Shown here: positions 1-64,000 of the stretch, piece by piece
Layout: each line of letters starts with the position of its first letter
Numbering within the stretch: position 1 is the first letter of the stretch
DNA from: a virus
Lineage: Duplodnaviria; Caudoviricetes
Length of the DNA: 64,000 nt
Virus record (IMG/VR): IMGVR_UViG_2645727545_000002
Coordinates: 64,001-128,000 of that record
Direction: 5' to 3' (one strand)
Position numbers and translations under genes: made by a program
Notes under the pieces: model-generated
Told to the model about the DNA's origin: nothing
The model's database searches: none
The model's input: the letters and a program-made list of their open reading frames with translations, nothing else

Positions 1-116
1 CACTCCCATTTTTGGGAAATGCGTTTTTTGGTTTTAGAAGAGCCGGAACCGGAGGTGTTGGCGCACCTGTGATGGATTTCCGTCTCTTCTTTTTTATTAT
101 GTTTACAAAAAGTATA

Positions 117-452
117 TTAACACGAACACTTGTTCTTGTCAATAGTTGACAGAACGTTTGTTCGATTTTTTGTTCTTTTCTGTTCTTCTGTATCCGGGAA
201 AGGATCATGAACTAATATTGTACTCATAGTTCCGATAGGTTTTATGTTCATCAAATCTAATTGTTTTTCAGAAAACACTCTTAGCTGGTTTAAAAAGTCA
301 TCACAAATTTTTGCTATTGTTTCAGATCGCTCGATAATATCCTTGCATTCCTGAAAAGTTTTTCTTTCAAAACCTACCACCTCATTATTTTCAAGGTCTT
401 GTTCTGCAACTAAAACTTTTTTTCCCTTTACAGTGCTTAACAGCTTCTTCAA
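117..452 (-). CDS. Hypothetical protein downstream of MazF
   Basis: 111-aa ORF; start uncertain and the 3' end runs into the SOS promoter, so both ends may be misplaced. Confidence 0.45.
   Translation of the reverse strand: MKKLLSTVKGKKVLVAEQDLENNEVVGFERKTFQECKDIIERSETIAKICDDFLNQLRVFSEKQLDLMNIKPIGTMSTILVHDPFPDTEEQKRTKNRTNVLSTIDKNKCSC
124..163 (-). promoter_or_regulatory. Two LexA (SOS) boxes overlapping a leftward sigmaA promoter
   Basis: GAAC-ACTT-GTTC (124-135) and GAAC-GTTT-GTTC (152-163) match the Firmicute GAAC-N4-GTTC box. Minus-strand TTGACA-17-TAATAT spans the first box. Confidence 0.8.
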
Positions 453-470
453 TGTCCATCAATACATATC

Positions 471-843
471 TCATGCCACATCATCTCCCCACATAAAATT
501 TGCGTCACATGCAATCTTTATTGCACGTTTATCGTCCATAGATGTTATCTTTCCAAGGTATTTTTCTATTCTTAATTCTGAAATATTTCTTATGCATTCG
601 CACAAAACAATAGAATCTTTTACCAACCCTGTACCTCTTCCCTTTTTGATAAGAGTATGCGTAGGTTGGTTTATCTTTTTTAATTTTGTACTAAATGGTA
701 TAACGATGGTTGTTGCAGCGAAATGATTTCCTATATCATTCTGTACAATAATTGCTGGTCTTTTCCCGCCTTGTTCACTTCCTATAGTGTTATCTCCAAA
801 GTCAACCATTACAATATCAAATTTTTCAAATTTTAATTTTCAT
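471..843 (-). CDS. mazF: MazF/PemK family endoribonuclease toxin
   Basis: VDFG..GSEQGGKRPAIIVQND motif. GGAGG SD precedes ATG 843, with one apparent homopolymer indel near the 5' end. Confidence 0.9.
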
Positions 844-897
844 AATTACGCATCCTCCTTTCTCCTAATCTATGTACTTCTCTCTTTCGATATCATA

Positions 898-990
898 AGT
901 ATATACTCTTTACAGTATATTGTCAAGAGTATATTCAATAAAATATATTTATTTTTTAAAGAATATATGCTAAACTATATACTGTAAACA
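898..990. promoter_or_regulatory. Divergent promoter/operator region between mazF and the HTH gene
   Basis: Minus-strand TTGACA-17-TATACT. ATATACTGTAAA occurs in its spacer and again, inverted, at 977-988. Confidence 0.65.
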
Positions 991-1016
991 ATATATAACG
1001 AACAGGTGGTGAATAC

Positions 1017-1283
1017 ATGCGCTTAGATATTAAAGATCTGGTAGATAAAAAATTTCAGAATAAAAATCAATTTGCAAAAGCGATCGGGGTCGGGTATCCT
1101 GCGGCATGTAAACTTTACGATGGAGATACAAGCAAAATAAATTTTGACACACTAGAAAGAATATGTATCGCACTAGAATGTACTCCAACTGATTTATTCA
1201 AATCTGAGGATCCAGCGTTAAATAGACTTCTTTTATATTATTGCAAGTTACATGAATCCAATGAAAAAGACGATACAGAATAA
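1017..1283 (+). CDS. Cro/C1-type (HTH_26/XRE) transcriptional regulator
   Basis: FAKAIGVGYPAACKLY...INFDTLERICIALECTPTDLF pattern. Confidence 0.85.
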   Translation: MRLDIKDLVDKKFQNKNQFAKAIGVGYPAACKLYDGDTSKINFDTLERICIALECTPTDLFKSEDPALNRLLLYYCKLHESNEKDDTE

Positions 1284-1292
1284 GTATCGTCT
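1268..1292. terminator. Hairpin at convergent gene ends (bidirectional terminator)
   Basis: AAGACGATAC...GTATCGTCTT inverted repeat. Confidence 0.55.
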
Positions 1293-1304
1293 TACATATA
1301 TTTA

Positions 1305-1469
1305 TTACATCTTTATTATTTCTTTAGCTTTCCTAGCTGCTATATCCCAGTTTACTTCTATCCCGGAACCAATGCTATACCATGTATCTTGGCTTTCACT
1401 GTACTGCAACACATTCCAACACCATAAGTTTGACTTTTCTTTGTGCGGTTCTAAAACTACTTTTCTCAT
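1305..1469 (-). CDS. Small hypothetical protein (MRKVVLEPHKEK..., 54 aa; not in ORF track)
   Basis: GGAGG SD, ATG at 1469, open to TAA. Confidence 0.6.
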   Translation of the reverse strand: MRKVVLEPHKEKSNLWCWNVLQYSESQDTWYSIGSGIEVNWDIAARKAKEIIKM

Positions 1470-1511
1470 AACATTTACACCTCCCAGATGAAAGTTAAAT
1501 TCTATTTATAT

Positions 1512-1885
1512 TTATATGTTGATAATTTCGACATCCTCCTTTGGAACGGTATGCCAATCGTCATAGAAGTAAATATATAATAAATCTGGATTAGGATGTA
1601 CTCTATACGCAACATATTTATTTACTTCTAAAATCCCAAATTGTTGTTGACCTCATAAATTATCAAAATACTGATTTACTTGCCTGTCTCTGAATTGACC
1701 TGTATACTGTCATCAGCATACAAAAAGGAAAAAGGTCTCAGAGCACCCTCCTGGAAACAGGCGGTATTGCCTAACTGACTGGTGACAGAAAGTTAAGCAA
1801 GTGAGCGTCAACTGATGTGAGCAATCTGGTGACAGCTCATGAAATCACTAACACCAAATCTTTTAAGTAAACATTTCTTTACCAT
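1512..1885 (-). pseudogene. Small gene (MVKKCLLKRFG/QQQFGILEVNK...) interrupted by a 200-bp insertion
   Basis: Removing 1653-1855 restores a continuous frame TTT GGT CAA CAA CAA. Confidence 0.65.
1653..1852 (+). mobile_element. 200-bp non-coding, structured, non-autonomous insertion flanked by ACC direct repeats
   Basis: Higher GC than flanks. ACC at 1650-1652 and 1853-1855. Nested stems, two CTG-GTGA-CAG hairpins, no terminal inverted repeats. Confidence 0.65.
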
Positions 1886-1926
1886 ACAAAATCACCAACA
1901 TTTTTATATTTTTAAATAATTTTTAT

Positions 1927-2277
1927 CTAACATTCTTCCATATATGGATTATCTTTTAACCTATAATCACATCCTTTTGCTAACAAAAATTGTTCCCATT
2001 TCAATTTATCTTCGCTTGTTAAAGAAAAATCCACTTCCAAACCACAATCATAAACTGTTGGCATCTTTAAAGTGATTATATCCTCTATCTCAAATTCTCC
2101 ACCTTCGCCATCATCCCAACCACCAGTTGTCATTTCTACTGTGATTTTATTCCATTCTTTGTCTCTTTCAATGTTTACAATCTTAGTAGGATTGAACATT
2201 TCAGTAAGAATAAATTTAATTTCTTCATCTGTTAAACTAAGAAATTCTCTGTATTGTAACATATAATTACACCTCAC
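1927..2277 (-). CDS. Hypothetical protein
   Basis: 116-aa ORF in the leftward operon. Confidence 0.7.
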   Translation of the reverse strand: MRCNYMLQYREFLSLTDEEIKFILTEMFNPTKIVNIERDKEWNKITVEMTTGGWDDGEGGEFEIEDIITLKMPTVYDCGLEVDFSLTSEDKLKWEQFLLAKGCDYRLKDNPYMEEC

Positions 2278-2282
2278 GGATT

Positions 2283-2699
2283 TTAATCTTTTGAATAATA
2301 TGGTTTATTTATAACATAAGAACCACATGGAACATATGTATTTTTGCAAACTTTACATACATTAACAGAGCATTTACCGTTTTCGTCCATATAAGCACAC
2401 TCATGACTAACTACTTCTTGTACAGCTCTTATAATATCTTTATCTTCTTCTTTTTCTCCCAAAGAATACCAATCAATGCCGGAAATAGATTTTTTATCCA
2501 ATTTCCATTCATTACCAATAAGTTCTACTGTCGCAGTATAAAAACCACAACCACAATCATTGTCTTCATACTCAAGTTCATTATCATAAAATCCAAACAA
2601 TATAATTCTCTTTATGCTTGTATTCGGATATTTTAATACATCGTTGATATAATACCATTTACCATTCACTTTAAATCCTGAACCATTAACCGATAACAA
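2283..2699 (-). CDS. Hypothetical protein (Cys-rich C-terminus)
   Basis: GAGGAGG SD and TTG start. Confidence 0.7.
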   Translation of the reverse strand: MLSVNGSGFKVNGKWYYINDVLKYPNTSIKRIILFGFYDNELEYEDNDCGCGFYTATVELIGNEWKLDKKSISGIDWYSLGEKEEDKDIIRAVQEVVSHECAYMDENGKCSVNVCKVCKNTYVPCGSYVINKPYYSKD

Positions 2700-2727
2700 T
2701 ATATTACCTCCTCATTTGATATAAAAC

Positions 2728-3438
2728 TTAGAATTCAACCGGATTTTTTAATTTAACAAACTTATCTCTATTTTCCACAAGAGCAGCTTGAGCAATGCTA
2801 TTAATCTTATTTTGACAAAACGCCTCGATCTCTCCTTTTGCTTCAAGAGCTGTTCTATCCATCTGTTCATCAAATTGTTCAACACAAAAATCTAAATTAC
2901 TTCCAATATTATATTTTACTTGTCTAAGTTGCGAAATAATTTCCTTGCGGTCTTTAACTCCAAGATTCTTTTTGTTGTCAATTGATTCCTGGATCTGATT
3001 TATTTGAGCTTGAACCTGTTCCATTGCTTTTGATATTGTATTACTAAATTCATTTCTAAATTGTTCTCTTTTCGAGTTGTTTTCTTTGATATAAGGAATA
3101 TTTCCGTCTTTTTCCGTAAATCGAATTGTACATGGAACTCCATCACCAACATTTAATGTAGAAATGCATTCTGCGAATTGAGAATAACTCATTTCTACCT
3201 TTGTTATTAAGCCACAACCATAATACCAATCATCATGTAAATGTCTGTCCTGTTTTCCATGTTTTAATGTCATAATAATTCTATCATTATGTTTAATACT
3301 ACTTCCAAATAGTGTGTTTTCTCCACCACTTACTCTTGAAAACCCAATCATTCCAAACGCAGGATGTTTAAATGTTTCTCTTTCCAAAGAAGCTCCCTGT
3401 TTCTCTACTGTTCTTTCTATTTCTTTATATTCAATCAT
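2728..3438 (-). CDS. Hypothetical phage protein with coiled-coil C-terminus
   Basis: 236-aa ORF with AGGAG SD. Confidence 0.75.
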   Translation of the reverse strand: MIEYKEIERTVEKQGASLERETFKHPAFGMIGFSRVSGGENTLFGSSIKHNDRIIMTLKHGKQDRHLHDDWYYGCGLITKVEMSYSQFAECISTLNVGDGVPCTIRFTEKDGNIPYIKENNSKREQFRNEFSNTISKAMEQVQAQINQIQESIDNKKNLGVKDRKEIISQLRQVKYNIGSNLDFCVEQFDEQMDRTALEAKGEIEAFCQNKINSIAQAALVENRDKFVKLKNPVEF

Positions 3439-3694
3439 AATAATCTCCTTTATATTCTTCCATAATAATCAATCCTACATTTCTTCCATTTCTTTTTACT
3501 TTAATAAACATCTTTTTCCGGAGTATTTTATTACAGTTTATACACCTTCGTCTTCTACTACAAAATTCTGTAATATCTTCAGAAGCTCCACATGGCTCAT
3601 CATTGTAATCAAAAAGCAAATCTCTAATTACTCTTTCTGTTATATAGTATCCCTTTTCTGAACCACAAAACGGGCATATTTTTTGTTCTTTCAT
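3431..3694 (-). CDS. Small zinc-ribbon protein
   Basis: CPFCG ... CINCN motifs. Confidence 0.7.
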   Translation of the reverse strand: MKEQKICPFCGSEKGYYITERVIRDLLFDYNDEPCGASEDITEFCSRRRRCINCNKILRKKMFIKVKRNGRNVGLIIMEEYKGDYYD

Positions 3695-3713
3695 AATTCC
3701 TCTTCACTTGAAA

Positions 3714-4808
3714 TCAATCTTTCAAACCATTTAATATTTCCAATCGTTTCTTGAACATTCCAACATATTCCGGGAAATATTCAAACCACTCATAATTCAC
3801 TTCTTTGATTTGATTTAATCCAATTTTTCCAACAGCATACAATGCAGCTTCTTTCTGGTTGACCTTTTTTCCGAAGCAAGTCTGACAATTAGAACCTTCT
3901 ATTCCATCATATGAGTTAAACGTCTTATTAAAATCCATCAGCGGATGAAGTGAAACTGGCTTGTTGTTTGCATTATTTACCAGAACTCCCCAGTTTCCCC
4001 AATGACGATCGGTATTTCCTACAAGATAGTCAACGATGTTCATCATATAATAATCATGTTTATCTAGCGACAAAATATATTTACGGATATTTCGATCATG
4101 GTTCTGTGAATAAATTTCAAATGCTTCCATAGACACAATGGAAAAGTCCTTTGATGTGATATTTTCACTTATAGTTACCGGTTCTTCAGCAAATACACTT
4201 CTGTTGTATATGACCTGCTTTACATCAAAACACTGACAAATTTTACTTGATAGAAGTTCCTTCTCGACAACTTCTATCCCTCCGTCTTTCAACAGAGAAA
4301 ATCCTTTTTCTGTCCGTTTCCAGGCTTTTGGGAAAACACCATTCGTAGATAAGTCTTTCGCCAGATCTTCATTATTTACCGTATATTGTTTTCCTCGCAG
4401 AGCAATATCTATAAAAATATTTTCAAGATGGTTATCATATAAATTGACTTCAGAAAATGTTATCTTTTCACCTTTATTTCTTACCCAGAAAACATCTGTC
4501 AATGATGTACACCTATATGATAACGCCACTTTTGCTCTATCCTTGTCCGTTACAGCCTGATTCATTCCTATACTGTTCAAAATTTCTTTAGCGTATTTTC
4601 TATCCAATGTGAGAACTCTTGTTGCACACCAATAATTGAAATTTGTAATATTATTAACAAGAGTATCAACATCTTCTTCTTCTTCAAGATATAGGTTATA
4701 CGGCATAAAACTTTTGTAATACACCTTACATCTTCCAGAAGAATCAATTCTTGCAACTCTTCTATCTTTATGCATAATTTCAAAAATATCGCTGTTCATA
4801 TTATACAT
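3714..4808 (-). CDS. HipA/CtkA-like Ser/Thr kinase
   Basis: GVFPKAW, LLKDG, DYLVGNTDRHWGNWG catalytic loop and PLMDFN. Confidence 0.8.
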   Translation of the reverse strand: MYNMNSDIFEIMHKDRRVARIDSSGRCKVYYKSFMPYNLYLEEEEDVDTLVNNITNFNYWCATRVLTLDRKYAKEILNSIGMNQAVTDKDRAKVALSYRCTSLTDVFWVRNKGEKITFSEVNLYDNHLENIFIDIALRGKQYTVNNEDLAKDLSTNGVFPKAWKRTEKGFSLLKDGGIEVVEKELLSSKICQCFDVKQVIYNRSVFAEEPVTISENITSKDFSIVSMEAFEIYSQNHDRNIRKYILSLDKHDYYMMNIVDYLVGNTDRHWGNWGVLVNNANNKPVSLHPLMDFNKTFNSYDGIEGSNCQTCFGKKVNQKEAALYAVGKIGLNQIKEVNYEWFEYFPEYVGMFKKRLEILNGLKD

Positions 4809-5151
4809 TCCTTTTCAAAATTTCCGTTACCTGCTGCGTAGTAACTCCATATACCTTTGCAACTTTTTTCTTGTCTTTGTATTTTTCATATTCTTCTATA
4901 ATGTCATTCTCTGTCCAGTTCTGTTCAATCGGCTCATTCATAAAGTTTTCCATCATGGTTTCTCCAATTTTCCAATTTTCCAAAATACTCTCTACGGAAT
5001 CATACGGACAAAACAACTTCCCGCTTCTCAACATAATTACATCAACCTTTTTCTTATCTCTGTAGATTTTCGTAAGTTCTGTGCTTATCTCATATGTTTG
5101 TCCTGTGCGAAACCCCATACTTCCGTCTCTACCAATATATTTTCCTCTCAA
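4801..5151 (-). CDS. Hypothetical protein with C-terminal HTH-like segment (possibly two genes; candidate kinase partner)
   Basis: KKVAKVYGVTTQQVTEILK; internal GGAG SD before MMENF. Confidence 0.55.
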   Translation of the reverse strand: MRGKYIGRDGSMGFRTGQTYEISTELTKIYRDKKKVDVIMLRSGKLFCPYDSVESILENWKIGETMMENFMNEPIEQNWTENDIIEEYEKYKDKKKVAKVYGVTTQQVTEILKRNV

Positions 5152-5186
5152 TATCGTACCTCCATTACATATTATTTTAACACATA

Positions 5187-6187
5187 TTACAAATCAAGTA
5201 CAGCATCTGCTATAGTAGATTCATCCATGTGTACATAGTATCTTGCTGCTGTTTCCAAATTCTTGTGCCTTAATTGTCTTTGAACAAGAACAATATCTTT
5301 TGTTTCTTCATACAATTTACTTCCAACCCAATGTCTTAACATATGTGGGTAAATTTCACCTTCCGAATATAAATTAAAAAACCCTGTAATTGCACCTTTA
5401 CTTAATCTGTTATTTTCATTTGATAAAAACAATGCATTATCTTTAATTTTTCTCTCTGTTACGAAAAAAGTTCTAATTTTCAAATACTCCTCAATATTCA
5501 TTCTAGCCTGTTCAGACATATAAACTTTATCATATTCTTGTATATTTCCCTTTCCAAGAATCATCATATACGGTCTTTTTTCTTCGTATAGATGTAAATC
5601 GGAAATATCCATATTTATTAGCTCTTCTGAACGAATACCACTTCCTTTTATAAGTTGAACAATGGCAATATTTCTAATAATATTAAATTCATTTTTATTT
5701 CCATTCTGTGATATTTACTAAGAATTTTTCCACTTGCTCATCTGTAGGGATTTCTACTTCTTTATATTTTTTTTCAGATTTATATAGATTGCCAGGTATA
5801 TGTGAAATCACATTATCATCGACATATTTATTTTGTCGTAAATAATTCCAAAAAGCACTGAATACATTCTTCTTTGTATTGATAGAATCCAGTGAATTTG
5901 TTCTTCCTAAAAATCCATTTTTTAATTCGTTAAGATATTTAATAAGATTATTACTAGTAATAATCTGCATATCTGTTTCATTGATTTCTGCTATGCTTTG
6001 TTTATTTATATATTTATTATTGATCATCCAATTAAGCATGTCTCTAATATATATCCAATTAACTCTCTTTGTAGCCGCTGATTTATATCTATCAAAAAAA
6101 TCTGATATAAAATCAGGAATATCTTTTAATTCTTTTGCAAGTTTTTGTTTCTATTTTTTCTTTTGTTTTTCAATTTTTATAACACAT
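5187..6187 (-). CDS. Tyrosine recombinase (XerC/D-like), split by homopolymer frameshifts
   Basis: SGIRSEEL, HMLRH and LRHKNLETAARYY catalytic motifs across ORFs 5695-6039 and 5187-5612. ATG at 6187. Confidence 0.85.
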
Positions 6188-6198
6188 ATAATATTCTC

Positions 6199-6444
6199 CT
6201 AAAATCCCAATGCTTCTGCAATATCTATTTTCTTTTGTAAATATTCTAATGCAGACAATCGTTCTGCAAATTCTTTTGATTCTTTTCCATGAAAATAACT
6301 AATCTCCCACAAGTCTCCATCATCTGTTCTATAATATTTCTGTTCTTGTGGCTTATTATTCCGAGTAAGGTATTCATATACATTTCGACAATACAATTTT
6401 TCATATTCTCCTAATAGAATATCTTCTCTTTTAATCTCCTTCAC
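6199..6444 (-). CDS. Hypothetical protein
   Basis: 81-aa ORF with GTG start and SD. Confidence 0.65.
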   Translation of the reverse strand: MKEIKREDILLGEYEKLYCRNVYEYLTRNNKPQEQKYYRTDDGDLWEISYFHGKESKEFAERLSALEYLQKKIDIAEALGF

Positions 6445-6771
6445 ATTTAATACCTTCTTTCTTTAAAATCGTGTTCCATGTAATAAACCTTCGGCTTTCA
6501 TTTCTGTAGCGAATTCAAAATCAACGTTGCAAATGTTGTAACTGTTATACATGGAGTTCTCCATATTCTTTATTCCCCTTTTTACTCTTTTACTTTGTTC
6601 TTTGAACAAATATTCCATGCTATCCTTTTCTCTTCTCATAATATTCCTCCTGTTTTTGCAATAAAAAACAATCAGATATCCCCGATTGTTTTAATTGATT
6701 AGCTTTCTTTTCTTATATACACTACAAAAGTCACCAGGACAATTTCTGATGACTTCTAACTATACATACAC

Positions 6772-6909
6772 TATCTTCCTTTTTTTGCTTTCTTCCATTC
6801 ATATTCCCATCGTTCATCTTCTGACATTTTACTTGTCTTATGATCTTCCGCCAATGTAAACAAACCTCCAATAACAAGAACAATCAACCCAAAAATAATT
6901 CCACCCATA
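6772..6909 (-). CDS. Small single-pass membrane peptide (MGGIIFGLIVLVIGGLFTLAEDHK...)
   Basis: GGAGG SD; hydrophobic N-terminus and charged tail; below the ORF-track cutoff. Confidence 0.55.
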
Positions 6910-7028
6910 ATGTTTACCTCCAAATATTTTTTACTTTAAACTATCACTGAGATTTTCCAAAAACGCACATAGCATCAATAAAAATATTCCTCCAATTAAC
7001 GCTCCCATATGCATATCCCCACCCTTCA

Positions 7029-7580
7029 TTATCCATTATATATGTAAGCACACTTATGTGCAACACCACTCTGCGTTCTTCCTAACTCTTTTGCAACTTC
7101 TCTATAAGACATTCCTCTACGCAACATGGATTTTGCATAGTTTATTTCCATATCTGTCCAGTATTTTCCTTTGTTTGGTCTGTCATATGAGAATTTTTCA
7201 CACCTTACCCACGCCGGTTCCAAAGCCAATGTCATACAATTATACCTAGACCAGTTGATAATATCCTTATGCTGTTCAGCCCATTTCCAAAAATTTTCAA
7301 GATCAATCATATATTTTGTGCAGCACGAACATTTAAATTTCCGACATGGAAGATCATATTGATTTATCCACTTCATGACTACCTTATGAGTAACATTGAA
7401 ACCCTCAGCAAGTTTATTCACGCTTAAAACATCATGCACCTTGCTCAAGCCCATATCCAAAGCCTTTTTTACAACTGCACGTTCTGTTCTATTAAGTCTT
7501 TTTGCTGTAATTGACACAGCCTGATTCAAATATTTTGATTCCAAGTACTTTATTTCTCGTTCTGTCCATCTTCTAGCCAT
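7029..7580 (-). CDS. Multi-HTH/Myb-like DNA-binding protein
   Basis: WTEREIKYL...AKRLNRT and WTDMEINY...AKELGRT repeats. Confidence 0.7.
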   Translation of the reverse strand: MARRWTEREIKYLESKYLNQAVSITAKRLNRTERAVVKKALDMGLSKVHDVLSVNKLAEGFNVTHKVVMKWINQYDLPCRKFKCSCCTKYMIDLENFWKWAEQHKDIINWSRYNCMTLALEPAWVRCEKFSYDRPNKGKYWTDMEINYAKSMLRRGMSYREVAKELGRTQSGVAHKCAYIYNG

Positions 7581-7582
7581 AT

Positions 7583-7891
7583 CTACACAATCTCTCTTGG
7601 AATATAATCTGCTAAATAATCTTCTTTCCTCTCTTTGAAACGTATTTTTAAATATCCAACATAGTGGAATTTAATTCCATTCTCTTCGAGCAATCCCTTA
7701 AAAATATCTCCAATAGGTTCACATACATCTGTACATGAATTAAACTTTCTAGTTGCTTCTCCGGCAAGACTCTCCACCTCTCTCTGTCTATCTAATGGAA
7801 TCTGATATACTTCTGGTCTTGCTCCGTAACCTTCTTTGTATTCATTGTTATAGGTTCCATCAAAATCCAATACAAATAATGTCCACATCAT
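7583..7891 (-). CDS. Hypothetical protein
   Basis: 102-aa ORF with AAGGAG SD. Confidence 0.7.
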   Translation of the reverse strand: MMWTLFVLDFDGTYNNEYKEGYGARPEVYQIPLDRQREVESLAGEATRKFNSCTDVCEPIGDIFKGLLEENGIKFHYVGYLKIRFKERKEDYLADYIPREIV

Positions 7892-7965
7892 AATTTCTTA
7901 CTCCTTTATTTCCTGCTGCCAATTCTTTTAATATTGTCATTTCTCTCTCAAAAGAAATGTGAATT

Positions 7966-8202
7966 TCATTCTGCTTCCTCTAGCTTAACCGCTACGAGTT
8001 CATCTCCTCTAAATGTTGTAAATCCAAATGTAAACTGGAAATTGTAATCTTCCCTAAAACCTTTTTTAATCATATCTCTTATATCTTTAATGGTTTTTTC
8101 AGTATCTTCTTTGTTGTCATCTTTTTCAAATATAATTTTTTCATCAATTACATTTCCATTTCTCAAATAAAATTTACCTACAATTGTTACTTCCTTATCC
8201 AT
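7966..8202 (-). CDS. Hypothetical protein
   Basis: GGAGG SD before MDKEV; the longer ORF-track start lies inside the junction palindrome. Confidence 0.65.
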   Translation of the reverse strand: MDKEVTIVGKFYLRNGNVIDEKIIFEKDDNKEDTEKTIKDIRDMIKKGFREDYNFQFTFGFTTFRGDELVAVKLEEAE

Positions 8203-8247
8203 TATTTTTTCCTCCAATTCTACAATAAGAAATGCGACTTTCATTAG

Positions 8248-8490
8248 TTATTTAATATACCATGAGTCTGTTTCAACAAACTCGATATGCTCCAAGTTAG
8301 AATTATATTCCTTTAATTTTTCCTTGTATTTATCTAATAAACTTCCGCCTTTACCTATCATAAATCCAGGTTTATCTGTACAAACTTTAATTGTATCTCT
8401 TAATTCTGGGAATACTCCAAGGAGAATCATTCCTTTTACTCCTGCTTCTTTCTTCCATTCTTTAAAAATGCTTGAAATTTCTTCTCTCAT
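8248..8490 (-). CDS. Stand-alone KH-domain protein resembling the ribosomal protein uS3 N-terminal domain
   Basis: IKVCTDKPGFMIGKGGSLLDKYKEKL matches the uS3-type T.RPG.xIG.xG KH motif. Confidence 0.7.
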   Translation of the reverse strand: MREEISSIFKEWKKEAGVKGMILLGVFPELRDTIKVCTDKPGFMIGKGGSLLDKYKEKLKEYNSNLEHIEFVETDSWYIK

Positions 8491-8523
8491 ACTATATAAA
8501 CCTCTTTTCTTGAAATACGAGTT

Positions 8524-8706
8524 TCAAAGAAAACCCATCAACTGATTTTCTAACATTTCTTCCAATTCATCATCTACACTACAATTATGATCACATTCTG
8601 GATTGCAGCAAACACACCGTACTTCTGGATAATGTTTGCATTGTCCTGTTTTATTAATATTCTTTCTATAACTTTTTCCATCTTTTTCGATTATTTGAAA
8701 AGCCAT
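8524..8706 (-). CDS. Small Cys-rich protein
   Basis: 60-aa ORF with CVCCNPECDHNC. Confidence 0.6.
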   Translation of the reverse strand: MAFQIIEKDGKSYRKNINKTGQCKHYPEVRCVCCNPECDHNCSVDDELEEMLENQLMGFL

Positions 8707-8847
8707 ATTAAAAGCCCCCTTAGATAAATTTCCGATTTTATCTTGAGATACTATCCTTTGTAGCCTTCGTATTTACACAATAATCAACTTCAATTTCTGC
8801 CACTTCTCCGTCTTGTAAATTACTAAATACAGTTCTCTCATAATTAT

Positions 8848-9231
8848 CTAATGTGATAATTTTGTGATTTTAACAATCCCATCTTCGTTATATACTTTTA
8901 TTTTCATATCAAACCTCCTAATAAAATCCTGATTTCCTATTATTATTTTATTTTTAATTTCTGTTCCGCATATAGGACAGAATTTTACTTTATCCATATC
9001 TGTTCCAAAATCATAACCACAACAAGAAGTTACACCGTCTACTAGATATGAAAACTCATTCATTTCATTTGTTTCGAACCATGAATTTGTACAATTATAT
9101 GGTGCTTGTCTACGTCCTTCAAAAATATCATTCTCTACAATCTCTTCCGCTTCTTCTTTACTATTTGCTTCTACTTCATATGATTTGCTATATGTTTCAT
9201 AATAATCTACAATATATTTTGCCATAATCAT
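8848..9231 (-). CDS. DpnD/PcfM-like protein with zinc ribbon (ORF reads through into the next small gene)
   Basis: YEVEANSKEEAEEIV motif and FCPICG. A separate GGAGG SD precedes MKIKVY at ~8907. Confidence 0.6.
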   Translation of the reverse strand: MIMAKYIVDYYETYSKSYEVEANSKEEAEEIVENDIFEGRRQAPYNCTNSWFETNEMNEFSYLVDGVTSCCGYDFGTDMDKVKFCPICGTEIKNKIIIGNQDFIRRFDMKIKVYNEDGIVKITKLSH

Positions 9232-9237
9232 TTCCTC

Positions 9238-9597
9238 CTATAATCCCATCAAATCTTTTCCGACACTAACACCATAAGTTTCTTCAAACCACTCCCAAAT
9301 TTCCTCTCGGTGTGTTCCTGCGGCAAATCCGTTCCACTCTTCCTCAATACATTCTGTTTCAGGATTCATTGGAACGTCTCCGAATTCTAACCACAAATTC
9401 TCGATATATTCTGCACGCCTGTATTCAAAGCTATCGTTCAGACCACGATTAACGATACATGCTAAATCAGCATCTGTGATTAAGAATTTCCGTTCTGTGC
9501 AATAGTCCATTATCGCATTGTATTCCTTATCACAAAATTCTGTATCATCTTCAATCTGATCAATTTTCAGTTCTTTTAGATATTCTCTTAATGACAT
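9238..9597 (-). CDS. Hypothetical protein
   Basis: FGDVPMNPETECIEEEW...GTHREEIWEWFEE; likely start MSLREY. Confidence 0.65.
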   Translation of the reverse strand: MSLREYLKELKIDQIEDDTEFCDKEYNAIMDYCTERKFLITDADLACIVNRGLNDSFEYRRAEYIENLWLEFGDVPMNPETECIEEEWNGFAAGTHREEIWEWFEETYGVSVGKDLMGL

Positions 9598-9598
9598 A

Positions 9599-9808
9599 CT
9601 ATTTTCCCTCTTTCCAATGTTCCATATCTTCATTTTTCAATGCGATCATTTCCAACATTTGCAGCGTACTGAAACATTCATTTTGTTTTAAAATTTCCAG
9701 TTCTTCTGTGATACACTTTACTTCTTCATCTTTGTATTCTAAAGAGTCCGCATAATCCATATCTAAAGACAGATTATATAATATTTTCGCAATTTTCTGT
9801 GTGTCCAT
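9599..9808 (-). CDS. Hypothetical protein
   Basis: 69-aa ORF with SD. Confidence 0.65.
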   Translation of the reverse strand: MDTQKIAKILYNLSLDMDYADSLEYKDEEVKCITEELEILKQNECFSTLQMLEMIALKNEDMEHWKEGK

Positions 9809-9835
9809 GTTGTTTCCCTCTCTAAAATCTGTATT

Positions 9836-10048
9836 TCAATTAGAATCGCTTATTGCACACGAATCAGCTATGAAAAGTTTTCCATTATATATACTTGCAT
9901 TTGTATCACTGTCTTGATACATTCTTTCATTTTGAAAATCGTAATTACTATATCCCTCACAACAAACAAAAACTTGCGTATCGTCTGACATATCTTTAAT
10001 AAATTCTCTTAATTCCCCTACTGTCACTATTTTCTTATTTTCGTTCAT
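9836..10048 (-). CDS. Hypothetical protein
   Basis: TVGELREFIKDMSDDTQV, a common small phage-protein pattern. Confidence 0.65.
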   Translation of the reverse strand: MNENKKIVTVGELREFIKDMSDDTQVFVCCEGYSNYDFQNERMYQDSDTNASIYNGKLFIADSCAISDSN

Positions 10049-10519
10049 AATCTTTCCATCCTATCATGTAAATTTTATAAAAATTCATTCCCGGTAATCA
10101 CAAGCAGCACATTATATAACACTCTGAAGCAATCCTTATTATATTCTTTCTGTGCCATTGCTTGTAAAAGTGTTACAACGCATTTTATTTGATGCTATAA
10201 TTTGCAGAATTCGGAAAATTAAAAACATCCCATTTTTAGCCTTGTTATAACGGTAATAATTTTTTCTATTACTGTTATAACAAGGATTCCGGGGGTTCGG
10301 GGGATGGAAGATCCCCGTATTATTTCTGCACTATTTATTTTTCTGAAAATGGCATATTATAATGTGCTGATCAACATAAAAGATCTAAACCATTTTTCAA
10401 TTCTTGTTTCAATTCTTCTGATCGTTCCAGATTAGATAATTCAATCAACTGTTCTACCACATCTTCAATGTCATAATATGAATTTTCTCTGTACTGCTTT
10501 AGTTCTTCCATAATCATTT

Positions 10520-10774
10520 TTATACTTTTTCACCTTTTCTTTCTAATAAGTTAATTCCTTTATCAAGTAGATAAAATGTATCTGCTTGAATTGATTTACA
10601 TCCTTTATCTACATATCCTAATTCACATAGTTTTATTAATTTTCTATATGTAGTTGGTCTTGATGTTTTTGTAATTTTCATAATTTCCTGAATTGTCATA
10701 CCCTCAATAAAATTAGTACACTCATTCTTTTTCAGTAACTTCATAATAACAACGTCTAATCTGCTAATTTCCAT
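10520..10774 (-). CDS. Winged-helix DNA-binding protein
   Basis: MTIQEIMKITKTSRPTTYRKLIKLCELGYV. Confidence 0.7.
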   Translation of the reverse strand: MEISRLDVVIMKLLKKNECTNFIEGMTIQEIMKITKTSRPTTYRKLIKLCELGYVDKGCKSIQADTFYLLDKGINLLERKGEKV

Positions 10775-10824
10775 TATTTCTCTACCCTTTTCACTTTATC
10801 GTTTGAAAGCGTTCTTTTATTGTG

Positions 10825-11064
10825 TTACTGGATATAGGCAATCAGATTATTTTCTGTTTCGTCTGCAATCTGATAATCTAACCACCATTCGTGTATGGTT
10901 TCTTCTAACTGTTCTTTAGATATTGTACGCTTTAGATCATCCACTTTAGGCTTTAATTTTTCCGTTTCATATTCAACTACGAGACGTTCCTGTTCTAACG
11001 TCATGTCATCGTATGTAATAGTTTTTAATAACGATTCAATTAGTTTTGTTTTAATTTCTTCCAT
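10825..11064 (-). CDS. Hypothetical protein
   Basis: AAGGAG SD before MEEIK. Confidence 0.6.
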   Translation of the reverse strand: MEEIKTKLIESLLKTITYDDMTLEQERLVVEYETEKLKPKVDDLKRTISKEQLEETIHEWWLDYQIADETENNLIAYIQ

Positions 11065-11097
11065 AGTAATGTCTCCTTTCAAAAGATATAGCAGCCG

Positions 11098-12266
11098 TTA
11101 AGCTGCTCTATCAAGTTGTGTTTTAAAATTTTCAATATAATTTTCTCCAGCAATATTGATCGGAAGAATCAAGAAATTGTACCCGTTTCCATCAATGTAC
11201 ATTGGAGCATTTCCTTGGCTTCCTCTGAATACCGGATTCTCTGAATCAATAACTGATAATGCATCCATAAGATAATGTGAATTGAATCCAATAAATAAGT
11301 CCTCGTCCATTACAAGATTTTTCGTTTCAATCTCGTCAAAAGTTTGATATCTGGAAGTCTGCAAATATGTGTAAAGTTTTCCGTTCTCACTATGAAAGAT
11401 AGTAGGTTTCTTTTCTTCTTTTACCATATCTGCGTTATACTTCATAATTTTTAACATTTCTTCCCTATCAGCATTGAATACAAAATCTCTGCTATCGCAC
11501 AACATCTGTTCAATATTGAAATATTGTCCATCAATTCTTCTGATAACGTATGTAAAATCTTTTCCGGAAATTCTGATATATTTCTGATCCTGATATACTT
11601 TGACTCCCGCATCTGATTTTTTATCCATGATTTTCTTGAATACTGGCAAGCATTTCACATGGAGTTTTACAGTGTCAAATGGATTTTCCGTCACTGTTAT
11701 AATCTCCTGGCTATCAAGTGATCTCATCCCAATTCTGCGATTGTCCATAGCCTCTACACGCTTCCGCTTTGTGTTGAAGTTGAATACATTCAGCATTTTA
11801 TTAACGTCATCTCCTGTAACAAATAAAGAAAGATTGGCGATTGTTTCCAATAACCAACTCTCCGTTGTTGTAATAATGTGCGCTTCTGTATCATCCATTG
11901 CTGGAAGAAAAATATCTGTATTCGCATACCGTGGAATAGTAACAATCTTTTTTCCGCACTTTATGTTTATTCTCTGCTGCATTTCCGCGCTAACATCTTC
12001 CAGCGTAACATCTCCGCTCATTTTGGAAATGATCTTGATATCGTCAATGTCAATCCCCAAACGCCTGGACTTGTGTTCCATGTGTTGTCTGTCTTGACTT
12101 CTGCAAAATGTTCCATATCAGTTCCCCACATTTTCACCGTTCCATCTTCTTCGACCTGAATATATAACTTTTTCAAGCTGTCAAGTGTTGCTTTCTTGTT
12201 AATAGCTGCCATTCCTTTTCTCATAATTTCTTTTAAATCTTTTGCATTCATTGTAAATTTTAACAT
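11098..12266 (-). CDS. dnaN: DNA polymerase III beta sliding clamp homologue (one frameshift at ~12060)
   Basis: N-terminal MLKFTMNAKDL...GTDMEH and C-terminal IGFNSHYLMDALSVI...FLILPI clamp motifs. Confidence 0.75.
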
Positions 12267-12305
12267 TATTACCTCTCCTGCTCCTTATATAAAACATCAC
12301 TTTCC

Positions 12306-12593
12306 TTATTGCACGAATTCGATTTCCCACACATTAGATTGTTTGCAAACACCATCTTCAAATTTCCAATCAGAGGACTTTCCGTATTCTATCCAACTTC
12401 CTTTTCCATTGTTAGCTAATGTAATTTTGCTACCTGGTTTTCCATCTTCAATACTGTAAAATCCGTTTGTCTGTACTACATTCGGCTTTCTAATCTGCCC
12501 CTCACATTCTGATCTGATATAGTGTTTTCTAATAATAAATTTACGTCCCTCTTTGATTACTCTTTTTAACTGTGCTAAATTTTTAATTTCCAT
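12306..12593 (-). CDS. Hypothetical protein
   Basis: 95-aa ORF with GGAGG SD. Confidence 0.7.
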   Translation of the reverse strand: MEIKNLAQLKRVIKEGRKFIIRKHYIRSECEGQIRKPNVVQTNGFYSIEDGKPGSKITLANNGKGSWIEYGKSSDWKFEDGVCKQSNVWEIEFVQ

Positions 12594-12612
12594 GTTTATT
12601 TCCTCCCAATAA

Positions 12613-12795
12613 CTAATCCCTGTTACAATAATCTAAAAAAGCGCCTATTGTTTCTTCTGCTTCGCACCTAGTCAAATATCTTCGCTTTTTACTTTTCTTT
12701 CTATGTAATGGTAATCCACACATCTTGCGTTCATTATTTCTTAATAACATTTTGTCCGTTTTTTGTTTCTTCCTGGTATTTATGTTCATACTCAT
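12613..12795 (-). CDS. Small basic protein
   Basis: GAGGTG SD; 60 aa. Confidence 0.55.
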   Translation of the reverse strand: MSMNINTRKKQKTDKMLLRNNERKMCGLPLHRKKSKKRRYLTRCEAEETIGAFLDYCNRD

Positions 12796-13017
12796 TTCAC
12801 CTCTTAAAATCGTGCTTTCATCTTATTTACATTTTCATACACTCAATACAATTTTCAGCAATGTTACTCTCTGTTTTCCACTCGTCAATTCCAATACAAC
12901 GATTTTCACATGTTTCTTTCTCGTTACAACAAATACAACATTTTTTACATTTATCATTTTCTGGAACTGATATATCAATTAAGCATCTAAGCATTTTTAC
13001 TACCTCTCTATTTAAAA

Positions 13018-13500
13018 TTATCTTTTCATAGGTATCAATTCATCTTTATCAGCCACAAATTGATTAGCATTTTTTCTGTCGTTACAGTTTGGAAAATCAT
13101 CAACAGACACTTTTACTCTATCCATTGTTTCTAGCCCAATAACAGTAACAATTTTCCCGCAATGAGGATGTTCTACTTCAACCTGCTTCGTTGCTCTATT
13201 CATAGGATGCCATATAAATTTCATTCCTTCTTTGTATTCCAAACCATCTTTCATGTACTCTTTGCCTTGCCACTTATCAAAAGGAGTCCAATCATTTACT
13301 ACAAAACCACATCCATAAAAAGAACCTTCTGATACAAGATAATAATTTCCAGCTTTGCATACTCCAAAATCTTTCTTACAATAAATAACTTCACTTCCAT
13401 CAATGAAAAAATATTTTTTTAAATCCTGATATCCATAATCTTTTCTTTTATTACTAAATCTATAGGAATTACATTTCCAATTTTTAAATCTTTCCATCAT
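13018..13500 (-). CDS. Hypothetical protein
   Basis: 160-aa ORF flanked on both sides by the junction palindrome. Confidence 0.7.
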   Translation of the reverse strand: MMERFKNWKCNSYRFSNKRKDYGYQDLKKYFFIDGSEVIYCKKDFGVCKAGNYYLVSEGSFYGCGFVVNDWTPFDKWQGKEYMKDGLEYKEGMKFIWHPMNRATKQVEVEHPHCGKIVTVIGLETMDRVKVSVDDFPNCNDRKNANQFVADKDELIPMKR

Positions 13501-13584
13501 TATTTCCTCCTAATAAAATCATTATTTGTTTCCATAACATACGGAACAGCAAAAAGCTGTTCCTGACTGTTCCAAAGTTCTACG

Positions 13585-14226
13585 TTATTCAACAGATACA
13601 CAGATTGAAGAATCTAAAGAACAAAACGGACGAACCCCACAAACGTTCCAATCGCAACCGTAGTAGCGCACGAAACCATCACAGTAAACAACCTGAACAT
13701 AGGAAGATGAACACCCGTCTGGTGTATCTAACCAAAACGGTTTTTCATTTTCTGTCCTAAACATACCATTCTTTCTGGCTTTTCTGTAATCATCAAAAGT
13801 TCCTAAATGTACTTTACAATTACATGTTCCGTAAGTGTCCAACCCATCCATAGAAAGTAAATCAACTGTATCTAATAATACATTTTCTTTTCCAAATCCT
13901 TTGTAGATATCAGACAGAATTTTCCCATTTTCATCATTCAGTACATTCTTGATTTCAGAAGTTCTAAAGTCATTTGACCCATTGTCAAATTTATAAGTTC
14001 CGTCAATAAGCTCTTTTTTCCAAACTTTGGTTCTATTGTTCTCAATATCCTGTTCCACCACATACCATTCATTTCCAATGTCGTCTACAATCACGTTTCC
14101 AACCTTGCATTCATAAAGTGGTTTGCTCTGTCTTATTCCTAAAGATTTCCTTAATTCTTCCGTTAATTCGATCACCAGGTTATTTCCTTCTACTTTTACA
14201 TTTGTCTTATTTACTTCGATATTCAT
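13585..14226 (-). CDS. DUF6273-like C-type-lectin-fold protein; probable DGR target
   Basis: FWLDTPD...GVRPF C-terminus with NNY-codon-rich variable-looking segment; hairpin GGAACAGC/GCTGTTCC just downstream. Confidence 0.7.
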   Translation of the reverse strand: MNIEVNKTNVKVEGNNLVIELTEELRKSLGIRQSKPLYECKVGNVIVDDIGNEWYVVEQDIENNRTKVWKKELIDGTYKFDNGSNDFRTSEIKNVLNDENGKILSDIYKGFGKENVLLDTVDLLSMDGLDTYGTCNCKVHLGTFDDYRKARKNGMFRTENEKPFWLDTPDGCSSSYVQVVYCDGFVRYYGCDWNVCGVRPFCSLDSSICVSVE

Positions 14227-14258
14227 AATATTTTCCTCTACTTTCTTTCTAATAATTC

Positions 14259-14507
14259 TTACTTACAAAATGGTTTCCAGTACACGATCAGCGCCACACC
14301 TAATACAGTAATATATACTTTTGCATCCGTTTCTGTCATAAACAACGCGATAAGAAGCAAAATCAATCCAGAAAACTTTTGAAAGTTCAGTCTGCGCTTC
14401 CACCGTTTAAACTTCTGGCTCGTAGCAGCTATAACATATCCTTCTAACCATTCTTTATTATGTTTCTTCCATTCTTTTTCCGTCATAACTGTTTCAATCA
14501 CATTCAT
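14259..14507 (-). CDS. Small membrane protein (two TM segments)
   Basis: Hydrophobic LILLLIALFM and ITVLGVALIVYW. Confidence 0.65.
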   Translation of the reverse strand: MNVIETVMTEKEWKKHNKEWLEGYVIAATSQKFKRWKRRLNFQKFSGLILLLIALFMTETDAKVYITVLGVALIVYWKPFCK

Positions 14508-14749
14508 TTCTTATTTCCTCCATTCCTCATATACTTGTTCACTACGTTGTTATACTCCCATTTTTCCACCACTGATACACTGCCTTTTGTTCTTACTGTA
14601 CAATATTTCTTTCCGTCAATTGTAAATTCGCTCAAAATCTCCATTGTATTATTCTCCTTTTGTTGTTGTGTTTATTTGTTGTATTTTTTATTTCCCTGAA
14701 ATCATTCTGCAAGCTGTGACACTCACAGAACGTAATATGTAAGTTTTTC

Positions 14750-15694
14750 TTATGCAGTCTTTGCTACTGCTTTTCTTGATGTTCTTTTTCGTGTTGTCTT
14801 AGACTCAATTGCCAGAATATCAATATTTCTTTCGATCACACCGGAAAGGAAATCAAATAATGAATCTTGCCACTTCTCTGATAAATTATCATTAAAATAT
14901 TTACTTCCTTTACAGTTATTCAACAGAACTCTTTCCATGTCTGTCTCTCTTCCAGAGTAGTAGGCATATAATTTTCTAAATACTCTTAATACTTTCGCGC
15001 TGAATGCCTTTCCTTCGCGATAAGTTTTACCTCCGTTCCATTGTAGTTTTACGATAAGTTGTAAAATTCTGTCTAATAAATCCGGACAAACTCTCGACAT
15101 CTTTGCACCGTCAGAGACAGAAGTTAAAATACCAATAGGATTTTTTACTGGGTTCCTGTCTCCCTTAACAGCAATGTGGTTTCTGTCACAGATAGATTTT
15201 AATGTAACATATTCTTCTTTTTTAGCTACAAGCGCCGCACTGTAGATATCGACAGGAGTCATGGTTTTTCGATCGTCTTGCTGTGACAAGAATAAGTCAA
15301 CCGCTTCTGCTTCTGTAATTCCGATCAATACTTCAACCTGAATCAATTTCATGTTTCCAAAATAAGCGCCAATGATTCTGTGCATACCGTCAACAACATA
15401 AAATTTATCATTCTTGCACATAATCTTAGGCAAATCCCACTTATAAGAGCTAAATTCAGATCCGATTTTCTTTGCAATAGATACCCTTAATTCTCTTTGC
15501 CAGTTTGGTACATGGATAAGCAATGGATTAATGCTGATAATTGCCTTTTCTCTTCCATCATGTTTCGATCTTGCTTCTTCCATCTTGTCAGATACGATCA
15601 TTCTTTCTCCAACTTCAATGATATTGTTTAGCATTCTTGCTTCATTCATCATTGTTTCCACTTCCATAGGTTCAAGTTTTCCGTTTCTACTCAT
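14750..15694 (-). CDS. ParB/Srx-like (DUF6551-like) protein
   Basis: WQREL...FYVVDGMHRI motif; AAGGAG SD before MSRNGK. Confidence 0.7.
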   Translation of the reverse strand: MSRNGKLEPMEVETMMNEARMLNNIIEVGERMIVSDKMEEARSKHDGREKAIISINPLLIHVPNWQRELRVSIAKKIGSEFSSYKWDLPKIMCKNDKFYVVDGMHRIIGAYFGNMKLIQVEVLIGITEAEAVDLFLSQQDDRKTMTPVDIYSAALVAKKEEYVTLKSICDRNHIAVKGDRNPVKNPIGILTSVSDGAKMSRVCPDLLDRILQLIVKLQWNGGKTYREGKAFSAKVLRVFRKLYAYYSGRETDMERVLLNNCKGSKYFNDNLSEKWQDSLFDFLSGVIERNIDILAIESKTTRKRTSRKAVAKTA

Positions 15695-15762
15695 TTTTCT
15701 AATCTCCTTTAATATGTAAAGTTTTCTATAATAAAAAGCACCTGTATAATTACAAGTGCTTT

Positions 15763-15981
15763 CTATACGTATACATCTATGTTGCATTGTCGTTCTTCAT
15801 TTTCGATATGAACATCTATCCATGTTCTACCGCGTCTGTATGAACTGCTTCCCAAAATATCCAGTGTTACGAGAGGATTCTCCCGAATCTGCTCACACTC
15901 TTCATTCGTTAGTATATTCTTATCCAAGGCTTCCAATTCATCAAACGTATAATCTGCTAAAGATTTTCCTACTGTTATCAT
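15763..15981 (-). CDS. Hypothetical protein
   Basis: AAGGAG SD before MIMITVGK. Confidence 0.6.
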   Translation of the reverse strand: MITVGKSLADYTFDELEALDKNILTNEECEQIRENPLVTLDILGSSSYRRGRTWIDVHIENEERQCNIDVYV

Positions 15982-16113
15982 AATCATGGCTCCTTTCCTT
16001 CTGCTTCGTTTCGCTTCTTTCAACCGAGATCAGCTCAATCTTGTGTTTCCTCTGTGTAATATTGATCAACTGTATCTGATGCTTGTTATAAAAATTTTCC
16101 ATCATGTCTCTTC

Positions 16114-16491
16114 CTATTCCATTCTTTCCGCTTTCGTATTTGTTGTATATGGCTCTTTGCTGATTATCCAATCACCTACAGATAGATATACTTTTTCATC
16201 ATCGTTCCAGGTTTCCCAACCTTTTATATCATTTACATTGATATATCCGCTATCCGGTGTAACGTCTGTTTCGATATAATAGCCAGTTCCGTCCGTAAAA
16301 TTTAACTCCAATCCCTCTGTTCCTATAGTAACGCTTTCGATTTCTTCTGTATCGATATATGTCTCCGGCATTTCTGTGACTGTTTCTTGAGCTTGTTCCG
16401 ATGTGTTTTCAATCGAGTTTCTTCCTATTATAAATGTGGTAAAAGAAATAATTGCAACAGCACCGATATATAATATTTTCCGCTTCATCAT
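16114..16491 (-). CDS. Membrane-anchored or secreted hypothetical protein
   Basis: N-terminal signal/TM segment KILYIGAVAIISFTTFIIG. Confidence 0.7.
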   Translation of the reverse strand: MMKRKILYIGAVAIISFTTFIIGRNSIENTSEQAQETVTEMPETYIDTEEIESVTIGTEGLELNFTDGTGYYIETDVTPDSGYINVNDIKGWETWNDDEKVYLSVGDWIISKEPYTTNTKAERME

Positions 16492-16767
16492 TCAAACCTC
16501 TTTCTATAAATCCTTTACGTTTCCGACTACTTCCCAATCTGTTATTGAGTCCGTTGTATTTAGCTTTTCCAGTGGTAGACGCTCAATATTTCCATTTCCG
16601 GCATTATATGTATATCTGTATTTCCGTGTATCAATGATTGATTCACTGACAACACGTCTTAAAAATCTATTTGTCATAGTTTATTTCTCCTTACTATGCG
16701 TAAATTTTCCCATTTGTGCCTGTTTTATAATTCTTAAAGATAACAACTGGATTTTTAAAACAGTTCT

Positions 16768-17265
16768 CTAAATCATCAATATACCTACTGTCAAAGCAGC
16801 CATATTTTGATTTTTGTAATTTTTACATTTTTTATTATCTTCAAGAGTTTCTTTTATTTCCTCTTCTTTTAAATCCTGCCAACCTTCAAAAATCATCATA
16901 GAACAGTTATAGAAGAGTTTTCTATATTGTGTTCTTTTTCGGTATGGTGTAAAAATCATTTCCATAACATCACTATACTGTGCATATGTTTTTGCTTTCA
17001 TGGAATGGAAAGTAATTTTTTGAGCTACTGGGAAGCCGAATTCGTTCAGATATACAAGTGTATATCTTTTTCCTTCCTGTAATTTGTTATAAAGTGCTTT
17101 CTGTAATGGTTCCGCGTATTTCATAAACAGATCATCAAATACTTTGATAGCTTCGATTTCCGTTGATACTGTTTTACTTTCTAATTCTTCGTCATCTTCA
17201 TACATTGCCATGATTTCAAATTCTCCGAAAATCTCACAGGCATCAATGATTGTTTTCTTTCCCAT
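16768..17265 (-). CDS. Hypothetical protein (3' end probably frameshifted)
   Basis: GGAGG SD before MGKKT. Confidence 0.6.
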   Translation of the reverse strand: MGKKTIIDACEIFGEFEIMAMYEDDEELESKTVSTEIEAIKVFDDLFMKYAEPLQKALYNKLQEGKRYTLVYLNEFGFPVAQKITFHSMKAKTYAQYSDVMEMIFTPYRKRTQYRKLFYNCSMMIFEGWQDLKEEEIKETLEDNKKCKNYKNQNMAALTVGILMI

Positions 17266-17733
17266 TGTATACCCTCCTTTTAACTCTTCGTGTTTGATTG
17301 TTCTTTTTAACATTCTATTTTCCTCCTATTTTACTTGTGTATGCTTTTCCGCTTATAAAAAAGACAAATGTTCAAATTAGAATTAAAACTATCTTCTAAA
17401 TGATCCATATTGCCCACTTTTATAAGCGGAAAATTTCCGCCTATATTCTATATTAGGTCTATTAATCTTACTCCATGATATTCTGATAATTTTATGATTT
17501 TTTTAAATCCATTTTCAATCATCCAATTTTTCAAAAACTTTTTTCGTTGTTTTAAATTTTGTAGATCCGAAAAATGGAAACGGATTATAACCGCTTATCT
17601 CTATCCATTCCTCTGTATTTGTGCTTTTTATCCACACATTAGTTATTTTACCGTCCTTAATCCATTTTGTCTGTTTGATTGTCATTATCTTTTCCTCCTA
17701 ATATGTAATAATTCTATTTAAAAGTAGAAAAAC

Positions 17734-18402
17734 TTATACTTCTACTGTAAAAATCCTTCCTTTATCCCAATTTGCTTTTTGTAAAGCCTGATCAGATACA
17801 GATATTCTTACTTCTAATTCGCCATTATTATTGATATAATAGCTAGTATTATCATATTTTTGATTGAACAATTTTGAAAAATATTTCTTCATGTCCTCTA
17901 CTTTTTCAATTCTTTTTTCCGTCAATTCCTTGTTATAGTTAAATTCATCACCGTAATTATATCCTGCAAATGTATCTCGTTTCCCATCTGAAAAAACTCT
18001 GAACCCTGCCAAATCATCAAGTATAACTATTTCATCGAAATCAGCGTTGCAATATTTATTAACAAAATTTAAAATATTTTCTTTAGTGTATTTAACTTTT
18101 TCGATGTTGGAATTTCTTTCGCATTCTAATCTTGATTTATTGCAATCATCAATTTTCGGATCATCTGTAATATAATGACAATAATCGCAAGTCAAGTAAC
18201 CTTTTTCCGAAATTGTTTTCGGTTGTTTTAATTTCCTTCCGTTCTTACCATATTCAACAACTGTATGTTTGTAACCGCTTATAAATTCAATATAAATCTT
18301 TTTTCCTTCTTTATTAGTAAATGCTGTTCTGATTCTACAATTTTCCACGTCATTACATGGTACCCAACCTGCACCTTCAAAATACAATACTTTCTTGCTC
18401 AT
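17734..18402 (-). CDS. Conserved hypothetical phage protein
   Basis: LYFEGAG...NCRIRTAFTN..GKKIYIE. Confidence 0.7.
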   Translation of the reverse strand: MSKKVLYFEGAGWVPCNDVENCRIRTAFTNKEGKKIYIEFISGYKHTVVEYGKNGRKLKQPKTISEKGYLTCDYCHYITDDPKIDDCNKSRLECERNSNIEKVKYTKENILNFVNKYCNADFDEIVILDDLAGFRVFSDGKRDTFAGYNYGDEFNYNKELTEKRIEKVEDMKKYFSKLFNQKYDNTSYYINNNGELEVRISVSDQALQKANWDKGRIFTVEV

Positions 18403-18479
18403 AATTTCCACCTTTTTAACCTTTCTTTTATATATCTGCTTTGTTATTCTCTGTACATCGCTGAATTATCTCAAATTTT

Positions 18480-18905
18480 TTATATTTCCAAATCATCCAT
18501 TGACTCACTATAAAGCGATTTGTATTTTACCTGCATGTTTCCGTATTCATCATATATGCTGTTACGCTCTGAATGAGTGTGTATAATGCTTGTAAACTGC
18601 ATAATGTTGTATAAATGTTTTCCCTCCTTTGAAAATACTTTATGAGGAATATATAAGGCTCTTCCAATACAATTTTTAAATAAATCATATTCAGCGCCGT
18701 AGAATGATTCTTTACTAAAAGAACATACATTTTTTAGCGCATCATTCTTGATTATATCTTTTTCCCATTCCTCAAGATTTATATTATCCAGTTCTGAGAA
18801 GTCAAACAGTGTTTTAGTAGTTGCAAGATTATTTTCCGCTATTAATAAATTATTTTCCTCCGCTGTCTTCTTTACTGTTTTAAAAAGTTTATATTGCTTT
18901 GTCAT
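18480..18905 (-). CDS. Hypothetical protein
   Basis: AAGGAGG SD before MTKQY. Confidence 0.65.
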   Translation of the reverse strand: MTKQYKLFKTVKKTAEENNLLIAENNLATTKTLFDFSELDNINLEEWEKDIIKNDALKNVCSFSKESFYGAEYDLFKNCIGRALYIPHKVFSKEGKHLYNIMQFTSIIHTHSERNSIYDEYGNMQVKYKSLYSESMDDLEI

Positions 18906-18918
18906 AAATTTTTCCTCC

Positions 18919-19128
18919 TTACCATTTATAAATATTTCCTTCAAAGTCATATAAAATTACTGTTTCTCCATCATCAGCAAGTTCCCATTGTGAAATATTT
19001 TCCAATGCATACTCCATTCGCTCAATGTGTGATTCTGGCTTTGCATGATCTGATGTGTTTTTTCCAACAAAAAAGCAACCGATTGCAACGGCTGCTAAAG
19101 TGACTATATATGCAATTTTCTTTTTCAT
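18919..19128 (-). CDS. Small membrane-anchored protein (N-terminus resembles 16114-16491)
   Basis: MKKKIAYIVTLAAVAIGCFFVGKN. Confidence 0.65.
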   Translation of the reverse strand: MKKKIAYIVTLAAVAIGCFFVGKNTSDHAKPESHIERMEYALENISQWELADDGETVILYDFEGNIYKW

Positions 19129-19147
19129 ATGTTTTTCCTCCATTTTA

Positions 19148-19330
19148 TTATCTATGTAATATTAATCCACTTTTTATCATGTCAAAAAACCATTCCTGAA
19201 AGTCATGGTATTCTGTTTTATCTACAATATCACGATAAACCTCTTTGAGCTGATCCTCTGTGAATGATCTGTCCATTACTTCCGGAAGTGATTCCCGGTT
19301 ATCTTCAGAAAAATAATATTTGTTTACCAT
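19148..19330 (-). CDS. Hypothetical protein, first gene of the leftward operon
   Basis: AAGGAG SD; 60 aa. Confidence 0.7.
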   Translation of the reverse strand: MVNKYYFSEDNRESLPEVMDRSFTEDQLKEVYRDIVDKTEYHDFQEWFFDMIKSGLILHR

Positions 19331-19344
19331 CGTCTTAATCTCCT

Positions 19345-20322
19345 TTGCTTATTTGATTATTCGCTGTTTTTATTCTCATCTATGCAAGCCATGTGTGAAA
19401 ATGTTATGCCTTGCATAGTCAAAATAAAAATGAGAGTTGCGCTTTCATCGGGTTAGTTGGCGCTCCCACTGCTCCGGCTCTCTCGTTCCGGCTTATTTGT
19501 TTTCAGTACTCTTTATAATACTTTAGGAAGTTACCGGCTTTTTAACACTCCTTAAAGTGAACCGGTTTCGCTCATTATGTTCGCTCCCTGCCTGCATTTT
19601 CTACCCCGTTCTACGTAGGCTGACGGCTTTTAACTTTTTCGGCTGTTCTCATACCGTGTATAATCTGTTTTAAAAAGGAGATATACAAGCTCCTTAATGT
19701 CAGCACAACTATGAGGCATTGCTGATCTTGAGCCTTTCGGAAGTGTTAGCCGTTCCGATGCTTTTGCAATTCCTAGTTATTTTTATGTGTACTCCTTGCA
19801 ACCGTCACATATCTTTCGCATTGTTTTACTTCCTGGAAAATCTTAATATGGAAGTATTTCACTTGTAAGGACTTACTCGTGTCGTGCCTATACAAGATTT
19901 TGCTTTTTGTAATATTATTTTTTAAATAGTTGACTTATGCAAAATCATGTTCGCTTGTCAATCTTATATGCGTTTGAGTGTCTACATTTTTCAGAACCGC
20001 CTAACCTGTGGACACTACAATAATTGTAGCGGTTATATTTTTCATATAACAGATTCAAGGTACGTTTCATTTCGCTTCACTCTTTCCCTTATAAGATAGA
20101 GAAATCACCTTATACCTACATTTCGCATAATTATTTTACTGTTAGCAATACAAACTATTTTCGTATCGGTTTTAAGTTTAGGATTTTGTAATTGACTTTT
20201 ACCAAAGAAATGACTATAATAGAATATGTCAATAACACATAGAGTTATTTGTACATTAAAGAGGTTGATGAACTTTGGTCGGTTAGCAACCTCTTTTTTG
20301 TTTAACTCGTTTCCCTTAACTT
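19345..20322 (-). ncRNA. ~1-kb structured leader or large ncRNA (unidentified)
   Basis: No ORF of 60 aa or more; over 10 hairpins on a purine-rich strand; boxA-like GTACCTTGAA; sigmaA promoter at its 5' end. Confidence 0.6.
20192..20299 (+). ncRNA. Small antisense RNA (~75 nt) with its own promoter and terminator
   Basis: TTGACT-17-TATAAT (20192-20220), then AAAGAGGTTG...ACTTTGGTCGG...CAACCTCTTTTTT. Confidence 0.65.
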
Positions 20323-20328
20323 GATTAT

Positions 20329-20357
20329 ATCTTACTACATTTTTATGTAGTTGTCAA
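20329..20357 (-). promoter_or_regulatory. Leftward sigmaA promoter with a palindromic operator in the spacer
   Basis: TTGACA-17-TAAGAT; ACTACAT-N4-ATGTAGT. Confidence 0.75.
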
Positions 20358-20381
20358 TATATTTTTTAAAGTTTTTTATTT

Positions 20382-20597
20382 TTATTTTGTAGTTTTATCA
20401 TCTGGAATATACTCTAATATATCTCCGGGTTGACAATTTAAAACTTTACATATTGAATCAATCGTTGTAAGGTTTACTGGTCTATTTTTTGAAATACTTG
20501 CCATAGTGACAGGACTACACCCAATCGCATTTTGCAGATCAATTTTTTTCATGCCCTTACGATTGAGCATATCAATTAATTTATAATATGCTATCAC
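20382..20597 (-). CDS. Cro/C1-type HTH_26 regulator
   Basis: VNLTTIDSICKVLNCQPGDILEY. Confidence 0.85.
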   Translation of the reverse strand: MIAYYKLIDMLNRKGMKKIDLQNAIGCSPVTMASISKNRPVNLTTIDSICKVLNCQPGDILEYIPDDKTTK

Positions 20598-20867
20598 GTT
20601 TTAACCTCCTATTATATAATAAAGTAATTATACCAAAAATACTCCGGCATTGCCATACTCTATTATAGCCACATCTTCAGTTGTCAAAGTACAAAAGTTT
20701 GGGGATCACTCAGTCAGATTTGACTTTGTTTTTCAGATATGCTACACTTTAGTTGACTGATTTATGTATTGTGCAGTGTATCTGTACACCCTATACAAGT
20801 TTTACGGCTGGTATCTTGTTTACAATCTCATTTGTTATCTGTATGCCTGTCGTTTAACTTGTATTTA

Positions 20868-20909
20868 TAATAGCATAGGTTTAACCTATAGTCAATAGGT
20901 AAAACCTGT
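20868..20909 (-). promoter_or_regulatory. Second leftward promoter with operators
   Basis: TTGACT-17-TATTAT; ATAGGTTAAACCTAT palindrome in the spacer and a related TAGGTAAAACCTG next to it. Confidence 0.65.
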
Positions 20910-20983
20910 TTTATTGTTTTAATTTAGTATAATATTATTTTATTAATTATTGTTATGTGTTTTTTGAAAGAAAGTGGGATATT

Positions 20984-21160
20984 ATGTCATATAATGCAAA
21001 AGCTGACGAAAATTATAGAAAAAAGTGTAAAACAATCGGACTCAAATTTACTTTGAATGAATTAGATTTTTATGAAAATATTGTTAAACATTGTGAAAAT
21101 AACAATTTATCTCTACAGGGATATATAAAAAATCTAATACGCAAAGATTTAGACAAGTAA
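20984..21160 (+). CDS. Small ribbon-helix-helix-like regulator
   Basis: NYRKKCKTIGLKF...LSLQGYIKNLIRKDL. Confidence 0.6.
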   Translation: MSYNAKADENYRKKCKTIGLKFTLNELDFYENIVKHCENNNLSLQGYIKNLIRKDLDK

Positions 21161-21220
21161 GAAAATACTGCTATTGCTTCATATTTTAAAAATAAAAGAT
21201 TTAGATAAAGAGGTATTACA

Positions 21221-21487
21221 ATGAATAAACATGATTTTTATACAATTATTACATCTATTTTAAGTGCAAAAAATTTAACTTTTGCCGATCTGGCAAAATA
21301 TTTAGAAATAAGTGAATTGAGTTTAGCAAGAAATATAACTAAAAACAAAACAATTAATATTGACTTATTGTTAAAAATATTTGATTTTTTAGATATATCT
21401 TTTGTGGATAATAAAACTGGTAATATAATTACGCTCAAAACCAATGAAGATATTTTATCAGACGCACTAAATGATATTAACTCGTAA
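21221..21487 (+). CDS. XRE-family HTH protein
   Basis: LTFADLAKYLEISELSLAR...LLKIFDFLD. Confidence 0.7.
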   Translation: MNKHDFYTIITSILSAKNLTFADLAKYLEISELSLARNITKNKTINIDLLLKIFDFLDISFVDNKTGNIITLKTNEDILSDALNDINS

Positions 21488-21682
21488 CAAAACAATAATT
21501 TACATATAAAATAAGAAGCAATAGTGTATTGTATAAAGTGTTAAAATCTTTTTTATATGTATTATTATGCTATGACCCTTTAGACGGCAACGCATTACTA
21601 CTATTATATAGATAGTATGTGCTAATTTGATTTTATTGTGATATAATTATTTATATAATGATAGTAAAGGAATAATATAATA

Positions 21683-21886
21683 ATGTTTTTATATAAAATA
21701 GATATATTAGATACACTCAAAGAAAAAGGATACAATACAAATAGGTTGAGAAAAGAAAAGCTACTAGGAGAAAACGCAATACAATCAATACGGAATAATA
21801 AAATAGTCGGAATGAGTGCGCTTGAAAAGATATGCAGTTTATTAGACTGTCAGCCAGGTGATTTGATTGAGTATATAAAAGAATAG
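21683..21886 (+). CDS. Cro/C1-type HTH_26 regulator
   Basis: LEKICSLLDCQPGDLIEY. Confidence 0.85.
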   Translation: MFLYKIDILDTLKEKGYNTNRLRKEKLLGENAIQSIRNNKIVGMSALEKICSLLDCQPGDLIEYIKE

Positions 21887-21887
21887 A

Positions 21888-21944
21888 ATTACATTACTAA
21901 TAATGTAATTTGCATTGACTTTACATTATTAGTAATGTAATATG
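21888..21944 (+). promoter_or_regulatory. Rightward promoter with two palindromic operators
   Basis: ATTACATTACTAATAATGTAAT and TTACATTATTAGTAATGTAA; TTGACT-17-TAATAT. Confidence 0.7.
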
Positions 21945-21987
21945 ATTGTAGTTAGTAAATGTCTCATATATTATTAAGAAAGGATGA

Positions 21988-22308
21988 TTGTACTTGATTG
22001 ACATTGAAGTATTGCAGAAATTAAATGTACCTAATAGGATAGTATTGACAAAACATGCAAAGGAAAGGTTGATAGAAAGAAATATCGCTATCACGGATAT
22101 TATAAACGGCATTAAGACTGGCGAAATTATAAAACAATATGAAGATGATAAACCTTTACCTAGCTGTTTGATACTAGGATTTTCGGTAAATAATAAATAT
22201 ATTCATATTGTAGTTAGTCACGATAGTGATTATATTTATTTGATAACAGCATACTACCCTAACACAGATCAGTGGGAAATGGATTTCAAAACAAGAAAGA
22301 AGGTTTGA
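21988..22308 (+). CDS. DUF4258 (RelE-like) putative toxin
   Basis: TKHAKERL...YEDDKPLPSCLILG...IHIVV...ITAYYP. Confidence 0.85.
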   Translation: MYLIDIEVLQKLNVPNRIVLTKHAKERLIERNIAITDIINGIKTGEIIKQYEDDKPLPSCLILGFSVNNKYIHIVVSHDSDYIYLITAYYPNTDQWEMDFKTRKKV

Positions 22309-22312
22309 TAAT

Positions 22313-22549
22313 ATGTTATGTATTGAATGTGGCGCAGTTACTGAAAAGGGATATACAACGGACGTTACGGACTTAGGAAACTGCCTTGTTATTATTCGGA
22401 ATGTACCATGCTATAAATGTACAGAGTGTAATGAGATTATTTATACTGGAGACGTTGTACAAGAGATAGAAAAAATTGTTAATACGGCCAAACAATGTTT
22501 TCAGGAAGTATCTATCATTGATTATAATAATTACAAACAAGTTGCATAA
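22313..22549 (+). CDS. YgiT-type zinc finger (MqsA-like) putative antitoxin
   Basis: CIECG...VIIRNVPCYKCTECNE. Confidence 0.85.
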   Translation: MLCIECGAVTEKGYTTDVTDLGNCLVIIRNVPCYKCTECNEIIYTGDVVQEIEKIVNTAKQCFQEVSIIDYNNYKQVA

Positions 22550-22554
22550 ATATG

Positions 22555-22587
22555 ATAGCGATACTGTTATGGTGTCGCTATTTTTTG
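22555..22587 (+). terminator. Intrinsic terminator
   Basis: ATAGCGATAC...GTGTCGCTAT followed by a T run. Confidence 0.7.
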
Positions 22588-22815
22588 TATGTTATCGTGT
22601 CAGTGTGTATGTTAGTGTATATTAACTTGTGTTATGACTGTATAGTTATAGTATGTTATATGATACACATGTAATACTTGTGTAATAATAGTGAGTATAG
22701 TTGTGTGTTTGTGTGGACTGCATCACGTTGTTGTGTAGGATGTTTAGGTAAACTAAACTAGGAATTATTACTTTTATTAGTGTAGTATTGTTTTGTGTAT
22801 TGTTTTGATGTATAT

Positions 22816-23050
22816 TTATACACAAATTATTGCATAGTTATACACATGATGTGGATAAGTTTAATTTTAAAAAATGGTATAAAAGTGGTGATGTGGTACT
22901 CATTTGTAGGTTATTTTGGATTGCAAGTGGGGAATATGTGTTGGTTTTGGTTTGATTTTGTGTGTCTAGTGGGAAATTTTGTTTTGAGGTAAGTTTTAAG
23001 GCAAAAAGTTATCCACATATTATTTTGAGTTATCCACATTATGTGGATAA
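22816..23050. promoter_or_regulatory. Cluster of six DnaA boxes
   Basis: TTATACACA at 22816 and 22838; TTATCCACA at 23009 and 23030; reverse TGTGGATAA at 22850 and 23042. Confidence 0.75.
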
Positions 23051-23849
23051 GTTTTTTATTATTAAAAATTTTCACCAAAAATCCGAACTTGTCCAGAAAT
23101 CCATGAATTTGAGTCTAAAATCCCACCTGATGCAATGTTTCATTGCTACGTAAAAGACACACACAAAAATCAACAGATTGTCCATAAAATCTCTATATAC
23201 CGCCCCCTGTTTTCAGATCTTTACAATCAAAACTTTTGCACTTTTCATCAATGTGCCAAAAGTCCCTAAAGCAACATAATAGTGTAGTATTATGCCATTC
23301 CATAATAGGGGCGGTATTAAACATTTTTGACGTATGTTATGCATCAAATATAGCAGGTATGGGTTCTATCCACACCTCACTACCAAAATTTCGACCTCCG
23401 ATTTCCACACCAAAATTTTCATCTCCCACTTCAAAAAAACTCAAAAATTACCAAAAAATACTTCGGTAACTCTCTCGACTAACAAGGCATAAACACTGCA
23501 TTTCTACCATTCTAAACAGTCCAAAAATAACCAAAATCCACCACAATATCCATTCAAACCCCAAACAAACTCTTGCCGTTACTGCATTTTCCCGAACTCA
23601 ACTTATATTCCAAAAAATTACATATAAAACACACTATCAAAATCCAGAAAACCACGTCGCCTTATCCCTCAGTGTACCCACATAAATACTGGCATCCCCC
23701 GGTATAAAAACATTACACAAAATTACCTCTCTACCGAAGTGCCATATTTTCAAAATTACTGACACAAAAAATAAGCAGCCAATTCCTAAGATAAGTCCTT
23801 AAAAACCAACTGCTATTATTCATAATCACCCTATAATCATCCAATACCT

Positions 23850-24278
23850 TCAATAATATTTATTAAATATATCCCCATCTATATCACTAATATCATGAAC
23901 CGGTACCTCAGTTCCATTTTCAAATATTACAACATTTCTGTATTCGTGTACCTTCTTCACTCTCCCACTCATTGTAATATACTTTCCACCATCTTTCTTT
24001 AAATCTTTTTCAAAATATGTGATTCTAACATCCGGATCAACATCGCCGTCATCTAAACATTTTCTTAAAATACTCACTCTCTCATTCAGTCTATTCAAAA
24101 CATCCTCATCAAATTCAATCCTTTTATCTGTTAATCTTGCAGTCTCTTTAATTTCTGCATCATAACCTGTCAATGCAGCAAATGGAGAAAATTGAGCAGC
24201 TCTATCTCGCATACTCATTTGAGGATATTTTTTAGAGACAAAATGTGGCAAATCAATAATATCATCGTATTTACCCAT
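23850..24278 (-). CDS. YolD-like protein (Y-family polymerase partner)
   Basis: YDDIIDLPH...MSMRDRAAQFSPFAAL. Confidence 0.85.
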   Translation of the reverse strand: MGKYDDIIDLPHFVSKKYPQMSMRDRAAQFSPFAALTGYDAEIKETARLTDKRIEFDEDVLNRLNERVSILRKCLDDGDVDPDVRITYFEKDLKKDGGKYITMSGRVKKVHEYRNVVIFENGTEVPVHDISDIDGDIFNKYY

Positions 24279-24287
24279 AACACACTC

Positions 24288-25818
24288 CTATGCTTTATGC
24301 CCACCAATTTGATTATTCCTATCTATTGCAGTAGCTCCTTCCTGTAAGCTCATACCTTTTAAAATTGCATTCTTCCCAAATTTTTTTCTTTATGTCTAAA
24401 ACAGCTTTTTGTATATCTTTTTCTTTCTGAAGTTTCTCCTGGTCAACTTTCTTTTCATCAGATTCAATCATATCAAACAAATTGATCTGTTCATATCTAT
24501 CTTGCTTTGCCTCCTTTTCATTGATCACATGATTTGCTGACATATTAATTCTTCTAACAAGTAAATCTTCATCCACAATTCTATTAAATAAATCAAGCAC
24601 TGCTCTTACAATCACATTAGTAGACGATGTATAGCTGTCTAAGTTTATTGTACCATGTGCATGTTTTGGAATTTTTCTTCCGTATTGATCAATAGAATAC
24701 TCCCCTTTATAATTTCTCATCCTCACAGGATCCATTAAATTTTCTCTATCATACCCTACTGTCAATACAATCTGATCTGTTACAAGATTTTTGCTCACCA
24801 AATCTAAAACCAACATTTCCGTCATTTCACGCACAATAATTTTCGTTTTATCAAAATCGGTTCCACAGTGTAGAATTTGTCCACTTCCTATGCTATTATT
24901 GTCTGGTTTATAGTTCTTAATATCTGTAATTGTAACAGGCTCCCATCCCCAAGCATGATCAATCAAAAGTTCTGTATTCTTGCCAAACATTCTACGCAGC
25001 AAACCTTCATTATAATAATCCTCCTCTTTTCCAAGAGAACATCTTGCAATATCTCCCATTGTATATAACCCAACAGATTCCAACTTTTTTGTATATCCTC
25101 TTCCAATACGCCAAAAATCTGTCAATGGTTTGTGCTCCCACAATTGTTTTCTGTAAGATATTTCGTCCAGTTCTGCAATTCTTACACCGTGTTCATCAGC
25201 AGGAATATGCTTTGCTACAACATCCATTGCAATCTTAGCCAAATACAAATTCGTTCCAATACCTGCGGTCGCTGTAATTCCTGTTTCATGCAGCACATCC
25301 AGTATAATTTTCTGTACCAATTCTTTTGCAGATAACCCATACGTATTTAAATAAGAAGTTGCATCTATAAACACTTCATCAATAGAATATACATGGATAT
25401 CTTCTGGAGCAATATATTTTAAATAAACATTATAGATTCTGGTACTGTATTCCATGTAAAACGACATTCTAGGAGGAGCTACAATATAATCAAGTTTTAG
25501 ATTTAAATCATCATCCAATTCTTTCTTATTATAGGAGAAATCAGAGAATTCACGCTTTCTTAAGTTATACAATCTTGTAGCATTGATTTCTCTTACACGT
25601 TGCACAACTTCAAATAGTCTTGGTCTTCCGGATACACCATATGATTTTAAAGACGGAGTTACTGCAAGACAAATTGTTTTCTCTGTTCTGCTATTATCAG
25701 CAACAACTAGATTTGTTGTCAATGGATCAAGTCCACGTTCTATACACTCTACTGATGCATAAAAGCTTTTCAAATCAATTGCAATATATGTCCTATTCAC
25801 GACAATAACTCCTTCCAT
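24288..25818 (-). CDS. Y-family DNA polymerase (DinB/UmuC-like); 3' frameshift
   Basis: IAIDLKSFYASVEC and YSIDEVFID motifs; C-terminus IGGHKA in the shifted frame. Confidence 0.92.
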
Positions 25819-26128
25819 TTTTCTTTCTTAATATTTATGATACCAGAAAGCTATAAATTTATCCACAACAAAATCGAAGTATGTTCAGTATTGTTATAAA
25901 ACGTTTTCAATGGTAAATTTCGATTTTATGTTGTTACTCTATAAAGTGTCCACATTATTATACAAAATTGATTTTATATATTAAAAACATGTTTTTACTC
26001 AACAGATTACATATATAAAATTTTCTTGCCTATGTGGAACGCATGAGTGAATAAGTATATGCACCTAGAAAACAGCAAATTATTCAGTTATAATAGACGA
26101 TATAAAATATTATGACTGGAGGAATACG

Positions 26129-26866
26129 ATGGAGGAATTATACGATTTTATGGTTTGGGGAGATTATGATGCTAAAATAGAATATTTAGCAAATATGACA
26201 GATGAAAACTGGAATTTTCATGGAAAAACAAATAACCTTATTTTGAAAAATTACTTAAAGTATACCACAAAAAAATTAGAAGAAGAAAATAAGATTATGA
26301 CAACAGACAACCACTGTATTATCAACACAGGATTATTTACACCATATTATGAGCCGATATATATTTATGCTGAAAAAAATTTGTCTGATAGTAAACAAGA
26401 TTGGTGGTTTAAATCATTTTCCACATCTTATGATTTAGGAAATCTTGGTATCACAGAATTACCGGAAAGAGCAAATTACTTTCAGGATCCGTCACAACTT
26501 GTATTTGATGTAAACTGTAAAATTAACGTGCAGTTTAAGCACATTTATGATGATGAAGATAATAGAAACAGAATTCCGAAAGAAATCGTTAATAGCAAAA
26601 ATATTCATTCTATATTTAAAGGTGCTATTGATACAATGGTGAAGAAAGTAACAGCAAACTATAAAATAGCGGTTCCACAATACTTTAACGGCAAAATACA
26701 ATTACTTCTTCCTCTATGTTTAGTAGATGAATCCATTCCTGATTTGGCTCTTGTTGTTACAAAAGTCAATAATGTATATCAAGGTCATACCTGTCTTACG
26801 ATGGAAATGGCTTACAACAATGCTAGACTGATTGCAAAACCAGAAAGTAACTGGTTAGTTCCTTAA
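26129..26866 (+). CDS. DUF3825 domain protein
   Basis: INTGLFT, NYKIAVPQYF..IQLLLPL and MAYNNARLI..PES.WL. Confidence 0.8.
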   Translation: MEELYDFMVWGDYDAKIEYLANMTDENWNFHGKTNNLILKNYLKYTTKKLEEENKIMTTDNHCIINTGLFTPYYEPIYIYAEKNLSDSKQDWWFKSFSTSYDLGNLGITELPERANYFQDPSQLVFDVNCKINVQFKHIYDDEDNRNRIPKEIVNSKNIHSIFKGAIDTMVKKVTANYKIAVPQYFNGKIQLLLPLCLVDESIPDLALVVTKVNNVYQGHTCLTMEMAYNNARLIAKPESNWLVP

Positions 26867-26986
26867 ACAAAAAAAGAGAAAGCGGCTGATTTCACGAAGG
26901 GGAGTGAAAACCAAACTGCTTTCTCTTAAGCAACTATGTATTTATAATATCAGATGTTTCGACAAATAACAAGCATTTTCTACAAA

Positions 26987-27501
26987 TTAAAATTCGATGC
27001 TACATTTTAATCTTATTGAAAAATCAATATCAAACACTTTTCTTTCAAGAATAATCCCCTCTAATGGATCAAATTCAATTTTATGTGTCGAATCTTCAAA
27101 CACACCAACTACTTCTGCTTTAATATTTTCTTTTTTAGACAACTGGTTGAGTGTATCCATATATCCATAATAATAATCCTGATCGTATATATTATAATAT
27201 ACTCTCACACGATAATCACCTTGTCGATTAAAAATTCCAACATTCTCCCTATATTCGTATTTCTTATATTTTCCAAATAAATAACTAGATGGATATAAAT
27301 CGTCAGCATAAAATTTCATATATCTTTTTCCGCATATTGTTTCGTAATCTCCATTTTTAGCCTTTTCTCTGATCACATTTTTAATATGATCTATTGTGCT
27401 TATCGCCCATTTCTTTCCATCATTATATGATTCTATCTTCTTTTCTGCAGCAGCTTCTTCCGGTGTTTTTGATATTTCATTCAATTCATCTAAAAACTCA
27501 T
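26987..27501 (-). CDS. Hypothetical protein
   Basis: 165-aa ORF; AGGAG SD with ATG near 27501. Confidence 0.6.
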
Positions 27502-27687
27502 AGCGCTACTCTCCTACTTCTTTTGATATTTACATAATAACACAACAGTGTAAGTTTTCACAGATATTTTTATATTGATAAGAGAATAAATGTATGAAAT
27601 AAAGAAGCCGTTAAAATATTTTAATAAAAGGAGAAATGATATGAAGAAATTATAAAAAATTTTTTCTATTTCAATTTAAATTGTATC

Positions 27688-28138
27688 TTTGCGTCAGCAA
27701 AGACTTTGCGAAGCAAAGTGAAACGGAGACACGAAGAAAGGGTCGCTTGCGGCTCTTTCTGAAGTGGATCCAATATTACCTAGATCTCTCTATATATAAG
27801 TAATTACAAATTTATATAAAAATTATTTATAAAGAGAGAATTATTAACTGGGGGAAAGAAGACCAAATTCATAAGTCTTACTACGCAGCTTGTTCGCCAA
27901 GGCTCACAACCAGCTAGTGCGACTAAATGAATTATGATCTTTTTTGCATTTCCCCCAGACCCCCTTTGCGTACTATTTTATGGATAAAAGAGATAATTTT
28001 TTTCAACTAAAATCCTTGTAAACCCTTATAAACACTGGGTTTGTGACGAAAAACATCATTCAAAGTCTCCCTATATTATATATATATTAGGGAGAAATGG
28101 AATGATGCGAAAACTCTGTAAACCTTATAAACACTGGG
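27688..28138. other. Palindrome-rich non-coding block (candidate replication origin or control region)
   Basis: CTTTGCG..GCAAAG tandem palindromes; 110-nt hairpin 27848-27958; palindrome 28054-28107 flanked by two AAACC(C)TTATAAACACTGGG copies. Confidence 0.5.
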
Positions 28139-28195
28139 GAAATTGACATTTTAGGTGTGCAAAAAATGAAAAAAACTAATTTAAGGAGAAAACAC

Positions 28196-29301
28196 ATGAA
28201 CAAATTAAAATATCAAAAAAGGAAAAATTACAGAAAAAAAGTTAGTAGATTTATACGGAAGTGATGCACAAAAAAAATCTTATAAAGAATATGGTAGATT
28301 CATTGGTAACTATAAAAAGACTTTACTTACAAAAATGTCTCGATATTGTAACATTGAAGATTTAGGTGGTAGAACATATAGAATCACAAAAGTATACGAC
28401 TATCCTCTTCCATCAAATTTCAATAAGATGACAAAATCCTTGTATCAATATATTGTACCACTATTACTTACAAATCTGATTAATGGTCACGATGAGAATA
28501 ATAAAATTGATATTACAGTCGGTAAATGGGCTAGAGAAATAAATATGGTAAACAAAAATTACAACCTTGTTAAATACAACAAAGAAGACACTAGTAAAGA
28601 AACACAATGCTCTCTTGATACCATTAATGAATTTTATGACAAAGCAGATGACATGATTGAATGGTACATAACAAATGCACTTGATTATTTAAAATCTGCA
28701 GGATTAGTTATCTGGAGAGAAGTTTATAGAGTAAACGAAGAAATATCAAGCGGTAAAAATATTATTGATGAAAGCGGGAATATACACGTTGATATTTCTA
28801 TTGATAGTCATCAAGCATCTGAAGATGAAATGAACTACTACTCTCATTGTGTTTCAATTGCTGATAAAGCAGCAAAAATAGAAAATGCTGGAGAACGATA
28901 TTATAGCAAAAAATCAAAATTATTTGGAGAAGTATTAAAGAAAGAACTATATAAAAAGAAAAATCAAATGTGTTTTCAAAACATATGAAGCATATTATGT
29001 AGATCTTAATAAATGTAATTTTATATTAAAACAGTTTGGTAAATTCAAAATGAATAATTTAATAAGTGAATTTAATAAAGAGTTTACAGATTTATTGGTT
29101 GGAAATGCAGAAAAAAGGTTTGATAAAAATCCGGATAAATATTTTTCTTATGCGGAAAAGGATGACTACAGCTTATGTTTTCAAAATTTATGCGAAATAA
29201 CGATTGATAAAAATACAGAATATCTTGGAAACAGAATAAGAGAAAAAACAATTGACGATAATTATACCTTAAAAATCACATCATCAAAGAAAGGAAAATA
29301 G
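28196..29301 (+). CDS. Hypothetical protein (frameshifted), possible replication initiator
   Basis: AAGGAG SD with ATG 28196; fragments 28335-28988 and 29050-29301 join at poly-A runs; function inferred from position only. Confidence 0.55.
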
Positions 29302-29305
29302 ATAT

Positions 29306-31151
29306 ATGAATTTTAATAAACAACAAGAAGAAACTATTAACACAATAGAAGGAAACGTGGCAGTTATTGCATCTGCCGGTTCCGGGAAAACAACTGTTCT
29401 TACGAATAGAATCAAAAAAATGGTTGAAGAACATAATATATTACCATCTTCTATCCTGGCAATTACCTTTAGTAAAAAAGCAAAAGAGAATATAATCGAA
29501 AAACTAATGGGACTTAATATATCGAATGTATCTGTAGAAACTTTTCATTCATTTGCATTGAAGATCATCTCCTCTGTGTATGGAATCAAAAAATTTAAAA
29601 TATGGACAGCTTCATGGGAAAAAGAGAAAACAATAAAATGGATTTGTAGCGACTCTTTGTTACTTTGTGATTCTGATAATGTTCCATACAACGAAATTAC
29701 ATCGTTTATTGCATTGCAGAAAAATAACATGAAAACGCCAAATGATGATTTAATTTACACTCCTGATATCCCATTTAAAGAAGAGGATATGAGACAAATA
29801 TACAAAACTTATGAAGAGTATAAAGAAATCAATTCACTTATTGAGTTTGATGATTTTTTGAACATGGCAAATAAAATTTTTGATACTGATTATTATACTT
29901 TAGAAAAGTATCGAAATATTTTTCAGTATATATTAGTTGATGAATTTCAGGATATTTCAATTTCTCAAGCATTACTTTTAAGAAAATTAAACACAAAAAA
30001 CACAATGATCGTCGGAGATCCTCTTCAGGCTATTTATTCATTTAGAGGTGGTGATAGCAGATTTATTCTAAATTTTGATACTGATTATAAAGATGTAAAA
30101 GTTATTAATCTAAATACAAATTATAGATGTAGCAAAGATATTGTATTTACAGCAAATAAACTTGCGTTAAGTATTCCTGATTCTCAACACAAAAATTATG
30201 TAGAGAGTATTTCAAATAAAGAAAATTTTCAAATTCCTGAGTTAAGACATTTCCCTGATGATTATGAAGAATGTTTATGGGTTGCATCAAAAATAGGAGA
30301 ATTAAAATTTAAAGGATACGATTACAACGACATTGCCATCCTCGCCAGAACAAATGCTCAATTACAAAAACTAGAGTCAACGCTGCATGATGAAGATATA
30401 GCATTTGAAATTGTTGATGGTAAAACTTTTACAGAATTACCAGAGATCAAATTGATAATTTCTTACTTTAAACTTGCGTTAAACACAAATGATAATGAAT
30501 CGTTTTCTTATCTATACAATAAACCAAATCGATGGTTAGATAAAAAATTTTTAAAAAGAAGTAACAGATAACAGTTTTAAAAGAAATATATCATTATACA
30601 ATTCAATGTTCACGATTGATAGGAGAAATTGGAGATTCAAAAAAGGTATCGATGAAATCATTGAAGTAATAAATTATTTACAAAACAATCAGAATTCCAA
30701 CATTTCAGATTTGGTAAGATTTTTGAGAAACAGATTAGACATTGATAAATTTGTTACAAAAGGAAAGCAATCAGATGATGGAAGTTATATTGAACAAATC
30801 GACAACCTTAACAGTTTTGAAAATATTTGTTCCAAATACTCTTCCATTAAAGAATTTGTTTCATACATAGATGAGTTAAATACAGAAATGGAGAATAAAG
30901 ATAATGATAAAGTCAAATTACTTACAATTCATAAGTCAAAAGGTATGGAATATCCTGTCGTGTTTATCATTGGATGCAATGAAGAAATCCTGCCACACTA
31001 TAAGAATGAAAATGTTGATGATGAACGTAGGTTATTCTATGTCGCAATTACAAGAGCCGAAAAAGAATTATATCTATCATATGTTGATTTATATAATGGT
31101 CAAACAAAATTGATAAGCTCTTTTATTAAAGATGTTGAAAATACAAATTAA
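29306..31151 (+). CDS. UvrD/PcrA superfamily-1 helicase (frameshifted at ~30560)
   Basis: ASAGSGKT, VDEFQD, VGDPLQAIYSFRG, NYR, LTIHKSKGMEY and RLFYVAITRA. Confidence 0.95.
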
Positions 31152-31613
31152 AAATTATAAAAAACGAAAAAATAAGTGGTGAATAATAAGTAATCCTACT
31201 TTATGTATTTTGTTTCTAAATGGTGAATTAAAATATGTCCCACATTCAATAAACATCATTTAGGAATTTGTAACTTGAAAATCAAATTTCATTTCATTTA
31301 AAGAAAGGAGTTATGTGAATGAAAACATAATTATATTTTCTATCACATTAGAATTGCAGCGAAGATATCCCTAGAAAATATCTTCCATCGCACAAGTTTT
31401 TGTGGATGTTTCATCCACGGTTGGTTTGGATTATTGCGGTAAGTCAGAATCTAACGTTCCAGACTGCTGCTCTGATCCAAAAGAAATGATGCAATTAGTT
31501 AATAGTCAAATTTAAATAAAGAGAATAAATATATGAAACTTATAGTCATCACTCAATTAAAGGAGCGAGTCCAATGACAAACAAAAATTATGAAAACAGA
31601 GGAGATTTAATTT

Positions 31614-31841
31614 ATGAAAACAAGTACATATGTAACACCAGGAAGCCATAATCTTCAGATTCCAAATCGGAGCGAATTACACAAGTATCTAATTGAAAAC
31701 ATTACAGTTGGTGATTTTAGTACAGGTGGTTGTGCAGATGGTGGAACAAAAATTAAGAAAATTGCACACGCAATCAATTGGTCAAAGGCTATGCATAATA
31801 AATACTATATTAAGAAATTTTCAGAAGAAAATAGAAAATAA
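31614..31841 (+). CDS. Hypothetical protein
   Basis: GAGGAG SD; 75 aa. Confidence 0.5.
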   Translation: MKTSTYVTPGSHNLQIPNRSELHKYLIENITVGDFSTGGCADGGTKIKKIAHAINWSKAMHNKYYIKKFSEENRK

Positions 31842-31863
31842 GTTTGAAAGTGAGGTCATTACT

Positions 31864-32980
31864 ATTTTAACTTGTAAATTAGGAAACGAAATCATCAATT
31901 GTTATGATGGAACACATGATAAGGAGCAGCTAAAAAAGTGGGCAGAAAAGAAAATTCTACTTTGTACTGTTTGCAATAAACCATACGAATACTGTCATGG
32001 TAAAATCAAAACACCATATTTTAGACATATGGAAAAGATGTCGTGTGATTATCAATATAATGAACCTGAAACCGAAGAGCATTTAAAAGGAAAACGAGAT
32101 CTATTTGAATGGATTAAAAAACAGCCAAAACGTTAAAAATGCAGTTTTGGAAGGTTGGATACCAGAAACAAAACAACGACCAGACATTATGTTTGAATAT
32201 AAAAATAAGCAATATGTAATTGAATATCAATGTTCTCCTATTGCAACAGAATATACAGAAAGACACGAATTATATAAAGCTGTAGGTATACATGACATAT
32301 GGATTTGTGGAACACAGAAATATCTACAACAAAATATGAGAAAGAAATTTTTAGAAAATGTAGCATATGCTTTTTATTCATCTGAAAATCAGATTGTTTT
32401 CCCAATAGAACATAATCATTTATTTGGGAGAACTTGTTTGATAAAAAATGAATTGAGAGTAAATCATAATTATTTTTATGGTCTTTCGCTGGGCGAATTT
32501 TCATTTGATTATGAAATATTTAATAAAAAGTTTGGAAAACCTAATGAAGTTATTAAAAAAATGGAATATAGAAAAAATATAAGAAAAAATGCTTCATTTA
32601 AAAAAGAACAAGATTATTATTTATTTTTACAAAACAAAAAACTAAACCGGGATTTAGATACTAAGTTATATCAATTATCTAATAACAACTGGAAGTTCTA
32701 TATAATGACAAATTATAGTAAGTATAAATCTTTTGAATATATACTTGCAGAACCAGTGGTGTCGTATAACATACATAAATATGATTTCCATACAAAATTC
32801 AGAAATAAGAAATACAAGAAAATTATGATTAGTAAAATGGATTATAGTGAATACAAAAGATGTTGTCGTGATATTGAATATTTGAAGCGAATATTATATG
32901 AAATGATGATAGAAAACAAAAGACAGTTAATGAAATATACAAGTGAAAATATTAGATTTTTGGAGGTATTGGATAATTGA
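31864..32980 (+). CDS. Competence CoiA-like nuclease (frameshifted; probable ATT start)
   Basis: LLCTVC...PYFRH, PETEEHLKGK, QRPDI...IEYQCSP. Confidence 0.8.
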
Positions 32981-35900
32981 GTAAACATTTAACATCACAA
33001 AGATACGTTTTTAAAATACATTCTTCTCGTCTTAGAAGAGCAAAATGGGATTTGCAGCTATCAATAAAACAAGCACGAGAAAACAAGGAATTAATCGCAT
33101 TAAGCGAAAGTCAAATGATGAGATTTATAGATGAATTGAATGGAATAACAAATCCTGAATTACATATTTCAGATATAAAATCTAAAATTAAAAATTTGAA
33201 ATATGAAAAGAATTTATCTGTATCAAGACCAAAAATTAAAAAACTGTATGAAGAATTAGATACTTATCAATTTAAAAAAGATTATGTATGTGTTGTTATA
33301 GATAATAATAAAGACTATTACAAAATGTACAAACACGGTTTTAAAAATAAATAAAATTACATACAGACGATTACTTGGAACTACTGGTGGAGTTAAAAAT
33401 AATACAATTGTTTTTGTAAACGAAAAATTATTACCAGAATTAAAAAGAAGAATTGACAATGGAAGAGATAAAACTAAAGAGTTTCTCCGGCAAAATTAGA
33501 AGCATATAACGCATTAGTCTGCAGTTCTTCTACTCCTGTTTCATATCCAAATGGTGTTGTTGTTGTACATGACTGCATTACACACTTCAAATCTGACATT
33601 ATCGAGTTAGACGATACAAATCTTGAAGAACCAAGCATGAAATATATTAAAAATAAAGAAATGGAATTAAATGACAGTGATGGGTATGGATTAGCAATGC
33701 CGCAGCTCATGAAAAGATGGGGAGAAGAAATTGGAGAAGATTTTTTGTTGCCTGGATGCGTGATAAGAAATTCATTTTGTAAAGGGGCAGTTTTTCCTAT
33801 CGATTTTCAAAAATTCGCCAGTGATAATAATATAGATTCGATAACTGATGTTTGGGGGGATACTCATAATATAAATGATATAGAGCTAATACTGACAGAA
33901 TCAATGTTAAAATTGTGGGACTCGTATTCATCCATTGAAGATTATTTAGAAAACTGCGAAAAAAATCATTATAGCTTTTCTATTACAAAGAATTCCGAAA
34001 AAGAATTAGAAAATATTAGAACAATGAACTATCAGTTTCTCCAAAGTTATGATTTTAATGAGGAAGAAATCGATGAGCTTATTGAACCCACTGTTTCAGA
34101 AATATGTGATATTTTGTCAGATGATTATAGGAAAACTATTTTATATACAAAAGGTATTGGATTAAATAGTGATACCGTTCAGAATTTAGACAATTCGTTT
34201 TCAACAGCATTGATGATTGAGCCGGAAATGAAAAATGATCCATTTATCAAATCACAAATTTATTCTATGATTAGAAAACGAATTGATGATGCAAAAGTTG
34301 GCGTTTTAAATGTCCCGGCTAATTACTCTTTGGTTTCCGGAGACCCTTACTCATTATGTCAATCTATGTTTGGATTGAAGGTCACAGGATTGTTAAAGTC
34401 CGGAGAAATTTATTCGAAATACTGGATTGATAAAGGGGTAGACCAGATTGTAAGTTTTAGAGCGCCAATGACCTCTCATAATAATATTAGAAAACTAAAT
34501 GTGGTTCATAACGAAAAGATGGACGAGTTCTATAAATATATGACAACGCCAACAATATTCAATAGTTGGGATACATGTGCAGATGCTATGAACGGCTTCG
34601 ATAAGGATGGCGACTGTGTAATCAATACTTCTCTCCCGCTGCTTGTTAAAAAAACACAAGAATTACCAGCGGTGGTATGTGTGCAGCGGAAAGCACCAAA
34701 ATGTATTCCCACAGAAGACGATATCATGAAGTCTAACATCAATAGTTTTGGAAATGCAGTTGGTGCCGTTACAAATAAAATTACATCCATGTTTGAAGTT
34801 CAAGCAAATTTCCCAAAAGATAGTCGTGAATATAGAATTCTAGATTATCGTATTAAATGTGGACAATTATACCAGCAGAACTCGATCGATTAACTTTAGT
34901 CGCTTTACACAGCGATGTGTATCGAATAACAAGGTGAACTTATAAATATAAGGTGTACATTACACGTATAGGAATTACAGGAAATGGTAATTAGGTAATG
35001 TGCTAACTGGAGAAGTCTAAGTATATAACAATAAAATATGCGTAAAAAATTTAAAAGAAAGAATGTGATTATATAAGTTTATATAACAATTATGGAATTT
35101 ATGGAATAAGAAATAAAATCAATAACAAGATTTATGTTGGAAAAACAGAAATGAATTTTGGCGACAGAAAAGATTGTCATTTTGCAAGTCTTCGTGGTGG
35201 ATATCATATAAATCCGCATTTGCAAAAATCATTCAATAAATACGGAGAAGATAATTTTGAATTTATTGTATTGTATCAATGTAATAACAATGAAGATAGT
35301 AATATGGTCAATGAATTAGAGAAAAAATATATCAAGTTATATAAGGACAAAGAACTTGCTTATAATATTGGAGATGGTGGTGACGGTGGACATAATTTAG
35401 GAAAGCATTTGTCAGAAGAAACCAAAAGAAAAATTGGAGACAAAAATAGAATCAACATGACTGGTCGTAAAGCCACTATTGAAACTAAGAAAAAAATGTC
35501 AGAAGCTCAAAAAAACGTTTTGATAGAATGTCTGATGAAGAACTCAAGGAATATGGGAAACGAATTTCTCAATATGCTTCAGGATATAAATGGTCAGAAG
35601 AGTCAAAAGAAAAATTTTCAAAAATTCAGCAATCTAAACCTAACGGCGCAAAATATGATGTGGAAACAGTAAAAAAGATAAGACATTTGCACGAAGACAA
35701 GAATTTGACTTATACAGAAATCGCAAAATTATTAAATATGCACAGACATACTGTGTATTTAATCGCTACATATAGAAGATGGAAATACGCATAACCCATC
35801 ACACTGTTATATATATGATGATCCAGTGCCAAGCTAAAGCAGCAATGCTTTAGAAGGTCAAACGAGCAAGACATACAATCTCTACGAGATTATGAAGTCT

Positions 35901-36870
35901 GTATGATTAAGGTGGAACTCCTTGATCAGAAGTGCCTTGCCCTCATTTTAAATGAGGTGATGATGTGCTCTACTCCCTAATAAATATCGGGAAACCGAGG
36001 GTATTAAGGAAAACTAAAGGGATTGAGTCAAAACCTATGCCGAGCGAGTGGTATAATTGGATTGCAAATAAAATTTCAAACGGAAAGAGTTCTTCTGAGA
36101 AGAAGAAATACTGGATGAATAGAAAACTTGTTGCGGATAAAAAACCGTATTTTATGCAATACATTTATCCTGCAGAAAAAACAAAGATGTTAGAGTATAT
36201 TAAGCGTAATAATGAAAAATGTATTATGAAGTTTAGAATCACACTTGATGAGCTTTTAGAAAAAGAAACTTTGACACTTGATGAGGAGAAGTTTATACAA
36301 TGTTATTACAAAAGAATGCCTTTAGGAATGTCTCCTTGTACTATTAACAAAATATGTTGGGCTATTGAAAACAAATTTTCTGATTTAAAATACGTCAATG
36401 ATTCTGATTTTGACTACTCTATTATGAAATGCAATGTTGTCTATTCTAAGCAGTTGTTTAATAAAATTAAAAAGATTTATGAAAGTTATAAAAAAGAACT
36501 TTCAAACTATATGCAGTTTGCAAAATCTGAAAGAATAAAATCAGACGAAAGACAGATTCAAAAATATACATTAAAAGAAGATTTTAAACGGCGGTGCTTA
36601 GAACAGTGCCCCAATGAAGAATATTTATGCGATATTGTTTTAGATCTATGTTATTCAAAAAGTAAATCTAGCAAGCAATTTGCATGGGATATATGTGGAG
36701 ATATGATTATCTCAAATCTTCTTAAAAGGAATAATTACAAGGTTACTTATCCAACGCAAGACATAAATGGCGATATTGATTTTGCAGGGAAAAAGTTTTC
36801 ACTAGAAACAACAGAAATTAAATTTGATATGGGTATTAAAGACGAGGAGGACGATGAATGGTTGTACTAA
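32977..36870 (+). CDS. yonO: YonO-like single-subunit RNA polymerase; exons ~32977-34890 and 36010-36870
   Basis: SDGYG, FCKGAV, FRAP and catalytic DKDGD motifs; splicing joins QQNSID|KTKGI; SPbeta-like synteny with YonK/YonJ/HU homologues. Confidence 0.85.
34891..36009 (+). ncRNA. Group I intron in the RNA polymerase gene
   Basis: P1 CGAT|TA pairs with TAGTCG giving U.G at 34890; guide CTTTAGT pairs with 3' exon ACTAAAG (P10); P7 GAGCA/TGCTC; terminal G36009. Confidence 0.88.
35073..35794 (+). CDS. Intron-encoded GIY-YIG homing endonuclease with NUMOD3 repeats (frameshifted)
   Basis: YGIYGIRNKINNKIYVGKT upstream of the first ATG; HLSEETKRKI repeats. Confidence 0.85.
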
Positions 36871-37618
36871 ATGAGACAAAAGAAGCAGAAAGACTTATTT
36901 CTGAAGGGGAGGTTGGCAACAAGCCAACTTCTACCCTATTTCTATTATCTAGGTATTATAGACAAAAAGTAAATTTAAATAAACAAGACACTATTTGTAA
37001 ATTAAATGATTTTATGGGCAAACATTATAAAAATTATAATGCTGCTTTATGGGAAGATGTTATTGAAAATACTGTAAATAAAGCACACAAATATCCATTG
37101 AGAGAAATAGAATGTATTGAAATATTTCAATCTGAATTAGACACAATTTCAAGAGTTAACACTACGAAATATAGAAAGCTTTTATTTGTAATGTTATGTT
37201 TCGCGAATTATACAACACATTATCTGAAACAAATAATGGATGGATTAATACGGATATAAAAGAAATATATAAAATTTCTAGAGTACATGTAAAACATAGG
37301 AATGATAAATTTTTATATTTGAACGATTTGGAACAATTGGGACTAATCTCTTTTTCAAATAAAAATGACAACCTGAATCTAAAAGTAAATTTTGTTAATA
37401 AAACTGGTGAAACTGCTTTAAAAATAACCGATTTTCGTGAATTAGGATATGAGTATTTAAATTTTGTTGGGGAAGGAAAATTTGAAAGGTGTAAACGATG
37501 CGGGAAATTATTCAAAAAGAATAGCAACAATATGAACTATTGTAATGACTGTCAAAAAGAAATTACAAAAGAAAAAACAAGAATTAGAGTGAAAAAGTAT
37601 AGAGAAAACAACATGTAA
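36858..37618 (+). CDS. Hypothetical protein downstream of the RNA polymerase, C-terminal zinc ribbon (frameshifted)
   Basis: GAGGAGG SD; CKRCG...YCNDC. Confidence 0.7.
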
Positions 37619-37698
37619 CGATTCAGAAAACCCTTGAAACCCTTGTAAACACTGGGTTTCTGGGCATCATGCCCGTTTTTCTTTATATGTAGATAATA

Positions 37699-38303
37699 TA
37701 AGCACTTGCTTATAAATACAAATAACTCAGTGCAGATTGGCTTGTCACCATGCTGAGAATATATGAATAGTGAGTTACGGTATAATGCGATAGTTTTATA
37801 CTGCAGCTTCTGGAATGATGTGAATCATAAACAGAAAGACGGAAACTGTCAAAACTAAATATATGTACAATAATATATTGCCGTAAAACGCAATTGCCAG
37901 ATCGCTGACATAATAGACGACTCCAGTGGAGTAATAATCGTGATGCCTGTATCGGTGGAATGTTACAGAGAGATAAGTAGCGAAAATCCAAATAAGTCAG
38001 TTGCGTCGTTGATCGGAAGAAATTCCAGTATAAGATCTGTCGAATGTACGAGTAGCCCAAAGTGACGTGAGATTAATACATAAAGAACAAAAAAATTAAA
38101 TCTTATTATGAATTTTCTTAATACGCTGAATGACATGGGTGAAAGTTTCTCGTAATCAGTCGAGGCTACAATTGCTGTTTATCAGATGTAAAGGAAGTCT
38201 AAGGGTAGCTCCTTATTCTCAGCCTTTACAAGTAGTGGCGGAATATTATGACGATATATTTGAGTAGGAAGAAGTTCCATTTGTATTTATAATCAAGTGC
38301 TTA
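37699..38303 (+). ncRNA. Large structured RNA, probably ROOL
   Basis: 25-bp terminal helix (37699-37723 with 38279-38303, one mismatch) enclosing ~605 nt with no credible ORF; internal GCTGAATG..GTGAAAG; adjacent to tRNAs. Confidence 0.7.
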
Positions 38304-38394
38304 TGCGCGCACTTGACGATTTCTAATCTCCTTTTCAGTTAGTAATAGCATTGCTGTTCTGGTAGTGCTGTTGCTAACATCTTAGGAGTATTTT

Positions 38395-38466
38395 AGCCCC
38401 ATCGCCAAGCGGTAAGGCACAGGACTTTGACTCCTGCATTCAGTAGTTCGAATCTACTTGGGGCTG
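38395..38466 (+). tRNA. tRNA-Gln(UUG)
   Basis: AGCCCCA/TGGGGCT acceptor stem, CTTTGAC anticodon loop, TTCGAAT T-loop. Confidence 0.9.
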
Positions 38467-38650
38467 CTATCATCCGAAGTGTTGCGCTGACCGTCAATCA
38501 GTGGCGCATAAAAACCTATCCCAGTATAAATCCAGGTGACACTGGCTTATATGAAGATACGCTCTAGGTTTACTACGTTTTATATAACTATTCACATAAC
38601 AATTATTTTGTCGTCCTTGTGGATGGGTGTTTTGGACGAGCAAACAATAA

Positions 38651-38741
38651 GCTGCATTAATCCTCTGTGGTAAGGGGTCGATCTTGAAAAATCGATAGTA
38701 GCCGCTTATGCGGTGTCTAAGTTCAAATCTTAGGTGCAGCG
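38651..38741 (+). tRNA. tRNA-Ser(UGA)-like, long variable arm, 8-nt anticodon loop as read
   Basis: GCTGCAT/GTGCAGC acceptor; TCGAT-CTTGAAAA-ATCGA; TTCAAAT T-loop. Confidence 0.7.
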
Positions 38742-38746
38742 TTATA

Positions 38747-38821
38747 TGCAGGCGAGTGGAACGGATTACTACGTCAGACCCATAATCTGAAAATACTGGG
38801 TTCGACTCCCAGGCTCTGCAA
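38747..38821 (+). tRNA. tRNA with CAU anticodon (Met/fMet-like, divergent)
   Basis: TCAGA-CCCATAA-TCTGA; CTGGG-TTCGACT-CCCAG; bulged acceptor stem. Confidence 0.7.
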
Positions 38822-39111
38822 TACTCTCCCACTGTGGAGAAATATACAACGAAAGGAATGTTTTATCATAGTTCTTATTACAGACAAAGAATGTAAATTT
38901 TGTTAAGCAAAGGATGGAAATGGAGAGATCATATTCATCGCACTGTATCCGGAGCAAACAAAAATATGCAACAGAAAATTATCGATTGATGCAAGATTTA
39001 GAAAATTTTAGATCACAGTCGATTAAAGAAACAACACATACAAAGAAACATACAAACAGAAAACGTAAAAATAACTAGAATTAAAACTAGAAGGAAAGGT
39101 GGTTTTTTACA

Positions 39112-40545
39112 ATCGCCAAGAAGAAAAAAGATTTTATTAAAATTTCTTTTATAGACTCCCCATCATCAGAAGATGTAACAGGAAGTCTCATTTACATTTC
39201 TACACCAAATCATAAATTCCTCGTTGATGCCGGGCTTTATCAAACAAATGATAGATATGAGGATTTCTTGGTAAACAATCGCAAATATAAAGAATTCAAA
39301 CCAAAAGAATTGGATTATGTATTTATCACTCATAATCATGGAGATCATTGTTTGTTGCTTCCTAAATTGTTTAAAGATGGATGCAAAGCAAATGTAATTA
39401 TTGCAGATGGCTCTGCAGAAGTTTTAAAAGATATGGCTGAAGATTGTGCAGAAATAAACGAACGCGATGTAATAATTATCAATAATCAGCACGATAAGCA
39501 TTATGAATCTTTATATGATCTAACGATGTTCATAATATGATAAACCATACTGTAGAATTCCCAATGGAAGAAAAATTAAAATTGATGATGAATTATCATT
39601 TGAATTAATTCCAAGTGGTCATTTACTTGGAAGCTGTCAAGTGATGTTATATCTTACAGTTAACAATGTAACTAAAACAGTTTTAATAACTGGAGATATA
39701 GGAAATAAAATTGTTGGAAATCGATTTGTTGGAGAATACAAGCAAGTCAAAAATGCTGATTATGTTATTGCAGAATCTACTTATGGAGATAAACCAGATA
39801 TTAAAACTGGTCGAAAAGAAAAGAAAAAACGATTTAGAAAAGTTTAAATCAATTATTGATACACAGATTCATGATTTAAAAGGTCGTGTGATTATACCAA
39901 GTTTTGCACAGTCTCGCAGTGCTCAACTTGTGCTTATGGTTTATCAATTATATAAAGATAGTGATTGGAAACCGAAAGTGTACATCGATTCACCATTAGC
40001 AATTAAATTGTTTAAGGATTATGAAAACTGTCTGGATGGAAAAGATAAAGAAGACTTCGATGAAATGCTGCATAGTGGAATGTTTCATTTTGTAAAAGAA
40101 CCTGTGGATAGCAAAACACTTGTAGCAAGCAATGAACCATGTCTGATAATCTCAACGAGTGGTATGTGTCAAGTCGGTCGCATTCGCCACCATTTAAAAA
40201 AATGTGTAATTGATCCAAATGCAACTGTTCTGTTTGTAGGATTTAGTACAGATGGAAGTTTAGCTTCTTTACTTAAAGATAATAAACGAAAAACAATTAC
40301 AATTGATCAAAAAGAATATCCTTGTAGATGTGCATCGTATTCATTGAAATCTATGAGCGGACATGCTCCGTTCAATCAACTTGTTGAGAATTATACAGAA
40401 ATAAATAGTCAGAAAATAATTCTACATCACGGTTCAAAAAAGGCAAAAGAAATTTTAAAACAAAACTTTAGAAAAAGAATATGAAAAGAAATGTAAATCA
40501 ACTCGTGTTGTAATTGCAAATTCGAGTCTAAAAATTACGATATAA
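39112..40545 (+). CDS. Metallo-beta-lactamase/beta-CASP ribonuclease (several frameshifts; probable ATC start)
   Basis: VTGS, LVDAG, THNHGDH, GHLLGS, TGDIG, ESTYG, SGM..GRI and MSGHA motifs. Confidence 0.85.
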
Positions 40546-40562
40546 GTATAAATCAGGAAAAT

Positions 40563-40763
40563 ATGAACGATAATAGAAGATTTGATAAAGAATACTCAAC
40601 TCAATATACTCCAGAAATGAAGTATCTTCTATCAAAGGGGATTAAGTATTCTTTTGTAAAAGACGTTTATGGAGTAACAACATATAAGTATAAAAAGACA
40701 TCAGAGTTATTTAAAGCACTGATGTCTTTTATATGGAGAATAAGTAGACATGCGAAAGGATAG
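40563..40763 (+). CDS. Small DUF5659-like protein (paralogue of 63785-63958)
   Basis: FDKEY.T....E.KYL...GIKY.FVK...GVT.YKYKKT.EL shared with the last ORF in the window. Confidence 0.65.
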   Translation: MNDNRRFDKEYSTQYTPEMKYLLSKGIKYSFVKDVYGVTTYKYKKTSELFKALMSFIWRISRHAKG

Positions 40764-40780
40764 ACAATAGGTGATAATAA

Positions 40781-41901
40781 ATGATATATAAAGAAATTGT
40801 AAATGTAAAGATATGTCATCAGAATTATAAACATTATGAAAACAAGGGGTATTTTGTAAATAGGATATACGACATTAAAAATAGACCAAGTGTTCCAGAA
40901 CAATATATAGATGTGAATTGGGAAGATATCCCACATAGTAGTAAAGAAAAGATATTATTAAAATGTGATATTTGTGGAAAGATATTTGAAAGAAAAATTT
41001 TAGATTATTATCATTCGCATAAAAGCAATGATATAGATACTTGTTGTAAAAAATGCCAATATATAAAATCTAATAAAACAAAAATAGAAAAATATGGGAC
41101 TACTAATCCGGCTGAAATTGCAAAACAAATAAATGGAACATAGGTCGTTCATTAAAATATGGAAGACAAGATATTGAAGACATGTGTAAAAATAAGGATT
41201 ATAAAATATTTAAAAAAAATAATGATGTGCGATATACCGTAAAATCAAAAATTAAATTATTTTGCACAATACATAACTGCGAGTTCGAAACTTCTGTCGA
41301 ATGTTTAATGAATAAAAATAGAACGAATTGCCCTATGTGCAATGGTGAAAAAATTTCTAAAAGACAGTCTAAATCTACGATTGAAGAAGTAAAGAAAATA
41401 TGTGACGAAAAAGGTTATACTCTATTAACTGATCATATTAGTAATTGCGATGATAGAATAGAATATATTTGTAACAAACATAAAGATTATGGAGCTCAAA
41501 AAACTTCTTTATATGGATTAAGGAAGTACTCCAATAATTGCAGAATGTGTAGAATTCCTAAAAATGAAAACCATTGGCATTGGAATGGAGGAATTTCTTC
41601 TGATCGAGACAGAATAAAAAATACTCCTCAGTATAAAAAATGGATTAAAGATGTGTTTGAAAGAGATGATTATACTTGTCAATGCTGTGGAAAAAAGGGG
41701 ACTTATCTTGAAGCGCACCATTTGTATAATTTTTCAGAGTATCCAGAATTAAGAATGGACGTAGACAATGGCATAACATTATGTCATGAATGTCATTCGA
41801 TATCTGTCCCAACAAGCTTTCATGGTGTATATACACAATTTCATAATACTCCAGAACAACTATTTGAATACATAGAAAATTATAAAAATGAAAAAATGTA
41901 G
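40781..41901 (+). CDS. HNH endonuclease with zinc ribbons (frameshifted)
   Basis: VFERDDYTCQCCG...LEAHH...NGITLCHECH. Confidence 0.85.
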
Positions 41902-41978
41902 TTAAAATAAATAGAAAATAAAATTGTAATTTTTAGGAAGATGAATATTATAGATTAGACTTATTGCAGGTAACGCAT

Positions 41979-42239
41979 ATGAAAAAAAATAAAACATTAT
42001 TATCATATATATTAGGTGCATGTACAATCGTAATATTTCTTCCAATTGTAGAAGAAATAGTTAATGTAATTCTGTCTTGGATTGAATATCTGAAAATTCT
42101 TCCGGGAAAACTTGTTATAAAAGGCAATGCAGAATTACAAGAGTTGCAGTCGGATTTTGAGGTTGAATCGACAGATACATGCGCTATCGGGTTTCATTAT
42201 GAACCAGAAACTGAAGAATATTATGACGAGGAAGAGTAG
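41979..42239 (+). CDS. Small membrane protein
   Basis: Hydrophobic N-terminus and acidic tail. Confidence 0.6.
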   Translation: MKKNKTLLSYILGACTIVIFLPIVEEIVNVILSWIEYLKILPGKLVIKGNAELQELQSDFEVESTDTCAIGFHYEPETEEYYDEEE

Positions 42240-42357
42240 TCTAATACTGCTCTTCTATTTTTATTGAAACAGAACCCAACACACCTCTCAACGATGCGAA
42301 CCACGTTGAGTAGTTCACATTTAATCGAAAATATAGATAATGAAAGGATTAATTGAT

Positions 42358-42573
42358 ATGGCAAATTTTGTATTTAAAGTAACAACAACAAAAAAATTGA
42401 AAGCTACAGGAATGCTTGACTTAGAAAATATGACAATTGAAATTAACGGCGAGGATAAGAAACTTTCTACACTTCTTAGTGAGTATGATGGATGTGAAGT
42501 TAATCTTACTGTTGATGTTAAATCTGAAGAAGATTTAGATATGCCGGAAGAAGATTCCGAAGACGATATGTAA
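42358..42573 (+). CDS. YonK-like protein
   Basis: ATGMLDLENMTIE...LLSEYDG.EV.LTV pattern; position upstream of the YonJ-like gene. Confidence 0.55.
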   Translation: MANFVFKVTTTKKLKATGMLDLENMTIEINGEDKKLSTLLSEYDGCEVNLTVDVKSEEDLDMPEEDSEDDM

Positions 42574-42587
42574 GGTGGTGTGTCAAA

Positions 42588-43821
42588 CTGTATAATTTTG
42601 AAAAAGAATTAGAAAAATACGGATTAACAACTGAATCTTATGAAGCTGCATGTAGAGATATTGAAAATAAAATTGAACAGCACAAATGATATGGACTGGG
42701 GTGAAATCAAAGATAAATATAATATTCAATGTGCGGTTGATACAATCAGAAAGTCATCTTCTACTATTTTCGGTGGACAATTCAGAGAAGAATATTTAAA
42801 GAGTAAAATCTATACTGATGTAGATGAATTTTCTAAATTAAGAGAATTAGATAAGAAATTAGAAGAATTACGCAAAGAGCGGATAAAAATTCAAACAGCT
42901 AATATTGAAAGAAATAGACTTGACAGAAGTGAGTCGCGTCAGGAATTGTATTACGAATATATTGGAAGTGTTATTGATACTCTTCCATTACCGGAATTTA
43001 GACCGATTTTATACGATGAAATACATACTATAAATTATTTGGTCGGGATTGCAGATGTGCATTATGGAGCTTGTTTTAAAAGTGTAAATAATGAATATTC
43101 TCCGGCAATCGCTAAGAAAAGATTTGAATATTTGACTCATAGATTGATTGATTTTATTCAAGATAAAAAGATTGGAAAGCTAACAATTGTATCGCTGGGA
43201 GATCTTTTACAAGGCGTTTTACGTTTGAGTGATTTAAAAATTAATGATACGTCTATCATGAAAGCAACGGTTGAAGTGTGTAGATTAATTGCAATTATGT
43301 TGAATGAACTTTCGGCATATGTGGAAATCACTTACTACCACACACCATCGGCAAATCATACTCAAATTAGAGTTCTTAACGCTAAACCAAGTGAATTAGC
43401 AGATGAAGATTTAGAATATTTGATGGGTAATTATATTCATGATTTATGTGCAAACAATAAAAGAATTCATGTACATCTTGCGAAAAATGGCGAAGATTTT
43501 GTTGATATATATATGCCAGGAAATGACATTCTTGCAATGCATGGTCATCAAATTAAGAATGTGGAAACCGCCATTAAAGACAAAAGTGTTCTACACCAAA
43601 AATTTTATGACACACTCATTGTTGGACATTTACATAATGGAAAAGTAATCCCATCACATGAGGGAATCTTTGGAGATGCAGAAATATTAATTAGTCCTTC
43701 ATTTGTTGGAAGTGACCCGTACAGTGATTCTTTAAACAAAGGGAGCAAAGCTAGTGTGCAGATATGGGGATTTGATAAAGTATATGGTCATACTGAGACA
43801 TATAAGATTATTTTGAATTAG
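42588..43821 (+). CDS. Calcineurin-like metallophosphoesterase (YonJ-like; probable CTG start)
   Basis: ADVHYG, LGDL, ANH, MHGH and VGHLH motifs. Confidence 0.85.
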
Positions 43822-43832
43822 AGGTTAAATAC

Positions 43833-44006
43833 ATGAAAGTTGAATTATATTGTTGCTACTCTCTTCCACTTAGAGATTATCTATATAAAATGGGATGAGA
43901 TATAAATTAGCGGCATTAAATCCAAATAGCAAAAAATTATTTTGGGTTTATATAAAAAATAAAAAATTAAATGAGTTATTGGATAAGTGGTCTGCGAATA
44001 AGTAGA
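43833..44006 (+). CDS. Small DUF5659-like protein (frameshifted; MKVELYCCYSLPLRDYL...)
   Basis: GAGG SD with ATG; ends LFWVY...LDKWSANK. Confidence 0.5.
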
Positions 44007-44054
44007 CCACTTTTTAAATGGAGAATAATTTATGTAGAAATATTGGAGGTGCTT

Positions 44055-45002
44055 ATGGATAAAACATATTATGTTTATTGTCACACAAATAATATCAATG
44101 GTAAAAATATATAGGAATAACAGGATTAGAAAAACCTTTGTATAGATGGCATAAAGATGGTTCTGGATACTCCGGACAAGTATTTGGTAAAGCCATTGAA
44201 AAATATGGGTGGAATAATTTTAAACATGAAATATTATTTGAAGGACTTGCTTATGAAGATGCTTGTAAAAAAGAAAAAGACCTTATAAGAAAATATAAAA
44301 ACCACAGATAGAAAATATGGATATAATATATCTATAGGTGGAGACAATGGTGCTATTGGAGCATTTAATAATAGATTATCGAAAAAAGTTTATTTGTATG
44401 ACATTGAAGGAAATTATATAAGAGAATTTCCTTCAATGATGGAAGCAGAAAGAATTACTGGAATTAATAATTCTGCTATATGTTCCTGCTGTAAAGGCAA
44501 AATTGCATACACAAAAGATTATAGATGGTCTTACGAAAAAGAAGATAAGTTAATTCCTATTGATAAAGAAAACCATTTTTTTAATACAGTAATAAAAGAA
44601 CAATGCAAAGAAATTTTTCAGTATACTTTAGAAGGAAACTATATTCAAAAGTTTAATTCTTTATCCGAGGCATCGTTAAAGACAAATTCTGATTACAGAC
44701 TTGTTTCTGCATGTTGTTTAGGTAAAAGAAATCAAGCAAATGGATACATTTGGGCATATCAATATTATAATTCGTTTGAAAATTTAAAAAACAGGGAAAA
44801 CGATATAATTCCAAAAGGAAAACCAGTAATTCAATATAGTAAAGATGGGATATTTATGAATGAATATAAATCTATTATGGATGCGGTTAGAAAAACAGGA
44901 GTATCAAAAGGAAAAATTTCACGTTGTTGTAACAATAAAGTATCTATTGTTGATAATAAATATAAATTTGTTTTTAAGGATAGTGAATTATGTGCATCTT
45001 AA
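44055..45002 (+). CDS. Free-standing GIY-YIG homing endonuclease with NUMOD1 repeats (frameshifted)
   Basis: YYVYCHTNNING..YIGIT; three QY..EG..I.EF.S..EA repeats. Confidence 0.8.
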
Positions 45003-45344
45003 GTTTAAAAGTTAAATATCTATATCAAACATTGTAGTTACTCAGAATTGAAAAACTAACGAGAGAGTTCAATCCGCGGCTCAGGATAAGCAGATTTACA
45101 GATTACCTATGTGGCAATCTACGCCAGTGCTCACGTACATGTTCCCACTTATTAAAGCGGAATCTGTCGTATGCACTAACATGTACAGGAGTTTCTATAG
45201 AATAAAAACTTGCCATACGTATCACCTGCCTTCCAAAATAAACTGCATCATCTTGGAGAACCGATATCCTAGAATGTGGAGAAATCCACGAAATAAATTA
45301 TAAAAATTTACAAATTAGTTGATAGAAAAGGAGACATTTTAAAA

Positions 45345-45623
45345 ATGACAAGATCAGATTTAATTAAAACAATTGCAGAAAAAGTAGACGGAGTAACACA
45401 GGAAAAAGCAAAAGAGATTGTTGCTGTAACTCTTGATTCAATTGCAGATGCACTTACCGCTGGAGATAAAGTACAGTTCGTCGGATTTGGAAGTTTTGAA
45501 GTAAGAGAAAGAGCTGGAAGAACTGGACGAAATCCACAGGATGGAAGTGAAATTTATATTGAGCCATCTAAAAATGTAAAATTCAAAGCAGGAAAAGAAT
45601 TAAAAGATAAAGTAAATGCTTAA
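45345..45623 (+). CDS. hup: HU DNA-binding protein
   Basis: GFGSFEVRERAGRTGRNPQ...FKAGKELKD. Confidence 0.95.
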   Translation: MTRSDLIKTIAEKVDGVTQEKAKEIVAVTLDSIADALTAGDKVQFVGFGSFEVRERAGRTGRNPQDGSEIYIEPSKNVKFKAGKELKDKVNA

Positions 45624-45641
45624 GATTGGCGGTGTATCTAT

Positions 45642-46274
45642 TTGAAAAAAGAAATGATTAAGAAAACATATGATAATATCTATGAATTATGTGAAGATGT
45701 TGTAGATACATATGATGTACTAGAATCAAACTACGACAATAATATTGTTTCTATTATTGCTAAATACGATGAGGCAAGTCTCATTGTTTCGGAATTATGT
45801 ACAATGGACTTCTCCCTTTTTTCATGCGAATTACATGATCCGGAGTTTGCTGGATATACTGATGAATATTTGATTGAGATTATTGAAGATAAAATCTTTT
45901 GTAAGCCAGCAAAACGAAACGGTGAATATATTTGTTCTGATAGTTCCATTGTGTATGTATTAGATGATTGCAACTCGAAAGCCCTCTCTAAATTTGAAGC
46001 AGACTATACATATGAAGTACATTTGTATGATGAGAATGATGAAGATGATATGGAATATGATTGTGATGGATGTATCTTCTGTGATGAGTGCGACGAGTAT
46101 GATGACCATGATGAGTATGGTTTTTTGTTGGATGATTGTGTAGATAACAAAGACATGCATGGATTTTCTGCCAGCAAGAGTGATGATTATGGTTATCACT
46201 CCGTATCATTTTATTCAACAGAGCGAGTTAATCATGATGATATGATGGATTTACTTCGTATTTTTGGATTATAA
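45642..46274 (+). CDS. Highly acidic hypothetical protein
   Basis: 210-aa D/E-rich ORF with TTG start. Confidence 0.7.
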   Translation: MKKEMIKKTYDNIYELCEDVVDTYDVLESNYDNNIVSIIAKYDEASLIVSELCTMDFSLFSCELHDPEFAGYTDEYLIEIIEDKIFCKPAKRNGEYICSDSSIVYVLDDCNSKALSKFEADYTYEVHLYDENDEDDMEYDCDGCIFCDECDEYDDHDEYGFLLDDCVDNKDMHGFSASKSDDYGYHSVSFYSTERVNHDDMMDLLRIFGL

Positions 46275-46301
46275 ATTTTCTGTTATATATGTACATTTCA
46301 A

Positions 46302-46337
46302 AGATCCGTAGGTGTCAAAACTTACGGGTCTATTTTT
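46302..46337 (+). terminator. Intrinsic terminator
   Basis: AGATCCGTAGG...CTTACGGGTCT followed by a T run. Confidence 0.6.
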
Positions 46338-46509
46338 GTGTTCTCAGTTAGGAGAATAAGAATTAGAAACATCAGCGAAAGGAATGTGTCGGGTAAGCTC
46401 CGACCGCGCTGTATGTTCAATTGGTCAGATGGAGAATCTGGTAAAGAGTTAAAGTAGGACGGTTAACACTCTCCTATCTCTACCTTCAATTAAAAATATT
46501 GGAGGAAAT

Positions 46510-47298
46510 ATGAACGAATTAAAAATTTTTGAGAATGAAGAATTTGGACAAGTAAGAACAATTTTGATTAACAACGAACCGTGGTTTGTTGGAAAAGATG
46601 TTGCATCAGCATTAGGATATTCAAATACGAGAGATGCTCTTGCTACACATGTAATGAAAGAAGACAAGAATACCGTCGTGATTTCCGACGGAAAAAGAGG
46701 AAACCCAAATCAAGTTGTAATTAACGAATCTGGTCTTTACGCTTTAATCTTTGGAAGCAAATTGGAATCAGCAAAATGTTTTAAACATTGGGTGACATCT
46801 GAAGTATTACCATCTATTAGAAAAACTGGTGGATACGTAGACAATGATGAATTATTTATAAATACATATTTACCATTTGCTGACGATGCTACGAAAATGT
46901 TGTTTTCGTCAACATTGGAAACTGTCAGAAAACAAAATGATTTAATTAAAAAACAAAATGATGAAATACTACATCAAAAAGAAGTTATAACAGGTCTTAC
47001 AGACGATGTTGATATTTATAAAAAACGTTCAATTATAAATAGAATTTGTAAACGAAGACAAGGTAATTATGCAAATAGATATAAGGAATTATATAAATGT
47101 TTTAGAGAAAGTTATCATGTTGACTTAGAAGCAAGATGTGAAGGTTTTAACTTAAGACAGAATAAAAAGAAAGATAAACTCACAACAATTGCGTATGCGG
47201 AACAATTCGGATTTATTGATGATTTATTTGAATGTTGTGCGAAATTATATGAGACAGAAGTAAAAGAAGTTTTAAATCAAATGATTGAAGCTCAGTAA
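46510..47298 (+). CDS. Bro-N domain antirepressor-like protein
   Basis: FENEEFGQVRT..PWFVGKDVA...INESGLYALI...WVTSEVLPSIRKTG. Confidence 0.9.
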   Translation: MNELKIFENEEFGQVRTILINNEPWFVGKDVASALGYSNTRDALATHVMKEDKNTVVISDGKRGNPNQVVINESGLYALIFGSKLESAKCFKHWVTSEVLPSIRKTGGYVDNDELFINTYLPFADDATKMLFSSTLETVRKQNDLIKKQNDEILHQKEVITGLTDDVDIYKKRSIINRICKRRQGNYANRYKELYKCFRESYHVDLEARCEGFNLRQNKKKDKLTTIAYAEQFGFIDDLFECCAKLYETEVKEVLNQMIEAQ

Positions 47299-47391
47299 AT
47301 ATATATATGGTTTGTCAGTTTGACAAGTAAAGAGAATTGTAAACTAATCGTTCGTCTCTACCATAAAAATATCCAATAAACATTAAAGGAA

Positions 47392-48440
47392 GTGATTAAA
47401 ATAGCACGAAGTACAGTTTATAATCAGATTACTTCTTCTGAAAAATTAGAACAAGTAAACCCTGAAAATAAAGAATTAGGAGAAGATTGGTTAGAGTATT
47501 TGGAATCTATTGATCGCTCTCCTCAAAGCATTGTTGCGTATAGAAGTGACCTAAATATATTTTGGGTATGGAATTTACAATACAATAAAAATAAATTCTT
47601 TGCTGATTTAACAAAACGTGAAGTTGCAAAATTCCAGAATCATGCATTAAATACATGGGGCTGGAGTCCAAACAGAATCCGTAGAGTTAAATCATGTCTG
47701 TCATCTTTGTCAAATTACATTGAAAATGTTTTAGATGATGAAGAAGAATTTGAAAATTATAGAGGGATTATAAGAAAAATTGAAAACCCAGCTAAAGAAG
47801 TTGTTAGAGAAAAAACTATTTTATCTGATGAACAAGTGGATTTCTTGTTGCAGGAATTAGTGAACAGAAAAGAATTCGAAAAAGCTTGCGCCGTTGCAAT
47901 AGCAGCTTACTCTGGAATGCGAAAAGGTGAGTTGTTACAGATGAAAGTAGAATTCTTTAATGATGACCATTTTGTATATGATTCCATGTGGAAAACTGAT
48001 AAAGTCAGGGCAAAAGGGTTCGGGAAATTAGGACATCAATTAAATAAATTTGTATTATATGGAGCAAAACCTTATATAGATTCATGGTTAGAGTATAGAA
48101 AAGAAAATGGAATTGAATCTGAATGGATGTTTGTATCATCTTATAGAGACGAAAACAATAATAAATGTTATAGGAAAAGAAAAAACTTGAGTGAATGGAC
48201 ATATGAATTTAGCGAAATTTTAAACGAAGATTTCTATTTTCATAGCCTGAGACATTTCACATGCACCAAACTACATCGCTTAAACTTGCCCTCACACGTT
48301 ATTCAAGAATTTTTTGGTTGGCAAAGCGCAGAGATGTTAAAATCTACAATGATCTTACTGCTGAAGACGAATTTAGCAAATATTTTGATAAAGATGGAAT
48401 TAAAGAGGTGACACAGGGTTATTTGTCTGATGTTTAATTC
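47392..48440 (+). CDS. Second tyrosine recombinase (3' frameshift at ~48340; end approximate)
   Basis: SGMRKGEL, FHSLRH and FFGWQSAEML; catalytic Tyr (IYND) in the shifted frame. Confidence 0.85.
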
Positions 48441-48525
48441 CATATTTCCCATAATTTACCAGATCAATACTCTTCTATTCTGTGTTATACTGTTTCCGAG
48501 AATCATAGCACCGGAGGTTTATAGA

Positions 48526-48876
48526 ATGGAAAGACTGGTAAAAACAGGATACGTCAAAATGATTGCAATTGATGTTCATGATTTGGAATCAAAAATTGTA
48601 GATGAACGAAATACAAATTTTCTGTGTGATATAGAAAATTTTCAAAATAAGTATTCTAGTATATCTACAGTAAAATGTGTGTATATACATATGGACGATA
48701 ATTATGATATCACCTTCTTAGATTATAAGAAAGTTCATCCACATATACATCCATTTGATTATATGAGAGACATCGTCAAAAAGCATGATGGAAAGTTAAT
48801 CAAGGGAAGTGATTATTTGCGGATCACACACGAAGATGATTATGTAGAATTAATCGAAATAGATTTGAGAGATTAA
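48526..48876 (+). CDS. Hypothetical protein
   Basis: GGAGG SD before MERLVK. Confidence 0.6.
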   Translation: MERLVKTGYVKMIAIDVHDLESKIVDERNTNFLCDIENFQNKYSSISTVKCVYIHMDDNYDITFLDYKKVHPHIHPFDYMRDIVKKHDGKLIKGSDYLRITHEDDYVELIEIDLRD

Positions 48877-48910
48877 TGGAGAGCTGTGCTGCTCTCCTAT
48901 TTTTGTATTT

Positions 48911-48982
48911 GGCTCCATGGTCAAGAGGCTAAGACATCGCCCCTTCACGGAGGTAACACTGGTTCAATTCCAGTTGGAGTCA
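48911..48982 (+). tRNA. tRNA-Glu(UUC)
   Basis: GGCTCCA/TGGAGTC acceptor; GGTCAAGAGGCTAAGAC D-arm; CCTTCAC loop. Confidence 0.8.
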
Positions 48983-49058
48983 TTATTATATTCCGGCTTT
49001 CAAAAGAAATGCCGGTTTCATATCGGCAGAAAATAGAAAAAAGAAAGCGAGGGAAAAT

Positions 49059-49977
49059 AATGGTAACATTACAGAAAATTGGTGGTGACATGAATCGTAA
49101 TGTATTAGAGATTACTGGATTATCTACAGACGAAAAACCTGTTGAATTTATCGAAACAACATACATTACCAATGGAAGCACATATGAAGAAATTGATACT
49201 GGTACAGTGTATAAATATAACGAATCTGGCAAGAAATGGATAGAGCAACCTGCAATTGGTGGTTCAGGCGGAAATATTTCTCTTGATTATACTGCATTAA
49301 CAAATAAGCCACAAATTTCCGGAATTGAATTAACTGGAAATAAAACCTTGGATGATCTTGGTATTCAGAAAAAAGGTACTTATATTACAAAAGAAACTGA
49401 TCCAACTGTACCGGCATGGGCGAAAACTGAAGCAAAACCGACATATACCGCAGACGAAGTTGGAGCCTTACCAAAAACTACGACTACACTTCCAAATCCT
49501 AAAAAGATTAAATTTACAGGTGCAGTAACAGATGAGTATGACGGTTCTGTCGAAAAAACAATTAACATTCCGACAGGAAGTTCTTATACTCTTCCACAGG
49601 CAACTGATCAGGTTCTTGGTGGTGTGAAAGCAAAAGCAAAGACAAACGAAACCGTAGAAGTTGCAATTGATACTACAACAGGCAAATTATTCGTCCCGGC
49701 TTATCCAACTGGTGCAGGAGCTGAACTTGACAAAACACTTGCTGTGGAAGGAAAAGCTGCGGATGCAAAAGCTGTTGGAGATGCATTGAAAACTAAGATT
49801 GGATCCGATGCTCTTGCACCATATATGAAGACAGTTGATGCAGATAAAAAGTATGCATTAAAAACTGAATTACCACAAAAGGGAGTTGCTGTCGCAGACG
49901 CTGGAGATGCAGATGTAAAAGATAAACTTAATGCTTTGTTGGCAAGCCTCAGAACTGCTGGGATTATTGCTCAGTAA
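49059..49977 (+). CDS. Head-fibre-like structural protein
   Basis: LTNKPQI, ETDPTVPAWAK, YTLPQAT..LGGVK and LNALLASLRTAGII. Confidence 0.7.
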
Positions 49978-50020
49978 ATATGTATAAAACAGGACGGCGC
50001 TACTGCCGTCCTATTATTAT

Positions 50021-50090
50021 GCTTGGATAGTTTAATGGAAAAACGATTGACTTGTAATCAATTGTTCCCAGTTCAAATCTGGTCTGAGCT
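50021..50090 (+). tRNA. tRNA-Thr(UGU), somewhat degenerate
   Basis: GCTTGGA/TCTGAGC acceptor; ATTGA-CTTGTAA-TCAAT; TTCAAAT T-loop. Confidence 0.7.
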
Positions 50091-50131
50091 TTTATTGATA
50101 TATAAATTAGTTGAGAAAGAAGGGATAAATT

Positions 50132-51171
50132 TTGTCAGAAGAAAAATCAACAAGAAGTCTAACGATAACAACACCAAAAGACACGACCTCTGTTAAAAAA
50201 TACGATATTCCAAAACAGATGAACCAGATTTTTATAAATGTACAGTTTGTGGGACACCGTATAAAAACTTAGATGGCAATTTTCCTGCATCTCAAAGCGA
50301 ATTATACTCTGGATGGGATTATCATATTTCAACATGTAGAAAATGTCTTGACAGATTGTTTGAACATTATACCGAAGCTTATGGTGGAGATGAAGATATG
50401 GCAATACGTATAATTTGTCAAAAATATGATATTTATTACGATGTAAGCCTATTAAACGCAAGTAGAAAAATTACAAAAACAAGATCTCGAATCCATAATT
50501 ACATTTCGAAATCTAACTTACGACAGTATGCGGGAAAAACTTTTGATACAACATTAGATGAAGAAAGAAAGGGCAATGTAATTGAAAACATTGATGATTT
50601 AAAAGAAAATAAATCAAAAATAAGAATAAAGACTGTAAAATTTTGGGGAACAGGTTTTACAGATGATGACTATGATTATTTGCAAGAGCAATATGACGAT
50701 TGGACAAGTCGTCATGAGTGTAAAACTAAAACACAAGAAGAAGTATTTAAAAGAATTTGTTTCAAACAGCTAGAGATACTAAAAACCACTCGTGCAGGAA
50801 AAGATACAAAAGAACTTGATAAAACATTTCAAAATTATCTTGATACAGCTAATCTAAAACCATGTCAGAACACGAATGCATTATCAGATGCACAAACTCT
50901 TGGAACGTTAATCCAAAAATGGGAAAATGAAAAACCTCTTCCGGATATTGATCCAGAATTAGAAGACGTAGATAAAATTGGATTATATATCGATGTATTT
51001 TTCAAAGGTCATTTAGCAAAAATGATGGGATTAAAAAATGGATTATCTAATTTGTATAATAAATTTATGAAAAAATATACCGTTGAAAAACCAGAATATA
51101 AAGATGACGAAAATAATGAAGCACTTTTTGATGCTATTTTCGGAAATGATGAGAAATTTGAGGATTTTTAA
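50132..51171 (+). CDS. Zinc-finger protein upstream of terminase (small-subunit candidate; 5' frameshifts)
   Basis: FYKCTVCG...TCRKC; abuts the terminase ATG. Confidence 0.65.
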
Positions 51172-53958
51172 ATGGCTACATCGAGAAAAATGACAGAACA
51201 AGAAGTTGCAAATGAGAAAGCAGAAAGGTTAATGAACGGTGTTGCTTATTGGGCAGCTTTTTACAGAAAAAACCCACAACGTTTTTGTAAAGATTATTTA
51301 AATATAACTCTCAAATTATTCCAAAAGATATTGCTATATGCAATGATGTGCAATAATTATTTTATGTATATTGCCTCTCGTGGACAGGGTTTGTAAAAAT
51401 ATCACGAGTGGAGGAAATAACAAATGAGTAAATATGTTTACAATAAAGATTATTTCGAAAAAAATTAACACATCAGAAAAAGCATATTGGCTAGGTTTTT
51501 TATATGCAGATGGATGTATTACAAGATTTTATAAGGGAGAAGTATTAAAATCTATGTCTTTAGAAATTACTTTAAAAGACGCAGATTGTGAACATCTTAT
51601 TAAATTTAAAAACGCTTTAGAAAGTAATATTCCTATTCAACATAGAATTATTACCGGGAAATATAAAGCAGATAGAATAGTTGTTAATTGCACAAAAATA
51701 TGTAATGATTTAATCAAATTAGGTTGTACTCCGACTAAAAGTCTAACATTAGAATTTCCTAAAAAAGATATAATACCTCAAGATTTTATAAGAGACTTTA
51801 TTAGAGGTTATTTTGATGGAGATGGTGGTGTATCTTATACTGAAGGTAAATATTATAATAATGCTAGAAAAAAATATTACAAACAGCATCACTATCGATG
51901 CTATTTTTGTGGAAACATACAATTTTTAACTGAATTAAAAAAAATATTGAATTCTAATGGAATTAAAACATCTGATCTAAAAAAAGACAATAGAAGTAAT
52001 GCAATTAATATTTATATATATGGAAGAGAAAATATAGAGAAATTTAAAAATTATATATATACAGAGGGGTGTGTGAACTTATCAAGAAAATTTGATAAGT
52101 TCTTTTTTATTTCCCACAATAGCGATCTTCATATAAATAGATAACGCCATGTTTAGCCCTGTCTAAATTGGGGAAAATCGGTGAAGACTAAATTTATTTA
52201 AAATATAAAATAAATATGTTAATACCGAGATAACTTAATAGATTTCGTAAGGCTATTAAGCATTGTAGAGAGTAGAGATTGAATAAATATAATATCTCCA
52301 AGAGTCCCCAACTACATTATTGTAGAAAATGTACTCCAAGCTGAGTTGGAAATGACCAACTGATGAAAATGAAGGAAACTTCCAGAGCATAGGATAAAAA
52401 ACCTATGGTTAATAACATACTGAAAACATGGCTTACTGCTCTATTCTGCGTCGTTCGTTGCATATTATTCCCAGGAAGCAAGATATGCATTGCTTCTTCA
52501 ACAAGACCACAGGCGAATCAAGTCCTTTTGAAAATAACCGATGATTTTTGTAAAAACTATGGATGGGGTTCAGATAATTTGAATAATGAAATAGGGTACA
52601 AATCAGTTGGTGCGAATAATGCGGTGATTGAATTTAAAAATGGGTCATGGATAAGGGTTGTGACCGCATCTGACAGTGGACGAGGCGCACGTGCAAATAT
52701 TCTAATTGTAGACGAATTTCGTATGGTTGATTTAAATGTTATTAATACTGTTCTTAGAAAATTCTTAACAGCTCCGCGCACCCCAGGATATTTAAATATA
52801 AAAAAATATTCTCATCTAACTGAGCGTAATAAAAGAAATATTTATGTCCAGCGCATGGTATAAATCTCATTGGTCATTTGAAAAAGCGAAAGCATATGTC
52901 GTAAATTTTTTTAGATAATAGTAAAAAATATTTTATTTGCGGACTACCGTATCAAATAGCAATCAAAGAAAATTTATTATCAAAAGAACAGGTTGAAGAT
53001 GAATTTTCTGAGCAAGACTTTGATCAAACATCTTTTGATATGGAGATGGGATGTTTATGGTTTGGTGATACGGACGGTTCGTTTTTTACATTTGATGATT
53101 TATCTAAATGTAGAAAAATAAAAACACCGATGGAGACACATTTTTTCAAAAATAAAAAAATACCAGACTTAGCCCTTAATGAAAAAAGAATTATGTCTGT
53201 AGATATTGCATTAATGGGTTCTAGTAAATCAAAGAATAATGATGCAAGTTCAATTTTAATTAATAGTGCTCTTCCAACAGAAAGCAATGAGTACATTTCA
53301 AATATTGTATTCTTAGAAAATCATGAAGGACTTACAACTGACGAATTAGGAATTATTGTCATGAGATTGTTCTATAGGTATAAATGTACAGATTTGGTAA
53401 TCGATACAAATGGAGCCGGTTTAGGTGTATATGATTTTATTATAAAGAATCAGTTAGATCAAGAAACAGGTGATGTGTATAAAGCTCTTACTTGTTGTAA
53501 TGATAAAGACATGGCAGAAAGATGTAAAGTCGAATCGGCAAATCCATGTATATGGTCGATAAAAGCCAATGCTGCTTTTAATAACGAGATGTGTGTTATG
53601 CTTCGTGCAGGAATACAAAATGGGAAGATCAATCTTCTTGTATCAGAATTTGAAGCAGAGGAAATATTAAGAGACAAGATTAAGTCATATTCAAAGATGC
53701 AATCTTTTGAACAATTAAAATATAAAACACCATATATTCAAACAACATTGCTGATATATGAACTCATAAATTTACAGCATAAGATAGAAGGAACAAACAA
53801 TTAAAATAAAGGAAAAATCTGGTATGAGAAAAGATAGATATAGTTCTTTGGGATATAATTATCACATATTAAGAACATTAGAAAAAAATCTTAACACAGA
53901 TTCTTATTCTTCAGATTTTTCAAATTTTACCCCATGTATTTCTTCTATATCATTTTAG
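51172..53958 (+). CDS. terL: Terminase large subunit; exons 51172-51390 and 52423-~53958 (frameshifts)
   Basis: Spliced Walker A ASRGQG|KTW; [13 protein letters not shown] Walker B; nuclease SVDIA...NDAS and RKDRYSS. Confidence 0.9.
51391..52422 (+). ncRNA. Group I intron in terminase, with the ORF in the P1 loop
   Basis: 5' exon GACAGGGT pairs with GCCCTGTC (~52156-52163); GCCATGTTT pairs with 3' exon AAACATGGC; P7 GAGTA/TACTC; terminal G52422. Confidence 0.88.
51424..52144 (+). CDS. Intron-encoded LAGLIDADG homing endonuclease
   Basis: [11 protein letters not shown] and [10 protein letters not shown]; GGAGG SD; one poly-A frameshift. Confidence 0.9.
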
Positions 53959-53973
53959 AAAGGACGGTGAATA

Positions 53974-55658
53974 ATGTCAGATAATATTAACGAATCACAA
54001 GTTGATGACATTAAAAACTATAAAATATCTTTCGCATCAGATATTAAAGACAGCATCAGTTCTGACGATGAAACCGTCATTGTATCAGGATTTGATGTTC
54101 AGCTATCAGAACAAGAGACAAATTGGATGCGCGACGCATTGCAGAGATTTGACAAAGGTGGAAGTCAATATTCTGTTGTGTTAAACGAAGAATCATCATC
54201 CGGAACAGCAAAAACCACAACATTAGATGATATTGATGATTTAGCTTTTAACGCGCAAAGTGATATTTCAAAAATACAAAAAATAAATGCATTAGTACGG
54301 CAAGCATCAAATGAAGATGATATAATTGGAAAAGTTCATGAGGCTGTTGAATCAAACCTTAATTCTAACGTAAGAATATCTTTTGATACACTCCCATCAG
54401 ACTATGACGAAGGAATAAAACTCGAAGCAGAATCAGAAATTGAACGTTTTCACAAAGAGATAAATGTAAATGACATCGTAACTATTGCAATTACTACAAC
54501 ATATGATGAAGGTAATTGTATACAATACTTGAGATCAAAAAAATCTAAAGGTATTTATCATCATGTTGTTGATAGATATCCATTAGGAGTTGCTTTAATA
54601 AGCGACTATTCTATGAACACAATTCCTTACGTGTTGATTGACACATCCGAGCTAACAAACAGACTGCAGAAAACAATGCTAAAAAGCAAAAAGAATAAAC
54701 CTTTATTTTTCAAAAATACTGCAGAAGAGATCAAAAATAATTATCCAAAAGAAGTTACGAAAGCTTACACATCGAAAGAAAAATACGCCATTCTTGATGT
54801 TCAAAGGACTGGAGTAAATCGATTTGGCAATATGAATCGTAAATATGGAATTTCGCCAGTTTTTAAAGCGTTGAAGCCTAAAATTATGCTTGATACATTT
54901 GATAAAACAGACAATGTTAATGCTAAAGCAAAGGCAAAAAAAATAATTGCCCAATATCTAAAAAAAGAAGTTTTAGGACAGCGTGGCGAAAAAAAGGGAC
55001 TTGAGGATATGCATATGCCCATGATTGCCTTGTACAGGCTTTTAAAAATAAAACTGTGCTGTATACTCCACCAGGCAGCGTTGAAAAGATTGAATATGTA
55101 GAACCAAAAGTAGAAATGACTAATACAGAAACGATTACACAATATAGGTCTAGGGTTACATCTGCATTAGGCATATCATTTTTGAACACTGACGGAAAAC
55201 AAACTGTAAGCACAGCAAATATTTCTATTAAACAACTCATGAAAACAATTAACAAAATTGCAGAAAGACAGGAAAAAATTTTGCAACGTTGGTATGAAGT
55301 TGTCTTATCTGAAGCAGGTATACCAATAGAGTATTGCCCTACTCCACATATTTTAGATTCAGAAATGTTAGAGTTTGAAATCAAAAAGGATCTTGTAGAA
55401 TTCCTATTTTCAAAACTCAATTGCTCATATCAAACAGCGTATGAATTTCTTGGCATGGATTTTGATAATGAGGTTGTTCGTAGAAAATCCGAAAAAGAGA
55501 ATGGTTATGATTTAATACTGACTCCTCATCCAACTTCTTACAATACATCTGGCTCAGATGAAATTGGTGCAGGCCGACCAATGGGAGGAACAAACGAGGA
55601 TAATGATGTGAATGAGGAAAAACAGGAATATGATAAAAATTATCGAGAATCTAAATAG
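53974..55658 (+). CDS. Portal protein (frameshift at ~55010)
   Basis: Position after terminase; ~560 aa; RKYGISPV and SALGISF segments. Confidence 0.7.
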
Positions 55659-55697
55659 TCAAATCTAACTTATATTTAAATATATGAAGGTGAAAAA

Positions 55698-57281
55698 ATG
55701 GTTAATAAAACAGAAATATTTTCTAGTTCACCTATTTCTATTGCAAGTCATGACAATTATAAAGAGGCAGTTTTTTAATTAGCGTCTTAGACCAGCCAGA
55801 CAGGATAAATCGTATTATACCTGTCGAATCAGGTAAAAAATACCATAAAACAATAATTGGATATCCGCTTGTTGCAAAACTAAAAAAGGCAACTTCTGAT
55901 TTTGGCGGTCATGAAATGAAAATAACAAAAAACAAAAAAAAGGAAAAAAGTTTTCTTTTGATACATTCCCTATTGGAAGCATTACAGATTCGTGGATTGA
56001 AGAACGTGAAGTTGATGGATATAACGGAAAACAAAAATGCATCCTGGCAAAAACCAAATTATGGACAAGTAGACTTCCCGAATATTTTAAAGTGTTCGAT
56101 AAATTATGGATGATGGAGAATTGTCTTCTTCTTGGGAGATGACGGTAACTGACTCAGAAAAAGATGGTGACTACACAATTCTTAAAGTGTTTGAATTTAT
56201 TGGAAATGCATGTTTGGGAAGACTTAAAACTCCATGCGTTCCAGGCGCTGGTGTCATAGAATATGCTGAACTAGAAAAAGATATTGATACAGAATTAGCC
56301 GAGGCTTTAGAAAAGGACTTGGTTAATTTAGATATAGAAGAAAATGATGTAAAGGAGGATATAGGCTTGGCAGAAAATACAAAAAAGAAAATAGAAAACG
56401 AAGAGACAGAAGATACAAAAACTTCTGTCAAAGAGACAGATGATAAAGAAAAAAAGACAGAAGAAACTGCCTCTTGTGGATCAGATTCTACAAAGAAAAA
56501 GACAAAAGTTGCAGAAGAAACAAAAGAGATCTCAGAAGAAAATGCTGAAGTAACAGAAATTGCATCTCTGACTCAATGGGATCTTGAAAGTAAAATCAGG
56601 AAAGCTTGTGACGAAAAAATTGGGAAAAGAGTTTATGGATATGTCGCATTTTGGTTCCCAGAAGATAATACTGTTTGGTATAAAACAGATGATAGCGAAA
56701 ACCAACTTGATTACAAATTATTTACATATGAAGTTTCTGGAGATGAAGTTTTTGTTTCTGAACCAGTAGACGTTAAGCTTACAGTTGCAGTAAAAGATGT
56801 AAATATGGAAATTGCAAGTAAAGATGAAGAGATTGGAAATCTAAAAGCTGAATTAGATATTAAAAATGATGCTGTGATCAACGCAGGTAAAACAATTAAT
56901 ACCTTAAAAACCAAAATTGCTGAATTGGAACCTTTTAAAGAAAAGGTAGAAAAGGCAGAACAAGAAAAAATTGAAGCAGAAATTGCTGAAGAAAAAGATG
57001 CTCTTAGATGCAAGATGTTAAAAGGTAATTTGTTTACAGAATCTGAAATTGCCGAAACAGAAATTGCTGAATTAATTGAATCAAGAAATGTTTCAGAAAT
57101 CAATAATTTAATTGCTGAAAGATATATTGAGCGCATTGATAATGCTGCAGCAGAAGTCGCAGAATTCGAGAAAGCATCAAATGAAGAGTCTGTCGCAACA
57201 GCAAGTTTAGAAACTGATGACATTGCAGATGATTCTGTGTCATTTATGAGCAAATTTTTAAATGGTAGAAAACATAATTAA
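55698..57281 (+). CDS. Prohead protease/scaffold protein (frameshifted)
   Basis: FGGHE, LSSSWEM and FIGNACLG protease-like motifs, then an acidic coiled coil. Confidence 0.7.
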
Positions 57282-57295
57282 GGAGGATTGGCTAC

Positions 57296-57781
57296 ATGTT
57301 AAGAGATATTCGTAGAAATGGCGCACAGCCAAAAGACACAATGCACAAAGCAAAAGTTGCAATGGTAACTGGGATGGGTGTAGTAAAAGAAGATAGAAAA
57401 AATACAAAAAGAGGTAAAGTTGCCTACTGCTGAGACAACAACAAATATCTACCTTGTAACAAAAGAAAGAATTCCTACAGGAATTAATGCAGCAAGACAG
57501 GAAATGTCTGATTACGATGATGATTTTACATCAGTAAAATCGGAGAGTTTGTTGGTCTGGAAGTCTATACAGATGGAGAAAAATTTGGAACAGACCAGTT
57601 TAAGGCTGCTGATTTTGGAGACGAAGCGGAACCAGGATTTGCAATGTCTGTTGGAGCAGATGGAAAATGGCAAAAAGCAACAAAAGGAACTTCAAGATAT
57701 GTATTTGCAGGAACAATGAAAGATAACGGTCATAAACTTGTGCTCGTAGAAGTTGTTGCTGATGCAGTATCTGTTGCGTAA
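57296..57781 (+). CDS. Capsid decoration/cement-like protein (frameshifted)
   Basis: AAGGAGG SD; lies between scaffold and capsid genes. Confidence 0.55.
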
Positions 57782-57805
57782 ATAAAATAAGGAGGACTTG
57801 ATAAG

Positions 57806-58798
57806 ATGGCTATTAGAACAGAAATCGCAGAACTCATGGATAAAGATGGTGTTCTGTTTGAAGTTGCTGAAAAGGTAAATTATAAAAGAGAGCTTAACTC
57901 TGAAGAAAAAGAAATTGCTGAAATTTCCGATGCATGGGCAAGAGAAATCGGTAAAACAGGAAAGGATCCTAATTGCGAAATCGCAGAGTTTGTAACTAGA
58001 ACTGTACAGGAAGAAGTGTACAACGCACCGGACGAACTTCTTGATCAGATTTTTGAAAGAGGTTCTGTTGGAGAGTTTGATGATTTAGAAGGAACAAAGG
58101 AGCCAAAAAATACACTTGTAGCACATGAAGCTGCAAAAGGCGGTAATGTAGATCGTTCTTACATTGATATTGAAACTGTAAAACCTACATGGAAAAATCG
58201 TCAGGTTGAAACTGATATCTCATATGTAGATTTAAGAAAAAATGGTTTTAAATCCATCGCAACCTTAACTACATTTATGAAAGAAGCTTGTCAGAATGCG
58301 TTATTTTACGATGCGCTTTCTATGGCGGATAACGCGGTTACAGGAGGAGAAGCTCTTATTGAGGTTACAGGAGCAACACCTACTCTTGAGGCTATGGATA
58401 AATTATCTCTTTATCTGAATGATAGGGGTGATGATAATGTTATTGTTACTTTGAATAAATATGCTCAGGCAATTAGACGTATGCCTAATTTTGCTCAGTA
58501 TTTGTCAGGAGCTATGAAAGACGATTTTAACAGATATGGTTTAGTAAAAACATATGATGGAATTGGCATTGCAGGTATTTCAGGAGCAAAGAAAACTGGA
58601 ACTGGACAGCTGCTCCTGCCAGACAAGAGAATCTATGGTATCGCAGATAAAATCGGAACACTGGATATGAAAGGTGAAATTCACGTATATCAGGATATGA
58701 ATAATCAAGGTGAAAAAGTTCATATTATGTTGAAAGATTTTACATACGGCTTTATGCTCACACATATCGAAAACTTTGCAAAGGTTACTTTGAAATAA
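57806..58798 (+). CDS. Major capsid protein
   Basis: 330 aa; strong AAGGAGG SD; position in the head module. Confidence 0.75.
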   Translation: MAIRTEIAELMDKDGVLFEVAEKVNYKRELNSEEKEIAEISDAWAREIGKTGKDPNCEIAEFVTRTVQEEVYNAPDELLDQIFERGSVGEFDDLEGTKEPKNTLVAHEAAKGGNVDRSYIDIETVKPTWKNRQVETDISYVDLRKNGFKSIATLTTFMKEACQNALFYDALSMADNAVTGGEALIEVTGATPTLEAMDKLSLYLNDRGDDNVIVTLNKYAQAIRRMPNFAQYLSGAMKDDFNRYGLVKTYDGIGIAGISGAKKTGTGQLLLPDKRIYGIADKIGTLDMKGEIHVYQDMNNQGEKVHIMLKDFTYGFMLTHIENFAKVTLK

Positions 58799-58875
58799 GG
58801 TAGTCTTTTTTTTATTTGTTTAAATTTCTATCGGAGGGATTCCTTCGATAGAAATTATGAAGAGGAGGAGATTTT

Positions 58876-59526
58876 ATTAGTAGTAAATTTGGAATCACAA
58901 AACATTTTCAGGTTTTAAATTATAATGAACATTCTGTATGCATTACAATTGCGCCAGGTAAAACATGTGTAATTGAATCCGCAGTAGATGGATCACCAAC
59001 TACTCTTCCGCTTACGTGGGATGAAATTGTATACGCAAATAACAGTAACGTATTTAAAAGCGGATCACTTGAATTCCAAGGAGATGTCGAAAATGATATC
59101 TATAACGAATTAGGAATTGTAAAAGAAAAATGTTTTAAAATATGAAGAAATAAAAGAAATTTTACTTCATCCAGACAAGGATGGACTGAAAAAAATTTTA
59201 AAAATAAAAACGTTATCAGATTTTGATAGAGTTCGTGAAATTTTTCAAAAATTAAAATTTGAAGGTTATTCAATTACTCTTGATGTAAATAATCTTGTAA
59301 AAAAAGAACAGAAGAATTGTTTATGGGGAAATCATCTTCTTCCATTTTTGTTGATGACCCAGAAAATAAATCTTCAGATTCTAAGAAGGTTAAAGACTTG
59401 GAAAAACAGCTTGAGGAAATGAAAGCAATGATGGAATCTTTGCTTAAATCAAATGACACGGTAAAAACTGATTCTGTCGAAAATACTCAGGTTAAAAAAA
59501 CAGGAAGACCGAAAAAGTCTGATTAG
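58876..59526 (+). CDS. Hypothetical head-associated protein (probable ATT start; frameshifted)
   Basis: GAGGAGG SD, then an open frame SSKFGITKHFQVLNYNE...; ends KKTGRPKKSD. Confidence 0.6.
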
Positions 59527-59547
59527 ATAACAGGGAGGTAATTTGGC

Positions 59548-60051
59548 ATGAAGTCAAATTCTTATACTCCATTTAGTGAAATTTGTGATAGATTCTATGA
59601 TCGATTAGAAAAGGATGATAAATTTTTTAATTATTATAACGTAGATGAATTAGAAGCAATTCAAATTGCACATGAAAGGTCTAAAAGATATCTTATTGAA
59701 TCATTAGATGACTTAACATCTCTTGGAAATATGCAAGTAGATTTTTCTGATTATGACACAGAAATTGAACGTATAAACTTCCAACTATTACCAAAAGAAA
59801 TTAAAATCATTGTTGATATGATGTTTATTAAATACATGGAAAGAGATTTAGCATTGTTACACGCTATGGAAATAAATTTTACACCATCTGATTTAACTGT
59901 GTTTTCTCCAGCAAATGAAAGAACAAGTTATCGCAATTTTATTGAAACACTAAAATTAAATTTGCAAGATGAATTGGCTAATTATCAAGACAGGGATAGA
60001 AAAACAGGCAAATTAAAAGCGGTACTTGATTATTCTTTATATGACGAGTGA
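59548..60051 (+). CDS. Putative head-tail adaptor
   Basis: YTPFSEICDRF pattern; synteny. Confidence 0.55.
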   Translation: MKSNSYTPFSEICDRFYDRLEKDDKFFNYYNVDELEAIQIAHERSKRYLIESLDDLTSLGNMQVDFSDYDTEIERINFQLLPKEIKIIVDMMFIKYMERDLALLHAMEINFTPSDLTVFSPANERTSYRNFIETLKLNLQDELANYQDRDRKTGKLKAVLDYSLYDE

Positions 60052-60061
60052 GGTGATAAAA

Positions 60062-61075
60062 ATGAATTTGAATTATTTCAGAAAAATTCAGAATAGTTAT
60101 CGTGTATCGTCAAAGAAAGAACAACAACTTAATATAATCAACAAGGAATCTGAAAAGCATTGGAATAATATTGATTGCGAAGATGTTGTTATAAATGGTG
60201 AAAATAGAAAATTAATGGTGGTAAAAGACACCGATAATAATGCCTCAAAAAAGAAAATTAAATCAATACATAGTGAGCCATTTAATCTTGGAGATTATAT
60301 ATACTGGAATAACCAAGTATGGATTGTAACAGTATTAGATCCTAATGAAAAGGCGTGGCATTCTGGATATATGTATTTATGTACACTATTGCTAAATACA
60401 ATAGATGAAAATGGAAGGCTTGTTCAAAAATGGTGCTATTCAGAAGATTTTACTAAGTATTCTTCTGGCGAAACAGGGAATACAAGTATCAAAGTCGGGG
60501 ATTATCAATATGGATTGACATTGCCTGTTGATAATGACACCAAACGTTGGCGGCGCGACAAAAGATTTTGCATTGATTTTGATGATTCGATTGAGCCAGA
60601 CACATATCGATTAACAAATAGAAAATTGTTTTTATCAGATAATTCATATTTTAATCGAGGTGGTCTTATTCAACTTACACTTTCTCTCTCATCATTTAAC
60701 AAAGAAACAGATGCGCTTGTTGACTTTGATGGAAAAAAGTATTGGATAGCGGATTATATTAAATCAGATATTTCTCAAGAAAAAAATAACACGTGCAAGA
60801 TTTCTTATAAGGGCAAAAACCAAGTTGGTGTTGGCGATATTGAAAAGAAATTTTTGGGCGAGTTTTATTCTGGAAATGAAAAGATAGAGAACAAAGTTGG
60901 AAAATGGTATTTGAGCGATAACGTAAAAGATAAAGTGCATTTAAAAACAGAAAACAACACTGCGTTTATATGGATAGAAACAGAACAATTTGATCTAATT
61001 GGTGAAAAATTTAATTTATTTTTCGGTGACGATTTAGTTACAACAAATATAGAGCTTGAAATAGTTTACTTATAA
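60062..61075 (+). CDS. Putative head-closure/neck protein
   Basis: GDYIYWNNQVWIV; synteny. Confidence 0.55.
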   Translation: MNLNYFRKIQNSYRVSSKKEQQLNIINKESEKHWNNIDCEDVVINGENRKLMVVKDTDNNASKKKIKSIHSEPFNLGDYIYWNNQVWIVTVLDPNEKAWHSGYMYLCTLLLNTIDENGRLVQKWCYSEDFTKYSSGETGNTSIKVGDYQYGLTLPVDNDTKRWRRDKRFCIDFDDSIEPDTYRLTNRKLFLSDNSYFNRGGLIQLTLSLSSFNKETDALVDFDGKKYWIADYIKSDISQEKNNTCKISYKGKNQVGVGDIEKKFLGEFYSGNEKIENKVGKWYLSDNVKDKVHLKTENNTAFIWIETEQFDLIGEKFNLFFGDDLVTTNIELEIVYL

Positions 61076-61087
61076 TGAGGTGTCATT

Positions 61088-61573
61088 TTGTGGGATAAAA
61101 ATATAAAAGATCTTGGGACAGTATTATCAAAAGTTATTTCAGCATTCAAGCATTCTGATGAAATCCGAGATGTACTGTTTGGCAGTCAAATTAATGAAAA
61201 TGATTTTGATTTACAAAAGGCTTATGAGGATTGTATATGGGATTGTCTTTATATAAAAGGAATTCAAACAGAAGCAAAAACATATATTTGTGCAGATACA
61301 ACAGTCTCACGAATAAATTCTAGCACAAAAAATGTTAAGCTTATTATACAGGTTTTTTGTGAAAAGTCGTTACTTAAGTATTCCAAAAAGGGATATGTTG
61401 GGAACAGACCTACTATCCTGGCAGAAATAATTGAGGAAATATTAATTAAAGACGAAGAATTTTCGAGAAATTTTGGCATAGGAAAATTAGAATTGAATAA
61501 TGTAAACATTTTTACAAATGGCGAAAACCATTATGGTAAAACCTTGGAATTTACCATTACAACTTTTAGATAA
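61088..61573 (+). CDS. Putative tail terminator/neck protein
   Basis: Synteny; FGIGKLEL. Confidence 0.5.
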   Translation: MWDKNIKDLGTVLSKVISAFKHSDEIRDVLFGSQINENDFDLQKAYEDCIWDCLYIKGIQTEAKTYICADTTVSRINSSTKNVKLIIQVFCEKSLLKYSKKGYVGNRPTILAEIIEEILIKDEEFSRNFGIGKLELNNVNIFTNGENHYGKTLEFTITTFR

Positions 61574-61584
61574 GGATTTTAATT

Positions 61585-62364
61585 ATGAAATTAGATTATT
61601 TTGATCTAATCTCCCCTCTCCCACTTGATCTTGTTGGAATTGGAAGAATTAAATCTCCAAAGCTTATTGAGATTGCTGACATATCTTATTACGTCTATGC
61701 ACAATATGTGTCATATCTAAGAATGACTCCAGATGATTATATTGATACTTTTAAAATAGAAGATTCAGATATTGAACTATATACGAAATTTGACATTATT
61801 CTGTATGATCCAAATTTTAGAAACATGATTAAAAATGCTCTCAATTTTTTCTTTTATTGAAAATTTTGAATGGTTTGATGAATATCAATCTTTTTTATGT
61901 ACAGAAGAAATTGTCATGGAAAACGGAGAATCTGAACTTCTAGCAAAAGGAATTATAAATTCAAAGAATTATTTTGATGTGTTGGATATCATTCTGCAAC
62001 GGGTACACATTACTCCAGATAAAACAGAAGTGACTGACATTACAAAGATCAAAAATAAGCGCGGATTAAAAATATACAAGAGGATGCAACAGGTAAAACG
62101 TAAATTCAAAAAACATCTGGCGGAAATCCAGACTTATCTTTGCCTAATATCATATCATCCGTTGCTGTAAGAAGTTTATCTTTAAATTGGATAAATATAT
62201 GGGATATTACAATTTATCAATTATTCAATGAATTTGAAAGACTTCAAATAATTGATCAATATGACATTGCTTCTACACAAGTATCTGTATGGGGAGACAA
62301 AGAAAAGAAATTCAAGTTTGGTGCTTGGAGTTCAAATATATATAACGAAAACGACGCTGAATAA
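61585..62364 (+). CDS. Hypothetical structural-module protein (two frameshifts)
   Basis: Three consecutive fragments join at homopolymers; IWDITIYQL. Confidence 0.6.
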
Positions 62365-62417
62365 TTCAGTGTCTTTTTTATTGCAAAAAATTAAATTTTA
62401 TACAGGAGGTAAAAAAT

Positions 62418-63185
62418 ATGGCAAATCAATTTGGAAAACAGATGGCGAACCGTGAAGTTTGCGATATGGTCTTTGTAGATTATAAAACAAAAGAACCATT
62501 TCTTTTCTGTGATTACGCAAATACATCAAGTCAGGAACTAACGGGTGAAAACGTTTTCGCTTACGGTGGAAAAAATCATCCGAAGAAAATTACATTCTCT
62601 GGAGAACGTGCGGGTACTCTTACAATTGAAACACAGATTCAGACACCTAAGCTTTGGGAACTGATGACAGGTGGTAAAAGCTCTAAAACAGCAGAGATCA
62701 TGAAGAGAGTTAAAACAAAAGTTGGAGAAAGCAACAAAATTAGCATTTCTGATGCTAAAGTTACTCTTTCAAAAGAAAATGTATGGGTTTATGACGGGGC
62801 AGATTCTAACCTTGAAACAAAACTTGAGGTAACTACAGTTTCTGGTCAAGACATTACATTAAAAGATCAAAAGAATGAAGGTGCAGAAGTTGTTGTATTC
62901 TATCTTGCCACAAGAAGTGATGTATACAATCTAAGCATTAAATCTACTAGCTTCCCGAAAGCGTTTACTGTTTACGGTGATACATATATGAGAACAACAG
63001 ATGAGGATGTACTTCCATATCTGTTTAAAGCATATAAAGTAGTTCCGCAGGCGAATATGTCTCTGTCCTTTGCAAGTTCAGGAGATCCTGGTACTGTAAC
63101 ACTTACTTGTGACATGATGGTTGATGATGATGGAAACATGCTTGATCTGACTCTGTTACCAGATGAGGACGACCAGGGGGAATAG
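62418..63185 (+). CDS. Major tail (tube) protein
   Basis: ANREVCD...AYGG...LSFASSGDP..TLTCD; AGGAGG SD. Confidence 0.7.
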   Translation: MANQFGKQMANREVCDMVFVDYKTKEPFLFCDYANTSSQELTGENVFAYGGKNHPKKITFSGERAGTLTIETQIQTPKLWELMTGGKSSKTAEIMKRVKTKVGESNKISISDAKVTLSKENVWVYDGADSNLETKLEVTTVSGQDITLKDQKNEGAEVVVFYLATRSDVYNLSIKSTSFPKAFTVYGDTYMRTTDEDVLPYLFKAYKVVPQANMSLSFASSGDPGTVTLTCDMMVDDDGNMLDLTLLPDEDDQGE

Positions 63186-63269
63186 CACCCCCTGAAGATC
63201 TCGCCTTGGTAGGCAGGGGGAAAATTGGAAAGGCAAAAATAGGAAAATCAGAATAAGGAGTGAGTAAAA

Positions 63270-63677
63270 ATGGCATATACACCAACGACATGGAGTGATG
63301 GAGATGTTATTACTGCTGAAAAGATGAACAAGCTGGAGCAAGGTGTAAAAAATGAACAGGTTGGCGCACCTGGAGCAGCCGCAGGATTCGGAACACCAAC
63401 TGCAACGGTTGACGCAAATACTGGAGTTCCATCTGTAACTGTAACAGCAAGTGGAGCAAACACAGCAAAGGTATTTAATTTTGCTTTCAAAAATTTAAAA
63501 GGAGCAAAAGGAGATCCTGGTGCGACATACACTCTTCCGGCTGCAAATAAAACAACATTTGGAGGAGTAAAACAGTCTACTTTGGTTCCTGAAGCTGCAG
63601 GAGAAAATGTTACAAAGGCTGAGTTCAAAGCTTTGCTGGACGCTTTGAAAGCAGCTGGTATTATGGCTACATCTTAA
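63270..63677 (+). CDS. Head-fibre/collagen-like structural protein
   Basis: YTPTTWSDGDVITAEKMN, GAKGDPG, YTLPAA..GGVK and LLDALKAAGIM. Confidence 0.7.
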   Translation: MAYTPTTWSDGDVITAEKMNKLEQGVKNEQVGAPGAAAGFGTPTATVDANTGVPSVTVTASGANTAKVFNFAFKNLKGAKGDPGATYTLPAANKTTFGGVKQSTLVPEAAGENVTKAEFKALLDALKAAGIMATS

Positions 63678-63784
63678 AATAACGAGTGATAGATATTTAG
63701 TGTGAAGAAGGGGGGTAAATATCTATTATCGGTATTTGCCCCATTTTTTTACTCTGCTCCGAATAAGTGAGGAGTGAACTCGAA

Positions 63785-63958
63785 ATTAGAAAGTTAGATA
63801 ACGAATACCGCACAGAATCTTCTCACGAAGTGTGTTATTTATCAGAATACGGAATTAAATATACATTCGTAAAAAAAGAAGATGGTGTGACGGTGTGGAA
63901 ATACAAAAAGACAAAAGAACTTGGACTTGCTTTAGCTAAGTTCTGGGAACAGAGATAA
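63785..63958 (+). CDS. Small DUF5659-like protein (paralogue of 40563-40763)
   Basis: LDNEYRT....EVCYL..GIKYTFVK..GVTVWKYKKTKEL. Confidence 0.65.
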   Translation: MRKLDNEYRTESSHEVCYLSEYGIKYTFVKKEDGVTVWKYKKTKELGLALAKFWEQR

Positions 63959-64000
63959 AATAGGTTGTTCAAGATGATGAATATAAAGGTGGGTGTCATA

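Follow-up and report, generated by a model that had tools for sequence, protein, structure and literature searches.

Short palindromic sites between the small early genes of a large SPbeta-like gut phage appear to be fixed, address-tagged crossover joints of its accessory gene arrays. We assign this reading, which leaves the enzyme open, a probability of about 0.55. That the sites serve as crossover landmarks is, from the comparison of related genomes, very probable. The core of the site is TGAAA-N6-TTTCA, a 5-6-5 arrangement whose six-base centre differs from copy to copy. Positions below are those of the window, the 64,000-nt stretch that was analysed, unless genome coordinates are specified.

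The sequence-only reading had described an array of 6-6-6 palindromes at 1488-13530. All 14 of the 18-mers that it listed were found where it had placed them. However, only those at 3708 and 8510 are perfect 6/6 palindromes; three sites match at 5/6 positions and the rest at 3-4/6. The inverted core is nonetheless real as a 5-6-5 element, and is specific to the N6 spacing. Thus, TGAAA-N6-TTTCA occurs in 10 copies in the 136-kb genome versus 1.58 ± 1.32 in dinucleotide shuffles, a count of 10 being reached in 0 of 300 shuffles. With the spacing set to any other value between 0 and 15, the same arms occur in 0-2 copies in this genome. GAAA-N6-TTTY was found upstream of 6 of the 32 genes of the region, with at most one occurrence at other spacings. 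AAA-N6-TTT alone was not enriched over the whole window. Conservation of the arms stops at 5-6 bp, with none beyond. The motif also reaches further than was proposed: the sites at 1488-13530 are present, but the motif extends over genome 25-77 kb, and each phage genome contains some 20 or more sites whose centres are all different.

The genes of the array are encoded on the minus strand. The sites lie past the upstream stop codon and, as the sequence-only reading had stated, ahead of the next Shine-Dalgarno sequence, the right arm ending 12-28 nt ahead of the start codon. The upstream stop codon falls at motif positions 2-4, at positions 9-12 or upstream of the site, which indicates that the motif does not arise as a side effect of the stop codon. 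Formation of an RNA hairpin is unlikely because folding is weak (mean of -1.8 kcal/mol, and 0 at some sites). Promoter-like sites were not enriched (62 observed versus 63.1 in shuffles), and neither a promoter nor a terminator was attached to the sites.

To compare the sites among relatives, we used 20 related phage contigs from IMG/VR. Eleven of the 14 centres recur as part of the same 16-18-bp island, flanked on either side by three or more distinct, unrelated contexts (10 by 10 at most). In an unbiased 12-mer screen, the cores agataa, gtcgca, tcagga, tcggaa, gcacga and ctcgta were among the top ranks; the other high-ranking words were low-complexity or Shine-Dalgarno sequences. The centres have the same order across loci, with variable distances between them (for example, 212 to 1011 bp from tcggaa to ctcgta). 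Genes between sites are swapped among relatives while the order of the sites is unchanged, and the copies therefore resemble crossover points built in for the exchange of genes. Between different centres, exchange is rare. In the sole clear hybrid, found in loci L007, L012 and L016, ATAAAA-gaacgc from the site at 10803 is fused in register, at the spacer/arm boundary, to TTTTAG-agaggg from the site at 9822, with loss of 9822-10803. Tandem or disrupted sites are also rare, the only examples seen being a tcggaa half-site beside the agataa site in L016 and two copies of ATAAAA-tcggaa ~900 bp apart in L015. The same behaviour was observed in a second region, anchored on a NAMPT-like gene (71 loci), for the centres actgga, tgtctg and c[ct]gtga.

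Breakpoints between relatives were concentrated at the sites. Site junctions were broken in 0.71 of the relatives and the remaining junctions in 0.29 (Mann-Whitney p = 4e-4). In 27 of 41 recent replacements, defined by flanks at least 97% identical, homology resumed at a strong site (~28% expected; binomial p = 5e-7). At these sites, homology mostly resumes at motif offsets 0 to 2; where it ends at a site, the end corresponds to motif positions 15-18. In contigs of bovine-gut, canine and wastewater origin, breaks fall at 7970, 8512-8513, 8919, 10804-10806, 12804-12823, 13011 and 13502. The gene shuffling at sites that had been proposed is supported by these data, as both checks named in advance, for breakpoint enrichment at site junctions and for indel breakpoints at the motif, were passed. 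Mosaic breakpoints also occur at the site-free junctions 16683, 17327, 17734 and 19121-19325, which share only a stop codon and a Shine-Dalgarno sequence. A four-gamete test at the level of gene families yielded only six quartets: two with sites, two without and two mixed. Overall, the comparison supports the view that, where relatives have gained, lost or replaced genes, the boundaries fall preferentially at the sites.

The individual sites, all in minus-strand sense, differ in the number of flanking contexts. The site at 1488..1505 (ATAGAA-tttaac-TTTCAT), whose centre recurs in 10 relatives, has five upstream and three downstream contexts, and homology blocks end at 1499-1501. That at 2721..2738 (centre tctaag) has five of each, with block ends at 2721 and 2734-2735. 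The perfect palindrome at 3708..3725 (TTGAAA-gattga-TTTCAA), whose centre contains the upstream stop codon, has six upstream and nine downstream contexts and a block end at 3711. The site at 7952..7969 (ATGAAA-ttcaca-TTTCTT) has four upstream contexts and only one downstream, with a block end at 7970 in eight loci; in one wastewater contig, positions 7970 and 8513 are joined. The site at 8227..8244 (centre gtcgca; six contexts on each side) contributed AAAGTCGCATTT to the top 12-mers of the unbiased island test. An example of a cassette follows at 8248..8490 (minus strand), an 80-aa KH-domain gene (Pfam KH_2, 3e-5) that is an isolated homology block (8248-8523 or 8230-8490) with different neighbours among relatives. 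At the second perfect palindrome, 8510..8527 (TTGAAA-ctcgta-TTTCAA; five upstream and six downstream contexts), blocks end at 8512-8523, and one contig from bovine gut is broken at 8512.

The site at 8724..8741 (centre tcggaa) has seven upstream and eight downstream contexts; its left-arm variants track the upstream flank and its right-arm variants the downstream flank. Six upstream and seven downstream contexts surround the site at 8921..8938 (centre tcagga), where blocks end at 8914-8936 in 12 loci. The hybrid partners described above are 9822..9839 (centre tacaga), which has little comparative support, and 10803..10820 (centre gaacgc), which has two upstream and seven downstream contexts, block ends at 10800-10806 in 11 loci, and metagenome contig breaks at 10804 and 10806. 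The site at 12804..12821 (centre gcacga; 10 upstream and five downstream contexts) immediately precedes the clamp gene in most relatives. That at 13012..13029 (ATGAAA-agataa-TTTTAA) has 10 contexts on each side and block ends at 13012-13013, and its AAAAGATAATTT was the rank-one 12-mer in the island test. Two sites are weak. At 12289..12306 (AGGAAA-gtgatg-TTTTAT), the site borders a two-gene insertion ahead of the clamp gene and has little comparative support (only four loci; one upstream and two downstream contexts). At 13513..13530 (AACAAA-taatga-TTTTAT), the left arm is poor; there are six upstream and seven downstream contexts, and homology mostly extends ~10 nt past the site into the shared Shine-Dalgarno sequence.

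The tyrosine recombinase that had been noted within the array (5187..6187, minus strand; Pfam Phage_integrase, 1.5e-15) keeps its catalytic motifs, but its ORF is frameshifted in this genome, being split into an N-terminal half (ORF 5695-6039) and a catalytic C-terminal half (ORF 5187-5612). The sites are intact despite this frameshift. In 14 of the 14 relatives covering the locus, the recombinase is an intact 331-aa ORF. Its best NCBIfam match was XerS (3e-35, below that model's cut-off) and, among solved structures, its closest relative was XerH (5jjv, 8e-11), in an alignment that matches R, E, K, HxxR, H and Y; none of the seven catalytic residues is missing. A second tyrosine-recombinase-like gene, in the late block (47392..48411, plus strand), is a homologue of SPbeta YomM (28% identity, E 8e-19) with only 25% identity to the array recombinase. 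TGAAA-type arms were enriched only in the clade carrying the array recombinase (15 unique contexts at N6); the arms of relatives without it are TAAAA-type or none. This association involves three clades only. In G008, a recombinase of 28% identity occupies the YopP position, yet the motif is absent, and G006 has 13 CTTTA-N6-TAAAG palindromes without any tyrosine recombinase. We regard a role for the array recombinase as the catalyst of exchange as a tentative proposal.

In the favoured reading, a joint consists of shared 5-6-bp inverted arms, (A/T)TGAAA and TTTCA(A/T), and a 6-bp centre specific to its genome position. When related phages meet, exchange takes place within the 15-16 bp common to same-centre joints, and the flanking genes are reassorted or replaced with no gene cut. 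Exchange within same-centre joints, and the reassortment of genes without change of order, are what the genome comparison shows. The arms would be bound by a dimeric site-specific DNA-binding protein, for which the XerS/XerH-like recombinase of the array is the leading candidate, and the centre would be the overlap region, its identity limiting exchange to the same slot as in heterospecific lox/FRT. Such lox/FRT sites have the same arms and different spacers, only like-spacer sites recombine, and they are used in engineered recombinase-mediated cassette exchange. The likeness is that a segment between two different sites could be swapped in register; the joints would be a hypothetical natural counterpart. 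The link to a recombinase is indirect: the 5-6-5 geometry equals the pattern read by XerH, the arms are similar to those of difH and difSL, the XerS/XerH families are nearest to the array recombinase, its seven catalytic residues are retained, and enrichment of TGAAA-type arms is limited to the clade that has it. Two features of the arms count against it: only 5-6 bp are conserved, whereas Xer proteins cover 10-11 bp per arm, and each arm of difH is longer by one A/T pair. The site-free breakpoints, the frameshift in the phage's own recombinase and the G008 recombinase without the motif count against the favoured reading.

It is possible, if rather unlikely, that no site-specific recombinase is involved and that ordinary short-homology recombination or template switching, for example through replication or a Sak4-like annealase, acts on the 15-16 identical bases, the palindromic arms being kept for another reason, such as a regulator or other DNA- or RNA-binding protein. 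Such a process would reduce the T4 PeSL mechanism and the Susskind-Botstein linker model to a minimal form, and PeSL provides a precedent (PMC2839356). A Sak4-like AAA_24 gene, which could support such recombination, is present at genome 23389-24096, and SPbeta encodes YorG (Sak4-like) and YorK (RecJ-like). The breakpoints at site-free junctions and the broken recombinase are in keeping with this explanation, as are the apparent breakpoints, which span motif positions 0-18 and thus all of the identical block, as expected from homology-driven exchange. SPbeta has the same kind of site, with 34 copies of TAAAA-N6-TTTTA, without an obviously active tyrosine recombinase: YopP and YomM have HSFK and HLFK in place of HxxR, and MrpR lacks the catalytic residues and is inactive (PMC10516654). 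If the same phenomenon in SPbeta can do without an active tyrosine recombinase, it is more parsimonious to assume none in this phage. However, 15-16 bp is very short for RecA- or annealase-mediated exchange, yet up to 10 by 10 flank combinations were seen, and searches for RecT, ERF and RecA found none. Short homology also leaves the common inverted arms, their exact 6-bp spacing and their clade-specific sequence without a reason, and the weak hairpins argue against an RNA structural role; the lack of an attached promoter or terminator also counts against this explanation.

The arms might instead be operators through which an HTH dimer or an MrpR-like recombinase-fold repressor controls the early genes, the sites being mosaic boundaries only because selection preserves them while illegitimate recombination swaps their neighbours. 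We consider this improbable. Palindromes of 4-6-4 or 5-6-5 are typical of dimeric regulators, the array encodes small HTH proteins (10520-10774, a wHTH protein matching a PHROG transcriptional regulator at 3.9e-11, and 7029-7580), and the palindromes of G006 indicate that repeated 5-6-5 palindromes do not need a tyrosine recombinase. However, the sites lie inside long co-oriented operons, between stop codon and Shine-Dalgarno sequence, and the promoter-like sites are no more frequent than in shuffles. Selection on an operator fails to explain a non-contacted centre that is identical per slot while both flanks are repeatedly replaced, and random illegitimate joining should have left more tandem or disrupted sites. 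The comparison with MrpR that had been offered is not supported: the MrpR-bound operator SPBRE, derived here as ..ACAAAWAATATGTATA.. upstream of 9 of 10 MrpR target genes, overlaps promoters and differs from the SPbeta junction palindrome, and the array protein keeps the seven catalytic residues that MrpR lacks (PMC10516654). The integron analogy, in which promoterless cassettes, each with a site of its own, leave as circles and enter an attI-like site through the action of an embedded integrase, fares worse and is very improbable. The genes are small, co-oriented and mostly promoterless, many have a palindrome at the 3' end, sometimes with the stop codon inside it, and the L016 half-site and L015 double copy look as if a gene had carried a left arm and centre to another slot. 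Nevertheless, the recombinase is XerS/XerH-like and not IntI (26.8 bits against the integron-integrase model, cut-off 265), sits mid-array and co-oriented with no recognisable attI or Pc, and the simple 16-18-bp palindromes lack attC architecture. The order of the centres, conserved in all loci, largely refutes this reading and indicates that cassettes are exchanged allele-like within a slot, not captured into the array; exchange between different centres is also nearly absent. Chance matches in AT-rich DNA, helped by ordinary junction features (an A after the stop codon, and U-rich bases ahead of the Shine-Dalgarno sequence), would fit the 9 of 14 listed sites that match at only 3-4/6 arm positions and the absence of AAA-N6-TTT enrichment. 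The shuffle tests, the spacing specificity, the variable stop codon position and the recurrence of complex, GC-containing centres with many different flanks refute chance for the family as a whole, for which it is scarcely credible, although it may hold for single weak members such as that at 12289.

The joints most closely resemble the PeSL linkers of T4-type phages and the dif modules of Acinetobacter. Like the joints, PeSLs are short conserved motifs between small non-essential genes of hyperplastic early regions, and where related phages differ by an insertion, deletion or replacement, the motifs form its boundaries (Arbiol et al. 2010, PMC2839356; Comeau et al. 2014, PMC4122927). A PeSL (promoter-early stem-loop) combines a strong sigma-70 promoter with a terminator stem-loop, all copies being alike (PMC2839356; PMC4122927), whereas the sites described here have neither element, are only 16-18 bp long and carry their own centres in fixed order. 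In Acinetobacter plasmids, accessory modules are bounded by Xer-type pdif sites with inverted arms and a 6-bp centre, and are shuffled between replicons (PMC6449649; PMC13141974). The pdif sites, which have 11-bp XerC and XerD arms, are alternately oriented and depend on the host XerC/XerD (PMC6449649; PMC13141974). By contrast, the joints have symmetric 5-6-bp arms and are all co-oriented with the genes, module order is conserved, and a single XerS/XerH-like protein, encoded by the phage, is the candidate enzyme. The SPBRE is likewise a repeated element of an SPbeta-type genome; it is bound by a protein of the tyrosine-recombinase fold (PMC10516654), and its sequence differs from that of the junction palindrome. 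In arm sequence and geometry, the joints, (A/T)TGAAA-N6-TTTCA(A), are like difH of Helicobacter pylori and Campylobacter, (A/T)TGAAAA-N6-TTTTCAA (PMC3325230), and difSL of Lactococcus lactis, ..CCGAAAAACTGTAATTTTCTT.. (PMC2965235), whose recombinases XerH and XerS are, among characterised enzymes, those closest to the array recombinase. A dif site occurs once on the chromosome and serves to resolve dimers under FtsK control, whereas some 20 or more sites, with different centres and arms one bp shorter, occur per phage genome here. Sequence-specific reading by XerH is confined to the inner 5 bp of each arm, and the 6-bp centre is left uncontacted (PMC5241119).

The window comprises bases 64001–128000 of one virus contig of 136,328 bp, for which CheckV gives a completeness of 81%; the GC content is ∼31%. 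Its ∼165 mostly small genes on the minus strand run leftward from genome position ∼84.6 kb to 58 bp. All of the sites listed in the sequence-only reading fall within this leftward block and were therefore read on the minus strand. This is an SPbeta-like phage, as judged from a homologue of YomM, a Sak4-like AAA_24 protein and a junction palindrome in common with that Bacillus phage. The region had no megablast match in the phage collection, and a scan of bacterial genomes returned only relatives of the clamp-like protein, at 28% identity, in Lachnospiraceae MAGs.

The sequence-only reading had described 14 junction sites as 6-6-6 palindromes. All 14 strings were recovered (starting at 1488, 2721, 3708, 7952, 8227, 8510, 8724, 8921, 9822, 10803, 12289, 12804, 13012 and 13513), but the full palindrome is perfect only at 3708 and 8510; three sites match at five of six arm positions and the rest at three or four. 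Considered as 5-6-5 palindromes, TGAAA-N6-TTTCA occurs 10 times in the genome versus a mean of 1.58 ± 1.32 in 300 dinucleotide-preserving shuffles, none of which reached 10. At every spacing from 0 to 15 except 6, the genome holds 0–2 copies. Of the 32 genes between 1488 and 13530, 6 have GAAA-N6-TTTY within their upstream 60 nt, as compared to at most one at any other spacing. Good copies also occur far beyond this interval, at genome positions 25857, 30979, 32460, 47349 and 52287. In a de novo scan of all 5-mer palindromes, TGAAA-N6 ranked second in this genome. Another spacing-specific palindrome, AATTA-N10-TAATT, was present in 9 copies versus a mean of 0.8 at other spacings.

The claimed placement of the sites at gene junctions was borne out: they lie between the upstream stop codon and the next Shine-Dalgarno sequence, and the right arm ends 12–28 nt ahead of the start codon. 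The stop codon falls at motif positions 2–4, at positions 9–12 or upstream of the site; because its position varies from site to site, the motif is not a by-product of stop-codon context. Information content is confined to the arms, conservation being at background outside these 5–6 bp, and every site is symmetric and has the same orientation as the genes. Two further readings of the motif were rejected. As a mini-ORF (ATGAAA..TTTCAA, encoding M-K-x-x-F), its ATGs are preceded by no Shine-Dalgarno sequence and the frames differ between sites. As an RNA hairpin, its folding energies are too weak (−1.8 kcal/mol on average, with values of zero or close to it at three sites). A covariation table of positions 3 and 16 was noisy. 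Promoter-like sites were not enriched (62 versus 63.1 in shuffles) and none was tied to a site; of two minus-strand terminator-like hairpins listed in 12 kb, neither was at a site. One of the two, an intrinsic-terminator-like hairpin, AGCAGC-TTAACG-GCTGCT followed by a T-run, lies just past the clamp-like gene (11090–11107, minus strand). Full-text search of the searchable literature found no paper containing the motif string.

Related loci were collected from IMG/VR using the clamp-like protein (11098–12060), which yielded 20 loci of ∼21 kb at 54–100% identity. At the nucleotide level, the 16–18-mer site is an island of identity between unrelated sequences in these relatives. When all instances were sorted by their six central bases, the centre proved to be specific to its slot rather than random. 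ATGAAA-agataa-TTTYAW was flanked by 10 distinct upstream and 10 distinct downstream contexts. The corresponding upstream/downstream numbers were 10/5 for gcacga, 7/8 for tcggaa, 6/7 for tcagga, 6/6 for gtcgca, 6/9 for gattga, 5/6 for ctcgta and 6/7 for taatga. Overall, 11 of the 14 centres had at least 3 contexts per side, the exceptions being ttcaca (4/1), gaacgc (2/7) and gtgatg (1/2). Left-arm variants (ATAAAA/ATGAAA) stay with a given upstream gene, and right-arm variants (TTTCAA/TTTTAT/ATTTAT) with a given downstream gene. In all 20 loci, the centres follow the same order, taatga, agataa, gcacga, (gtgatg), gaacgc, tacaga, tcagga, tcggaa, ctcgta, gtcgca, ttcaca, gattga, tatagg, tctaag and tttaac, while the spacing between neighbours differs several-fold among loci. 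Site cores were also among the top 12-mers in an unbiased screen for distinct contexts on both sides, in which the remaining high-ranking words were A-rich low-complexity sequences and Shine-Dalgarno words. A second region, anchored on a NAMPT-like gene and represented by 71 loci, showed the same N6 spacing preference and likewise contained islands, with centres actgga, tgtctg and c[ct]gtga.

Alignments of the relatives broke at the sites. Ends of blastn blocks clustered at 1499–1501, 2721/2735, 3711, 7970, 8230–8256, 8490–8523, 8738–8744, 8914–8936, 9821, 10800–10806, 12267–12294, 13012–13025 and 13482–13503. Similarly, breaks or joins in contigs assembled from wastewater, canine and bovine-gut samples lie at 7970, 8512–8513, 8919, 10804–10806, 12804–12823, 13011 and 13502. 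Breakpoints are frequent throughout this hyperplastic region, including at junctions that have no site, and we therefore compared the two classes of junction. Strong-site junctions (n = 12) were broken in a mean of 0.71 of the covering relatives, and other junctions (n = 31) in 0.29. We also examined 41 distinct recent events, defined as a replaced or inserted segment with flanks no shorter than 400 bp and no less than 97% identical. In 27 of these (versus ∼28% expected if all junctions were equally likely), homology resumed at a strong site, clustered at motif offsets 0 to 2; homology ending at a site did so at motif positions 15–18, and at least one boundary was at a strong site in 31 of the 41. 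The difference between junction classes (Mann–Whitney p = 4e-4) and the excess among recent events (binomial p = 5e-7) carry p-values that are not exact, as the loci are related to one another. A gene-family four-gamete test gave only 6 quartets, of which one site-less quartet was an artefact of families with a common C-terminus. Comparison of the relatives shows that the sites are the preferred in-register boundaries of gene exchange.

The data further show that exchange is essentially limited to sites with the same centre; between unlike centres it is almost absent. The block common to exchanging sites is only ∼15–16 bp. In one case, the left arm and centre of site 10803 were joined in register to the right arm of site 9822, a hybrid that is the expected remnant of an aborted or replicated exchange between unlike centres.

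The phenomenon is not restricted to this lineage. SPbeta (NC_001884) contains 34 copies of TAAAA-N6-TTTTA versus 0–4 at any other spacing, mostly at gene junctions of the early arrays; many directly follow a stop codon and precede the next Shine-Dalgarno sequence. It thus reaches a laboratory model phage, with a different arm sequence, and is directly testable in Bacillus subtilis. Nothing relevant on palindromes or hotspots of SPbeta was found in the searchable literature.

Within the array lies the tyrosine recombinase gene noted in the sequence-only reading (5187–6187, minus strand). Its catalytic motifs are indeed kept; in this genome, however, the gene is split by a frameshift (5612–5695, near ..ITEWK-stop and ..NGNKNEF) that might stem from an error in sequencing or from recent inactivation. 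One intact 331-aa ORF was found in all 14 covering clamp-anchored relatives and in 13 further contigs, and all seven catalytic residues (R, E, K, HxxR, H, Y) align in the intact relatives. The best-scoring models were XerS, XerA, XerC and XerD, with XerS as top family match (3e-35 over the full length; 121.6 bits, below the equivalog cut-off of 267). XerH is the best solved relative. Among the three clades compared, TGAAA-type arms were enriched only in that bearing the recombinase (15 unique N6 contexts versus 0–6 at other spacings); relatives without it had TAAAA-type arms (14 contexts) or nothing. One of these, the genome G006, has neither a tyrosine recombinase nor a TGAAA- or TAAAA-type motif. 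In clades without the 331-aa protein, comparison of the array recombinases with YopP and MrpR did not clearly pair arm type with protein. A second tyrosine-recombinase-like gene, in the late block (47392–48411), encodes a protein of 28% identity to SPbeta YomM (E = 8e-19). It contains HSLRH and has no obvious nucleophile tyrosine in its C-terminal tail (..GWQSAEMLKSTMILLLK..); the protein may be inactive, or the gene may be frameshifted close to its end.

We consider it highly probable (about 0.85) that the sites are addressed crossover joints. Recombination would be targeted to them by some factor, and the inverted arms that they have in common suggest a dimeric DNA-binding protein, for which the array recombinase is the best candidate. 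That it actually catalyzes the exchange is much more doubtful, owing to several points: the copy in this genome is frameshifted, arm conservation extends over only 5–6 bp, the arms are one pair shorter than those of difH, and the clade comparison involves just three clades. Moreover, the relative G008 lacks the motif although a recombinase of 28% identity occupies its YopP position, SPbeta YopP and YomM read HSFK and HLFK at the expected HxxR, and junctions without sites recombine too. Recombination on short homology, in place of a site-specific enzyme, is a serious rival because the phage encodes a Sak4-like annealase. A search of the genome, 81% complete, detected no RecT, ERF or RecA.

Two other explanations, both raised in the sequence-only reading, fared poorly. 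Were the sites operators of a repressor of the MrpR type, which has the recombinase fold of SPbeta MrpR minus the catalytic residues, they would be expected to resemble its operator, SPBRE. From the upstream regions of 9 of the 10 MrpR target genes (PMC10516654), we derived SPBRE as ..ACAAAWAATATGTATA.., which is unrelated to T[AG]AAA-N6-TTT[CT]A, including the junction palindrome of SPbeta. In addition, the sites are not at promoters, and the array protein retains all seven catalytic residues and has no detectable similarity to MrpR. An integron-like array is contradicted by the lack of an IntI, the array recombinase scoring 26.8 bits against a cut-off of 265 for the integron-integrase model (NCBIfam TIGR02249), with residues 276–319 alone matching. 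Furthermore, attC sites are imperfect palindromes of tens of bp or longer with paired core sites, whereas the phage sites are simple 5-6-5 elements of 16–18 bp; and integron cassettes are mobile, so that array order differs, while here the order of centres is the same in 20 of 20 loci and unlike centres hardly exchange.

Phage genomes are mosaic. To our knowledge, there is little evidence for the linker sequences predicted by the modular theory of phage evolution apart from the PeSLs, the linker cassettes of T4-type phages. In function, the crossover joints are closest to these PeSLs and to the modular-theory linker: in both, motifs mark the limits of the insertions, deletions and replacements that distinguish close relatives in hyperplastic regions. 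By contrast, each PeSL combines a terminator stem-loop with a strong early promoter of the sigma-70 type, and the phage sites have neither. The form of the sites is most like that of Xer/dif core sites and Acinetobacter dif modules (PMC6449649, PMC13141974). As in Xer/dif, two inverted arms flank a 6-bp central region, and a spacing of exactly 6 is strongly preferred. The TGAAA/TTTCA arms have the same core as difH, (A/T)TGAAAA-N6-TTTTCAA (PMC3325230), and difSL, which includes CCGAAAA..TTTTCTT (PMC2965235), each phage arm being one A/T pair shorter than TGAAAA/TTTTCA or CGAAAA/TTTTCT. Arms of dif are conserved over ∼10–11 bp and phage arms over 5–6 bp. Sequence-specific recognition by XerH is limited to the inner 5 bp of each arm; the protein contacts the outer arm mostly via the backbone and leaves the 6-bp centre uncontacted (PMC5241119). 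On the basis of these publications, the phage sites resemble minimal XerH/XerS-type cores. The Acinetobacter modules differ in being flanked by pdif sites whose XerC/XerD orientation alternates and on which host XerCD acts; the phage sites are symmetric and co-oriented, with arms unlike those of XerC/XerD. What sets this system apart from all of these is that it combines arms that are minimal and symmetric, a centre particular to each slot, an order kept across relatives and a candidate enzyme that the phage itself encodes.

The fullest reading, which we advance tentatively and regard as unlikely when taken as a whole, is a natural counterpart of recombinase-mediated cassette exchange, driven by a single phage-encoded Xer-type tyrosine recombinase. 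Dozens of minimal dif-like sites with common arms would carry slot-specific 6-bp overlap regions; co-infecting relatives would swap accessory genes in register, slot by slot, while within-genome deletions between unlike sites would be blocked. In SPbeta-like phages whose arms are of the TAAAA type, this role would fall to a paralogous, co-evolved protein.

As probable crossover joints, the sites give a whole lineage of large gut phages ordered, address-tagged points for accessory-gene exchange, and offer a concrete mechanism for fast turnover of large early-gene arrays in which genes are left unbroken. If a recombinase does read them, they would provide a ready-made natural toolkit of orthogonal recombination sites.

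Several minor features were also observed. G006 is a complete 139.7-kb phage with the NAMPT-like gene in common, and contains 13 CTTTA-N6-TAAAG palindromes as well as LexA-box-like CGAAC-N4-GTTCG sites. In G008 (85000–91000, locus L125), a yopP-yopQ-mrpR-like trio encodes proteins of 324 (a recombinase), 428 and 325 aa, of which the third matches SPbeta MrpR over a short stretch (42 aa, E = 1e-7). The single-gene cassette at 8248–8490, between the two best palindromes, encodes an 80-aa, KhpA-sized KH-domain protein, RNA- or ssDNA-binding, and moves among relatives as an isolated block. Finally, a non-coding element of ∼206 bp (10171–10377) carries the GC-rich hairpin GGGGATGGAAGATCCCC. In three samples, contigs pass directly from 10164 to 10377, and 6 bases at the joint are ambiguous. 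The element is also present on separate contigs at much higher depth, ∼93–145 versus 3–19 in two of the runs. This element may be a small mobile element or a structured RNA.

Follow-up and report, generated by a model that had tools for sequence, protein, structure and literature searches.

The window, that is, the whole stretch of 64,000 nucleotides that was analysed, spans positions 64001-128000 of an IMG/VR virus record that is 136 kb long and about 81% complete. Its G+C content is about 31%, and it carries a ROOL RNA and tRNA genes. A Y-family polymerase is encoded in the window, the nearest protein clusters are those of Bacillota, and the protein atlas places the host in Bacillota, no finer. 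Minus-strand genes occupy the part left of about 20600 and plus-strand genes the part right of about 26000, with small HTH genes between the two oppositely oriented blocks. Such a gene order, divergent genes separated by small HTH genes, is that of a phage switch region. The GC skew switches in this region, at the same place as the gene orientation. The leftward block, predicted to be an early operon of 19 kb, is headed by the following elements:

20382..20597, minus strand: gene for a Cro/C1-type HTH regulator of 71 aa (Pfam HTH_26, E 6e-19), directly upstream of the leader promoter
20329..20357, minus strand: predicted early leftward promoter of the sigma-A type, TTGACA-17-TAAGAT, 10/12 matches
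19345..20322, minus strand: leader
19328..19346, minus strand: RBS AAAGGAG (19340-19346) and ATG (19328-19330) of the first gene, a segment common to almost all leader types
19148..19330, minus strand: first operon gene, 60 aa, of no known family; many relatives have it as the C-terminal half of a 121-aa protein

The early small proteins belong to no Pfam or PHROG family, and a ParB-like/DUF6551 protein is also encoded in the early operon.

We investigated the coding potential and the folding of the leader. A preliminary description of this DNA had reported a near-consensus minus-strand promoter followed by about 1 kb without an ORF. Both observations hold, with the promoter read from 20357 to 20329 and transcription of the leader probably starting near 20322. 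The longest minus-strand ORF of the leader has 41 aa and the next ones have 40, 31 and 30 codons, and the gene callers put no gene in identical leaders found in metagenomes. The G+C content of the leader is 0.37, compared to 0.29-0.30 in the flanks. The minus strand folds with a minimum free energy of −222.6 kcal/mol (z = −4.96 against shuffles), and the opposite strand gives a z of −3.05. Many G-U pairs are present in the leader, which would be C-A mismatches if read on the other strand. The Rfam search proposed in the preliminary description was run, and no family matched the leader at the gathering score; at E <= 10 there were chance-level matches only. In the same way, the leader domains of 25 related loci matched no Rfam family at the gathering score, EAR included. 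Together with the compensatory changes in three domains given below, which go well beyond those of shuffled and slid controls, these data bear out the earlier proposal of an undescribed structured RNA: the leader is a real structured non-coding RNA without Rfam match. Literature searches found no earlier description of its domains.

Several other motifs were considered in the leader and dropped. A CsrA-type sponge was rejected because GGA occurs 13 times, below the 14.9 expected, and is thus not enriched. No enrichment was found for a recurrent CUGAAAA motif. The palindrome of the gene junctions has a single match in the leader, with 2 mismatches, and its frequency in the window is only marginally raised (33 versus 24.2 expected, 3/100 shuffles being as high). 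No repeat arrays of the CRISPR, ToxI or iteron kind were found.

About 60 related loci, designated by L numbers, were collected from gut metagenomes and from phage contigs of 87-166 kb. The queries were the first protein of 60 aa, the HTH protein and three exact DNA patterns, complemented by one look-up by identity. No near relative was found among 50,697 phage records (isolate phages) nor among plasmids. The matches to SPbeta and Javan202 are confined to the AT-rich promoter area and are uninformative, and L169 is a chance pattern match. A BLAST comparison of the 992-nt leader with the related loci showed blocks of 90-100% identity with unrelated sequence between them. The leader is thereby divided into five modules of invariant order, listed here with their extent in the window and in leader coordinates, which are counted leftward from window position 20322:

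20171..20322, minus strand: M1, leader 1-152, the 5' end of the leader; its 10-bp hairpin (20258-20296) is the predicted antisense target; fold z = −3.97
19928..20114, minus strand: M2, leader ~209-395, closed domain of 187 nt with the closing stem P1 followed by P2, P2a and P3; compensatory changes
19657..19900, minus strand: M3, leader ~423-666, about 245 nt, 8 helices with compensatory changes and a predicted H-type pseudoknot
19421..19656, minus strand: M4, leader ~667-902, about 235 nt, ending in a terminator-like stem (19431-19469) and U-tract (19421-19430)
19370..19427, minus strand: M5, leader ~896-953, long hairpin (about 20 bp) that overlaps M4, the U-tract of M4 being part of its 5' arm; −19 kcal/mol, z = −5.69; the RBS segment comes next

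In all relatives the order is promoter, M1, M2, (37-codon ORF), M3, (M4 or a substitute), M5 and first gene. Most relatives have a different 5' module, M1b, in place of M1. Most also have, between M2 and M3, a translated-looking ORF of 37 codons with a strong RBS, which is absent from the window; M3 and M4 are therefore intra-operonic in those relatives and not strictly part of a leader. M4 can be substituted by the segments X or N3b, and M2 is missing in several relatives with the same first gene. Entirely different ORF-free sequences of 0.8-1.9 kb stand before the same first gene in L005/L153, L003/L007, L002 and the L147 group. The covariance model for M2, R1, finds M2 copies only, and with it no hidden M2-like fold was detected in these alternative leaders. 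Phages that differ by 9% in M3 share an M4 that is 100% identical, which suggests a recent exchange at the borders of the modules. M3 and M4 stay together in the distant lineages L136 and L168, even though M4 is replaceable. Hence, the earlier idea of one large non-coding RNA stands in part: M3 and M4 travel together over long distances, but the domains are separable, are swapped or replaced, and can be parted by the 37-codon ORF between M2 and M3.

The distribution of these modules is narrow. Among IMG/VR contigs, about 25 have M3 and 18 have M2, in one phage group only, and neither the M3 DNA pattern nor the profile of the 60-aa protein had a match in species-representative genomes. The leader domains are never found outside this single position and order. 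In L164 and L156, which are distant lineages, M3 is likewise followed by a homologue of the 60-aa first gene. The domains occupy the first-transcribed position in a group of gut Bacillota phages, 90-165 kb in size.

The structure of M2 was examined by comparison of its variants, of which the relatives contain forms of 187, 223 or 231-232 nt. Its P3 helix bears two hairpins, and a separate 3' hairpin, P6, follows. In the four variants of the short form the 54 predicted pairs are paired in 100% of the cells and 8 pairs are changed on both sides, with 0/500 column shuffles as good; when the partners were slid by 1-3 columns, pairing dropped to 32-43%. In the long form of 231 nt the inner two hairpins are swapped for a longer insert, and a third compensated variant of P2 is found. 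Between P1, P2 and P3 the internal loops do not vary. Length differences of 44-45 and 8 nt, together with the many G-U pairs, rule out that the domain is coding and fix its strand. For M2, M3 and M4 altogether, 0-2/500 shuffles reach the observed number of double-changed pairs and the slid controls give at most 2 such pairs.

Most of the stems listed in the preliminary description, GTTATAT/ATATAAC, CTACAAT/ATTGTAG, (TA)CTTCC/GGAAG(TA), TCGGAA/TTCCGA, TCAGCA/TGCTGA, AAGGAG/CTCCTT and ACCGGT/GCCGGT, are kept and compensated in the relatives. The ACCGC/GCGGT stem is not, as it is broken in L017, and covariation pairs GGCGGUU with the upstream GAAACGU in P3 of M2. The GAGAG/CTCTC stem with its inner GCGC/GCGC lies in an invariant stretch, where pairing of GUGGGAG with CUCUCAU is equally possible. 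The boxA-like element proposed at 20054-20063, GTACCTTGAA, turned out to be a paired arm of the M2 helix P3, and the long form has unrelated sequence at this place. A nut/boxA-type site presents a conserved boxA in single-stranded form; here GTACCTTGAA is base-paired.

M3 could be followed further, since a pattern made from its invariant 13-nt hairpin loop recovered about six lineages with identities down to 69%. In the hand-built structure of 8 helices, 41 pairs are paired in 96% of the cells and 12 are changed on both sides (0/500 shuffles as good, at most 2 such pairs in the slid controls). The loop of H7, which is the AAGGAG/CUCCUU hairpin, is predicted to pair with a conserved downstream sequence, which would yield an H-type pseudoknot whose helix, H8, also covaries. 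The indels between relatives are of about 13, 5 and 3 nt. The AAGGAG/CUCCUU hairpin at the end of M3 exists in three compensated variants and is not followed by a U-run in three lineages, which identifies it as a structural helix and not as a terminator. A switch between this hairpin as terminator and a competing antiterminator helix was likewise discarded, as the divergent lineages lose the competing helix and have no U-run.

The same comparisons bear on a possible protein-coding nature of the stretch, either as a decayed coding sequence or through small genes missed by annotation. The four short ORFs mentioned above exist on the minus strand, and real small ORFs occur in the same region of the relatives. 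Nevertheless, the substitutions keep base pairs and not codons, the length differences of M2 and M3 are not multiples of three, and the ORFs of the leader lack a convincing RBS. The 41-codon ORF is reduced in L017 to 27 codons with a different start, and it is disrupted in the long form. A coding origin, which with an absence of covariation had been named as what would speak against a structured RNA, is therefore extremely improbable, and compensations are found.

M4 was compared in five variants, in which 64 pairs are paired at 98.8% and 4 are changed on both sides. In L168, M3 is followed by a divergent copy (about 65-70% identity) that presents additional compensations. The terminal stem of M4 (19431-19469) is followed by UUUUUAUUUU and has a 17-nt loop; it is invariant, hence not informative for covariation. 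The M5 hairpin forms a constant junction before the first RBS, and its variants differ solely by changes that keep G-U pairing on the minus strand. Given its modelled fold, M5 may be a candidate processing site for a double-strand RNase that parts the leader from the mRNA.

The leader types that share the RBS segment (M4, X, N3b, N5 and the L147 type) all end in a strong hairpin and a U-rich run, which in the sampled types sits 20-110 nt upstream of this segment. In L164, the most divergent lineage, the hairpin beside the first gene has no U-run and a canonical terminator is found about 170 nt further upstream. The promoter scan detected no promoter of any quality between the terminal hairpin and the first gene.

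With invariant junctions and loops surrounded by stems that vary, M2, or M4 together with the terminal stem, could be regarded as a riboswitch-like sensor of a small molecule or ion, tuning termination at the leader end or translation of the small ORF to host physiology. In the relatives the 37-codon ORF comes directly after M2, and a complementary run upstream can mask the Shine-Dalgarno sequence of this ORF; other leader types contain a small conserved motif enclosed by a stem with a U-run directly after it. However, even at E <= 10 the search yields no Rfam riboswitch, M2 has no ORF after it in the window, and the competing helix of M3 is not kept in divergent lineages. The confinement to one phage group (about 25 contigs with M3 and 18 with M2) would be unusual for a metabolite sensor. 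We consider one or several such sensors rather improbable.

At the other end of the leader, the promoter contains a 6-4-6 dyad in its spacer (20335-20350). In L004 this dyad is changed symmetrically, from CTACAT..ATGTAG to CTACAC..GTGTAG, for which reason it is likely to be an operator. M1, which follows, is 92-98% conserved in L004 and L016. A convergent transcription unit, which does not figure in the preliminary description, is predicted within M1:

20192..20303, plus strand: predicted convergent antisense RNA gene, with promoter TTGACT-17-TATAAT (20192-20220), terminator stem (20258-20296) and T-run

Its promoter faces the leader promoter and is the best match (11/12) in the scanned 5-kb region (19000-24000), and both hexamers are invariant in the relatives of the window's type. 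The antisense transcript would start at about 20227, with the 10-bp terminator stem about 30 nt downstream; on the plus strand, stem and T-run make a canonical intrinsic terminator. The predicted RNA of about 77 nt is complementary to leader nucleotides ~20-96 and folds with −22 kcal/mol (z = −3.33). A convergent promoter in the leader, an intrinsic terminator and a short complementary RNA are the layout of a countertranscript, and all three are present in the predicted unit. M1b, although unrelated to M1, is laid out in the same way: its convergent promoter is conserved and its stem occurs in three compensated variants. The type of HTH regulator tracks the module type in the relatives, the 71-aa form being found with M1 and the 70-aa form with M1b. 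The Rfam family ctRNA_pT181 (RF00242) matches the antisense unit on the plus strand at 20219-20311 with 35.1 bits and E 0.01, below its gathering threshold of 56, and M1b gives no match; membership in this family was therefore rejected. On the sense RNA, no convincing stem and U-run were found just downstream of the antisense target.

A structured sense RNA of about 0.9 kb whose positions ~20-96 are covered by an antisense RNA of about 77 nt has a geometry similar to that of a ColE1-type primer and inhibitor pair (RNA II and RNA I), and the ParB-like/DUF6551 protein of the operon could fit a phage-plasmid replicating in this way. In contrast to such a pair, the sense RNA leads into an RBS and a 19-kb operon, not into an origin, and the GC-skew switch, which falls where the gene orientation changes, is not in itself the mark of an origin. 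Close relatives also have whole leaders swapped for unrelated sequence, which an essential origin would hardly tolerate. A ColE1-type function is accordingly very unlikely.

Considering the fixed position of the leader, the predicted antisense unit, the terminator-like end and the absence of an internal promoter, we tentatively propose that the stretch is a modular structured 5' leader of the early leftward operon which gates transcription into the operon, a reading to which we give somewhat less than an even chance. Early transcription would be limited by the operator and by the antisense RNA, which would pair with the nascent leader and lower productive early transcription, as plasmid countertranscripts do. 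Most transcripts would end at the terminal hairpin (19421-19430), giving an RNA of about 0.9 kb, and expression of the 19-kb operon would require read-through. At least one structured domain, alone or with a phage or host protein, would promote this read-through in cis, like conAn2, put and EAR, and M5 would possibly be cut by a double-strand RNase, separating leader and mRNA. The proposal is held at this level because M2 is dispensable, whole leaders are interchangeable and the operon contains few terminators; the transcript starts and ends, moreover, are read from the DNA.

The main rival to this gate is a discrete and stable RNA gene of about 0.9 kb (~20322 to 19421) acting in trans, or several RNAs cut from it, with which the operon merely shares a promoter; it would be an RNA "accessory gene" like ROOL, GOLLD and skipping-rope. 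Each domain is closed by its own 5'/3' pairing and has invariant loops and junctions, as in ligand- or protein-binding RNAs, and the exchange of domains is cassette-like (M4 identical with M3 9% different). The stretch has its own promoter and terminator-like end, the canonical terminator of L164 lying 170 nt before the first gene, and M5 resembles a double-strand RNase site able to release an RNA. Other orphan RNAs are present in this phage group, namely ROOL in the window and skipping-rope in the early operon of relatives. On the other hand, the domains never leave their one position and order, and the operon, with no promoter between the terminator and the first gene, seems dependent on transcription of the leader. 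We regard a trans-acting RNA as possible but doubtful.

Returning to a leader that gates its own operon, processive antitermination would be one means of read-through. In its favour, the leader stands behind an early promoter and nearly every leader type ends with a terminator-like hairpin. Against it stand the absence of M2 from several relatives, the lack of a boxA and the few terminators of the operon. The operon strand has about 5 terminator-like sites in 19 kb, one of them within coding sequence, and with so few strong same-strand terminators processive antitermination is not obviously needed. The absence of M2 and the replacement of whole leaders by unrelated sequence further indicate that no single domain is essential. 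In a more specific version, M3-M4 (plus M2 in most relatives) would represent a new RNA class, large, pseudoknotted and acting in cis. It would render the host RNA polymerase resistant to terminators where the polymerase enters a phage early operon, the invariant 13-nt loop of M3 being the contact site and the interchangeable modules host- or phage-specific versions of one function. We think this version unlikely; if true, phages would have an equivalent of conAn2, and the RNA-based antitermination systems would number four.

Whichever reading applies, the locus offers a compact testable system within 1 kb, with promoter, antisense RNA, three domains and terminator, and with natural swap variants as controls. 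If the domains control read-through, they would provide a handle on the timing of the 19-kb accessory operon in such phages. If they act in trans, they would be new phage RNA "accessory genes" exchanged as cassettes.

The 5' end of the leader may be compared with plasmid countertranscripts, the ctRNA of pT181 and RNAIII of pIP501/pAMbeta1 with CopR. These share with the predicted antisense RNA the short stem-loop with U-tail, the convergent promoter in the regulated leader and the small HTH repressor gene just upstream, and the weak match to ctRNA_pT181 goes in the same direction. Unlike them, the unit targets a phage early operon and not a rep gene, no pairing-induced attenuator terminator is recognisable, and the Rfam score is 35 versus 56 with no match for M1b. 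At the 3' end, M5 recalls the RNase III processing hairpins of phage early transcripts, such as R0.3 of T7 and those of SP82 of Bacillus subtilis. Its predicted fold is likewise a long imperfect hairpin between early leader and first gene, but M5 is far shorter than the leader and accounts for its last 60 nt only.

ROOL, GOLLD and skipping-rope are, like the present domains, orphan RNAs with complex conserved structures carried by Bacillota phages. They are usually found beside tRNA genes or free-standing and are widespread, whereas the domains described here are restricted to the early leader in a single phage group and match none of the ROOL, GOLLD and skipping-rope models.

EAR RNA has a length of about 120 nt; the leader contains no Rfam match to EAR, and its M2 is dispensable in relatives. 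The put RNA of HK022 is about 70 nt long, forms two stem-loops just downstream of the early promoter and acts on RNA polymerase without protein factors; the early transcription units of lambdoid phages are organised with terminators and read-through (PMC9378689). The leader resembles put in being a structured nascent RNA near an early phage promoter, with putR about 270 nt and M2 about 209 nt from the (predicted) start, and in having terminators ahead of early genes. It differs in that M2, M3 and M4 are multi-helix domains of 187-245 nt each with different folds and without likeness to put.

There is also a parallel in arrangement with conAn2, a large RNA that heads a long operon, confers antitermination and is found in conjugation operons of Bacillota plasmids (PMC8191782). 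In pLS20 and other Gram-positive conjugative plasmids (PMC8191782), conAn2 is a structured RNA of large size (~300 nt) and poor conservation, located close to where a very long operon begins; it belongs, as here, to a Bacillota mobile element, lies behind a tightly repressed promoter and acts in cis. However, conAn2 follows the conAn1 gene and needs the ConAn1 protein for action at a distance, whereas the present leader is preceded by a Cro-type HTH gene. The conAn operon has many terminators and the present operon few, and the leader, which shares no sequence likeness with conAn2, is three times longer and modular. The leader RNA domains match no described family, and the kinds of mechanism proposed for them are already known. 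Were the domains to control read-through, the very short list of RNA antiterminators, which comprises put, EAR and conAn2, would gain a phage example.

The window carries a full-length ROOL RNA, scoring 321 bits, with tRNA genes adjoining it. The phage therefore possesses a second large orphan RNA, in this case a known one, besides its leader.

37702-38297, plus strand: full-length ROOL RNA
38395-38466 and 38748-38820: tRNA genes

A further ORF-free stretch of 850 nt, at 27485-28334 (plus strand), lies with divergent genes on either side. It folds well above shuffled sequences (z = -6.58), contains several long perfect hairpins and holds two copies of a motif of about 25 nt, whose 3' end reads ...UUAUAAACACUGGG.

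Related phage and metagenome loci carry additional elements, listed here by locus.

L013:2696-2776, L008:5390-5470, L009:3876-3956, L133:3867-3947 and L141:2882-2962: skipping-rope RNA
L013:~1825-1885, L003:~3880-3945 and L164:~1540-1605: small conserved motif CGGUAnACGG ... CCAGnCCGGC ... GUUCAyGAC
L013:1120-1266: 37-codon ORF

The skipping-rope RNA (RF02924, 76.6 bits), of which the window holds none, sits within the early operon; in L013 its neighbours are a gene for a PBECR3-type nuclease on one side and a small HTH-like gene on the other. The small motif, found before the first gene in other leader types, has no Rfam match and no copy in the window. Its outer stem covaries across the three lineages, with a U-run directly 3' of the stem in two of them. 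The element may act immediately ahead of the first gene as a terminator under the control of a ligand or protein. In relatives, the 37-codon ORF lies between M2 and M3, two separately folding domains of the leader RNA; in L013 a run located 8 nt upstream of its strong Shine-Dalgarno sequence is complementary to that sequence and able to pair with it, and a terminator-like hairpin follows 3' of the ORF.

An isolated DNA match at about 52221-52417 (plus strand) links the window to a Clostridium perfringens phage (82% identity over ~200 nt) and to the jumbo Bacillus phages AR9 and PBS1 (96% over 77 nt), where the counterpart is annotated inside a gyrase/topoisomerase gene. A mobile intron or homing element is one possible explanation.

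The early promoter has a 6-4-6 dyad in its spacer.

20335-20350, minus strand: 6-4-6 dyad

Both dyad halves are altered together in the related locus L004, a paired change of the kind that an operator bound by a dimeric repressor should show.

The 60-aa first gene (19148-19330, minus strand) is the counterpart of the C-terminal half of a longer protein, of 121 aa, found in many relatives (compared with L016:3806-4171), the shorter form being joined in the window to the same ribosome-binding segment. The longer protein of the relatives has paired cysteines in its N-terminal half, resembling a zinc ribbon.

Follow-up and report, generated by a model that had tools for sequence, protein, structure and literature searches.

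Near-cognate start codons are textbook targets of discrimination by initiation factor IF3, as established with its own gene, infC, whose AUU start belongs to a demonstrated feedback circuit acting through IF3. The AUU of pcnB is a further fixed non-canonical bacterial start. Among large phages of Firmicutes, SPbeta (NC_001884) has three annotated starts of this kind in its first 100 kb, ATT in youA and CTG in yomF and yoqK. In Listeria, fixed non-canonical starts are described for infC and for rnhC, the latter beginning at ATC, and reporter output falls in the order ATG > ATA > ATT (PMC13068326). Our literature search, limited in scope, did not turn up any study describing dense non-canonical starts across a clade of phages.

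The DNA analysed here, referred to as the window, is the whole stretch of 64,000 nucleotides at positions 64,001 to 128,000 of IMG/VR record IMGVR_UViG_2645727545_000002 (Caudoviricetes). It shares with SPbeta a YonK gene, a YonJ-like exonuclease gene and an HU homologue. The genes with predicted near-cognate starts, together with one tRNA discussed below, are the following:

31845..32980, plus strand: CoiA-like nuclease gene; Shine-Dalgarno sequence (SD) at 31845-31861, proposed ATT start at 31864
35055..35672, plus strand: GIY-YIG homing endonuclease gene; weak SD at 35055-35070, proposed ATA start at 35073
38748..38820, plus strand: divergent tRNA with a CAU anticodon (Rfam tRNA, 33.2 bits; missed by ARAGORN)
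39090..40484, plus strand: metallo-beta-lactamase / beta-CASP nuclease gene; SD at 39090-39105, proposed ATC start at 39112
42569..43821, plus strand: YonJ-like exonuclease gene, after a YonK-like gene; SD at 42569-42585, proposed CTG start at 42588
47384..48411, plus strand: tyrosine recombinase (integrase family) gene; SD at 47384-47398, proposed ATA start at 47401
58860..59526, plus strand: virion-module gene without an informative family; SD at 58860-58873, proposed ATT start at 58876
63765..63958, plus strand: small DUF5659 gene; SD at 63765-63778, proposed ATT start at 63785

All seven codons that a first-pass annotation had placed behind SDs stand in the window sequence as written (ATT at 31864, 58876 and 63785, ATA at 35073 and 47401, ATC at 39112, and CTG at 42588). 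Its description of good SDs at normal spacing also holds, the GGAGG-equivalent core lying 7-9 nt from each of the seven codons, a distance that is also the commonest among the canonical starts of these genomes. At 7/7 sites the stretch pairing with the 16S 3′ end finished 2-6 nt before the codon, with duplex energies between -10.7 and -14.6 kcal/mol, computed with a Firmicute anti-SD sequence that may not be the host's own. On re-reading the frames at 35073, 39112, 42588 and 58876, we found no in-frame ATG, GTG or TTG from the upstream stop to the proposed codon, as had been claimed. At 47401 and 63785 the reading frame offers no canonical codon other than a GTG that forms part of the SD, a caveat that had been raised correctly. 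For the CoiA gene at 31864, those relatives whose frame extends only a short way upstream (L108, L112 and others) have no usable in-frame canonical codon. Two of the earlier gene labels are not kept here: the "phosphoesterase" at 42588 matches the exonuclease profile phrog_284 and is a YonJ-like exonuclease, and the "head protein" at 58876 was not confirmed; a profile search gave no informative family.

The same weak codons were recovered from independent IMG/VR contigs when start-codon conservation was checked in relatives. In three families a canonical codon was also seen at the same position. The first codon of the CoiA gene was ATT at 9, ATA at 4 and ATG at 15 of 28 loci, and that of the recombinase was ATA at 4, ATG at 2 and TTG at 5 of 11 loci. 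The exonuclease gene is intact in L001, L003 and L005, where it begins with CTG, CTG and ATA, respectively, and it begins with TTG in L033 and L022. Only weak codons were observed in the other four families. The GIY-YIG gene had ATA in 8/8 close relatives, across two upstream contexts, with no canonical swap. The gene at 58876 had ATT in 9/9 relatives, and so did a homologue of 50% identity in L010; an in-frame canonical start was absent from all of them. The DUF5659 gene had ATT in 10/10 relatives, of which L054 and L055 were without an in-frame canonical codon; in L051 an in-frame ATG lies two codons upstream of the ATT, so that 63785 is the least certain of the seven cases. This conservation, together with ATG or TTG at the same codon in relatives, supported the earlier proposal that the non-canonical starts are real and systematic. 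Over evolution, the first codon seems to flip between ATG/TTG and ATA/ATT, with some sites fixed. Separately, the GIY-YIG cassette (35010-35821) was missing from one contig of run X3.

The clearest fixed case is the beta-CASP nuclease gene. Its first codon was ATC at 27 of 29 loci, ATT at one and not comparable at one, among relatives of 67-97% identity with unrelated upstream sequence, and a homologue in L005 with 39% identity likewise had ATC. Codon 1 was constant in 17 distinct sequences in which 50/60 invariant-residue columns varied synonymously, and ATC is the rarest Ile codon in this gene set (29/200 Ile codons). A poly-T indel had been offered as a possible explanation for 39112, but it does not hold: an independent same-strain contig aligned there without a gap, and relatives with very different spacers keep the ATC.

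The frequency of such starts was assessed by a census based on duplex energy and spacing, restricted to strong-SD sites in four related genomes and using the same Firmicute anti-SD. A cruder count, which scored the strongest SD at any position of each ORF, yielded only noise. The genomes gave 10-14 near-cognate against 102-124 canonical strong-SD starts, counts that are not independent for G000 and G001, which share much sequence. Of 114 strong-SD sites that stand where an open frame begins and have no canonical start, 47 carried ATA, ATT, ATC or CTG at a spacing of 7-9 nt, compared with a codon background of 8.6% (per-genome binomial p between 8e-7 and 4.5e-5). The excess was maximal at spacing 8, as with canonical starts. 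ATA accounted for 28/47 near-cognate sites, though it makes up about 2% of codons. SDs were slightly stronger at near-cognate than at canonical starts (-13.1 vs -12.4 kcal/mol, p 0.002), and PHROG profiles matched from their first few positions at the near-cognate starts. The DNA polymerase began with ATT in G003 and with ATG in G000 and G001, and four further swaps of this kind were seen. At the level of sequence, the position of these putative starts, their conservation and their excess over chance are established.

Near-cognate starts occurred on both arms, and minus-strand genes outside the window share the habit (G000 45501, 37803 and 19921), which removes the earlier restriction to right-arm genes. 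Affected genes encode DNA polymerase, primase, exonucleases, recombinase, homing endonucleases, a sigma factor and virion proteins; they are mostly DNA-acting enzymes (nucleases, recombinase, homing endonucleases, polymerase and primase) and low-copy virion proteins. As controls, the same census returned 1 near-cognate and 46 canonical starts in 50 kb of phage c-st, and 8 near-cognate and 86 canonical starts in 100 kb of SPbeta. Three of the 8 SPbeta sites were annotated starts, exactly those of youA, yomF and yoqK, so that some of the counted sites may be spurious, or such starts may be no more frequent in the present clade than in SPbeta.

We consider it likely, from the sequence comparisons, that these are true near-cognate starts behind strong SDs, translated at a low rate, and that they represent a habit of a whole SPbeta-like clade. 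The habit belongs to uncultured SPbeta-like phages of 130-175 kb and about 30% G+C, in which roughly 1 in 10 strong-SD genes would start at a near-cognate codon. A strong, well-spaced SD would position the 30S subunit at AUA, AUU, AUC or CUG, the initiator tRNA would pair imperfectly with the near-cognate codon, and the gene would then be translated at a rate far below that from an AUG start. Initiation at these codons is what the conserved positions suggest; that output is low, and that selection favours a low dosage, is our inference. Gene finders confined to ATG, GTG and TTG truncate or miss about 5-10% of genes in this widespread group of large gut phages, including DNA polymerase, a P-type ATPase, nucleases and tail proteins. 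Many genes also occur in this clade as natural pairs, one version starting with ATG and the other with ATA or ATT, and one gene has an invariant ATC; both provide material for measuring the effect of the start codon on dosage in Firmicutes.

The same pattern might arise by drift, if the host lineage proofread start codons loosely, as has been reported for some Mollicutes, and if changes from ATG to ATA or ATT were near-neutral under A+T pressure, with a density that is not tuned. The frequent flips among ATG, ATA and ATT in CoiA and other families fit such a process, as do the predominance of ATA, one transition away from ATG, and the G+C content of about 31%. The beta-CASP ATC and the GIY-YIG ATA, however, are fixed across diverged relatives, which is unexpected under drift, and the somewhat stronger SDs at near-cognate starts suggest compensation; we regard drift as unlikely. 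The habit may be host-wide or phage-specific. Host searches found no close relative among GTDB species genomes, a plasmid collection and INPHARED phages. Across 81 genomes from the family to which a weakly matching Thomasclavelia MAG belongs, only matches of 27-233 bp were found, most of them below 70 bp, and none of three short matches inspected in that family lay in repeat arrays.

Phage-wide gating, as the first-pass annotation had proposed, would have a regulon of weak starts shut by IF3 proofreading and opened late in infection by a phage factor, either the CAU tRNA or a KH protein. IF3 does discriminate against near-cognate starts, about one tenth of SD-led genes share the feature, and the strict conservation of the beta-CASP ATC suggests that the codon itself matters. 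No support was found for the late release or for either factor. In initiator tRNAs positions 1 and 72 are unpaired and the anticodon stem contains three G:C pairs, whereas both the tRNA(CAU) at 38748-38820 and the tRNA(cat) at G000 55818-55889 have a paired 1:72 end and mixed anticodon stems without the three G:C pairs. Both are elongator-type, and a phage-encoded initiator tRNA was rejected on these features. Pfam families for IF1, IF3, S1, S21 and KH gave no match in 86 stop-to-stop frames (E<=0.01) or in 143 of the 165 frames listed (E<=1e-4), in a phage many of whose proteins match no family. Among the affected genes, those of early or middle function (for DNA polymerase, primase, exonucleases, recombinase and sigma factor) stand beside genes for virion proteins, so that no common timing is obvious. 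Moreover, the same genes begin with ATG or TTG in relatives, and any regulon membership would therefore be unstable. Such gating is quite improbable. We give an equally low probability to a shared sensor, in which about one tenth of the clade's genes, with the beta-CASP AUC foremost, would be tied to IF3 level or ribosome supply and their outputs would shift together during infection.

It is very improbable that ATN and CTG are not start codons here and that translation really begins at a GTG in the SD or at a downstream ATG or TTG. In-frame GTGs do occur at 47392, three codons before the recombinase ATA, and at 63767, six codons before the DUF5659 ATT, and the GTG of the beta-CASP SD is in frame in relatives with a spacer one base shorter. 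Each of the first two belongs to the SD, however, and a start at an in-SD GTG would leave a spacing of 0-1 nt. Nor is the GTG in frame in L054 or L055, in the majority of beta-CASP relatives, or in any recombinase relative with an ATG or TTG start. Four genes have no upstream candidate at all, and downstream candidates would delete conserved domains: the GIY-YIG domain begins at residue 12 of the open frame and a start at the first downstream ATG (35151) would lose the GIY motif, while the downstream canonical candidates in the beta-CASP gene would strip 52 residues from the beginning of the lactamase fold. Two other possibilities were set aside. For stop-codon reassignment, the upstream stops were mixed (TAA at 35052, TAG at 39088, TGA at 42525 and TGA at 58858) and ORF statistics were uninformative. 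Translational coupling cannot be a general cause, since the preceding stop is no more than 25 nt away at 31864 and 42588 only.

Several of these genes are split in the window, which is due to homopolymer indel errors of the assembly and is separate from the question of their starts. Against a 93-98% identical contig the window showed 119 gap runs, mostly single bases beside homopolymers, and several of its indels were contradicted by contigs of four runs. The CoiA gene forms two frames (31864-32136 and 32087-32980), with CoiA_N and CoiA_nuc divided between them, and this break is a homopolymer indel. The beta-CASP gene lies in three frames (39112-39540, 39536-39847 and 39702-40484). The exonuclease gene is frameshifted by one surplus A near 42667-42669, base 42669 being absent in all four runs. 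The gene at 58876, an intact frame of 216 codons in relatives, is broken into three by indels at 59130 and 59306 (G000 123130 and 123306). The G000 assembly needs homopolymer polishing before any gene is called broken. Given this error-prone assembly, the true bases might be supposed to be ATG, but the chance of this is negligible, as the errors are indels and not substitutions (contigs of run X1, which may be the window's own sample, had 0 substitutions over 31583-51400, covering five sites) and the same non-canonical codons recur in dozens of contigs drawn from a wide range of metagenomes.

Compared with the described systems, the phage resembles SPbeta as a large SPbeta-type Firmicute phage in which a strong SD is followed at 8-9 nt by ATT or CTG. 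Unlike SPbeta, with three annotated cases in its first 100 kb, the present phage has seven sites backed by relatives in 36 kb, and ATA, the commonest near-cognate codon here, is absent among those three cases in the 100 kb that were read. In contrast to infC, where the start is tied to IF3 by feedback, many unrelated genes are involved rather than one. As in infC, pcnB and rnhC, where the starts give low or regulated output, a near-cognate codon stands conserved behind an SD, and the beta-CASP gene, with its unvarying ATC, is similar to these cases. The habit described here is probably a dense case of an already known means of holding protein output low.

The genes considered here lie in G000, the whole record holding the window (its bases 64001–128000), which is a single virus record of 136,328 bases with ~31% G+C. 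Its right arm (~28000–64000, plus strand) is SPbeta-like in content. Searches of INPHARED, PLSDB and the GTDB species genomes returned no close relatives; IMG/VR contains dozens of related contigs of 90–180 kb. The right-arm genes and the seven proposed near-cognate (ATA, ATT, ATC or CTG) starts are as follows:

~28000–64000, plus strand: YonK-like then YonJ-like exonuclease, HU homologue, Bro-N, several homing endonucleases, virion genes
31864, plus strand: ATT, CoiA
35073, plus strand: ATA, GIY-YIG endonuclease
39112, plus strand: ATC, beta-CASP
42588, plus strand: CTG, exonuclease
47401, plus strand: ATA, recombinase
58876, plus strand: ATT
63785, plus strand: ATT

All seven codons were verified in the sequence, as were the first-pass statements on in-frame canonical codons (ATG, GTG or TTG). 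Ahead of each codon, the duplex with the 16S 3′ end reached −10.7 to −14.6 kcal/mol at a core spacing of 7–9 nt, the modal spacing of canonical starts. Comparison with related IMG/VR loci, a check suggested in the first-pass annotation, showed that weak codons recur at all seven sites. The homologous first codon of CoiA was ATT in 9 of 28 loci (in four different Shine-Dalgarno (SD) contexts), ATA in 4 and ATG in 15. For the GIY-YIG gene, ATA was found in 8/8 loci with two upstream contexts and no in-frame canonical codon, these being the 8 closest of 36 loci (the other 28 are at 31–49% identity). The beta-CASP gene had ATC in 27/29 loci; of the exceptions, L043 most likely has ATT and L045 has a replaced N-terminus. 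ATC was also present in L005, at 39% identity. Its upstream DNA is unrelated among groups, yet AAAGGTGG plus 8–9 nt is retained, and the GTG within this SD is out of frame in most relatives and in frame in some. The exonuclease starts with CTG in the window, L001 and L003, ATA in L005, and TTG in L033 and L022. Among 11 recombinase loci with the N-terminus, we found ATA in 4, ATG in 2 and TTG in 5, with the GTG of the SD out of frame wherever the first codon was ATG or TTG. The 58876 gene, whose earlier label of head protein was not confirmed, had ATT in 9/9 relatives with nearly identical upstream DNA, and also in a 50% identical homologue (L010) lacking an in-frame canonical codon. At 63785, ATT was present in 10/10 relatives, with in-frame canonical codons lacking in L054 and L055. 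In L051, however, an ATG stands two codons upstream, and of the seven sites this one is the weakest.

Two stretches in this region were joined across by public-run contigs: the GIY-YIG cassette (35010–35821), skipped by run X3, and a 1.4-kb block with an HNH endonuclease gene (40545–41962), skipped by runs X2 and X3. Both are presence/absence variation, as expected for mobile homing endonucleases. The ORFs flanking the GIY-YIG gene (33478–34890 and 35965–36867) match successive parts of one family (phrog_8308/25339, then phrog_35857 3–75 and 72–340), which in the related genome G001 is one 870-residue ATT-started gene; the endonuclease appears to be located within or between the halves of such a gene. 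No group I intron was detected at Rfam gathering thresholds.

Codon usage in beta-CASP bears on how its first codon is read. In 17 distinct sequences, which are related and so allow no formal test, 50 of the 60 invariant-residue columns with degenerate codons varied synonymously, and the 10 non-varying columns had the preferred A/T-ending codon in all except codon 1. That codon was ATC throughout, the rarest Ile codon (29/200), a pattern that fits a codon read as a start, not as Ile. SDs were slightly stronger at near-cognate than at canonical starts (−13.1 vs −12.4 kcal/mol, p 0.002, with both groups cut at −10); CoiA contexts follow this trend and recombinase contexts do not.

We then examined how systematic this usage is by a census of SD duplexes scoring at or below −10 kcal/mol against a general Firmicute anti-SD sequence, in G000 and the related genomes G001, G003 and G005. 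Between 102 and 124 such SDs per genome preceded an ATG, GTG or TTG that opens an ORF of ≥50 codons. In a second group, with no canonical start at spacing 4–12 and lying at most 25 codons from the point where an open frame of ≥60 codons begins, near-cognate codons stood in frame at spacing 7–9 at 12/27, 11/32, 14/29 and 10/26 sites, counts that cover strong SD sites only, that include overlapping sequence of G000 and G001, and that three of the seven sites escaped through frame errors or short frames. Against a near-cognate background of 8.6% of codons, the excess had p 8e-7 to 4.5e-5. It was highest at spacing 8 (16/29) and dropped to 0–19% past spacing 9, while a bump at spacing 1–3 was a product of the SD's own GTGAT tail. 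ATA accounted for 28/47 near-cognate sites, though it makes up ~2% of codons. One-codon swaps were also seen: the DNA polymerase has ATT in G003 and ATG in G000 and G001, a sigma-factor-like gene has ATT vs ATG, and three further genes also swap. The right-arm starts described in the first-pass annotation are real, but such starts are present on both arms, since the minus-strand arm outside the window also has ATA starts:

G000 45501, minus strand: ATA; ATG in G005
G000 37803, minus strand: ATA; P-type ATPase, 876 residues
G000 19921, minus strand: ATA; PD-(D/E)XK exonuclease

The left arm of G000 (33361–37821, 47881–51990 and 57440–58423) also carries four TerD-domain genes adjoining a P-type cation ATPase, together with genes for NAD salvage (NAD synthase, NAMPT-like, isochorismatase). 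It further encodes a reverse transcriptase, which, along with a CTG-started Avd-like gene in one relative, suggests a diversity-generating retroelement.

The first-pass annotation had linked the weak starts to a putative gating relieved late in infection, possibly through a CAU tRNA or a KH protein. Near-cognate start codons are expected to be sensitive to IF3. Both the tRNA(CAU) at 38748–38820 (Rfam 33.2 bits) and the tRNA(cat) at G000 55818–55889 have a paired 1:72 end and an anticodon stem without three G:C pairs, and look like elongator Met or Ile2 types. Pfam searches of 86 right-arm frames and 143 further frames, picked from 165 listed, returned no initiation-factor, S1, S21 or KH family, and the affected genes cover several functions. 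The tRNAs, Pfam families and gene functions inspected showed no connection of the weak starts with timing or with any phage factor. A full-length ROOL RNA (37702–38297, plus strand; RF03087, 321.5 bits, model 1–574 of 574) lies just 5′ of tRNA-Gln (38395–38467) and the divergent tRNA(CAU).

A sequencing artefact was rejected as the origin of the start codons, the assembly errors being indels, not substitutions. Frame breaks divide UvrD, CoiA, beta-CASP, the exonuclease and the 58876 gene in the window, and NrdD, Pol III alpha, TerD and methylases outside it:

29273–31148, 31693–32980, 39091–40484, 42528–43821 and 58861–59526, plus strand: single-base homopolymer indels
G000 4003–6443, 14819–17562, 33978–34585 and 41529–43008: single-base homopolymer indels

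Between G000 and G001, an IMG/VR contig 93–98% identical to it, there were 119 gap runs, mostly single bases next to homopolymers, and the frame-breaking indels were present neither in that near-identical contig nor in public-run contigs. The exonuclease is uninterrupted in L001, L003 and L005, which have A3 vs A4 in the window, and contigs of all four runs omit base 42669. Because these comparisons contradict the window, the frame breaks are assembly errors, separate from the start codons. Run X1, which may be the window's own sample although its contigs were assembled independently, had 0 substitutions at a depth of ~42 and disagreed at additional homopolymers. It was identical letter for letter at 31864, 35073, 39112, 42588 and 47401, with no gap in the poly-T ahead of 39112, where an indel had been considered. 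The G000 record requires polishing, and none of the split genes should be labelled a pseudogene. Reassignment of a stop codon fails as an explanation because the stops directly upstream of the four genes without a canonical start are mixed (TAA, TAG, TGA and TGA).

Among structural genes, tRNA-Glu(TTC) (48911–48982) and tRNA-Thr(TGT) (50021–50090), both on the plus strand, lie amid head-fibre-like genes. Since the long frame 48886–49977 overlaps tRNA-Glu(TTC), its gene more likely starts at ATG 49060, which has a strong SD. A LAGLIDADG endonuclease gene (51434–52144) is immediately 5′ of terminase-large-subunit-like fragments (52405–52860 and 53040–53801), and the terminase in this region (51434–53801) may be interrupted, either through a mobile element or through errors in the assembly.

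Taken together, these comparisons argue that the weak start codons are a real, conserved, clade-wide usage, and the assembly errors are a matter apart. Such initiation is probably ordinary in mechanism, and it occurs at an unusual density. Searches of a limited library listed no paper describing a phage clade dense in non-canonical starts. As published baselines, none of 80 ORFs in SPP1 has a non-canonical start (PMC6316719), and Listeria has <0.3% in core genes, fixed infC ATT and rnhC ATC, and a reporter order of ATG > ATA > ATT (PMC13068326). The same census yielded 46 canonical and 1 near-cognate starts in c-st (bases 1–50000), and 86 and 8 in SPbeta (bases 1–100000). The density here is high, yet by raw count not clearly above that of SPbeta. 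Three of the 8 SPbeta near-cognate matches coincide exactly with starts annotated for youA (ATT), yomF (CTG) and yoqK (CTG), so starts of this kind are already known, SPbeta included.
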